A program made the translations under genes and the position numbers. A stretch of 34,037 bases of DNA, from positions 1 to 34,037 of IMG/VR virus record IMGVR_UViG_3300049983_000004; one strand, written 5' to 3'. The notes under the pieces are model-generated. The model made no database searches. It was not told the origin of the DNA and saw only the letters and a list, made by a program, of their open reading frames with translations. Of the stretch, positions 1 to 34,037 are shown piece by piece. The stretch's first letter is position 1. Each line of letters begins with the position of its first letter. This DNA comes from a virus. Its lineage: Duplodnaviria > Caudoviricetes.

Positions 1-150
1 TTAAACCCCTCGGCCGCGGACGAGCTGAAGGATCAGCACGATCACCGCTACTACCAACAGGATATGTATCAGGTTACCGACCGCCGCCCCGGCAAAACCG
101 AATCCCAGCGCCCATAGAATCAACAGAATTAATATAATTGTCCAAAGCAT
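1..150 (-). CDS. Small membrane protein, lmo0937-like family (49 aa)
   Basis: Hand-translated, as it is absent from the ORF track: MLWTIILILLILWALGFGFAGAAVGNLIHILLVVAVIVLILQLVRGRGV. AAAGGAG RBS upstream; the G.LIHILLV motif is typical of the family. Confidence 0.85.
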   Translation of the reverse strand: MLWTIILILLILWALGFGFAGAAVGNLIHILLVVAVIVLILQLVRGRGV

Positions 151-250
151 GACATTTGTCTCCTTTTATTAGTTTTCAAAACTTTAAGAATCTCACATCC
201 ACGTATTGTGTATTGCTTCGATACGTTTTTGTTTTCCCGGAAAACTATTC

Positions 251-265
251 GCAAGTAACGTGCCA
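251..265 (-). promoter_or_regulatory. Sigma-54 (-24/-12) promoter for the small membrane protein
   Basis: Minus strand reads TGGCAC-GTTAC-TTGC, an exact TGGCAC-N5-TTGC consensus about 100 nt upstream of the ATG. Confidence 0.7.
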
Positions 266-480
266 CTCTGATTTTGGATTTTAGATTTTGGGTTTTGGAT
301 TATAAAAGATCAGTAGTCAGTAGTCGGATAAAGAAAGCCGAAGACAAATCAGTAACAGGTATAACCCCTACGATTTGATTCACGAATCCAAAATCTAAAA
401 TCCAAAATGAGGCTGAGATGGTAAGAGGAGGATAGGCCAAGGACACCTGGGGACGGGGTAGGAGCGTTTTGAACCGGGTC

Positions 481-626
481 ATTAGGTCATTGAGTCATTG
501 AATCATTGAAAGATTGAGAGATGGGAAGATTGGAAGATTTAGTGATTGAAAGATTGTTTCAATCACTAAATCACTAAATCACTAAATCACTAAATCACTA
601 AATCACTAAATCACTAAATCACTAAA
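481..626. repeat. Octamer tandem repeats: degenerate CATTGAGT/GATTGAAA units followed by perfect (AATCACTA)x8 at 561-624
   Basis: Directly visible. The same family recurs at about 1380-1445, 2295-2370, 5400-5495, 11850-11930, 19760-19940, 20315-20420, 24720-24805 and 25600-25690. Confidence 0.95.
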
Positions 627-1355
627 TTACTCCTGCTGCTGATTCGGTTTTAGTATGCCGGCTTCGACGTGTACGCTGCCGGCTTTGAGGTCGGGCCGTT
701 TTTCGGGGACCGGTACTGAAAGCGTGGTGCCCGGGTTTATGTCCCTGTATCTCTCGCCGGTGACCGACGCGATAACGTGCGCCTGGGCGTACCAGCCGGA
801 CATCGAGAACAAACCCTGGTCGTTCATTTCGTAGAGGACCTTTGCGCTCGATTCGAACTCGGCCCCGGATTTAAGAATGTACCCGATCAGCACATCGCGG
901 TTTTCGATCTTTACGGCAACGTAATCGATGTGGATATAAGATTTCCCGGCCAGGCCTTTCCCGAAGCCGCTGGCGGTCTGGAATTTGCTGACTTTGTGTT
1001 TCCCGTTCGAAGGCACGACCTTCCACTTGTAATTCTTTATATCCGCGAGAAACAGCGCGGCGACGGTCTGGGTGAGCGAGGCCAGGTACTCGTCGTTTAC
1101 GGGCGTTTCGGGCACCGCGACGAAGAGCCCGAGCGGGCTCCGGATGTAGGACATATAGGCGAGACCGGCGCCGGGCGAACTGTTAAGCTCGAACTCGTTT
1201 GGGACTGAGAATTTTACATCGCCGACGCTCGAGTATGCCTTATGCCCGGGGTCCTGCAGGGCGGAGAGATCGAGCTGGGCGGACGCCAGGCCGGCGCCGA
1301 ATAATATAAGTATGAGGACGGATGAAATACGAGCTAGGTTAATATTGCTGACCAT
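627..1355 (-). CDS. Secreted hypothetical protein (242 aa)
   Basis: N-terminal signal peptide ending ASA-Q; long ORF with coding-like composition. Confidence 0.75.
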   Translation of the reverse strand: MVSNINLARISSVLILILFGAGLASAQLDLSALQDPGHKAYSSVGDVKFSVPNEFELNSSPGAGLAYMSYIRSPLGLFVAVPETPVNDEYLASLTQTVAALFLADIKNYKWKVVPSNGKHKVSKFQTASGFGKGLAGKSYIHIDYVAVKIENRDVLIGYILKSGAEFESSAKVLYEMNDQGLFSMSGWYAQAHVIASVTGERYRDINPGTTLSVPVPEKRPDLKAGSVHVEAGILKPNQQQE

Positions 1356-1443
1356 ATTTTTTGACGAGCGTATCGTGATCGGATGATTGAGTGATTGAGT
1401 CAGCGGGTGATCGAGTCACTGAGTCATTGAATCAATCAATCAA

Positions 1444-2094
1444 TCAATTACTTCCGCCGCCGTCACTCGAACCGGTTCCCGTGCCATGGCCCGTGCCCCT
1501 GCCCTCGCCGGAGCCATAGCCTCCACCATGGCCCGAGCCCGAGCCACTGCTATCGCCAATGCCCGATCCGTAACCGCAGCGCCGGCCCTCGTATTTACAA
1601 GGATTGACCCCTCTGTGAACTCCGATCCCGCCCTTTGTTTCGAGGCCCTTGGTCTCGGTGATCTCGAATAGCGGCACCCGCGTGTTCACGCCCTCCGGGA
1701 CGCGCTCGAGCACCGATGCGAAAAACCGGCCGACGGCGACGATCCGGGCCTCGTCCGGCTCGGTCTGCCGGACCTCTTCGAGCAGGCCGCGGCAGGAAGG
1801 GTAGCCGGCGTCGCAGGCCAGGCGGACCCATTTATTGAGGCAGGCGTTGTCGGTAAGCGAGCTCGACCCGGCATTATTGAACTCGATATTGGCCTCGATG
1901 CGCACTATTTTGCCGTCATATCGCTCGGGCCGGCTCGCGAGCGCGCAGACGCTGACCGTTTCCGGCGGAACGCCCAATTCATGGAAACGGTCATCGCGCA
2001 CGACCTGGATATCCGGGAGCGGCATCAGGAAATACGCGGCCAGCGTACCGATAATAAATGTAAGAACTGCGGCAAAGGGTTTCAGGTAAAGCAT
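1444..2094 (-). CDS. Membrane-anchored hypothetical protein, possible OB-fold, Gly/Ser-rich tail (216 aa)
   Basis: N-terminal TM helix; VSVC.L...PERYDGKIVRI motif; C-terminal GSGxG repeats. Confidence 0.75.
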   Translation of the reverse strand: MLYLKPFAAVLTFIIGTLAAYFLMPLPDIQVVRDDRFHELGVPPETVSVCALASRPERYDGKIVRIEANIEFNNAGSSSLTDNACLNKWVRLACDAGYPSCRGLLEEVRQTEPDEARIVAVGRFFASVLERVPEGVNTRVPLFEITETKGLETKGGIGVHRGVNPCKYEGRRCGYGSGIGDSSGSGSGHGGGYGSGEGRGTGHGTGTGSSDGGGSN

Positions 2095-2095
2095 A

Positions 2096-2236
2096 AGAAT
2101 ACAGAATACAGAAGTCAGAAGTCGGAAGTCAGAATACAGAAGTCTGAAGTCAGAATACAGAATTCAGAAGTCAGGAGTCATAAGTCGGAAGTCAGAATAA
2201 GAAACTCCAACAACGAACAACGAACAACGAACAACA
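2096..2236. repeat. Heptamer tandem repeats (CAGAAGT/CAGAATA, then CAACGAA)
   Basis: Directly visible; the CAGAATA type also occurs at about 19205-19290 and 20940-20980. Confidence 0.9.
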
Positions 2237-2369
2237 CCTATTATTAACAGATAGGATGCAATTGCAAGGGTTTTAGTTGGAGCAGGGAGGGGAATTGAAT
2301 GATTAGATGATTTAGTGATCGAGTGATTGAAAAAAAATGAATCAATGATTCAATCACCCAATGACCCAA

Positions 2370-2618
2370 TTAGGCGGCCTTCTTTTCACCGTCCAACCCC
2401 GTGACCCATTCCTTGAACGATTCTTCATAGACGAGCCAGCCGATCGAGGTCGGGCCGCTGCCGGCGGTTTCGAAGGTGCCGTCCTCGCACATGTTGACGA
2501 GGGTCGCGCGGGAGAGCGGCGGGATGATGATCCGATGGATCTTGATCAGGCGCTCGATCTCGGAGAGGCGGAGTTTTGGGCGAGGATTAATATCAAACGT
2601 TTGTTGTGATTTGTGCAT
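2370..2618 (-). CDS. Small excisionase/MerR-like winged-helix DNA-binding protein (82 aa), divergent from the phage-like operon
   Basis: LSRATLVNMCEDG...GWLVYEESFKEWV resembles the Xis/AlpA/lambda Nu1 N-terminal fold pattern (by eye). Confidence 0.6.
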   Translation of the reverse strand: MHKSQQTFDINPRPKLRLSEIERLIKIHRIIIPPLSRATLVNMCEDGTFETAGSGPTSIGWLVYEESFKEWVTGLDGEKKAA

Positions 2619-2794
2619 TGTCGGTAATTCGTGGTCGGTAGTTAGTAATTAGTTGTTCGTGGTTAGAGTTTATTGTTCTTAAATGAACTCAATGAACTGT
2701 TCTACCGACCACGGACAACGAACTACGACCCAATCTTCTATTTTATCGATTCCTCCAAAGTTCAACAGATCAGAGGACATATTAAAAAGGGCAA

Positions 2795-2823
2795 TTGTTT
2801 AGGCAGGGCCTATCGCCTACTCT
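2795..2823 (+). promoter_or_regulatory. Candidate sigma-70 promoter for block 1
   Basis: TTGTTT-17 nt-TACTCT, about 340 nt upstream of the lysin ATG; imperfect match. Confidence 0.3.
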
Positions 2824-3162
2824 GATAGTCGGGCCGGGAGATGCCCGGCCTTTCCCCGGCCCGGCGGACGATATATAAGAGGCGGAAGAAATAAACAAGC
2901 GAAAAACGGTTCGCCCAATATCGTCCGATTGTTATAAATATAATACACCCGTTAAGAATATCTTACAAGTGCCTATCCACCGATTTTTGGATTTTAGATT
3001 TTAGATTTTGGATTTGAAACCCTAAGCGCCCGCACGAAATGAAGAGTGCGCATCAGCAGGTGTGCGGGTTTTCCAAGATCAAGGTCAAAGTTTCAGGATC
3101 AAAATCAAATCAAAGATCAACGGTCAAAGATCAAATCCCAAACCCAAAACCCAAAAATTGAA

Positions 3163-4416
3163 ATGAGTTTCTCTGAGAAGGACAAATTAAAAGCGCTGGC
3201 GATCGTGCATATTTTCGAGACCTCGAAGGCTTTTGGCGATTACGGGGCGTGCGTGGTGCTCAATGACGGGGCCGGAGTTTCGTACGGCATCAACCAGTTT
3301 ACGCACCGGTCGGGGTCGCTGCTCGAGGTGGTGACCGCCTATTTCAGAAACGGCGGGACCCTCGGGCGGGCCGCTATCGAGGAGGCGGTGCCGCTGCTCA
3401 GGCAAAAAGGCCCGGGCGCGATCGGCGAGCTGGCCGGTGACACGCGGTTCAAAAAGGCCCTGAAGGCGGCGGCGCTGACCAGCGAGATGCGCGCCGCGCA
3501 ACACGAGATCGCCGAGAAGCGATACCTGCATCCGGCGGTGGAGGCGGCCGAGGGGTCGGGTTTTGTGCTGCCCCTTTCGCTAGCAGTTATATACGATTCG
3601 ATAAATCACGGCTCTTACGCGCGCATTCGCGACCGGGTAAAGATCTCGAAAAAGAATTATTCCTCTCTCCTGGAGTTTGAAAAGGCGTGGATCTATTCGT
3701 ATGTGAAGAACCGCGACGCGTGGCTGGAATCGGTCCCGAGGCTGGCCGTGACCGATTACCGGACCGACTTTTTTCTGGCCCAGATCGCGCGCGGCAACTG
3801 GATGCTCGAGCTGCCGGTGAACGTTCACGGGCTGAAGCTCAGCGAGGTAAGCGGCGGGCAGCGAGAGGTAAGCAGTGAAGAGCGCGGGCGGGTCGCCCAC
3901 GCAACAGCCGCCGGGTCGGCGGCGGTACAAGAAGATTCGGCGGTTGAGCCGTTAGATCAGCCCACAGAAACCCTTGCGATACCCCAAATTTCCCCTGACA
4001 CCCTGCCAGAATCCCCTGAAAACGCCCACATTACGGCTCAACCGCCGGATGTTTTCGGAGGAGCGGGTGGAGAAGAGGAGAAGAGGAGTGGAGGAGACGA
4101 GGAGACGGCTGGTTTAAATGAAAAAGGCGGAATTCTTACCCGGGCCGGCGAAGTCCTGGATACCGCGGGCTCGAAATTCGACCGGGTAAACGAGGTCGTT
4201 TCGGGGCTCGGCCAGCGCAAGGACGCGGCCAAATCGCTCTGGACGACCGTGGGAAGCACGATCTGGCAATCGGTCTGGGCGGTGATCGCTTTTATCATCG
4301 GGCTGCCCCGCGAGGTGTGGCTGACGGTGGCGGTGATCGCCGGCGCGTTCATGCTCTATTACCTTTACCGGCAGATCAGCCTGGGGAAGATCCGCGAAAC
4401 CCAGTCCAAAGTCTAA
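3163..4416 (+). CDS. Endolysin-like lysozyme/chitosanase (GH46-like) fold hydrolase with disordered linker and C-terminal TM segments
   Basis: IVHIFET...DYG..VVLNDGAGVSYGINQFT catalytic-type motif; hydrophobic C-terminus. Start moved to ATG 3163 because the upstream extension is heptamer repeat. Confidence 0.75.
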   Translation: MSFSEKDKLKALAIVHIFETSKAFGDYGACVVLNDGAGVSYGINQFTHRSGSLLEVVTAYFRNGGTLGRAAIEEAVPLLRQKGPGAIGELAGDTRFKKALKAAALTSEMRAAQHEIAEKRYLHPAVEAAEGSGFVLPLSLAVIYDSINHGSYARIRDRVKISKKNYSSLLEFEKAWIYSYVKNRDAWLESVPRLAVTDYRTDFFLAQIARGNWMLELPVNVHGLKLSEVSGGQREVSSEERGRVAHATAAGSAAVQEDSAVEPLDQPTETLAIPQISPDTLPESPENAHITAQPPDVFGGAGGEEEKRSGGDEETAGLNEKGGILTRAGEVLDTAGSKFDRVNEVVSGLGQRKDAAKSLWTTVGSTIWQSVWAVIAFIIGLPREVWLTVAVIAGAFMLYYLYRQISLGKIRETQSKV

Positions 4417-4485
4417 AGGCCAATGTCCAAAGTCACTCGTTTTTGACCTTGGACTTTGGACCTTGGCCCTTGGACTAACTTTGAA

Positions 4486-4959
4486 ATGAAACCTGTAAGC
4501 CAACAAATCACGACGGGAGGCGATGGCGACTGCCTGAGCGCTTGCATGGCAAGCTTGCTCGAGCTCGAGATCGGCCGGGTGCCGAAATTCCGGCGCGATC
4601 ACGGACCGGTAGAAATGATGCCGGCGGTGAGGAAATGGCTTAGCGAGACTTTCGGCCTGTCGCTGATCTGCGTCTATCTTGAAAAGGTCCCGGTCAAGCT
4701 CTTGGGGGCCGCGCCCGGGCAATTATGTATCGCCGTGGGCCTGAGCCCGTCGCGCGGCGGGCTGCGTCACGCGGTGGTCGGACGTCTCAGCGATGGCGGC
4801 CGGGCCTTTGAGATACTACATGACCCGCATCCCTCGGGAAAGGGGATAAGCGGCCAACCGATCGCGCTTTTTTTTCTGGTTCCGGTCGATATTGGCCCCA
4901 AATCTCGAAGTCCCAAAAGCCGCAAGTCGGACCCCTTTAAACTCAAGAGGTCATTTTGA
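4486..4959 (+). CDS. Phage-type papain-like cysteine peptidase
   Basis: Q...GDCLSACMASLL, HAVVG and HDPHP give a Cys-His-Asp arrangement. Confidence 0.6.
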   Translation: MKPVSQQITTGGDGDCLSACMASLLELEIGRVPKFRRDHGPVEMMPAVRKWLSETFGLSLICVYLEKVPVKLLGAAPGQLCIAVGLSPSRGGLRHAVVGRLSDGGRAFEILHDPHPSGKGISGQPIALFFLVPVDIGPKSRSPKSRKSDPFKLKRSF

Positions 4960-5204
4960 AAACTAAACCTGGGCAGTTCGTAGTCCGTGGTCCGTGGTCC
5001 GTGGTCCGTTGCTCGTAAGGCTGCGGCACCCATTGATGATTAACACCAACCACGGACAACCGACCACGGACGAACAAATTGTTCGACGCCTTCAGCGTCG
5101 GATACAAATCGGCGGCCTTACCCAGGGTATCGCTCGTTTCACTCGCTCTAACCCTGGGCTTTAATGTATGTCGCCGTTGGCGACCGGAAAGAATTTCTTA
5201 CCTC

Positions 5205-5423
5205 ATGCAAGATACAAAAAACATTATGCTCGCCGGTTTGAGCAGCTTGACGTCTTTTTTTGCGGTGATAGAGACGCAGACCCTTATCACTATTATTTCA
5301 GCCATTATTTTGCCGATACTTTTCTTTTGTGTCGGTAAGGCCGTGGATGTGATGGTGCAGATACGCTTTCGGCAGATGGCCGAGAGAAGGAAGACCAGGG
5401 AGATTGAATCATTGAATCAGTGA
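5205..5423 (+). CDS. Putative holin (72 aa)
   Basis: Small protein with 1-2 hydrophobic helices and a basic C-terminus, lying between the lysin and spanin-like genes. Confidence 0.55.
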   Translation: MQDTKNIMLAGLSSLTSFFAVIETQTLITIISAIILPILFFCVGKAVDVMVQIRFRQMAERRKTREIESLNQ

Positions 5424-5505
5424 AATCATTGGATGATTGGATGATTGACTGATCGGACCAATCACTAAATCACGAAATCGCTCAATGGCTCAATAAACCA
5501 AATTT

Positions 5506-5937
5506 ATGACTATTAGAGACATATTTTCACTCGCCCTGGTTGAGCTTACGCCGCGGCGGAAGATCTACCTGGCGCTGACGATCGGCGGCGCGATACTGGT
5601 GTGCGTCATGGCCGGCTCGGCGTGGTCGCATTTTACGATCCGCGGGCTCGAGCGCGATGTCCGGGCCGCGAAAGATCAGGCCGACAACAAGCAGAAGATC
5701 GCCGATGCTAAAGAACGCGAGGCCGAAAAATACCGGCTGCAGGCGGAACGGCTCGAGGGGTCTCTCGCGGAGATCCAAAAGATAGCAAAAAAACAAGATG
5801 AAGAACTGGAAAAAATTTCTGATCAAACGGGTAATGCCCGCAATGATGCTGCTCGGGCTCGCGGCGTTCGGGCACTGGACAGCACGAGCGCAGAACTCTG
5901 CCGGCGGCTCGAAGAGCTCGGACACGGGTGTAATTAG
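5506..5937 (+). CDS. Inner-membrane spanin (Rz)-like protein
   Basis: N-terminal TM, long coiled coil and two C-terminal Cys; position in the lysis cassette. Confidence 0.6.
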   Translation: MTIRDIFSLALVELTPRRKIYLALTIGGAILVCVMAGSAWSHFTIRGLERDVRAAKDQADNKQKIADAKEREAEKYRLQAERLEGSLAEIQKIAKKQDEELEKISDQTGNARNDAARARGVRALDSTSAELCRRLEELGHGCN

Positions 5938-6382
5938 TCCAAGGTCCAAGGTTCAAGGTTCAAAGTCGGAAGACCGTAGCGCCGCCGACCCGGCAGCTGT
6001 CGTGGGAGCGACCCCCTCCCACCTTACTACACCCGACGACCTTCAAAAACTAATAAATTCCTGCGCTGCCGCGGTCGAGGACCTGGCGAAAACCCGGATA
6101 CTCGTTGACGCGCTGGAAAGGGAGAATGGCCTATTAAAAGAAAGGCTCGAGACGGAGAAGAGGACCTCGGGGGTACTGCTTGAGCTGAACGAGACGAGGA
6201 AAGCGGAGGCTTTGTCTTTAAGGGAGACGGTCGCGGCCAAGAACGAGACGATCGTCGCCAAGGACGGGGTGATCGCCGCCCAGGACAAGCTGATCGAGAC
6301 GCTGAAAAAGAAAAAGACGTCGCCGTTGAAGCGGGTCCAGGATGTGCTGATCGGGGTGGCGTTGTTTGCGTTGTTCAGGTAG
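5798..6382 (+). CDS. Secreted coiled-coil protein overlapping the Rz-like gene (Rz1-position partner)
   Basis: 140-nt overlap in the +1 frame; signal peptide (ARA-Q), coiled coil and hydrophobic C-terminus; no lipobox Cys. Confidence 0.6.
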   Translation: MKNWKKFLIKRVMPAMMLLGLAAFGHWTARAQNSAGGSKSSDTGVISPRSKVQGSKSEDRSAADPAAVVGATPSHLTTPDDLQKLINSCAAAVEDLAKTRILVDALERENGLLKERLETEKRTSGVLLELNETRKAEALSLRETVAAKNETIVAKDGVIAAQDKLIETLKKKKTSPLKRVQDVLIGVALFALFR

Positions 6383-6467
6383 GCATTTTAACCGCCGATA
6401 CGCCGAAGACGAGGAGTAAGAATTTACAGGGATATCAGGATGGACAGGGATAAGAAGAAAGATTTTA

Positions 6468-6716
6468 GCGGCTTGCCGCATGCACGTGTGGAAGGGTTTA
6501 CCCTTCCGCACTGATCGTCCATTTGTTTTTTGGGGCTGCGCCCCCGCCTCGAGGCGTAGCCTCTCGGTAGAATCTAAAAGATGCACTTAACGGAAAGGCA
6601 AGCCTTTCCGCACGAACACGGGGCAAGCCCCAAAAGGCCATTTGCTGATCGACGAATAATTATTCGACGCCTTCAGCGTCGGATGCAAATGGGCGACCGC
6701 ACCCAGGATACCCGCC
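6468..6716. repeat. Cluster of REP-like palindromes
   Basis: GGAAGGG..CCCTTCCGCAC-type hairpins (also 21005-21055) and TTCGACGCCTTCAGCGTCGGAT (also 5082-5103). Confidence 0.75.
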
Positions 6717-6799
6717 GGCAATTTTGGATTTTGGATTTTGGATTGGAATCGAACCATCCCTTCAGCCGAACGCTGCTACTGACAACCTTCATATAATTT

Positions 6800-8311
6800 G
6801 TGCGCCGTGGTAATTCAAATCGAAAATCGAAAACCGAAAATCCAAAATCGAAAGAACTTCCCGATTTCCCGGACTGGCTCAAACAGGTTTCCCCGCACTG
6901 GACGTGGAATTGGGCGCACCAGATCTATCTATACGAAAAGCTCGCGATGGTAACCACCGGACAATGTAAAAGGCTGATGATCTTTATGCCGCCGCGGCAT
7001 TCGAAATCGGAGACCGTCACCGTCCACTACTCGGCCTGGCGGCTGGAGCGCGAAGAGCATTTGAACATCATCCTCGGAAGCTATAACCAAAAACTGGCCA
7101 ACCGTTTTTCGCGCCGGATCAAGCGCCTGGCCGAAACCAGGCTTCCCATCTCGTCGGAGCGCAAGGCGTCAGAGGAATGGGAGACCAAGGCGGGCGGGGG
7201 TGTCAGGGCGGTCGGGGTGGGCGCGGGCGTTACGGGGTTTGGGGCGAAGCTGATCATGATCGACGACCCGGTGAAGAACCGCGCGCAGGCCGAAAGCGAG
7301 CGCTGCCGCGAGAATTGCTGGGATTGGTTTAACGACGATATCTATACCCGGCTCGAACCCGGGGGCGCGATAATCCTGACCCAGACGCGCTGGCATGACG
7401 ACGACCTGGCCGGCCGGCTGATCAGGGAAATGAAGGAAGAGGGGGGAGAGGATTGGACGGTGGTGAATTTACCGGCGCTGGCGGAAGAAACTGGTCCTGA
7501 GTGTAGCGCCGCCGACCCGGCGGCTGTATCGGAGGGCGACTCGCCCTCCGTCCGCGTTGAAGAAAGGGTGAGGGCGGGTCGCCCTCACGACAGCCGGCGA
7601 GTCGCCGGCGCTACGGGTGATCCTCTCGGTCGCGAACCCGGCCAGGCGCTTTGCCCGGACCGGTATGACGAGGAGGCGCTTCTCCGGATCAAAAACAAAC
7701 TCGGCGCATACTCGTTTGCCGCGCTCTACCAGCAGCGGCCGATCCCGCACGAGGGAGCGCTGTTCAAACGGAAGTGGTTTACCGGCAAGATCGTGGACAA
7801 GGCGCCGAGGGGCCTGACCCGGTGGGTGCGCGGATACGACCTGGCCGTCTCGACAAAGACGAGCGCCGATTACACGGCGTCGTTCCGCTGCGCCTATGAC
7901 AATGACGGCAACCTGTTTATCGCCGACGGCTTTCGCGAGCGGATCGAGTATCCCGAGCAGCGGCGGTATGTCGTGGGCCGGATGACCTCGGAGAAAAATA
8001 CCGAGCACGGCATAGAAAAAGCGCTGCACGGGCAGGCGTTCGTCCAGGACCTGAGGCAGATGCGGCAGGTGCGGGGCGTGCCCTTCAAGGCGGTCAGGGT
8101 CGAATCGGACAAGTATACGCGGGCACTAGCGTGGGCGAACCTGGCCGAGGAAGGACGCGTGTACCTGGTGCAGGGCGCGTGGATAAACGCGTTTTTGGAC
8201 GAGATATGCCGGTTTACGGGCCGCGGGGATGCGCATGACGACCAGGTCGACGCGGTGAGCTTGGCGGTCGGGTTATTGGCCAAGCCGAGAGGCAAATCGT
8301 TTGGATGGTAG
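6800..8311 (+). CDS. terL: Phage terminase large subunit
   Basis: MPPRHSKSE (Walker A), LIMIDDP (Walker B), QTRWHDDDL, YQQRP, and nuclease motifs GYDLA and HDDQVDA. Start codon uncertain. Confidence 0.95.
   Translation: MRRGNSNRKSKTENPKSKELPDFPDWLKQVSPHWTWNWAHQIYLYEKLAMVTTGQCKRLMIFMPPRHSKSETVTVHYSAWRLEREEHLNIILGSYNQKLANRFSRRIKRLAETRLPISSERKASEEWETKAGGGVRAVGVGAGVTGFGAKLIMIDDPVKNRAQAESERCRENCWDWFNDDIYTRLEPGGAIILTQTRWHDDDLAGRLIREMKEEGGEDWTVVNLPALAEETGPECSAADPAAVSEGDSPSVRVEERVRAGRPHDSRRVAGATGDPLGREPGQALCPDRYDEEALLRIKNKLGAYSFAALYQQRPIPHEGALFKRKWFTGKIVDKAPRGLTRWVRGYDLAVSTKTSADYTASFRCAYDNDGNLFIADGFRERIEYPEQRRYVVGRMTSEKNTEHGIEKALHGQAFVQDLRQMRQVRGVPFKAVRVESDKYTRALAWANLAEEGRVYLVQGAWINAFLDEICRFTGRGDAHDDQVDAVSLAVGLLAKPRGKSFGW
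7503..7614. repeat. Palindromic REP/MITE element (family A) inserted in frame in terL
   Basis: GTAGCGCCGCCGACCCGGCGGCTGT...ACAGCCGGCGAGTCGCCGGCGCTAC with internal hairpins; translates as SAADPAAVS...RRVAGAT. Confidence 0.9.
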
Positions 8312-8417
8312 AGGTTAGTTCAAGGTTCGAGGTTCAAAGTTCAAGGTTAGGAACCGGACCGTAGATCTGACTTAAAAAACAATAACTTCAGAAACTTTGA
8401 ACTTTGAACTCTTATTT

Positions 8418-9839
8418 ATGAATAACGACATAGAAACAGCACTAAAGAATTTCCGTACATCGAGCGACCGTTACCGTAAAGCGGAGCGATATTACAAGGG
8501 CGATCACGACCTGGCGTTTGCCACCGAGAAGTTTAAGAACGCCTTCGGGTCGATGTTCCGCGAGTTTGCGCTGAACCTTTGCCCGGCCGTTTGCGATGCC
8601 GTGCGGGACAAGCTGAAGGTTCGCGAATTCCGCGTCGAACAGGGCGGCGGCACTCTTTCGACCGACGCCTGGCGGATCTGGCAGAACAACCGGATGGGCC
8701 GGCGCTCGGGCGAGGTCCACAAGGAAGCGGTCAAGAACGGCGACGCTTATGTGATCGTCTGGCCGAACGCGCGGGGCGAGGTGACCATCTACCCGAACAA
8801 GGCCGGGATGTGTACCGCCGTCTATGACGAGGAGACGCCGGGCCGCGTGCTATGGGCGGCCAAGCACTGGCGGACGCCGGATAAACGCGTGCGACTCAAC
8901 CTGTTTTACCCGGACCGGATCGAGAAATATATCTCGAAAGCGGCGAGCGAGAATACGCTGCCGGATGCCAAGGAATTCATGCCGTATGCCGAAGGCCGTA
9001 GCGCCGCCGACCCGGCGGCTGTATCGGTGGGCGACCCGCCCACCGTGCGGAAGCGAGTCGCTTCCGCGACAGCCAGCGAGTCGCTGGCGGTACAATCGGA
9101 AGGCTCCATTATTCCAAACCCGTACGGCATTGTTCCGGTGTTTCATTTTGCCAATAACGCGGATATCGGGGCGGCCGGCCAATCGGAGCTGGAGGCGGCG
9201 ATGCCGGTGCAGGACGCGCTAAATAAATCGGTGCTGGATATGCTGGTGGCGATGGAGTTTGCCAGCTACCGGCAGCGCTGGGCGGCCGGGATCGAGATCG
9301 AATACGGCGAGGACGGCGAGCCTATTCCACCGTTCAAGGCCGGGGTGGACCACCTCTGGATCACCGAGAACCAGGACGCGAAATTCGGCGATTTCGAAGC
9401 GGCCAACCTCGAACAATTCCTCAAGGTAAAGGACAGCTTCCGCATGGACATGGCCTGCGTTACGGGCACGCCGATGTACTACTTTATGCAGGTTTCAGGC
9501 GATTTTCCCTCGGGCGAGGCGCTCAAGAAGGCCGAGTCGCGGTTTATCGCCAAGGTGCGCGACCGGCAGGAGAGCTTCGGCCAGGTCTGGGAAGACGTGA
9601 TGGCGTTTGCGCTCGCTTTGGAAGGGAAGACGGACGCCCGGTTGTTTGCCGATTGGGAAGACCCGGCGCCACTCTCGGAAAAGGAAAAACTCGAGAACAT
9701 CGCTGTGAAAAAAGAGCTCGGCCTCTCGGACGCGCAGGCGCTGATCGAGGCGGGCTACGGCGAGGTGGACGTCGAGAGGATCATGGGCGAGAAACAGGCC
9801 TCGGCGGACCGGCTGGTGGAGGCGTTTAATGCCGGGTAG
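8418..9839 (+). CDS. Phage portal protein, SPP1 gp6-like
   Basis: RYYKGDHD, NLCPAVCDA, GDAYVIVW, PNPYGIVPVFHFAN, QDALNK and SGEALK motifs; follows terL. Confidence 0.92.
   Translation: MNNDIETALKNFRTSSDRYRKAERYYKGDHDLAFATEKFKNAFGSMFREFALNLCPAVCDAVRDKLKVREFRVEQGGGTLSTDAWRIWQNNRMGRRSGEVHKEAVKNGDAYVIVWPNARGEVTIYPNKAGMCTAVYDEETPGRVLWAAKHWRTPDKRVRLNLFYPDRIEKYISKAASENTLPDAKEFMPYAEGRSAADPAAVSVGDPPTVRKRVASATASESLAVQSEGSIIPNPYGIVPVFHFANNADIGAAGQSELEAAMPVQDALNKSVLDMLVAMEFASYRQRWAAGIEIEYGEDGEPIPPFKAGVDHLWITENQDAKFGDFEAANLEQFLKVKDSFRMDMACVTGTPMYYFMQVSGDFPSGEALKKAESRFIAKVRDRQESFGQVWEDVMAFALALEGKTDARLFADWEDPAPLSEKEKLENIAVKKELGLSDAQALIEAGYGEVDVERIMGEKQASADRLVEAFNAG
8998..9093. repeat. Family A element (96 bp) in frame in the portal gene
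   Basis: Near-identical to the intergenic copy at 25142-25236. Confidence 0.92.
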
Positions 9840-9878
9840 TCGGTAGCTCGTGGTTGGTGGTCCGTGGTCGGTGGACAG

Positions 9879-9958
9879 TTCTTATTCGCGTTGATTCGTG
9901 TTGATTAGTGGTTCCAGTCTTTACGGTTATCAGGAAGTAACCACGAATCTACACGAAT
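9879..9958 (+). repeat. 80-bp repeat with an inverted copy at 13870-13949
   Basis: Manual alignment to the reverse complement of 13870-13949 shows 4 mismatches in 80 nt. Confidence 0.9.
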
Positions 9959-10103
9959 CAACAGGAATAAGGCACAAAATCAAAGATCAAAGATCAAAGA
10001 TCCAAGGTCAAAAATCAAAGATCCAAGATCCAAGGGTCGAATCCGCAATAAGAATTTGAACGCTTCGCGTTCAGTGCGGGCGGGCCGCCCGCGCTCCCGG
10101 TAA

Positions 10104-11432
10104 ATGACGATCGAAGAATTTCTAAAAAAAGTAAACCAGGACCGCATTAAACGCGAGGAGCGCATGACCCGCCGGCTGCTCGCGGAATACCGGCGGTTGG
10201 ATAGAGCGTTGACGAATGCCTATCGGAAAGAAGGGGAGACAGGGAGAAAAGGAGAAGGGGAGACGGGGAGAAAGGGAGACGGGGAGAACCACCCCGGCGC
10301 TGAAGGGCCACCCCTCGCACGTCACGAGGGGAGCTCGGAGGGCTTGGCTAAACGCAGGCGGTTAAAGGGATTACTTGATAAGGTGAGGGCGGAGGTCGGG
10401 AAGTTTGGCAGGCAGGCCTCGGCCATTATCGCGCAGGGCCAGCAGGACGAGATCGAATACCAGAAAAAATCGGCCCGGAAGCTTCTCCAGCTGCTCGGGA
10501 TAGAGAGGGCGAAAATTCCGCCGAGCGGACCCGAAAACGCTCCCGGCACGATGGGCGACGGATCGAAGCTTACCGATTATTTCAGTAAAAAGCTGGCCGG
10601 GCTGGCCGCGGACAGGGTTAGGCAGGCGGCGTCGAATTCCGCCGCGGCGAAACCCAAGGGGGTCTTGAAAAAGCTGAAGGCAAGCCACGGCATCCTGCTT
10701 AGCCGGGCCCTGACCGCCGCGCGGACCGAGACCATGCGCGCCGCCCGCCAGGCCGCGCATGATATCTACAGGGAAAACGGCATTACGGAGTGGACCTGGC
10801 ACGCGCAGCTGTCGCCTACTTCCTGCGCCTTTTGCCTCTCACGGCACGGCACCCTTCACCCTATCAGCGAGCCGCTCCTGTCGCACCCGCGCTGCAGATG
10901 TATAGCCAAACCGGTCGGGGCCGGACTAGGGAGGACCGAAGCCGAGCGCGTGGAAAGAAGGTATAATGAGATCACGCGATTCGGTCATGCGGTCCAGCGG
11001 CACGGGGCGGAAATCACCTGGCAGCAGCTGCACGACCGGGCGGTGCTCGGTTACGACCCGATGACCGGTTCGAGGGTCGACGGGGTTCACGGCGGGGACC
11101 ATCCACCGACGCGGCACGCTACCCGATTTGAGACCAGGGCGGCCTTTGTAAAAGCCGAGGAAACTGTCCGCGCTTCGCAGGAATTCCGCGATGAGATCAC
11201 CGCCGCTTCGAGGGAGGGTAGAATGTATGCGCCGGTCAAGACGATCACGCTGGAAAGGATTTTTGGCGCCGGTTATCTGAGCCAGGTATCGGGCGTCATG
11301 AGGCGCGGCAGCTTTAATGCTCCCACCGGCTGGGACCCGACCGATTTCACCGACGGCGTGATCATTTCCCTGTTCAAGCTGGACGGCGACGAGTGGAAGC
11401 TTTACACGATGTATCCGGGCGTTAAGCCCTAA
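10104..11432 (+). CDS. MuF (SPP1 gp7-like) minor head protein with C-terminal putative RNase toxin domain
   Basis: ARTETMRA, W.W.A.....C..C...HG and HPRCRC MuF motifs. The extension GHAVQRHG...L.DR...ATRF...LYTMYP resembles CdiA-CT RNase A-like/EndoU-type toxins. Confidence 0.85.
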   Translation: MTIEEFLKKVNQDRIKREERMTRRLLAEYRRLDRALTNAYRKEGETGRKGEGETGRKGDGENHPGAEGPPLARHEGSSEGLAKRRRLKGLLDKVRAEVGKFGRQASAIIAQGQQDEIEYQKKSARKLLQLLGIERAKIPPSGPENAPGTMGDGSKLTDYFSKKLAGLAADRVRQAASNSAAAKPKGVLKKLKASHGILLSRALTAARTETMRAARQAAHDIYRENGITEWTWHAQLSPTSCAFCLSRHGTLHPISEPLLSHPRCRCIAKPVGAGLGRTEAERVERRYNEITRFGHAVQRHGAEITWQQLHDRAVLGYDPMTGSRVDGVHGGDHPPTRHATRFETRAAFVKAEETVRASQEFRDEITAASREGRMYAPVKTITLERIFGAGYLSQVSGVMRRGSFNAPTGWDPTDFTDGVIISLFKLDGDEWKLYTMYPGVKP

Positions 11433-11477
11433 AAGTGCGTTGAGTTTATTGAGTTTCTTGAGTTTGTTGTGAAGAAT

Positions 11478-11765
11478 ATGAGTGAAGAAAAAATCCTATC
11501 AAGGGCCATGGAATACATTGCAGGGGCGCTCTATCACCGCGAAGGCCCGTATGACTGGGAAGAGGCCAGGCACTATCTCGGTCACCCTGATTTTCCGGGA
11601 AGGGAGGCGGAATTTAAGGAAGAGTTGGACGGAGCGATCGAAAACCGGACGATCACGCCCGAGCAGTATTTGAAACTGACCGATAAAGAATTTGAAACGC
11701 CTGATGAGGTAGCCGAGGACCTGCGGGCGCTCCGGGAATATATCTACGGGGAGGAAGTTCGTTGA
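11478..11765 (+). CDS. Putative cognate immunity protein (CdiI-like, acidic, 95 aa)
   Basis: Small acidic helical ORF directly after the toxin-tipped MuF gene. Confidence 0.65.
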   Translation: MSEEKILSRAMEYIAGALYHREGPYDWEEARHYLGHPDFPGREAEFKEELDGAIENRTITPEQYLKLTDKEFETPDEVAEDLRALREYIYGEEVR

Positions 11766-11801
11766 GTTTTTTGAGTTCGTTGAGTTCCTTGAGTTTGGAT
11801 C

Positions 11802-11839
11802 TTTAAATTGCCGTTGGCTAAAGCAGACGGCAATTTAAA
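11802..11839. repeat. Palindrome family C (TTTAAATTGCCGT..GCTAAAGC..ACGGCAATTTAAA)
   Basis: Other copies at 21061-21089 and 28363-28400; long form at 22071-22204. Confidence 0.88.
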
Positions 11840-11926
11840 AGAACTAAGATTGAGTCAGTCAATCACCCAATCAATCAATCAATCAATAAGTCAATCACCC
11901 AATCAATCAGTCAATCACCCAATCAA

Positions 11927-13288
11927 TCAATGACCCGATCCCTTCGCTCCCTCGCCTGCCGGGGTCGCGAGAATGTTCGCGTCGATCTGGTCCTGGCCCG
12001 CGAAAATGACCTTATCCGGGGCGTTGTACCGTTTTGACGAGATACTGATATTGTAAACCTTGGCTCCCGGCAGTTGGTCGAAGGTAAACCACCCGAGCGA
12101 GCTGGTAAACGTGTGGCGCGTATTGCCCTGGAGATCGGTAATACTCACCGACATCGACCTGACCGGCATCCCCGAGGCCGTCAGGACCCGCCCCGAGACC
12201 GAGACCGGAGCCGCCGCCCACGGCGCCCCGAGCTCGAACGCCCCGATATCCACAATAGAGCTGCCGTTGCCGTCGCCGTCAAAAAAGCGCAGGTGACCGC
12301 GCTGGTCGGTGGTCAACCCGGCATTTGTCGCCAGGGTGTTGCTGCCGGCGTCGATCCCGGGGCTGCCGGGCAGCAGGGCCAGGGTCGGTATTGGGCCGCC
12401 GTTGTTCAGAAGCGTGCCGAGCAGCGGGTCAACGCCGACGAGGTCAGATGCGTGGAAAGTGAGCTGGCTGCTGCCGGATGCGGCGCTGACGATATTATTG
12501 CCGCGGCTGATCATTCCGCCAAGCATGCTGCACCGGCAAATACCCAGGGCGATGGAATTGCCCGCGTCGAGATTGGCCATCCCGCCGATATATATCCCCG
12601 GACCCGAACCGCCGGTCACGGTCGAACTTACCAGCTTGACGTTAGTGCCGGCAAAATAGATGCCGCCGACCGAATTAGCGGTCAAGGTGGAATTGTAAAT
12701 GTCCACCTGTCCGGCGCCGGATTTTATAGCCACGGCCGCGCCCGTGATCCCGGGGCCCGTGTTATTCGAAAACGTCGAGCTGCGCACCAGGCTGGGGCCC
12801 GGGCCTTCGAAGGCGACAGCCGCTCCCATGCCGGGCGCGGTGTTTCCTTTTAACCAGACGCCGTCCAGTATCACCGAGCCAAGCGCGCGGATCGCGCCGC
12901 CATTATTCGGCTCGGCGGCCCCGATGCCGTTTCCGCCGGTAAGGGTGACGCCGCCGATAGCCACCGCGGTACCGGCTGCCGTGGTGAATACCCGGCTGAC
13001 GTTGTTGGTCGAGATGACGATAGCGTCCGCCCCCCAGCCGCTGATCGTGATCGAACGGGTGATATTTATCTCGCCCATGGTGAGAAGAACCGGAAAATCG
13101 ACCAGGTCGAGCGAAAAATCGACCGAGGCGCAATTTGTATCGGCCACGGCCTCGCGTAAGGAGCAGTCGCCGGCGAGGCAGGCGGGGTTATTCCTGTCGT
13201 CGGCCCTGGTCACGCGGCAATTGGCGGCGTAAGAGACGGTTACCGAGATGAGGAGGATCAGAATAGTGGTTGAGAATATTGTTTTCAT
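11927..13288 (-). CDS. Secreted CSLREA-domain / choice-of-anchor Q beta-helix protein with C-terminal carboxypeptidase-regulatory-like domain
   Basis: Signal peptide; DCSLREAV; NGGAI repeats; DPLLGTLLNNGGP..T.ALLPGSPGIDAG, DQRG and DIGAFE motifs; VSVSGRVLT C-terminal domain. Confidence 0.9.
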   Translation of the reverse strand: MKTIFSTTILILLISVTVSYAANCRVTRADDRNNPACLAGDCSLREAVADTNCASVDFSLDLVDFPVLLTMGEINITRSITISGWGADAIVISTNNVSRVFTTAAGTAVAIGGVTLTGGNGIGAAEPNNGGAIRALGSVILDGVWLKGNTAPGMGAAVAFEGPGPSLVRSSTFSNNTGPGITGAAVAIKSGAGQVDIYNSTLTANSVGGIYFAGTNVKLVSSTVTGGSGPGIYIGGMANLDAGNSIALGICRCSMLGGMISRGNNIVSAASGSSQLTFHASDLVGVDPLLGTLLNNGGPIPTLALLPGSPGIDAGSNTLATNAGLTTDQRGHLRFFDGDGNGSSIVDIGAFELGAPWAAAPVSVSGRVLTASGMPVRSMSVSITDLQGNTRHTFTSSLGWFTFDQLPGAKVYNISISSKRYNAPDKVIFAGQDQIDANILATPAGEGAKGSGH

Positions 13289-13328
13289 GTCCGTTGTTCG
13301 TTGTCCGTGGTCCGTTGTTCGTTGCTCG

Positions 13329-13708
13329 TTAGCTTACGTCTTTTCTTAAGTTTCCAATCGAGTTTACATAAGCATTTCAATTTCGGAGCTAACACGTCTA
13401 AGATGGGCTTTAGACGGCCGATTTGCTCGGTGGTCAATAAACCTCGTTTATGAGCGCGGCGCAGTCAGTGTTGGTCTCGTTTATCGAACCTCGCGCTATA
13501 AAAACAAAACGTCTATTATCCTGAAAACCTCTTCTGCCCGTTCCTTCGGCAATATTAGCCCCGATACCATCCGCCGATCTAACGATTTGTTTACCTATGG
13601 TATCGCGCGCAAAAGTATTCCAACCCGCCACTATTTCCCAAACACTGTCCGCCAATTCCCCGGAAAGTTTATAGACCTCGAGATTTTCAAATTCGTCCTT
13701 TGTCTCAT
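13329..13708 (-). pseudogene. Four-helix-bundle protein (23S rRNA IVP/Avd-like), disrupted
   Basis: FENLEVYKLS..LADSVW...QIVRSADGIGANIAEG.GR...ARGS..ET. An AGGAG-preceded ATG at 13708 is out of frame, with further frameshifts near 13470 and 13377 and a TGA at an expected Trp. Confidence 0.8.
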
Positions 13709-14095
13709 TTTTCAGCTCCTTTATTTATTGGGGAGCTGTTTGCCAACAATCCGCGGACCACCAACCACTAACTATCTGCATTTATCCTGCAAAAATATCA
13801 CTAAAACGCTTATATAGTAAAGGAAATTGTTGGTGGTTCGTGGTCCGTTGTTTCCGTTTTGATTCGTGTATTCGTGTAGATTCGTGGTTACCTCCTGATA
13901 ACCGGAAAGACTGGAACCACTAATCAACACTAATCAACACGAATAAGAAGTGCCCACGGACAACGAGCGACGGACCACCAGCCACGGACCATGTTAATTT
14001 TTTTGAAAAAATGGACTTACGGCCTGTAAAGAATGTTGCAACCTGCCCTTTTCGTGGTATATTTTCCGAGTATCGGGAAATTTCCCATAAAGTCT

Positions 14096-14557
14096 ATGAA
14101 CGCACGATTAAAGGAGCTGCTCGAAGAAGCCAGGATTGAGGCGGAAGAGGTAGAAGAAAGCTTACAATCACCTGCTCACGAACGGGACATCAGCAAGCTC
14201 AGGAACGAGGCAAAGGCCAAGCTCGCGGCCGACCTGCCGGAAGATTACCTCGCATTTTTAAGGGAAGTGAACGGTTTCACGCTGGACGACCTCACTATTT
14301 ACGCCTCCGAGAGCGCCCCGCACGCCAGCTATCCGGAAGCGACGATCGAAGGTTTTGTCAAAATGAACCTAGCTCAACGCGATCAGAAAAAGTGCCGTGA
14401 TTTCCTGATCTTCGGCGAATCGGCCAAGCTCGACCTCTACACCCAGCGCATCTCCACCGGCGAATTCCAGATCCTCGACCACGGCACACTGGAGTTGACG
14501 AAAACCGTCCCGAACTTCGATGAGATGATGATCGAGGCGCTGGAAATTGTGATGTAA
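14096..14557 (+). CDS. SMI1/KNR4 (SUKH) family immunity-type protein
   Basis: LPEDYLAFLREVNG and FLIFGES motifs. Confidence 0.85.
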   Translation: MNARLKELLEEARIEAEEVEESLQSPAHERDISKLRNEAKAKLAADLPEDYLAFLREVNGFTLDDLTIYASESAPHASYPEATIEGFVKMNLAQRDQKKCRDFLIFGESAKLDLYTQRISTGEFQILDHGTLELTKTVPNFDEMMIEALEIVM

Positions 14558-14597
14558 AAAGTGGTTAGTGGTTAGTAGATAAGGTCCCAAATCCGAA

Positions 14598-14647
14598 AGC
14601 TCCCCTCCTTGGAAAAGGAGGGGTGGCGCTTTAGCGCCGGGGTGGTT
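14598..14647 (-). repeat. Palindrome family B (AACCACCCCG..hairpin..CCACCCCTCC..GGAGGGGAGCT)
   Basis: Other copies at 10287-10335, 14695-14737 (partial), 15203-15256 and 28456-28504. Confidence 0.88.
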
Positions 14648-14819
14648 CGTTTCTTTCTTCCATTCCGCAATCCCAAATCCCAAATCGGAGAGAGGCTCCC
14701 CTCCTGAGAAAAGGAGATGTGGCGCTTCAGTGCCGGGCTTTTCTATCCAAAATCCAAAATTCAAAATTGAAATGCCGAGGGGATCGTCTTATCATTTGAT
14801 CAGAGTTAAACTGCATTTG

Positions 14820-15245
14820 ATGAAATATAAAAGACGGCCATTAGACGTGCACAGCCTCCCCGGCCTTAAAACATTCCGGATCGAACTGCGCAAGCACTTG
14901 ACGCCGGCCGAAGCCTCTTTATGGGACCTAGTAAAGAATTCAAATCTTGACGGGCGAAAATTCCGTCGTCAACATAGTGTCGACAAGTACATATTGGACT
15001 TTTATTGCTCATCCGAAAGCCTCGGAATTGAGCTGGACGGCGAAGGCCACTATAATGAGCACGCATATGAGTATGACTATGAACGAAAGCTATTTCTGCT
15101 CCATTTCGGGATCAAAGTAATACGTTTTGAAAATAAGCAGGTTTTCGAAGAACGTGAATACGTAATTCACTGGATCCGGGAATGTTTTGGCTGGAAAGAG
15201 AGAACCACCCCGTCAGCCGAAACGGCTGCCACCCCTCCTTTGTAA
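14820..15245 (+). CDS. DUF559 / Vsr-like endonuclease domain protein
   Basis: LRKHLTPAEASLW, KFRRQHSV..YILDFYC, IELDGEGH and GIKVIRFEN motifs. Confidence 0.92.
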   Translation: MKYKRRPLDVHSLPGLKTFRIELRKHLTPAEASLWDLVKNSNLDGRKFRRQHSVDKYILDFYCSSESLGIELDGEGHYNEHAYEYDYERKLFLLHFGIKVIRFENKQVFEEREYVIHWIRECFGWKERTTPSAETAATPPL

Positions 15246-15323
15246 GGAGGGGAGCTTTTGCCCGATTTTGATTTAATTTCCAATCGCTAAGGTCCGAAAC
15301 TTAGCCAATCTAAATCCAAAATG

Positions 15324-15352
15324 AAAAAGGCCGCGGTATTTCTACCGCAGCC
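15324..15352 (-). terminator. Intrinsic terminator
   Basis: GGCTGCGGTA-GAAA-TACCGCGGCC-TTTTT on the minus strand, 30 nt after the stop at 15382. Confidence 0.7.
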
Positions 15353-15381
15353 CGAATTCCGTAAAAAGCGAATCCTTAGAT

Positions 15382-15831
15382 CTAGTTGCCGCGTCGTCCG
15401 TTGCGGCCGTTGTCATTGCGGTCGCGGAGTCGCTGCATAGTTTCGCGATAGCCGCGCTGGAAGCCCGAACGGTAAGCCGACTGGTATGCCGAGCGTCCGC
15501 CGTTGCGTGAATTATAACCGCTGTTCTCGTTCTGGTAGCCGCCGTTATAGTCGTTGTTGTTGTTCCAGTTCCGGTTGTTGCGGCTGCGCGCATCGCGCAT
15601 GGCCTGCTGCCTGCCGTCCTGGAAGCCCTTCTGCATCGCCTGGCGGTAGCGATTGCTGTTCTGGTTTTCGTAACGGTCGTCGTTGCGGTTATTGTCCCGG
15701 TTGTTGTACCCGCCGTTATCGCGATCCCTCTGACTTTGCGCGCTTGCGTCCGTACCTGTAATAAGAATAAGTCCGAAAGCGATCGAGAGCGCTATTGCGG
15801 CGCCTTTTAATGTTTTTTGTAAGTTTTTCAT
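15382..15831 (-). CDS. Secreted Asn/Arg/Gly-rich low-complexity protein (149 aa)
   Basis: GGGGAG RBS before MKNLQ; signal peptide ASA-Q; GFQDG and GFQRGY motifs. Confidence 0.8.
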   Translation of the reverse strand: MKNLQKTLKGAAIALSIAFGLILITGTDASAQSQRDRDNGGYNNRDNNRNDDRYENQNSNRYRQAMQKGFQDGRQQAMRDARSRNNRNWNNNNDYNGGYQNENSGYNSRNGGRSAYQSAYRSGFQRGYRETMQRLRDRNDNGRNGRRGN

Positions 15832-15862
15832 AATGCTGTATTTCTCCCCGCGGCTGTATAGG

Positions 15863-15877
15863 GCAATGCCCGTGCCA
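15863..15877 (-). promoter_or_regulatory. Sigma-54 promoter
   Basis: TGGCAC-GGGCA-TTGC, exact consensus spacing, about 30 nt upstream of ATG 15831. Confidence 0.75.
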
Positions 15878-16080
15878 AAAGCGAATTTGGGCGCAAAATC
15901 CCGGACATCCGGAAATATGACGGTGGATATGATACGCAACTGGTATAAAACTATACGGATTTGAGTAGGCGGGGCGATTCGCCCCGGGCGGGACCTTCGG
16001 CGACCCTGCCGACACTATAGATAACGACCCGGGAGGGCGGGGAAGCGCGTCGAAAGGCCCGTGCGCGCCTGGAAACGCGA

Positions 16081-16109
16081 TTGACAGACAAGGGGCTTTT
16101 GTTTAAGAT
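16081..16109 (+). promoter_or_regulatory. Sigma-70 promoter
   Basis: TTGACA-17 nt-TAAGAT, 50 nt upstream of ATG 16160. Confidence 0.65.
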
Positions 16110-16159
16110 AAAGCGTTTTTTATCTTTCCTTTAATCAGGTGACGAGGTCCCCACAACAA

Positions 16160-17152
16160 ATGAGCCTTTGGGAAAAATTAAAGCGGTTATGGGATTTTTT
16201 CGGCGGCGAAGAAAATAAGACTTTTCTGCGTTGGCGAAGAAAGAAGAGGAGAGATATTTTTATCCGGTCCTACCTGTCCCTGACGCTCGCCTGCCTACTC
16301 GCTTTCCTCGCATTAGTTAGAGAATTAGTCGATATTTTCGCCAATGATTATCTCGAAACGACACCCTGGCTCTTCTGGCCATGGATCGTTTTTCTGTTCT
16401 GCCTGATCGCGGCGGTGTTTGGCGCGGTCGTTTGGGAAGTACTGGGAGACAAACTCGATGTTTCGGAGCGGGAAAAACGTTTTGCCGTGGGCATGAGGGA
16501 CCTGCTGTCCGAAATAGAAAAGTTGAAAAAGCACGTTTGGGCCGCCCAGAACACCGGAAAGGTCAACGATGAGCTTAATTCCTTCATCGATAAATTCCTG
16601 AATACTTCATGTCATGTATTATGCGGAGGCAACAAGGTCCATGCCGGCGTTATGTTTCATGATACGCAGACCAACTCGCTCAACCTTTATAACAGGACGG
16701 ACGGTTCCGCTTATCCGGATGACGTCACGATCGTATTGGATGAAACAAAGGACGATACTGAAAAGGGGCCGGCCGAGATGGCGTTCAATAAAACATTGAT
16801 GGCCCATATGCCGGAAAAATCCAAAAAAATAGGATGGGTCTATAACGAGCTCGATGGTGAATACGTATTTAAGGAGTTTGTCAGGGGCTGGGTCGAACCG
16901 CCGGCTTCCGATTCGGAAATTTTCGAATCGGTCCTTTCGATCCCGATCACGAGCTACGCGAAGGAAGGAAAGAAAGCATATCACGGCGTTTTGAATTATA
17001 CGACGGCGGCAAAAGACCACTTCATCCCGCGCGACTATGTTATGGCCGTGTGTTTTGCGAGTATCCTGGCCCAGGCCAAAGACGCCGCCCGGTTCAGGAT
17101 CGAGCAGTTATCCCAACCTGCACCCGCCGCCCACCCAAAGAAGCACAAATAG
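16160..17152 (+). CDS. Two-TM membrane protein with C-terminal GAF-like domain
   Basis: Two hydrophobic helices; KGPAEMAF, FESVLSIPI, GVLNYT and F...D pattern typical of GAF domains; more AT-rich than its neighbours. Confidence 0.7.
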   Translation: MSLWEKLKRLWDFFGGEENKTFLRWRRKKRRDIFIRSYLSLTLACLLAFLALVRELVDIFANDYLETTPWLFWPWIVFLFCLIAAVFGAVVWEVLGDKLDVSEREKRFAVGMRDLLSEIEKLKKHVWAAQNTGKVNDELNSFIDKFLNTSCHVLCGGNKVHAGVMFHDTQTNSLNLYNRTDGSAYPDDVTIVLDETKDDTEKGPAEMAFNKTLMAHMPEKSKKIGWVYNELDGEYVFKEFVRGWVEPPASDSEIFESVLSIPITSYAKEGKKAYHGVLNYTTAAKDHFIPRDYVMAVCFASILAQAKDAARFRIEQLSQPAPAAHPKKHK

Positions 17153-17222
17153 AAAAATCGGGGGAAGACTCTCTCCTCCCGCCGATCGCGGAAATCACTC
17201 GAACTGTAAATTACCTAAGGGT

Positions 17223-17450
17223 TTATTTGGCCACCGGAACGGTGGCAGGTTTGGGGAAGTTAGCGATATTTTTGACCGCTTTATCAAAGGTAGTAGCGAA
17301 GTCTTCCTGATTGTTTCGAGCCTTATCGCTCAGGTTATCGGTATCCGCATCTAAGATCAGCGGCTGCTGGCGCAGGATCTCGGACAGCGAAGGCACCGTA
17401 GCCTTTCCGTTCCCCTGGCCGTTACCGTTAGTGGGTTTCTGTTCTGCCAT
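17223..17450 (-). CDS. Small hypothetical protein (75 aa)
   Basis: GGAGAG RBS before MAEQK; convergent with the GAF gene, with a hairpin between them. Confidence 0.55.
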   Translation of the reverse strand: MAEQKPTNGNGQGNGKATVPSLSEILRQQPLILDADTDNLSDKARNNQEDFATTFDKAVKNIANFPKPATVPVAK

Positions 17451-18127
17451 TTTGCTCTCCATAACTAGTCACCAAAATGAAATAATAAAACTACCTAAAA
17501 GGCTGCTGCACCACTTTTCAGTGTAAATAAGATGCAAAAATTATTCCAGACGGCTAATTTCTCGCCCGCCGGGGGCCATTATTCTCCGATTCGCGTGAAT
17601 AATAAAAATCTAACTCACCTGCCGGTAATACTTTGTACCGGATCTTCTAAATATGAACGTCTCTCAAAGAAATTTTTGCGAACCCAGAAAATTCCATACC
17701 AGTTATCAATACCCGGTCAATCTGATACGTCAGATACGTCAATATGACCGATTTGAATGCAAAGAGCAATCGACATAGGTAAAAAAAACCGGAGCGTATT
17801 TTAAAAAGTCTCCTCTCTTGGGTCAGTCAAAAACTTACTCCAGAAAAACGTTGCGTTGCCGAATTCTATACCAACAGGAAACAAAATTCAATACCTTTTA
17901 TTTCAAAAACCTTCTTAAAGAGATACGTCGTCTGATAATGAAATGTTCGGTTGTCATGGGATCATGCCGGACGGCGGTTGAAAGAATGCAGGCCTGAAAG
18001 ACCCACGGCGATTGTAATTCGGTTTGAGTGCGAACGCAAGAAAAAAGAGGTCACCGATAGCTCAATGACCCGTAATCTTTTCTTTTTATTCTGACTTTCG
18101 GTATTCTGTTTTTTGTATTCTAACGTG

Positions 18128-18202
18128 TGGTAGCGCATAGGGGAATTGAACCCCTGTTTCAAGGTTGAGAACCTTGCGTCCTAACCACTAGACGAATGCG
18201 CC
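18128..18202 (-). tRNA. tRNA-Glu (anticodon CTC)
   Basis: GGCGCATTCGTCTAGTGGTTAGGACG CAAGG-TTCTCAA-CCTTG AAAC AGGGG-TTCAATT-CCCCT ATGCGCTA CCA; complete cloverleaf with encoded CCA. Confidence 0.97.
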
Positions 18203-18620
18203 ATGGCTTGTGTAGAGTAAAAACTCTCACATATCTTACCAGATATTGAAAGATTTCAAAAAGCGGAGCATACTCTAAATTATTATGACCCCAAAAGGAT
18301 TTATTGCCGGTTGTTTCTTGTTGGGCGGGTTGCTTTTGACGCTCTATGGGATTAGGGCAAATCCCTACGTATTTGTCGTGGGCGTAGTAGCAACTCTTTA
18401 TGGTGGTATAACACTCTTTCGGATGCGCAAAAGAAAGATAGACGTTACGAAGTAACGACATTTTGGATTTTGGATTTTGGGTTTTGGATTCCGAAAGCTG
18501 GTCGCCTCGCTCCCGAATTTACTTCCTTTTTTGAAATCTCGCCTACCCGGGTTTCTTGTTTCTACCTTTGCTTTTGCAAATCCGAAATCCAAAATCTAAA
18601 ATCCCAAATCCCGGGATAGC

Positions 18621-18649
18621 TTGCTATTCCGGGCAAGACAGTCCATACT
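18621..18649 (+). promoter_or_regulatory. Candidate sigma-70 promoter of the RRM gene
   Basis: TTGCTA-17 nt-CATACT; implies a leader of about 215 nt. Confidence 0.5.
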
Positions 18650-18869
18650 AACCCAGTTAATCCTTCTCTTGCGTCAGAAATGACGCGCTCGTCAAAGACG
18701 GTTTTTGGATAAGTTTGAGAGCAGGCCCCGATAATAGTTACAGAAGTCGCTCTTGAATTTTTTGAGCATCCGAAACCCGAACCTTCGCAGCAGACCGTTT
18801 TTCTCCGAAGATAATCCGATTCGACGCTTCTTTTAGAAAATTCCCAATGGGAATAAGGTATTTAATTTT

Positions 18870-19202
18870 ATGTCAATGAAACTTTACGTAGGAAATCTTT
18901 CCTTCAACACAACACAAGCGGACCTCGAGAAGATCTTCGGCGAAGTCGGAACGGTTGATTCAACCAACATCATCACAGATCGTGAAACCGGCAACTCGCG
19001 CGGTTTTGCTTTTGTCGAAATGTCTTCGCAGGAAGAAGGCCAGAACGCGATCGCGCAGCTTGACGGCAAAGAGATCGACGGCCGCAATCTGAAGGTCAAT
19101 GAAGCTAAGCCCCAGGAAAAACGTGCCGGTGGCGGCGGTGGCTATGGCGGCGGCGGCGGCTACGGCGGCGGCGGCGGCGGAAGAAGCAACAAGCCCTGGT
19201 AA
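18870..19202 (+). CDS. RRM RNA-binding protein with Gly-rich tail
   Basis: RNP2 LYVGNL, RNP1 [16 protein letters not shown] and GGGGYGG tail. Confidence 0.97.
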
Positions 19203-19301
19203 GACAGAAGGCAGTAGACAGAATACAGTAGACAGAAGAGTTCGTTGAGTTCATTGAGGTTCTTCCTTCTGTATTCGATATTCTGTATTCTAAATAAATT
19301 T

Positions 19302-19337
19302 CCCGCCCGGTGCTTTGTTCACCTTGGGCGGGTTTTT
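19302..19337 (+). terminator. Intrinsic terminator of the RRM gene
   Basis: CCCGCCC...GGGCGGG followed by TTTTT. Confidence 0.75.
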
Positions 19338-19357
19338 ACATTTATTCCCGGTATTAT

Positions 19358-19795
19358 ATGACCCCCGAACAGATACGCAGCGAGTTTACACTGATCTTTA
19401 ACGAGGCGCTGGCCACGCTCGAGGAAGAGAGATTTTTCGAGGTCAGCTTTGCCGTCGGCGATGGGCTCGAGCGCTCGCGGTTTACGGCGCCCGGCGAGGC
19501 ATTCCGATCGTACGAAGCGCGGGTAGCGACGGGGAACAGGGACGTGGCGGTAAACGCCAAGACCGAGAAAATAGAATTCCGGGGGGCGAGCTACGCTCCT
19601 TTTCTACTGGCCCTTTTTAAGACCTCGCAGGGCGCGGCCCTCGAATGGCCGGTCCAAAAGGTGCGCGAATTTAACGAGCTGGTAATGACGTCATTGACCG
19701 CGATCTACCTGGAATCGCTGGACGACGCGGACGCCCAGGTAGCGATCGGGATCCGGGAGGAGTTGATTGAATCATTGAGCCATTTAGTGATTTAG
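19358..19795 (+). CDS. Hypothetical protein (145 aa)
   Basis: Coding-like ORF; start placed after the terminator. Confidence 0.65.
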   Translation: MTPEQIRSEFTLIFNEALATLEEERFFEVSFAVGDGLERSRFTAPGEAFRSYEARVATGNRDVAVNAKTEKIEFRGASYAPFLLALFKTSQGAALEWPVQKVREFNELVMTSLTAIYLESLDDADAQVAIGIREELIESLSHLVI

Positions 19796-19952
19796 TGATT
19801 GAGTCATTGAGGGATTTAGTGATTGAATCATTGAGTCATTGAGTCATTCTTGCAATCAGTCAATCAATCAATCAGTCAATCAATCAATCAATCGATCAAT
19901 CAGTCATTCTTGCAATCAATCAATCAATCAATGAGTCAATAAAAACATTGCT

Positions 19953-20333
19953 ATGGGACTACTAAAAAACCTATTCGGTTCGGGCAAGAAAGCGGCGGCG
20001 GTCAGTGAAACGGCGATGGGCGAGGACGCGGCATGGCAAGAATCTGCCGCCGCGCCGGCCGAGGCCGAGATACCGGCTGCTGCTCCGCCCGAGATAAATA
20101 TCGACGAGGCTGAGCGGCAGGCGCTCGTCAGGCTGGGACAATCGGCGAACGGGATTTCGGCCGAGGCGTTTGGGCAGGGCATGGACATGGAAAGCATGGC
20201 GGCGCTCTACCGCCTGGACAAGCTGGTCAAGCTCGGCCTGGTAAAACGAAGCCGCCCGATGTTTATGCAGCCGGAGGTATATGAATTAACGGAACGAGGG
20301 CGGGAGGAATTGAAGGATTTGGTGATTGAATGA
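19953..20333 (+). CDS. Hypothetical protein with C-terminal winged-helix-like domain
   Basis: MGLLKNLFG leader; LDKLVKLGLV...YELTERGREEL. Confidence 0.7.
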   Translation: MGLLKNLFGSGKKAAAVSETAMGEDAAWQESAAAPAEAEIPAAAPPEINIDEAERQALVRLGQSANGISAEAFGQGMDMESMAALYRLDKLVKLGLVKRSRPMFMQPEVYELTERGREELKDLVIE

Positions 20334-20422
20334 TTGATTGATTGACTGATTGATTGACTGATTGGAAGAATGACTCAGTGACTCAATCACCCGATCACTA
20401 AATCACCCAATCACCCAATCCC

Positions 20423-20899
20423 TTAATCTTCCCGCCTCTCAACCAACGTCCGGGTCGTATGCTCGGTTACGCTCGAGACGGTATCCCGGGCGGTCAGCGG
20501 CTGGCCCTCGTTGAGGCCCTTCATCACCACGTCGGGCAGGGGGCGGGTGTCGGCGGGCGGCGGTTCCCCCTTCTTTTCTTTCCTGGCGCCCCGCGTCCGG
20601 TGAAACAGCAGCCACAGCAAGCCTCCCTCCGAAACCAGCAGCAGCACAAAACTCATCAGCGCGATCGACATTACTACCTCGTCGCGAAAGTCGAGCTCTT
20701 TTTTCATCACGACCAGCAGGCCTATGATGATCCCGATACCTGCGATCGGGATGGCGAGGATCGCCGACACCAGCAGGTTGAACGACGATTCGGACATCTG
20801 CTCCGGGGCGCCGTCTTTCGCGCCGCCGATCCGCGCACCGCAGGTGTTGCAGTAGCTAAGGCCGGGATTTACGGTATTTCCACATGCTTGACAGAACAT
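20423..20899 (-). CDS. Zinc-ribbon two-TM membrane protein
   Basis: MFCQACG...YCNTCG, two TM helices and an SVTEHTTRTL tail. Confidence 0.85.
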   Translation of the reverse strand: MFCQACGNTVNPGLSYCNTCGARIGGAKDGAPEQMSESSFNLLVSAILAIPIAGIGIIIGLLVVMKKELDFRDEVVMSIALMSFVLLLVSEGGLLWLLFHRTRGARKEKKGEPPPADTRPLPDVVMKGLNEGQPLTARDTVSSVTEHTTRTLVERRED

Positions 20900-21112
20900 A
20901 AGAAGCAGTACGGTAGTTTAGTATTCAAAGTTCAAACTGAGAAGACAGAATACAGCATACAGAATATAGAATATAGAATAAAGAAGTCCTGGCTACGCCG
21001 TGCGAATGTGCGGAAGGGCTAAGCCTTTCCGCACATTCATGCGGCAAAGCCGCGAAGAACCCGTTGGCTAAAGCCAATAGCAATTTAAAGGGACCAAATC
21101 AAAGGTCAAAGA

Positions 21113-21580
21113 TCAAAGATCCTGCTTATCCTGTTTAAAGAATGCATTTGCCCGCTTCCCGAACGCCAGCCGGTATACCAGGAAACCCACGAGTCCGAAT
21201 AAAGCCAGGCCAATAGTGAGCGCGCCCAGGGATTCCGCCGGACTCCGGTACCGGCCAAATCTCGCAAAACTGTTCAGCACGCCCCCAACGAAGATCAGCG
21301 ATAAGCCTGCCACGGCAATCCAACGCCCATAACTCTTTCGCCTCACCAGCCCCTCTAAACCGATAATAAAAACGATCGTGAACACTATCGAACTGACGAT
21401 CGAGGCAATGGTCAGAATAGAGAGATCGCCCGGGCCAGACCTTGTCGCTATGTAATAAATGTTCAGTGCCCCGGCCAGACCCCAGATGGCCGCCAGGAGG
21501 CCCATTATCACTTGTGCGATCCAAACCGACGCAGGGCGTGTCGGTAGTTCGTGGTTAGTGGTCAGTGGTTCGTTGATCAT
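21113..21580 (-). CDS. Four-TM membrane protein
   Basis: RPASVWIA start, four hydrophobic helices and ANAFF end. Confidence 0.75.
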   Translation of the reverse strand: MINEPLTTNHELPTRPASVWIAQVIMGLLAAIWGLAGALNIYYIATRSGPGDLSILTIASIVSSIVFTIVFIIGLEGLVRRKSYGRWIAVAGLSLIFVGGVLNSFARFGRYRSPAESLGALTIGLALFGLVGFLVYRLAFGKRANAFFKQDKQDL

Positions 21581-21652
21581 AGTTCGTTGAGTTCCTTGAG
21601 TTCATTGAGTCAGTCGGATCTGCATTCTTTCTTCCAATCCAAAATCCAAAAT

Positions 21653-21922
21653 CTAAAATCCAAAATCCAGTTGCCTCTGCCGTCGGTTGTGGATCTCGAT
21701 CTCGACATAATCGATAAACGCCGTGTAGGCGATATCGCGCTCGGCCGGGCCGGCAAAGGCCGGGCTGCGGCCCAGTACGTGGTTCCGGGGATCGTGGACC
21801 CGGAAATAATATTCGTCCGACCGGGTCTTGAGCCTTTTGATAAAGATCGGGTAATCGGCCCGGCGCAGGATCAGCTCGAGCTCGGCGGGCAGGTCGGTGG
21901 TTATGTGGTCGGCCAAGGGCAT
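21653..21922 (-). CDS. Hypothetical protein, weakly YegP/DUF1508-like (89 aa), divergent from block 2
   Basis: YYFRVHDPRNHVLGRSPAF resembles the DUF1508 pattern (by eye). Confidence 0.55.
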   Translation of the reverse strand: MPLADHITTDLPAELELILRRADYPIFIKRLKTRSDEYYFRVHDPRNHVLGRSPAFAGPAERDIAYTAFIDYVEIEIHNRRQRQLDFGF

Positions 21923-22070
21923 TTCGGATTTCGGATTTGGGATTGCGGATTTGAGAAGGTATCCGGAATCTCAGATCTCAAAAGAAGCTTAGCGCAATGG
22001 CGCAAAGGGCGCAAAGAAGAAATTTTACACGGATAATTCGATTTGGGATTTGGGATTGCAGATTTGGATC

Positions 22071-22204
22071 TTTAAATTGCCGTCTGCTTTAGCTGACGGT
22101 TAGAGGTAGAGAAAATCTTCCGGCTTTAGCCGAACTGATTTGGGGCTAAAGCCCTGGAGTTTGTCAGGTCTCTAACCGTTGGCTAAAGCCAACGGCAATT
22201 TAAA
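22071..22204. mobile_element. 134-bp MITE/REPIN-like element (family C, long form)
   Basis: About 35-bp imperfect terminal inverted repeats TTTAAATTGCCGTCTGCTTTAGCTGACGGTTAGAG, with internal GGCTTTAGCC/GGCTAAAGCC. Confidence 0.75.
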
Positions 22205-22329
22205 GGAAGGAGCACCCCACTGCCATATTCTATTTACTGACCACTTTTCTCTTAAAAATCATCGAAATCCCACATACCTTAAAAACCGTCATTCAAAATA
22301 ATCGATTCAGCAGGTAATCTCATTCGTGT

Positions 22330-22860
22330 ATGAGCGCTAAGCCCCCGGCGAATCAGCCCGACACCAAACAACAAAATAATGACAGGAATTTGGCAGACGG
22401 CCAGGCGGCCCCCGCTGATACCAGCACTGCGCTGCTCTACACCGAAAGCGATCTCGCGGCGCGGGCCGAGGAATTGAAACGCGCAGGGACCGATGCTCTC
22501 CAGGCGGAAAACGAGGAACTCAAAAAGAGCCTGCGCCTGCGCGACGCCCGCGATGAGATCACCGCCGCGCTGAAAAAAGCCGGGGCGAGATCGCCCGAGC
22601 TGCTTTTTAACTCGGCGAAAGAATCGCTGCAGTTCGACACCGAGGGGCGCGTTGCTAACCCGGCCGCGCTGGTCGAGAGGCTCCAGGGCAAGTTTCCGGA
22701 ACAGTTCGGGTTCGAGACGCCGGCCGGGTCGATCGATGGCGGCGCCGGGAAAAACTCGGACACGAACTACCTGACAAAAGAAAAGCTGTCCAAAATGACC
22801 GCCGCCGAGATATCCAGGCTGGATTGGCAGGATGTGAGAAAAGTCCTGGCCGAAGGCTAA
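22330..22860 (+). CDS. Phage capsid scaffolding protein
   Basis: Coiled coil, P.LF-like motif then GSIDGGAG, C-terminal LSKMTAAEI; directly upstream of the capsid gene. Confidence 0.8.
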   Translation: MSAKPPANQPDTKQQNNDRNLADGQAAPADTSTALLYTESDLAARAEELKRAGTDALQAENEELKKSLRLRDARDEITAALKKAGARSPELLFNSAKESLQFDTEGRVANPAALVERLQGKFPEQFGFETPAGSIDGGAGKNSDTNYLTKEKLSKMTAAEISRLDWQDVRKVLAEG

Positions 22861-22864
22861 CCGA

Positions 22865-23260
22865 TTTCGGATTTGGGATTTCGGATTGCGGATTTGAAGT
22901 TGTCCCCCACGGGGACAAATATTAAAGCCCAGGGTCAGCGAGCGCTCGCGAGCGCCACCCTTGGTAGACGAGAAAAAACGGTCCCGACCCTGAAGGGGTC
23001 GAACAATATTGAAAGACAGACCACCACAGCCCCTTGGGCCACCCTCCTAACGTTGGGGGGAGCTTTTTGAACGCTACGCGTTCATGTGGGGGCGGGTCGC
23101 TCCCCACGACAGCCGCCGGGTCGGCGGCGCTACATTCTGAACGCTGCGCGTTCATTGCAAGCGAGACGCTTGCGCTCCAGTCAGCGCGTTGAGCCAAGGC
23201 CCACGCTCCAATCAAAATAACGATCTGTTAAGAGAGCCGGCAAGATGCCGGCGCTACACC
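22865..23260. repeat. Mosaic of heptamers and REP-like palindromes between scaffold and capsid genes
   Basis: GATTTCG repeats, GACCCTGAAGGGGTC, partial family B, half family A (23086-23133) and GCAAGCGAGACGCTTGC. Confidence 0.8.
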
Positions 23261-23271
23261 CAACAAAAATT

Positions 23272-24123
23272 ATGGCACTGAATTTTATACCTACCGTATG
23301 GGCGGCGAGATTGCTCGTTGCATTGGAAAAGGCCCTGGTTTACGCGCAGGACGGAACCGTCAACCGCGATTACGAGGGCGAGATAAAGGAATCGGGCAAC
23401 ACCGTTAAGATCGGCTCTATCGGCGAAGTGAACATCGGCGATTATGTTAAAGACACAAATATCTCCGACCCCCAGATACTTACCGACCAGGACCAGAGCC
23501 TGCTTATCGATCAATCGAAATATTTCAATTTCTATGTCGATAGCGTCGACCGCGCGCAGCAAAACGTAAACGTCATGGATGAAGCCATGCGCCGGGCTGC
23601 CTGGGCCCTTCGCGAAAAGGCCGATACGTACATCGCCGGGATCATGGATATAGCGGTGCCGGCGGGCAACAAGATCGGCTCCACCGCCACGCCGAAGATC
23701 CCGACCAAGGACGACGCCTATGAATACCTGGTCGACCTGGGCGTGCTGCTCGATGAAGCCGATACGCCGATCGACGGCCGTTTCGTGGTCGTGCCGGCAT
23801 GGTTCCATGGGCTGCTGTTAAAGGATGAGAGATTCGTGAAATCCGGAAGCTCGAGATCGGACGCGACCCTCGCCAACGGCGAAGTGGGCGAAGCGGGCGG
23901 CTTCAAGATCCTGAAATCCAACAACGTCCCCAACACCACGGGCACAAAGTACAAGATCATGGCCGGTCATTCGATCGCTACGGCCTACGCCGAGCAGATC
24001 GTCGACCTGCAAACGTACAAACCGGAAAAACGGTTCGGCGACGCGGTCAAGGGGCTTCATGTCTACGGCGCGAAGGTCGTGCGGCCGAATAGCTTGGCCG
24101 TGTTGATCGCGAATAAGAGCTAG
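23272..24123 (+). CDS. Major capsid protein (HK97 fold, P22-coat-like family, 283 aa)
   Basis: FIPTVWAARLL, VNRDYEGEI...GNTVKI, IDQSKYFNF.VD.VD, GF.I..SNNVP and DAVKGLHVYGAKVVRP motifs. Confidence 0.93.
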   Translation: MALNFIPTVWAARLLVALEKALVYAQDGTVNRDYEGEIKESGNTVKIGSIGEVNIGDYVKDTNISDPQILTDQDQSLLIDQSKYFNFYVDSVDRAQQNVNVMDEAMRRAAWALREKADTYIAGIMDIAVPAGNKIGSTATPKIPTKDDAYEYLVDLGVLLDEADTPIDGRFVVVPAWFHGLLLKDERFVKSGSSRSDATLANGEVGEAGGFKILKSNNVPNTTGTKYKIMAGHSIATAYAEQIVDLQTYKPEKRFGDAVKGLHVYGAKVVRPNSLAVLIANKS

Positions 24124-24253
24124 GTAATCGATCAATCCATAAACTTCCGGGCCTAACGGCCCGACCAAGTTCACCGGGGCGGAAAGGGAGAGGAATTTAG
24201 ACGCATAGAATATCGCCATTCCCACATAAGCCCCTGTGAGTAATTTACTAAAA

Positions 24254-24712
24254 ATGAGAGCTGAAATAATCAGTATTAGCAACGGCAGCCTGCAGGGCAG
24301 CAAGATATCGATGGTCCGGGGCGACACGCTCGAGATCATGCTGCGCGTGCTGCGCGACGATAATTCGCCGGTCCTGCTCAATCGGTTCGAGGGTTACGGC
24401 GGGACATCGAACGAGCGCAGCCCGGACACGGCAACTAACCATCGCCTCTCGATGGAGTTTACCGCGCCCTTAAAGGACGGCGGCGATATCCGTGTTTTCT
24501 ATCGCACGACCCAATCTGCCCGGCAGATCCTCTATGGCCCCACCGACGAATTGACCGTGCTTATCGATCAGAGGCTGACCCGCCGGCTGCCGGCGCCCAT
24601 GGCCCTGAATTTCGACATGCAGATCACGGAGTTCATCGGCGAAGGCCGCCGGATGAGCACTATCTACCAGGGCGTGCTGCAGGTCGATAAGGACATTACT
24701 TCAACGTACTAG
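24254..24712 (+). CDS. Virion-associated Ig-like protein (BppU N-terminal-like)
   Basis: I.MVRGDT start and FDMQI...T.YQG.L.V..DIT end pattern. Confidence 0.55.
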   Translation: MRAEIISISNGSLQGSKISMVRGDTLEIMLRVLRDDNSPVLLNRFEGYGGTSNERSPDTATNHRLSMEFTAPLKDGGDIRVFYRTTQSARQILYGPTDELTVLIDQRLTRRLPAPMALNFDMQITEFIGEGRRMSTIYQGVLQVDKDITSTY

Positions 24713-24811
24713 TTTATAGAGTTCATTGAGTTCATTGGGTGATTGAGTGATTGATTCAATCACTCATTCTTCCAATCTCTCAATGATTCAATGACTCAAT
24801 CACCAATTGAT

Positions 24812-25132
24812 ATGACTCCTATACAAAAGATCGGCCGGATGACGGCCTCCGATTCTGAACCGGCCCTGGCCGTCGAAGACCTCGAGCAGCTGCTCGCGGA
24901 CAGCGGGCGCCCGGATGCGGCCGGCCGGCCCCCGACCGACCTCAACTGGACGCCGACCTACGAACTCAATGCCGCGGCGGCCGAGGGCTGGCGCTGGAAA
25001 GCGGCCCGCGCCGGCGAACTGACCGCGGTGGACCTCGACGGCACGAAACTATCGGCCGAACAGATCTTCGAGCACTGCGAGCGAATGATCCAGGTATATT
25101 CACGGCGAATTAAAGCCACCGTCGATTTTTGA
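24812..25132 (+). CDS. Putative head-tail adaptor
   Basis: Size, position and the Y.LNAAAAEGWRWKA helix. Confidence 0.65.
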   Translation: MTPIQKIGRMTASDSEPALAVEDLEQLLADSGRPDAAGRPPTDLNWTPTYELNAAAAEGWRWKAARAGELTAVDLDGTKLSAEQIFEHCERMIQVYSRRIKATVDF

Positions 25133-25241
25133 TCTTAGATTGTAACGCCGCCGACCCGGCGGCTGTCCGGTGGGCGACCCGCCCACCGTGCGGAAGCGAG
25201 TCGCTTCCGCTACAGCCAGCGAGTCGCTCGCGGTACAAAAA

Positions 25242-25601
25242 ATGAAAGCCGAGACCTACCAAAACCTGACCACCGGCGCGCTCGACCGGCTCCGCATACA
25301 GATCTTCGGTGACGAATCGTTAAAACTGTTTCAGATCACACCGGAGACCGGCGAGGCCGAGGTGGCCGAGTTTACCGAAAACTGGGGAGGCCGGCGGCTC
25401 GTTGCCACAACCGATGCCGGACGCGCCGAGGCGGGCGCCTGGCAATTCCAGGTAAAGGCCGACGACGATTGGCAGACCTCGCAAACCTACATGTCGCAGG
25501 TGGTCGCACTTAGGGTGGGCGGCCGGCGATGGAAAGTGAAAAAGATCGAAACACCGGTCGGGAACGTGAGGGTGTGGAAATTGAAGGCGGAGGTGCAGTG
25601 A
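25242..25601 (+). CDS. Putative head closure protein
   Basis: Beta-rich 119 aa ending GGRRWKV...VWKLKAE; synteny. The N-terminal extension in the ORF track is family A repeat. Confidence 0.6.
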   Translation: MKAETYQNLTTGALDRLRIQIFGDESLKLFQITPETGEAEVAEFTENWGGRRLVATTDAGRAEAGAWQFQVKADDDWQTSQTYMSQVVALRVGGRRWKVKKIETPVGNVRVWKLKAEVQ

Positions 25602-25692
25602 GTGATTGACGGATTGACTGATTGAATCATTGATTCATTGAATCATTCTTCCAATCACTCAATCCCTCAACCACTCAATAACTCAATGACCA

Positions 25693-26070
25693 ATGCTTGA
25701 CATAAAAGTCGACAACAAAATTCCCGAGTTGTTCCAGAAGCTCGAAGCCGCGGTTTCCAGGTTCGTCCAAACCTCGGCCGCCGATCTGGGCGATGCGGCG
25801 CGGGCTGCGATGGGCGGGCCGCGATCGGGCCGCCTGTATGGTTCACACCAGGCGTCGGCCCCGGGCGAGCCGCCGGCCAGCCGGTCGGGCAAATACCTTT
25901 CCGGCATCGAGATACTGGAGGGCAGCAGCCTGGAGGCCAAGGTCGGCGCGAGTGTTTCTTACGCCCCGATCCTCGAATACGGGCTTAACCGGCCGCTGTG
26001 GAGCAAGGTCCTGACCGAGGCGCTGCCGACGCTCGAGACAAAGCTCGCCGATGAGATCGCTGGACTATGA
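25693..26070 (+). CDS. HK97 gp10-like neck/tail-completion protein
   Basis: HQASAPGEPPA..SG, YAPILEYG and RP motifs. Confidence 0.8.
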   Translation: MLDIKVDNKIPELFQKLEAAVSRFVQTSAADLGDAARAAMGGPRSGRLYGSHQASAPGEPPASRSGKYLSGIEILEGSSLEAKVGASVSYAPILEYGLNRPLWSKVLTEALPTLETKLADEIAGL

Positions 26071-26255
26071 AGGGAAATAATGAGCGCCGCAGGGAAATGA
26101 GCTGCACGCGGAAACGGGCTTTTCAAACCGAGAATTATGCTGCGATGTACCTTGAAAATGTATTAAAACGCGCGGGCGAAATGGATGTTTACCGCTGCGG
26201 ATTCTGTAAAGAGTTTCATCTGGGCCACGGCCGTAGACTTGAGAAGAGGAGATGA
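26067..26255 (+). CDS. Small Zn-finger-like phage protein
   Basis: C..K..F...YRCGFCKEFHLGH; ATGA overlap with the upstream gene. Confidence 0.6.
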   Translation: MKGNNERRREMSCTRKRAFQTENYAAMYLENVLKRAGEMDVYRCGFCKEFHLGHGRRLEKRR

Positions 26256-26382
26256 TTCGATTTTGGATTTTAGATTTTGGATTTTGGATTGGAAGAAAGA
26301 AGACCGGAATCCGGTGTTACAAATGGGTATCAACTACCGCACCAGTACGAAATCCAAAATCTAAAATCCAAAATGGATATAT

Positions 26383-26832
26383 ATGGATAAACAGATACGT
26401 TTAGCGCTAAAACTGATCATCGCCACCCTCTACCCCGAGGCGCGGGTGTTTGCCTGGAATGCGCTCTCGCACGATCTGGGCGAATGGGCCGGTATGTTTC
26501 GCGGTGCCTCGGGCGGCACTCACGGCTGGATCATAAAGCGCTCCGGCGCCAGGGCCGAATGGAAAAACGGCCGCCGCGACCGCAAGACCGCCATCTACGA
26601 TGTGTGGGGATTCTACGCCTTTAACGCCGGTAACGAGGAAGCGAATTCCGATAACGAGTTTGCGGAGATCCTCGACGCCGTGTACGAGGCCGTAAAGATG
26701 AGCCCGACCCTTGAGCTATCGAGCGTCGAGGGCCACTCACTTCTGCAGATCGCCGCCAACACGACGATCGATACCGGCGAGGAGACCCTGCATTTTGCCC
26801 AGGGCAGATTAGAGGTAAAACTGTGCTGTTAG
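26383..26832 (+). CDS. Putative tail terminator protein
   Basis: 149 aa, immediately before the tail tube gene. Confidence 0.6.
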   Translation: MDKQIRLALKLIIATLYPEARVFAWNALSHDLGEWAGMFRGASGGTHGWIIKRSGARAEWKNGRRDRKTAIYDVWGFYAFNAGNEEANSDNEFAEILDAVYEAVKMSPTLELSSVEGHSLLQIAANTTIDTGEETLHFAQGRLEVKLCC

Positions 26833-26952
26833 CACAGGGTCCAAGGTCCCAGGTCCAAAGTCCAAAGTCGGATGACGGATGCCCGGTCTTGACCTTGGAC
26901 ATTGGACTTTGGACTAACTTTAAACCCTTGAATTTTAACGAACTGAAAAACT

Positions 26953-27993
26953 ATGAGAACTGAAAATACCCAAATAGCAATTTCCACCGTGTGCGAATCG
27001 TCTTTCAACACGCCGAAAACCAGCGCCAGCGATTTCGAAGGCCTGCCCACGACCGAGCCCTTTTTTCTTCTTCCGAAGGTTGAAAAGGTAAACGACGGGG
27101 GCCGTGTCGGCCGCAACGCCCCGACGCATCTCTGCAATACTTACTGGTCGCACGGCGAGGTCTCGATCAAGGACGATGTCGACACCAATGTGCCGGCGAA
27201 GCTTCTCCGGCGCGCGCTCGGCGGGGCATCGACCCCGACGGCCGTTGCCGCCGGCGTTTTCGATCACAACTTTACCATCCTGCCGCCGCAGCTGGGCGAC
27301 GTTCTGCCTTCGTTCAATATTGTGGCGATCCTCGGCGCGTCGGATTTCCTGCTTTCCGGCTGCATGACCGACACCATCAAGTTCAGCCAGAAAAACGCCG
27401 ATCGCGTGCAGTATGAGGCAAACCTGGTCGGCAGCGGCAAATTCACAAGCCCCTCGGCCATCACTCCCTTTCCGGCGATGGCGAACACGCCCTGCATGGA
27501 CGGCTTCAAGGTCGAGGTGAAGTATACGGACGTCGACGCGACGGTCGTCAATCTCTCTACCCTCGGCAAAGTGGTCGAATGGATGGTAGAGCATAAAAAT
27601 AATATCCGCCGCGACAAGCGCCGGACCGGCGACCCGATCCAAACGATCACGAATGTAGGAAGCGCGGCCCACGCCCGCAAGCAGCCCCGCGGAAAGTATG
27701 AAACGACGGCGCAGGTCACCGTGGATTTTAACGATCTTTCGGACTGGAACAAGTCGATAAAGAACGAGCAGCTGACCAATCTGAGCTTTCTTATCCCGGG
27801 CCCGCAGATCGGCACCACCATTTATCGTCACGAATTCGAGATCATCATCCCGCTGTTCAGCTTCGAGACGCCCGACACCGGCGACGACGACGGCGACGCG
27901 ACGACGCCGATCAACATCATTTGCCTGGAAGATCCGGTAACCAAAGGGACCATGAAAGTGCGGATCAGGAATGCGACGTCGACGCTCGCGTAG
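26953..27993 (+). CDS. Major tail tube protein
   Basis: 346 aa, beta/Thr-rich; E.SFNTP start, HNFT and GC.......S motifs; synteny. Confidence 0.8.
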   Translation: MRTENTQIAISTVCESSFNTPKTSASDFEGLPTTEPFFLLPKVEKVNDGGRVGRNAPTHLCNTYWSHGEVSIKDDVDTNVPAKLLRRALGGASTPTAVAAGVFDHNFTILPPQLGDVLPSFNIVAILGASDFLLSGCMTDTIKFSQKNADRVQYEANLVGSGKFTSPSAITPFPAMANTPCMDGFKVEVKYTDVDATVVNLSTLGKVVEWMVEHKNNIRRDKRRTGDPIQTITNVGSAAHARKQPRGKYETTAQVTVDFNDLSDWNKSIKNEQLTNLSFLIPGPQIGTTIYRHEFEIIIPLFSFETPDTGDDDGDATTPINIICLEDPVTKGTMKVRIRNATSTLA

Positions 27994-28088
27994 CGGCCGG
28001 TCCAAAGTCCGTAGTCCAAAGTCCAAAGTCGGACGAACGCTTTTGACCTTGGACTTTGGACCTTGGACCTTGGACTCTTGAGAAAATT

Positions 28089-28316
28089 ATGCCAAAAAAA
28101 ACAACAAAAACAACCGAAGAACTGACCGAGGAATTCTTTGCGTTCGAGCGCACTGAATATGAAAAACGGGTGCCCGCGGCGTTTCCGCGAGTACCGGTAA
28201 TGGCGCTGGCCGAGTTAAGCGAGCTACCGGATTTTGAAGACAGCCCCGCGGAACCGGAACCGCCGGAAGTGCCAATGGAAGAACTGCCCCTGGTGAAACC
28301 GGGGCTCAAGGTTTAG
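28089..28316 (+). CDS. Small acidic Pro/Glu-rich protein (75 aa)
   Basis: ORF between the tail tube and chaperone genes. Confidence 0.5.
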   Translation: MPKKTTKTTEELTEEFFAFERTEYEKRVPAAFPRVPVMALAELSELPDFEDSPAEPEPPEVPMEELPLVKPGLKV

Positions 28317-28431
28317 CCGGTTTTGGATCTTTGACCTTTGATCTTGGACCTTTGATTCTTCCTTTAAATTACCGTCAGCTAAAGCAGACGGCAATTTAAA
28401 CCGGAAACGCGAACAGAAGGAGATAATAATT

Positions 28432-29292
28432 TTGAACGAAGAAGTTTTGGAACAGAACCACCCCGGCGCGGACGCGCCACCCCTCCTCGATAAGGAAGGG
28501 AGCTTAGAAACAAACCCAGCGCTCGCCGGCGCGCCGCCCCGCCTGGCCGGGAAGGGGAACGCAGAGCGCGGGCAGGATGCCCCCGATACTGCCCGCGCGC
28601 CTGCGGCGCTGCAGCCAACCGGCTACAAGCTGGACTGGCAGGATGCCGAAATCCGCCTTGCCAAAGGGCGGTTTACACACACGCTCTCGCGGCCATCCGC
28701 GGAAATGATGATCGCGCGCGAGGACGAGCTCCAGCCCGAAATACCGATCGCCAAAGACGGGAGCTTTGCCCTGCCGGATTCGACCGCGCAGGAGGAAACC
28801 GACGCCAGGTATTACGACCGGATCGTCATAAAAACCGAGGGTTACACCGCCGAGATACCGACCGCTCACAAGGCGGCCGCCTTCCAGGGGCTCTTTCGCC
28901 GCGAGATCTATCTCGACCCCGGGTGCGATATCTTCGGCGCCGAGGTCACGGTCCTGGAAGAGATCGGCGGCGGGGAAGAGCCGGATTTCACCATCCGTCA
29001 CACCCTGCGCCAGCCGACCGAGGCCGAGCTAAAAAAATGCCGGCAAGGTTCGTCCGGCGGGCGTCTTTTGCCCGACAAGCGCGGACGGCAAAAGCTCGTC
29101 ACCTCGTCGAACCTTCGCTCGGCGATGCGCTTTTACAACACCTGGCTGGTCAGGGTCGAGGGCGCTACCGTCGGCGGAAACACCTTCTCCCCCGATAAAC
29201 GGGACGAGTTTGTCGCCCTGGTCGACCCGCTTATCCAGCGCAAGGTCGTCACCGTTTTGGTCGACGAGCTGACCGGCGGATTATTGGACTAG
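28432..29292 (+). CDS. Tail assembly chaperone (gpG position)
   Basis: Position between tube and tape measure; AGGAG RBS before TTG; two similar H.L..P(S/T)AE subdomains. Confidence 0.7.
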   Translation: MNEEVLEQNHPGADAPPLLDKEGSLETNPALAGAPPRLAGKGNAERGQDAPDTARAPAALQPTGYKLDWQDAEIRLAKGRFTHTLSRPSAEMMIAREDELQPEIPIAKDGSFALPDSTAQEETDARYYDRIVIKTEGYTAEIPTAHKAAAFQGLFRREIYLDPGCDIFGAEVTVLEEIGGGEEPDFTIRHTLRQPTEAELKKCRQGSSGGRLLPDKRGRQKLVTSSNLRSAMRFYNTWLVRVEGATVGGNTFSPDKRDEFVALVDPLIQRKVVTVLVDELTGGLLD

Positions 29293-29687
29293 CCGAAGCT
29301 CTCGCCGCTCATTTCTGCGGCCATATCGACTGCGTCAACCAGACGAAGGGCGAGAGCTGCCCGGGTTCCGCGGAGTGCCGCGATACGCGCGGAATGCCGC
29401 TCAACCGGTACGCCGCGACCCAGACGGAGGATGAAATATGCAGGGGCTGCCGGCTGCTGCCGACCAAGCCGGAAGCCGTCCCCGAGGAGTTGCAGGGGTT
29501 TATATACCAGGCGCTGGGCCTCTCGGAGCTGGAGCGCGCGGGCGCGAAATTCGACTACCCCGGCGGGCTGAGCCCACTGGAATGGGACCTGCTTCGCGGG
29601 CTGATCCGGGGCCGCGAGCGGGCCGAAAATCTCCGGCAGGAGCGCGAGCGAGCCGACGAACGGCTGCAGGAGAAGAAAAGACGATGA
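29280..29687 (+). CDS. Second tail chaperone segment (gpT position), Cys-rich, possibly reached by -1 frameshift
   Basis: The -1 frame is open from 29199 to 29687 and reads IIGLAEALAAHFCGHIDC...CPG...C...CRGC; first ATG only at 29394; true start uncertain. Confidence 0.6.
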   Translation: MIGLAEALAAHFCGHIDCVNQTKGESCPGSAECRDTRGMPLNRYAATQTEDEICRGCRLLPTKPEAVPEELQGFIYQALGLSELERAGAKFDYPGGLSPLEWDLLRGLIRGRERAENLRQERERADERLQEKKRR

Positions 29688-29810
29688 AAAGAAGTCCAAA
29701 GTCCAATGTCCAAAGTCCAATGTCGCCTTTTTCCGACCTTGGACCTTGGACATTGCACCTTATCTTCCAATCCGCGATCCAAAATCCAAAATCTAAAATC
29801 CAAAACCGGT

Positions 29811-32800
29811 ATGGCTGACCTAACTATTTCAATCTCACTCGACGCTTCGGGTCTTACTTCGGGTATTCAAAATGCGAGATCCGAGATGGAATCGCTTGCC
29901 CGGACCAATCTTGCCGCCCTCGGCGGACAGTTCAAAAATATCGGCGAGAGCATAAAGGCCGCGGGCGAAAAGATCAGCGGTTTCGGGCAATCGCTCACCT
30001 CGAGCCTGACCGGGCCGCTTGTGCACCTCGCGGAGATGGGCCTCGGGTTTTCGGCCATGCGCGAGCGCGCCGAGCTTTCTTTCTCGGTCCTCCTGGACAG
30101 CGGCGAAAAGGCCAAGGCCCTGATGGCCGATCTGACCTCCTTCGCCGATGCGACCCCCTTCGAGTCGCAGGAGATCATCGATGCCGGTAAAAAACTGGTC
30201 TCATTCGGCGTCGACGCCAAAGACGTAAAAGGTATCCTGACCGATCTGGGCGACACGGCCGCCACGATGGAGGTAAATATAACGGACGTCGCGAGCGCTT
30301 TCGGCCGTCTCAAGGCCGGTGATTTCGGCGAGGCGTTCGAACGGTTTCGCGATTTCGGCATCTCCCGCGAAATGCTCGAGGGCCAGGGGCTCAAATTCGA
30401 CAAATCCGGCCAGTTCAAGGGAAGCGTGGACGAGGCCATGAACGCCGTGCGCGCCGTGATGAAAGACAAGTTCGGCGGCACGATGGACAAGCTGTCCGAT
30501 TCGGTCTCCGGCAAGCTGGCCACGCTCGCGGACAAGGCCAAGGGGCTGCTCGTAAAGCTTTTCGAGCCGGTCCAGCCGGCCCTTGCCCAATCGCTCGACT
30601 ACCTTATCAAGGTGGTCGAAAACGTCATTACATGGTTTGAAAACGCGCCGGCCGGGGTAAAAGTATTCATCCTGGTGCTGGGCGCGCTCGCCGCCGCGAT
30701 CGGCCCGGTGCTGGTCGTGCTCGGCACTATCGTAACGGCTGTCGGGGCGTTTATATCCGCCATCGGCGCGATTGCCGCGGGCGGCACGGCCGCCGTCGTG
30801 ATCGCCGCGATCGCCGCCGCCATCGGTATTCTGGTCGCCGGGATCGGCATTGCTATCGGTGTCGTCTACGCCCTGAAAGAGGCTTGGGATAACGGCTTCG
30901 GCCCGATCGCATCGGTCGTCGCCATTGCCGTCGGACTGATCCTGACCGCCATTTCGCCCATCCTAGGCCTGCCCATCCTGATCGGCGCGGTCGCGATGAC
31001 CATCTACGAGATGTGGGCGACCAATTTCGGCGGGCTGCAGGAATTTACCGCCGTACTCTGGGCCAAGGTCCAGGAATATTTCAACATCGCGATGACCGCT
31101 ATCAAGCAGCTGGTCAACGATATCGGCGGCGACGTCATCGCCTGGTGGACTGAAAATTACCCGCTTATCCAGCAGACCGTCCAGACCGTATCCGATGCGA
31201 TGCGCGCCTATATCCAGAATTTTCTCAATGCGGTTAAGGCTTTCTGGGACCTCCACGGCGAGCAGATCATGTCGGTCGTCAAATCGATCTGGACCATTAT
31301 CTCGACCGTCGTGCGCACCGGCGTAAACGTTATTCTCGGCGTGGTCCGGATGGTAATGCAGATCATCAACGGCGACTGGGCCGGCGCCTGGAACACAGCC
31401 TTAAGTATCGTTCAGAAGATCAACAGCGCCATTTGGAAGGTCCTCGGCGAGCTCGGAAATATCGTCGTCAAGGCCCTGGCGTTCGTCCTCACCGAGATCG
31501 CGAGCCTGGCGACCAGGGCCGCTACGCAGGCAGCCAGGATCGGCGAGAATATCGTCAACGGCATTATAAACGGCATCTCGTCGCTGGCCGGCAGCCTGAA
31601 GAATTACGCCAGGTCTCTTATCACCAGCATGTTCGGCGTGATGAACAACGCCGCCGAGACGCGCTCGCCCTCGATGGTCACGACCCGGATGGGCATGTTT
31701 ATCGGCCTCGGCCTGGTGAACGGGCTTAATAATGCCGCCCCGCTGGTAAACACGGCGGCGAAAAAGATGGTCGAATCGTCGCTGGGCAATATGGGCAAGG
31801 AGGCGAAAAAGGCGGTCAAGGAATTTCAGGACCTGGCCGGCTCGACCGCGCAGCAGCGGCAGGATACCGTAACCATCGCGCAATTCGGCGAGGGTAAATC
31901 CCATCTCGACGAGCTGATCAAGCTCCGCGCCGAGCTCAACCAAAATGTCAGCCAGGCGCTGCCCAAGACGCTGGCCGGCGTCAACGACGAGCTGAAAGAG
32001 CTCGGCAAACAAAAACAGGGTATAAAGGACGCCGCCGACATGCTGGCGCAGTTCGACGAGCAGATCGGCAAGATCAAAAATAAGGACGTCCGCAAGAGCA
32101 ATCTCGACCGCGCCAACGAGCTGTTGGCCGACCCGGTCCGCTCCCGGGGCATCGCCGACGGCGGCGTCGAGCTAAGGAAAAAAGCCGCGGAGCTCGATGA
32201 GCTTTCCCGCGTCCAGGCCATCACGGCGGCGCGTGAAAAAATGAACGCATCCGTGGCCGGCGCCAACCAGCAGCTGGCCGATGAGATCGCCCTGCTCGAA
32301 GCCAAAAAAGCGAAGAATTTCGAGATGACCGCTGCCGAGCAGCAGGCTTTCCAACAGAATTTAAAGAACGCCGAAGAGCTCAGGAAATTTCGCGAGAGCC
32401 TCGAAAAAGACGGCCTGAATAAATCGGATATCGACGGCCTGGTCGAGGAAATGCAGCGCCAGCAGGCAGCGGTCGAGCAGCTGAAGGAGTCCAAAGCGTC
32501 GCTCGAGGCGCAGGACAAGCTCTATACCGATACCATGGGCGGTATGAATGCGACCCTCGCCGAGCTGAACCAAAAACTCGCCGGTAATACCCAGCTGACC
32601 GAGGCCGATACGCTTGCCAAGATCAAGCTGACCGAGGCTTACGCGGGGCTCACCGCCGAGCAGAAAAAGAACCTCGAGGACAAGGCCAAAGAGGTCGCGA
32701 AAAAGAGGGAACAGGTCGAGGACTTTGAAAAGGCCAAAAAACAGATGGAGGAATTCAAGGGCTTTATCAAGGATTCGCTCAACACCCTGGTCAACGACGG

Positions 32801-34037
32801 CTTCGGCGCGATGTTCAAGAGTATCTTCGATAAATTCAAGAAGATGCTGATCGATATGGCCGTCGAGTGGATCACCTCCAAGCTCTATAAGTTGATCTTC
32901 AAAGACGGCCAGGCCTCGGGCTCCGGCGGAGGGGCCGGCGGGATACTCCAGTCGTTCCTCGGGTTCCTCGGGATCGGTAAAAAAGGCTCCGGCGCGGCGG
33001 GTTCGGATGGCGGCGGCGGTTCGGACGGTGGCGGTAAGGTCGGCAGTTTCGGCGGGTTATTCGACCCGATCAAACCGATCTTCGGCGGGAAAAACGCCGC
33101 GCCCAGCCAGCTGGCCGGCACGATGAGCGGTATCGGGGCCCTCGCTACCCTGGCCGGCAGCATGATCGGCGGCCGGGTCGGCGGAATCATTTCGATGGCC
33201 GGCACGGGCATGTCGATCGGCGCCATGTTCGGCGGCCCGGTCGGGGCGGCCATTGGCGCCGGGGTAGGCGCGCTGGTCGGGCTCTTTATGGGCGACCCCA
33301 AGAAAAAGATCGACAAGAAAGAGAACATGCCCAAGCTGCAAAAAGGCTTTACCGATGCCATGCAGCAGCTGCGCGATCTGATGAACGACCGCAACGCGCT
33401 CTTCGGCGACCCCGAAGGCGCCGTGGCCAAGGCGATGGAGATCCGCGGGGCGATAGCCTCGGGTTTCGGCATCGAGTTCCAGTCGAAGAAGTATAAGAAA
33501 GAGGCCGCGGGCATGATCGCCTCCAAGCTGGTCGAGGCCGACCAATTGATCAAGCAGATCAAGGAAATGGCCGACATGGCGCGCGCGGCGAACAGCGTAA
33601 ATACCCGGCTCGAGGCCGAATTCGCGACCGGCGTATTTGCCGACCGGGCGTTCATCCGGCAGCACACCAACTTCAAACGCCGCAACGGGCTGCTCGCCGG
33701 CGGCTGGACCGGACGCGACACGCTGCCCTCGATGCTCGCGGCGGGTGAGATGGTGCTCAATCCGAAACAGATCGACCGCGTCAGGTCCAATGCCGGGTTC
33801 GACGCCTTCCGCGGCGCCGGTATCCCGAACTACGCCTCGGGGACCTTTGTCGGCCCATCGACCAGTGCCGCTCCCGCTCCGGCAGCCGCGCCGGTGATGG
33901 TCCAGATCGTGCTCAACAATTCGGGCATCGTCGAATCGGACATCAAGGGCGTGCTGGTAAACGGCCTGAAACAGCCGGACGTCCAGGTCGAGCTCGTCAA
34001 GGCTTACGACAAGGGCAAGACGCGGGCGAGGAATTGA
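29811..34037 (+). CDS. Tail tape measure protein (1408 aa)
   Basis: FADATPFE tape-measure domain, hydrophobic TM stretch, periodic Trp/Phe repeats with GDW.GAW, coiled coil, and C-terminal G.DTLPSML..GEMVLN. Confidence 0.93.
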   Translation: MADLTISISLDASGLTSGIQNARSEMESLARTNLAALGGQFKNIGESIKAAGEKISGFGQSLTSSLTGPLVHLAEMGLGFSAMRERAELSFSVLLDSGEKAKALMADLTSFADATPFESQEIIDAGKKLVSFGVDAKDVKGILTDLGDTAATMEVNITDVASAFGRLKAGDFGEAFERFRDFGISREMLEGQGLKFDKSGQFKGSVDEAMNAVRAVMKDKFGGTMDKLSDSVSGKLATLADKAKGLLVKLFEPVQPALAQSLDYLIKVVENVITWFENAPAGVKVFILVLGALAAAIGPVLVVLGTIVTAVGAFISAIGAIAAGGTAAVVIAAIAAAIGILVAGIGIAIGVVYALKEAWDNGFGPIASVVAIAVGLILTAISPILGLPILIGAVAMTIYEMWATNFGGLQEFTAVLWAKVQEYFNIAMTAIKQLVNDIGGDVIAWWTENYPLIQQTVQTVSDAMRAYIQNFLNAVKAFWDLHGEQIMSVVKSIWTIISTVVRTGVNVILGVVRMVMQIINGDWAGAWNTALSIVQKINSAIWKVLGELGNIVVKALAFVLTEIASLATRAATQAARIGENIVNGIINGISSLAGSLKNYARSLITSMFGVMNNAAETRSPSMVTTRMGMFIGLGLVNGLNNAAPLVNTAAKKMVESSLGNMGKEAKKAVKEFQDLAGSTAQQRQDTVTIAQFGEGKSHLDELIKLRAELNQNVSQALPKTLAGVNDELKELGKQKQGIKDAADMLAQFDEQIGKIKNKDVRKSNLDRANELLADPVRSRGIADGGVELRKKAAELDELSRVQAITAAREKMNASVAGANQQLADEIALLEAKKAKNFEMTAAEQQAFQQNLKNAEELRKFRESLEKDGLNKSDIDGLVEEMQRQQAAVEQLKESKASLEAQDKLYTDTMGGMNATLAELNQKLAGNTQLTEADTLAKIKLTEAYAGLTAEQKKNLEDKAKEVAKKREQVEDFEKAKKQMEEFKGFIKDSLNTLVNDGFGAMFKSIFDKFKKMLIDMAVEWITSKLYKLIFKDGQASGSGGGAGGILQSFLGFLGIGKKGSGAAGSDGGGGSDGGGKVGSFGGLFDPIKPIFGGKNAAPSQLAGTMSGIGALATLAGSMIGGRVGGIISMAGTGMSIGAMFGGPVGAAIGAGVGALVGLFMGDPKKKIDKKENMPKLQKGFTDAMQQLRDLMNDRNALFGDPEGAVAKAMEIRGAIASGFGIEFQSKKYKKEAAGMIASKLVEADQLIKQIKEMADMARAANSVNTRLEAEFATGVFADRAFIRQHTNFKRRNGLLAGGWTGRDTLPSMLAAGEMVLNPKQIDRVRSNAGFDAFRGAGIPNYASGTFVGPSTSAAPAPAAAPVMVQIVLNNSGIVESDIKGVLVNGLKQPDVQVELVKAYDKGKTRARN

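Follow-up and report, generated by a model that had tools for sequence, protein, structure and literature searches.

The window analysed here, a stretch of 34,037 nucleotides that forms positions 1 to 34,037 of the IMG/VR virus record IMGVR_UViG_3300049983_000004, is very probably a domesticated phage locus kept by its bacterial host, as its gene content and relatives indicate. The same neighbours surround it in five assemblies, its dN/dS is low and a sister module is near-core in a bacterial genus, all of which upholds the domestication proposed in the initial annotation. We give about even weight to the more specific reading, in which a chromosomally fixed virion-and-lysis locus derived from a Mu-like siphophage would form a particle resembling a gene transfer agent (GTA) that packages host DNA. 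The host fits the family Pyrinomonadaceae (Acidobacteriota), in agreement with the closest records and with the acidobacterial origin first suggested.

Profile searches showed that the lysis, TerL, portal, MuF, scaffold, capsid and long-tail genes are all open, lie on the plus strand and follow the order that had been claimed. The window comprises 119 ORFs of at least 70 aa, mostly shadows, and the 44 ORFs scanned against families yielded no match to integrase, transposase, replication or repressor families, as the earlier reading of the sequence had it. At the left end, a small divergent gene (2370..2618, minus strand; 82 aa), matched in 57 of 80 relative loci, is a likely HTH_17/excisionase-like regulator retained from the parent phage; this prediction follows an atlas lead (PF12728 at 0.91, the family being carried by 40% of the cluster), there being no Pfam or PHROG match. 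Upstream of the lysin gene lies a structured RNA leader (2856..2959, plus strand), a two-helix hairpin with a near-invariant UAAG internal loop, which was found in 61 of the 80 loci, is common to the window form and the tail-less module described below and was absent from the intact phage loci searched. An Rfam search gave no match. Because the window hairpin alone folds no better than shuffled sequences (z −0.79), the case for it rests on covariation, with both-sided changes in 6 of 15 pairs and 96% of cells paired, and a regulatory role of the leader is likely from these patterns. The leader occurs once per genome in three of five genomes examined. A common regulon for the split parts of the locus was considered and found unsupported, as four orphan TerL copies are preceded by weak leader remnants only and the window scaffold has no leader in front.

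The lysis block on the plus strand starts with a GH46-family endolysin (3166..4416; PF01374, 2e-16) with a membrane segment at its C terminus and, inserted in frame, repeat D12 (at 3878). It continues with a phage-family gene identified by its PHROG match (phrog_5845, 4456..4959) that has no counterpart in the relatives' loci, a holin-like small membrane protein (5205..5423; 59 of 80 loci), an Rz-like spanin (5506..5937; phrog_739, 8.5e-7) and an overlapping second spanin-like gene (5798..6382), the two spanin-like genes being matched in 48 and 49 of the 80 loci. The holin, the second spanin and the four neck genes listed below are named by position alone and have no informative family match. 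The large terminase TerL (6800..8311, plus strand; phrog_38, 4e-100) has intact ATPase and nuclease motifs and an in-frame repeat insert within its linker; the SPP1 gp6-like portal (8418..9839, plus strand; phrog_104, 4e-94) also carries an in-frame repeat insert.

Directly after the portal, as in the layout of MuF polymorphic toxins, stands a MuF head protein with a swappable C-terminal domain (10104..11432, plus strand; PF04233 over the curated cut-off). The initial annotation had counted MuF among the head genes; the gene is there, but it is likely a toxin fusion rather than a plain head gene, and its C-terminal tip differs from that in the related locus L163, with 72% identity confined to residues 1–273. 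The tip in the window is predicted, and likely, to be an RNase A-like (CdiA-CT) toxin (atlas PF18431 at 0.90 by features, TM 0.63); the L163 tip is HNH-like (below cut-off), plus SMI1, and in both loci a small or SUKH-type gene follows. In the window this is a 98-aa ORF (11469..11765, plus strand) with no family match and a counterpart retained in L163 (79% match), by its position a likely cognate immunity gene of the MuF tip.

The split between MuF and scaffold by host-like genes, described as 10.5 kb, spans 10.56 kb from the end of the post-MuF ORF (11765) to the scaffold (22330). The host-like insert (11927..21922, no strand assigned) encodes a choice-of-anchor-Q beta-helix protein, a four-helix IVP fragment, SMI1/KNR4, DUF559 and small membrane proteins, together with the tRNA-Glu (18128–18202) and RRM gene already recognised in the first reading. 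Its right half is common to relatives and its left half variable. The tRNA-RRM stretch was matched in 149 of 151 family genomes, at no more than 79% over long matches and with none close. No 14-mer of the tRNA-Glu recurs within the window, and there is therefore no att-like duplicate. The same host neighbours stand around the split in five related assemblies, two of which have each junction within one contig, and contig depth in the matching sample is alike over phage and host parts (about 6–11).

Beyond the insert, on the plus strand, follow the capsid scaffold (22330..22860; weak PF06810, 3e-5; phrog_194, 9e-4), matched in 75 of 80 loci, and, after a gap of 411 bp (previously given as about 410 bp), the 283-aa major capsid protein (23272..24123; PF25209; phrog_267, 3.5e-69), whose closest phage counterparts are from Bacillales and Clostridium phages (43–58%); the capsid protein of the window is also found on a contig of 204 kb. 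The interval 24236..26832 on the same strand holds a phrog_1084 gene and then an adaptor (24791–25132), a stopper-like gene (25242–25601), an HK97 gp10-like gene (25693–26070) and a terminator-like gene (26383–26832). All four neck genes occur in intact phages; in tail-less modules the first of them, the adaptor, is kept in 77 of 80 loci and the other three in 1 of 80. The tail genes, likewise on the plus strand, comprise a siphophage tail tube (26953..27993; PF18906, 4e-5; phrog_290, 4e-10), two ORFs at the tail-chaperone position (28056..29292), which are conserved in relatives and phages and match no family, and a tape measure of about 1408 aa (29811..34037; phrog_58, 1e-35). The record stops at the tape-measure stop codon, beyond which relatives (L116, L117, L118, L211) carry more tail genes. 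Repeats of at least 20 nt lie in 16 of the 19 non-overlapping phage-block junctions, and in 11 of the 19 the repeat is common to host-like parts of the window, which bears out the earlier remark on host repeats at the junctions.

Among intact relatives, the closest to the window are transposable, Mu-like siphophages from Pyrinomonadaceae (G300, G301, G302, G303 and a prophage in G294). Their regulator, lysis, TerL, portal, MuF, scaffold, capsid, neck and tail genes have homologues in the window, and the gene order is the same in both. In contrast to the window, all five have their own DDE transposase, AAA ATPase, Gam and repressor, for which the window gave zero matches; they also possess a 177–199-aa gene preceding TerL and a post-capsid gene, both missing from the window and the modules, and they do not have the RNA leader. 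Queries with the transposase, ATPase and Gam matched phage loci only, never the window or a module locus. By its gene content, the window does not qualify as an active Mu-like transposable prophage. A tyrosine integrase was absent from all five virus records tested, and because the parent is a transposable phage, the att sites and integrase that the initial annotation would have looked for in the flanks were never to be expected. As the visible left flank measures only 2.4 kb, a distant transposase may exist in the window's host; a search for more left-hand sequence of the window clade found none. Mu-type phages package straight from the chromosome, so a parent of this type would have been pre-adapted to host-DNA packaging. 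Host DNA at both genome ends is described in the accessible text of PMC5977238.

Virion genes, those of the tail among them, are under purifying selection. Between the window and its relatives, dN/dS is 0.06–0.34 for most virion genes (capsid 0.09–0.13, portal 0.10–0.18, tape measure 0.17–0.34, tail tube 0.10–0.11 against four relatives), and the genus medians are 0.15–0.44 at near-saturated dS; the values well below 1 that domestication had been predicted to leave were thus observed. The dS of virion genes is similar to that of the interleaved host genes, and among gene alignments with a net length change the frame is kept in 25 of 32, these being overlapping and not independent loci. In the portal tree, the genus modules form one clade (100/99), as do the window clade and modules together (89/94). 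The capsid tree places the intact phage L121 inside the window clade, which counts against the GTA reading. Congruence with the species tree, also anticipated, is far above chance but incomplete: recA and capsid share 11 of 36 splits, with four strongly supported conflicts. This test is weak either way, because two host genes compared on 13 genomes fare no better (2 of 10 splits shared). Of the vertical inheritance typical of GTAs, the locus displays fixed neighbourhoods and dN/dS below 1, with partial congruence. Bobay and colleagues reportedly found in 2014 that orthologous prophage remnants of unknown use are under purifying selection as well, a likeness to domesticated defective prophages.

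A related, tail-less module is widespread in one Pyrinomonadaceae genus. Among 151 genomes, each a species representative, capsid was found in 121, portal in 120, TerL in 119 and tail tube in 4, compared with recA in 140. Class-wide, the portal occurs in 26 of 201 genomes, 22 of these 26 belonging to the genus sample. Modules often adjoin trmFO; a few broken copies were seen, and a recA clade of nine sampled genomes is without the module. The expected single-copy conservation holds for this sister module, which is mostly single-copy and near-core in the genus, but not for TerL, which is multi-copy. The GTA-like form is likewise borne out in part: the locus is replication-less, but the tail of its widespread relative is absent and the parent was transposable. 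Because the tail was not found in 147 of the 151 genomes, the tail-less form fails the head-plus-tail feature of GTAs, whose particles are described as head plus tail in the accessible text of a review (PMC11841831). Tail, stopper and terminator genes were not found in the widespread form, which we count against the GTA reading. Four queries for an unrelated tail elsewhere in five near-complete genus genomes gave real matches in G182 only, from its own prophage, and one weak 21% match in G236. Transposase is absent from four of five near-complete genus genomes, and the fifth has a separate prophage; the module-bearing genomes G224, G230 and G294 still carry related prophages. Repressor and ImmA homologues lie beside only 2 of 40 modules. 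A XerC near the module was examined as a possible integrase and rejected, as it scores above the XerC cut-off and belongs to a host trmFO-xerC neighbourhood.

The terminase genes have followed a course of their own. The gene that precedes TerL in intact phages is a candidate small terminase (TerS) by position only; it has no PHROG match and no fold match in PDB or viral libraries, and its predicted model has a mean pLDDT of 66. A profile of this gene found zero matches in the window, and the gene is absent from the window clade. Within the genus, TerL is present in 114 of 121 capsid-positive vs 5 of 30 capsid-negative genomes, yet it lies within the module at only 24 of 57 informative loci and often sits elsewhere in the genome (1.14 Mb away from the capsid in G001), and several copies are fused with a portion of the TerS candidate. 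Matches to the N-terminal portion of that candidate were found in 86 of the 151 genomes, mostly inside long TerL-sized frames. TerL copies have multiplied within genomes (seven in G202 at about 82–92% nucleotide identity, two in G268 at 96%) and have been exchanged among close relatives (dS >1 vs 0.2–0.4 for portal), so the proposed single-copy, tree-congruent TerL did not hold up on either count. Catalytic motifs are kept in 28–32 of 32 module TerLs. According to the accessible text of the Fogg review (PMC11841831), the DNA-binding domain of TerS is missing from known GTAs, and no TerS is known for CcGTA. What survives in the genus is the N-terminal portion, in which DNA binding is to be expected; this is opposite to the RcGTA pattern and argues against the GTA reading.

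Several other explanations have to be weighed. That the locus is a misassembly, or an ordinary active prophage with its early genes just beyond the record, is exceedingly improbable. The record is an excerpt in a virus database, and repeats interrupt the contigs of the matching sample, with no contig among those listed bridging 11786–11933; but the same junctions recur in independent assemblies, at about 85–93% nucleotide identity over most blocks, and because the split is found in these other assemblies the locus is not a misassembly, which disposes of a concern of the initial annotation. Moreover, directly left of the small regulator, where intact relatives have a repressor and a transposase, host-like genes adjoin in the window and in L164. 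It is also very improbable that we are looking at a cryptic prophage in slow decay and of no present function, in which the window would be less far advanced than the tail-less module. Such decay would be in keeping with the stepwise losses (early genes, TerS candidate, MuF, tail), the repeats inserted into genes and spacers, the nine-genome clade and the few broken copies, but it has to contend with retention in about 80% of the species representatives at near-saturated dS and low dN/dS, with conserved catalytic motifs, with a covarying RNA leader and with the preponderance of frame-preserving length changes. A particle that delivers a polymorphic antibacterial MuF tip into competitor cells and is kept by the host as a weapon, the alternative offered by the initial annotation, has a real basis in the swapped tips and the small or SUKH-type genes behind them, and the gene following the tape measure has a Hint-like domain at its end. 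The arrangement matches the MuF toxin layout in the accessible text of Jamet et al (2017; PMC5576092), where muF adjoins the portal, ends in a toxin-like domain that varies and is followed by a small ORF; here, by contrast, the locus is immobile, the toxin putative and MuF, on its distribution, dispensable. MuF is missing from two of the three close relatives covering the site (L162 and L164; present in L163) and occurs in one of 80 genome loci only, the tailed prophage L077, and a toxin carrier has no need for TerL, which leaves this explanation decidedly unlikely.

By analogy with cf-PICI capsids, the module might be a helper-dependent, site-started transducer, its heads filled from a small number of set sites, the dispersed TerS-part/TerL copies, and made infective by tails borrowed from related Mu-like phages. 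The adaptor gene kept despite the loss of the tail, the related tailed prophages in the same genus, the TerL-sized frames with the TerS-candidate part and the multiplication of TerL would all suit such a role, and the accessible text of a preprint (10.1101/2025.02.11.637232) supplies the precedent of tail-less, DNA-filled cf-PICI heads able to take phage tails, which the gene content of the genus module fits. cf-PICIs, however, are mobile and package their own DNA, whereas the genus module is fixed and includes lysis genes. They also carry their own integrase and replication genes. No such genes neighbour the module in 80 loci, the nearby recombinase being the host XerC; the stopper-like gene has been lost, a possible helper's tail or transposase is absent in four of five near-complete genomes, and the window, with a tail of its own and no portion of TerS, falls outside the explanation. 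We consider it unlikely overall. A small chance also goes to a programmed lysis or anti-phage device, which would kill a subpopulation with release of DNA or vesicles, or would hamper related Mu-like phages through mis-packaging or premature lysis. Lysis genes and leader are conserved on a par with the head genes, a tail is dispensable for such a role and the genes are homologous to those of phages infecting the same genus; lysis alone, though, explains neither the catalytically intact TerL kept at distant loci nor why the window clade has its entire tail under selection, and module genomes still hold related prophages.

Under the GTA reading, the promoter region with the retained small regulator and the RNA leader would switch the lysis-packaging block on in some cells. 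With no sequence-specific TerS to guide it, TerL would cleave the chromosome at numerous sites, heads would be filled by the headful route, and lysin, holin and spanins would release the particles. Particles of the window lineage would be equipped with a long tail of their own; in the genus without tails, heads once filled would depend on a borrowed tail or on some other route of uptake. The window and module loci resemble GTAs in having no replication or mobility genes of their own and in their spread over several loci, evident from the split in the window and the distant TerL of G001. Head and tail genes are both present in the window clade, and the conserved leader and small regulator might take part in the control of particle production. 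Replication-less packaging, head, tail and lysis genes, vertical maintenance, dispersal over several loci and, for the candidate named by position, a missing or reduced small terminase are shared with RcGTA, CcGTA, BaGTA, Dd1, VSH-1 and VTA (ICTV viriforms), as far as the accessible text of the review describes them (PMC11841831). The present system differs in its host phylum, its SPP1-type portal and scaffold, its Mu-like transposable parent, its multiplied TerL and its tail-less commonest form. It differs also from tailocins, which keep the tail and drop the head, whereas the genus module keeps head, motor and lysis genes and drops the tail.

Our literature search, which did not extend to subscription papers and most supplements, found no description of the locus or module. 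In their accessible texts, Eichorst et al (2018) use "gene transfer agents" generically and report no prophage in two subdivision 4 isolates, and the family comes up in the Avs2/Upx preprint solely in connection with a terminase-sensing defence protein. Because homology cannot tell GTAs from dead prophages (PMC11841831, accessible text), the spread of GTAs beyond Alphaproteobacteria is open. A bolder scenario, for which we see only a slim chance, is an independently evolved acidobacterial GTA that arose from a transposable phage and is now seen at two stages: a tailed form in the window lineage, and a tail-less form that is near-core in the genus, which has more than 150 species. There, TerS-part/TerL fusions that are scattered and duplicate themselves might provide several packaging start points around the chromosome, and filled heads might borrow the tails of related Mu-like phages.

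The locus is a strong sequence-level GTA candidate in a lineage abundant in soil and wastewater, in which the parent phages can be compared with an intermediate that has a tail and an end form that has none. It can now be tested whether a Mu-like phage becomes a packager of host DNA once its small terminase is lost, what benefit a tail-less head and motor bring to a host, and why terminase genes multiply in the chromosome.

Forty-four selected ORFs of the window were scanned against Pfam and PHROG, and the matches bore out the gene list of the initial annotation: a GH46 lysin, an Rz-like spanin, TerL, an SPP1-type portal and MuF, followed by scaffold, capsid, tube and tape measure. Every one of these genes is open and, as claimed, on one strand. 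Assignments of the holin, the second spanin and the neck and chaperone genes are positional only. The two phage blocks are separated by 10.56 kb of mixed-strand genes with a tRNA-Glu and an RRM gene, and this split proved real, as five other assemblies likewise have genes from that host set immediately ahead of the scaffold gene. Four of these show ~85-93% nucleotide identity to the window over most aligned blocks, the fifth (L211, tube 84%) is more distant, and in two assemblies (L162/L125/L116 and L164/L126) both split junctions lie on a single contig. The intervening host genes, predicted to be variable, differ among relatives in the left half of the insert; most of the right half, from SMI1 through the gene at 21653, is common to them. 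Contigs listed from the matching sample agree with the window and cover its phage and host parts at similar depth (~6-11); these contigs end at repeats, and none of those listed bridges window 11786-11933. The window is an entire virus-database record of 34,037 bases; since its capsid protein recurs without a single difference on a 204-kb contig, the record was most likely excerpted from a chromosome. Since tail genes continue past the tape measure in the related loci L116, L117, L118 and L211, it is the end of the record, not decay, that truncates the window's tail.

Some further elements of these loci deserve mention. A three-gene unit (ECF sigma factor, a 270-365 aa unknown and a protein metallophosphoesterase-like by motif) occupies differing places in the insert of four relatives (L162:3428-5246, L164:10120-14016, L117:228-3290 and L211:2066-5264) and does not occur in the window. 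The gene after the tape measure at L116:16885-17961 ends in a Hint-like domain (PT-HINT, 1e-5). A short ORF of the four-helix 23S rRNA IVP family at window 13434-13655 is likely a fragment. Upstream of the RRM gene, ~210 non-coding nucleotides (window ~18640-18870) are conserved together with that gene at 72-79% nucleotide identity in many Pyrinomonadaceae genomes; an Rfam search with this stretch gave no match, and it is possibly a structured 5' leader.

Repeats had been reported from most phage-gene junctions, and repeat sequence indeed spans 20 nt or more of 16 of the 19 such junctions, 11 of which share it with host-like parts. Repeats also occur in frame within the lysin, second spanin, TerL, portal and chaperone genes. 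A GTAG-ended palindromic family, which we take to be REP-like, is confined to the phage-derived blocks (window 3878, 5976, 7503-7614, 8998-9093, 23083-23257, 25142-25236 and 28562), with several copies in frame inside genes. At least 10 families of degenerate 7-9 nt tandem repeats, often in inverted pairs, occupy most spacers, where contig depth reaches tens of times that of single-copy sequence.

Purifying selection had been named as a mark of host maintenance, and against close relatives most virion genes of the window lineage evolve at dN/dS well below 1 (capsid 0.09-0.13, tube 0.10-0.11, portal 0.10-0.18, neck genes 0.06-0.33, tape measure 0.17-0.34). Exceptions are MuF (0.53) and one small chaperone-position ORF (up to 0.60). 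Synonymous distances to four close relatives are mostly 0.2-0.5, like those of the interleaved host genes; for TerL dS exceeds 1, which points to replacement by a paralogue.

The intact relatives (G300, G301, G302 and G303 and a prophage in G294) are Mu-like phages. They combine the same late genes with a 575-581 aa transposase-like gene (rve match in three of four scanned), which is accompanied by an AAA_22 ATPase, a Gam-like gene and a repressor. Five virus records were tested for a tyrosine integrase, and in none was one found. Queries with transposase, ATPase and Gam gave no match in the window or in any locus of its tail-less sister module, and a repressor homologue persists near a few modules. 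Together with an IrrE/ImmA-type peptidase it adjoins a minority of them (L008:1649-2143 and the modules of genomes G140 and G236). Directly before TerL, the intact phages carry a 177-199 aa gene, by position a candidate TerS, for which no family or fold match was obtained; its profile matches neither the window nor L162, L163 or L164. A more distant full-length candidate TerS family (L350-L357), present in eight genomes of the module's genus, some of them without a module, represents a second group of related prophages.

The window locus and the tail-less module are likely of one origin. In the portal tree, 20 genus modules (support 100/99) and four window-type loci (100/100) each form a clade, and together they exclude 13 phage or prophage rows (89/94), in five of which a transposase was checked; the capsid tree separates the groups less cleanly, phage L121 falling within the window clade. 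Both forms have lost Gam, the post-capsid gene and full-length candidate TerS. They also share a leader of ~90 nt ahead of the lysin (window 2856-2959), present in 61 of 80 loci. It forms two helices; both sides have changed in 6 of the 15 pairs, and 96% of cells are paired, values above those of shuffled and slid controls. The leader has no Rfam entry and no match among the intact phage loci searched.

Nearly all of the best 80 of 98 genome loci with a capsid match stem from records bearing the titles Pyrinomonadaceae, Pyrinomonadales, Blastocatellia, Chloracidobacterium sp. or Acidobacteria. Alongside capsid, these 80 contain scaffold (75), the first neck gene (77), portal (64), holin (59), lysin (57) and the small regulator (57), with MuF and tail genes in only one; of the loci with at least 4 kb after capsid, 1 of 60 has tail genes. 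The module neighbours trmFO, often with xerC, in 34 of the best 80 loci, and 13 of 64 loci carry its lysis-portal block in inverted orientation. Conservation across related genomes was surveyed in 151 genomes, each at least 80% complete (one row, G175, is unpublished, and no conclusion here rests on it), of the genus of G001, presumably GTDB OLB17. It held for capsid (121/151), portal (120/151) and TerL (119/151; recA 140/151) but not for tube (4/151). Three strong tube matches adjoin second capsids (58-62%) and therefore belong to ordinary prophages; the post-tape-measure gene gave weak matches in 14 of 151. In the family sample capsid was matched in 17 of 151, at 70% or more in only four, and in the class sample portal was found in 26 of 201, 22 of them members of the genus.

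Median dN/dS, from pairs with dS 0.05-1.5 only, was 0.15 for capsid (575/741 pairs), 0.22 for portal (160/561), 0.26 for TerL (41/91) and 0.06 for recA (907/2415). The expected congruence with the species tree was partial: recA and capsid trees have 11 of 36 splits in common (shuffled mean 0.23), five of them strong, but four strong splits conflict. On 13 genomes trmFO and recA share 2/10 splits and capsid and recA 3/10; as the former pair agrees no better, single-gene trees are too noisy to go beyond mainly vertical descent, which the module appears to follow. It is absent from one recA clade of nine sampled genomes.

Single-copy conservation of TerL was contradicted by seven copies in genome G202 and two in G268. 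Only 24 of 57 informative loci have TerL inside the module, yet the gene occurs in 114 of 121 capsid-positive versus 5 of 30 capsid-negative genomes; in G001 it sits 1.14 Mb from the module capsid, adjoining a copy of the small regulator. Most of these distant copies are long frames in which the opening ~70 residues match the candidate TerS N-terminus, and the candidate TerS profile matches 86 of 151 genus genomes, about a dozen by full-length prophage genes. ATPase and nuclease motifs are intact in 28-32 of 32 module copies and in 15-26 of 26 distant ones, many of which are frameshifted or cut by locus ends. The G202 copies are ~82-92% identical in nucleotides, the likeness stopping at or just past the stop codon (G268 pair 96%). 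The duplicated unit is the terminase gene alone, at scattered sites (L090, L094, L098, L101, L105, L109 and L113 in G202; L087 and L097 in G268), and no transposase was seen beside these copies.

Toxin delivery through MuF was considered as well. Window and L163 MuF are 72% identical over residues 1-273 and unrelated beyond, an arrangement that fits the MuF toxin layout of PMC5576092. The window tip resembles RNase A-like CdiA-CT domains (a lead-level match), and the L163 tip has a weak HNH match followed by an SMI1/KNR4 gene. MuF is absent from L162, L164 and the tail-less modules and is therefore not the reason the locus is kept. A tailed-prophage MuF at L077:6693-8894 carries an intein (PF14890).

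At the level of its genes, the locus is demonstrably a set of late genes that is fixed, under selection and free of a transposase, and whose motor is intact; its domestication by the host is highly probable. Expression would be induced through the retained small regulator and leader, TerL, having lost sequence-specific guidance, would package chromosomal DNA, and particles would be released by lysis; we give such GTA-like packaging and transfer about an even chance. The review by Fogg (PMC11841831) connects non-specific packaging in GTAs with a TerS that is missing or has lost its DNA-binding domain. The window, with candidate TerS absent, fits; the genus module fits less well, having no tail and keeping the opposite half of candidate TerS. 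The locus is thus GTA-like in the genomic features examined, but we do not file it as a GTA because packaging and transfer are predicted functions and a form without a tail departs from the head-plus-tail feature. A literature search limited to article texts returned no earlier description of locus or module; such loci may appear in prophage tables of MAG papers. We regard the locus as a new variant of a domesticated phage particle.
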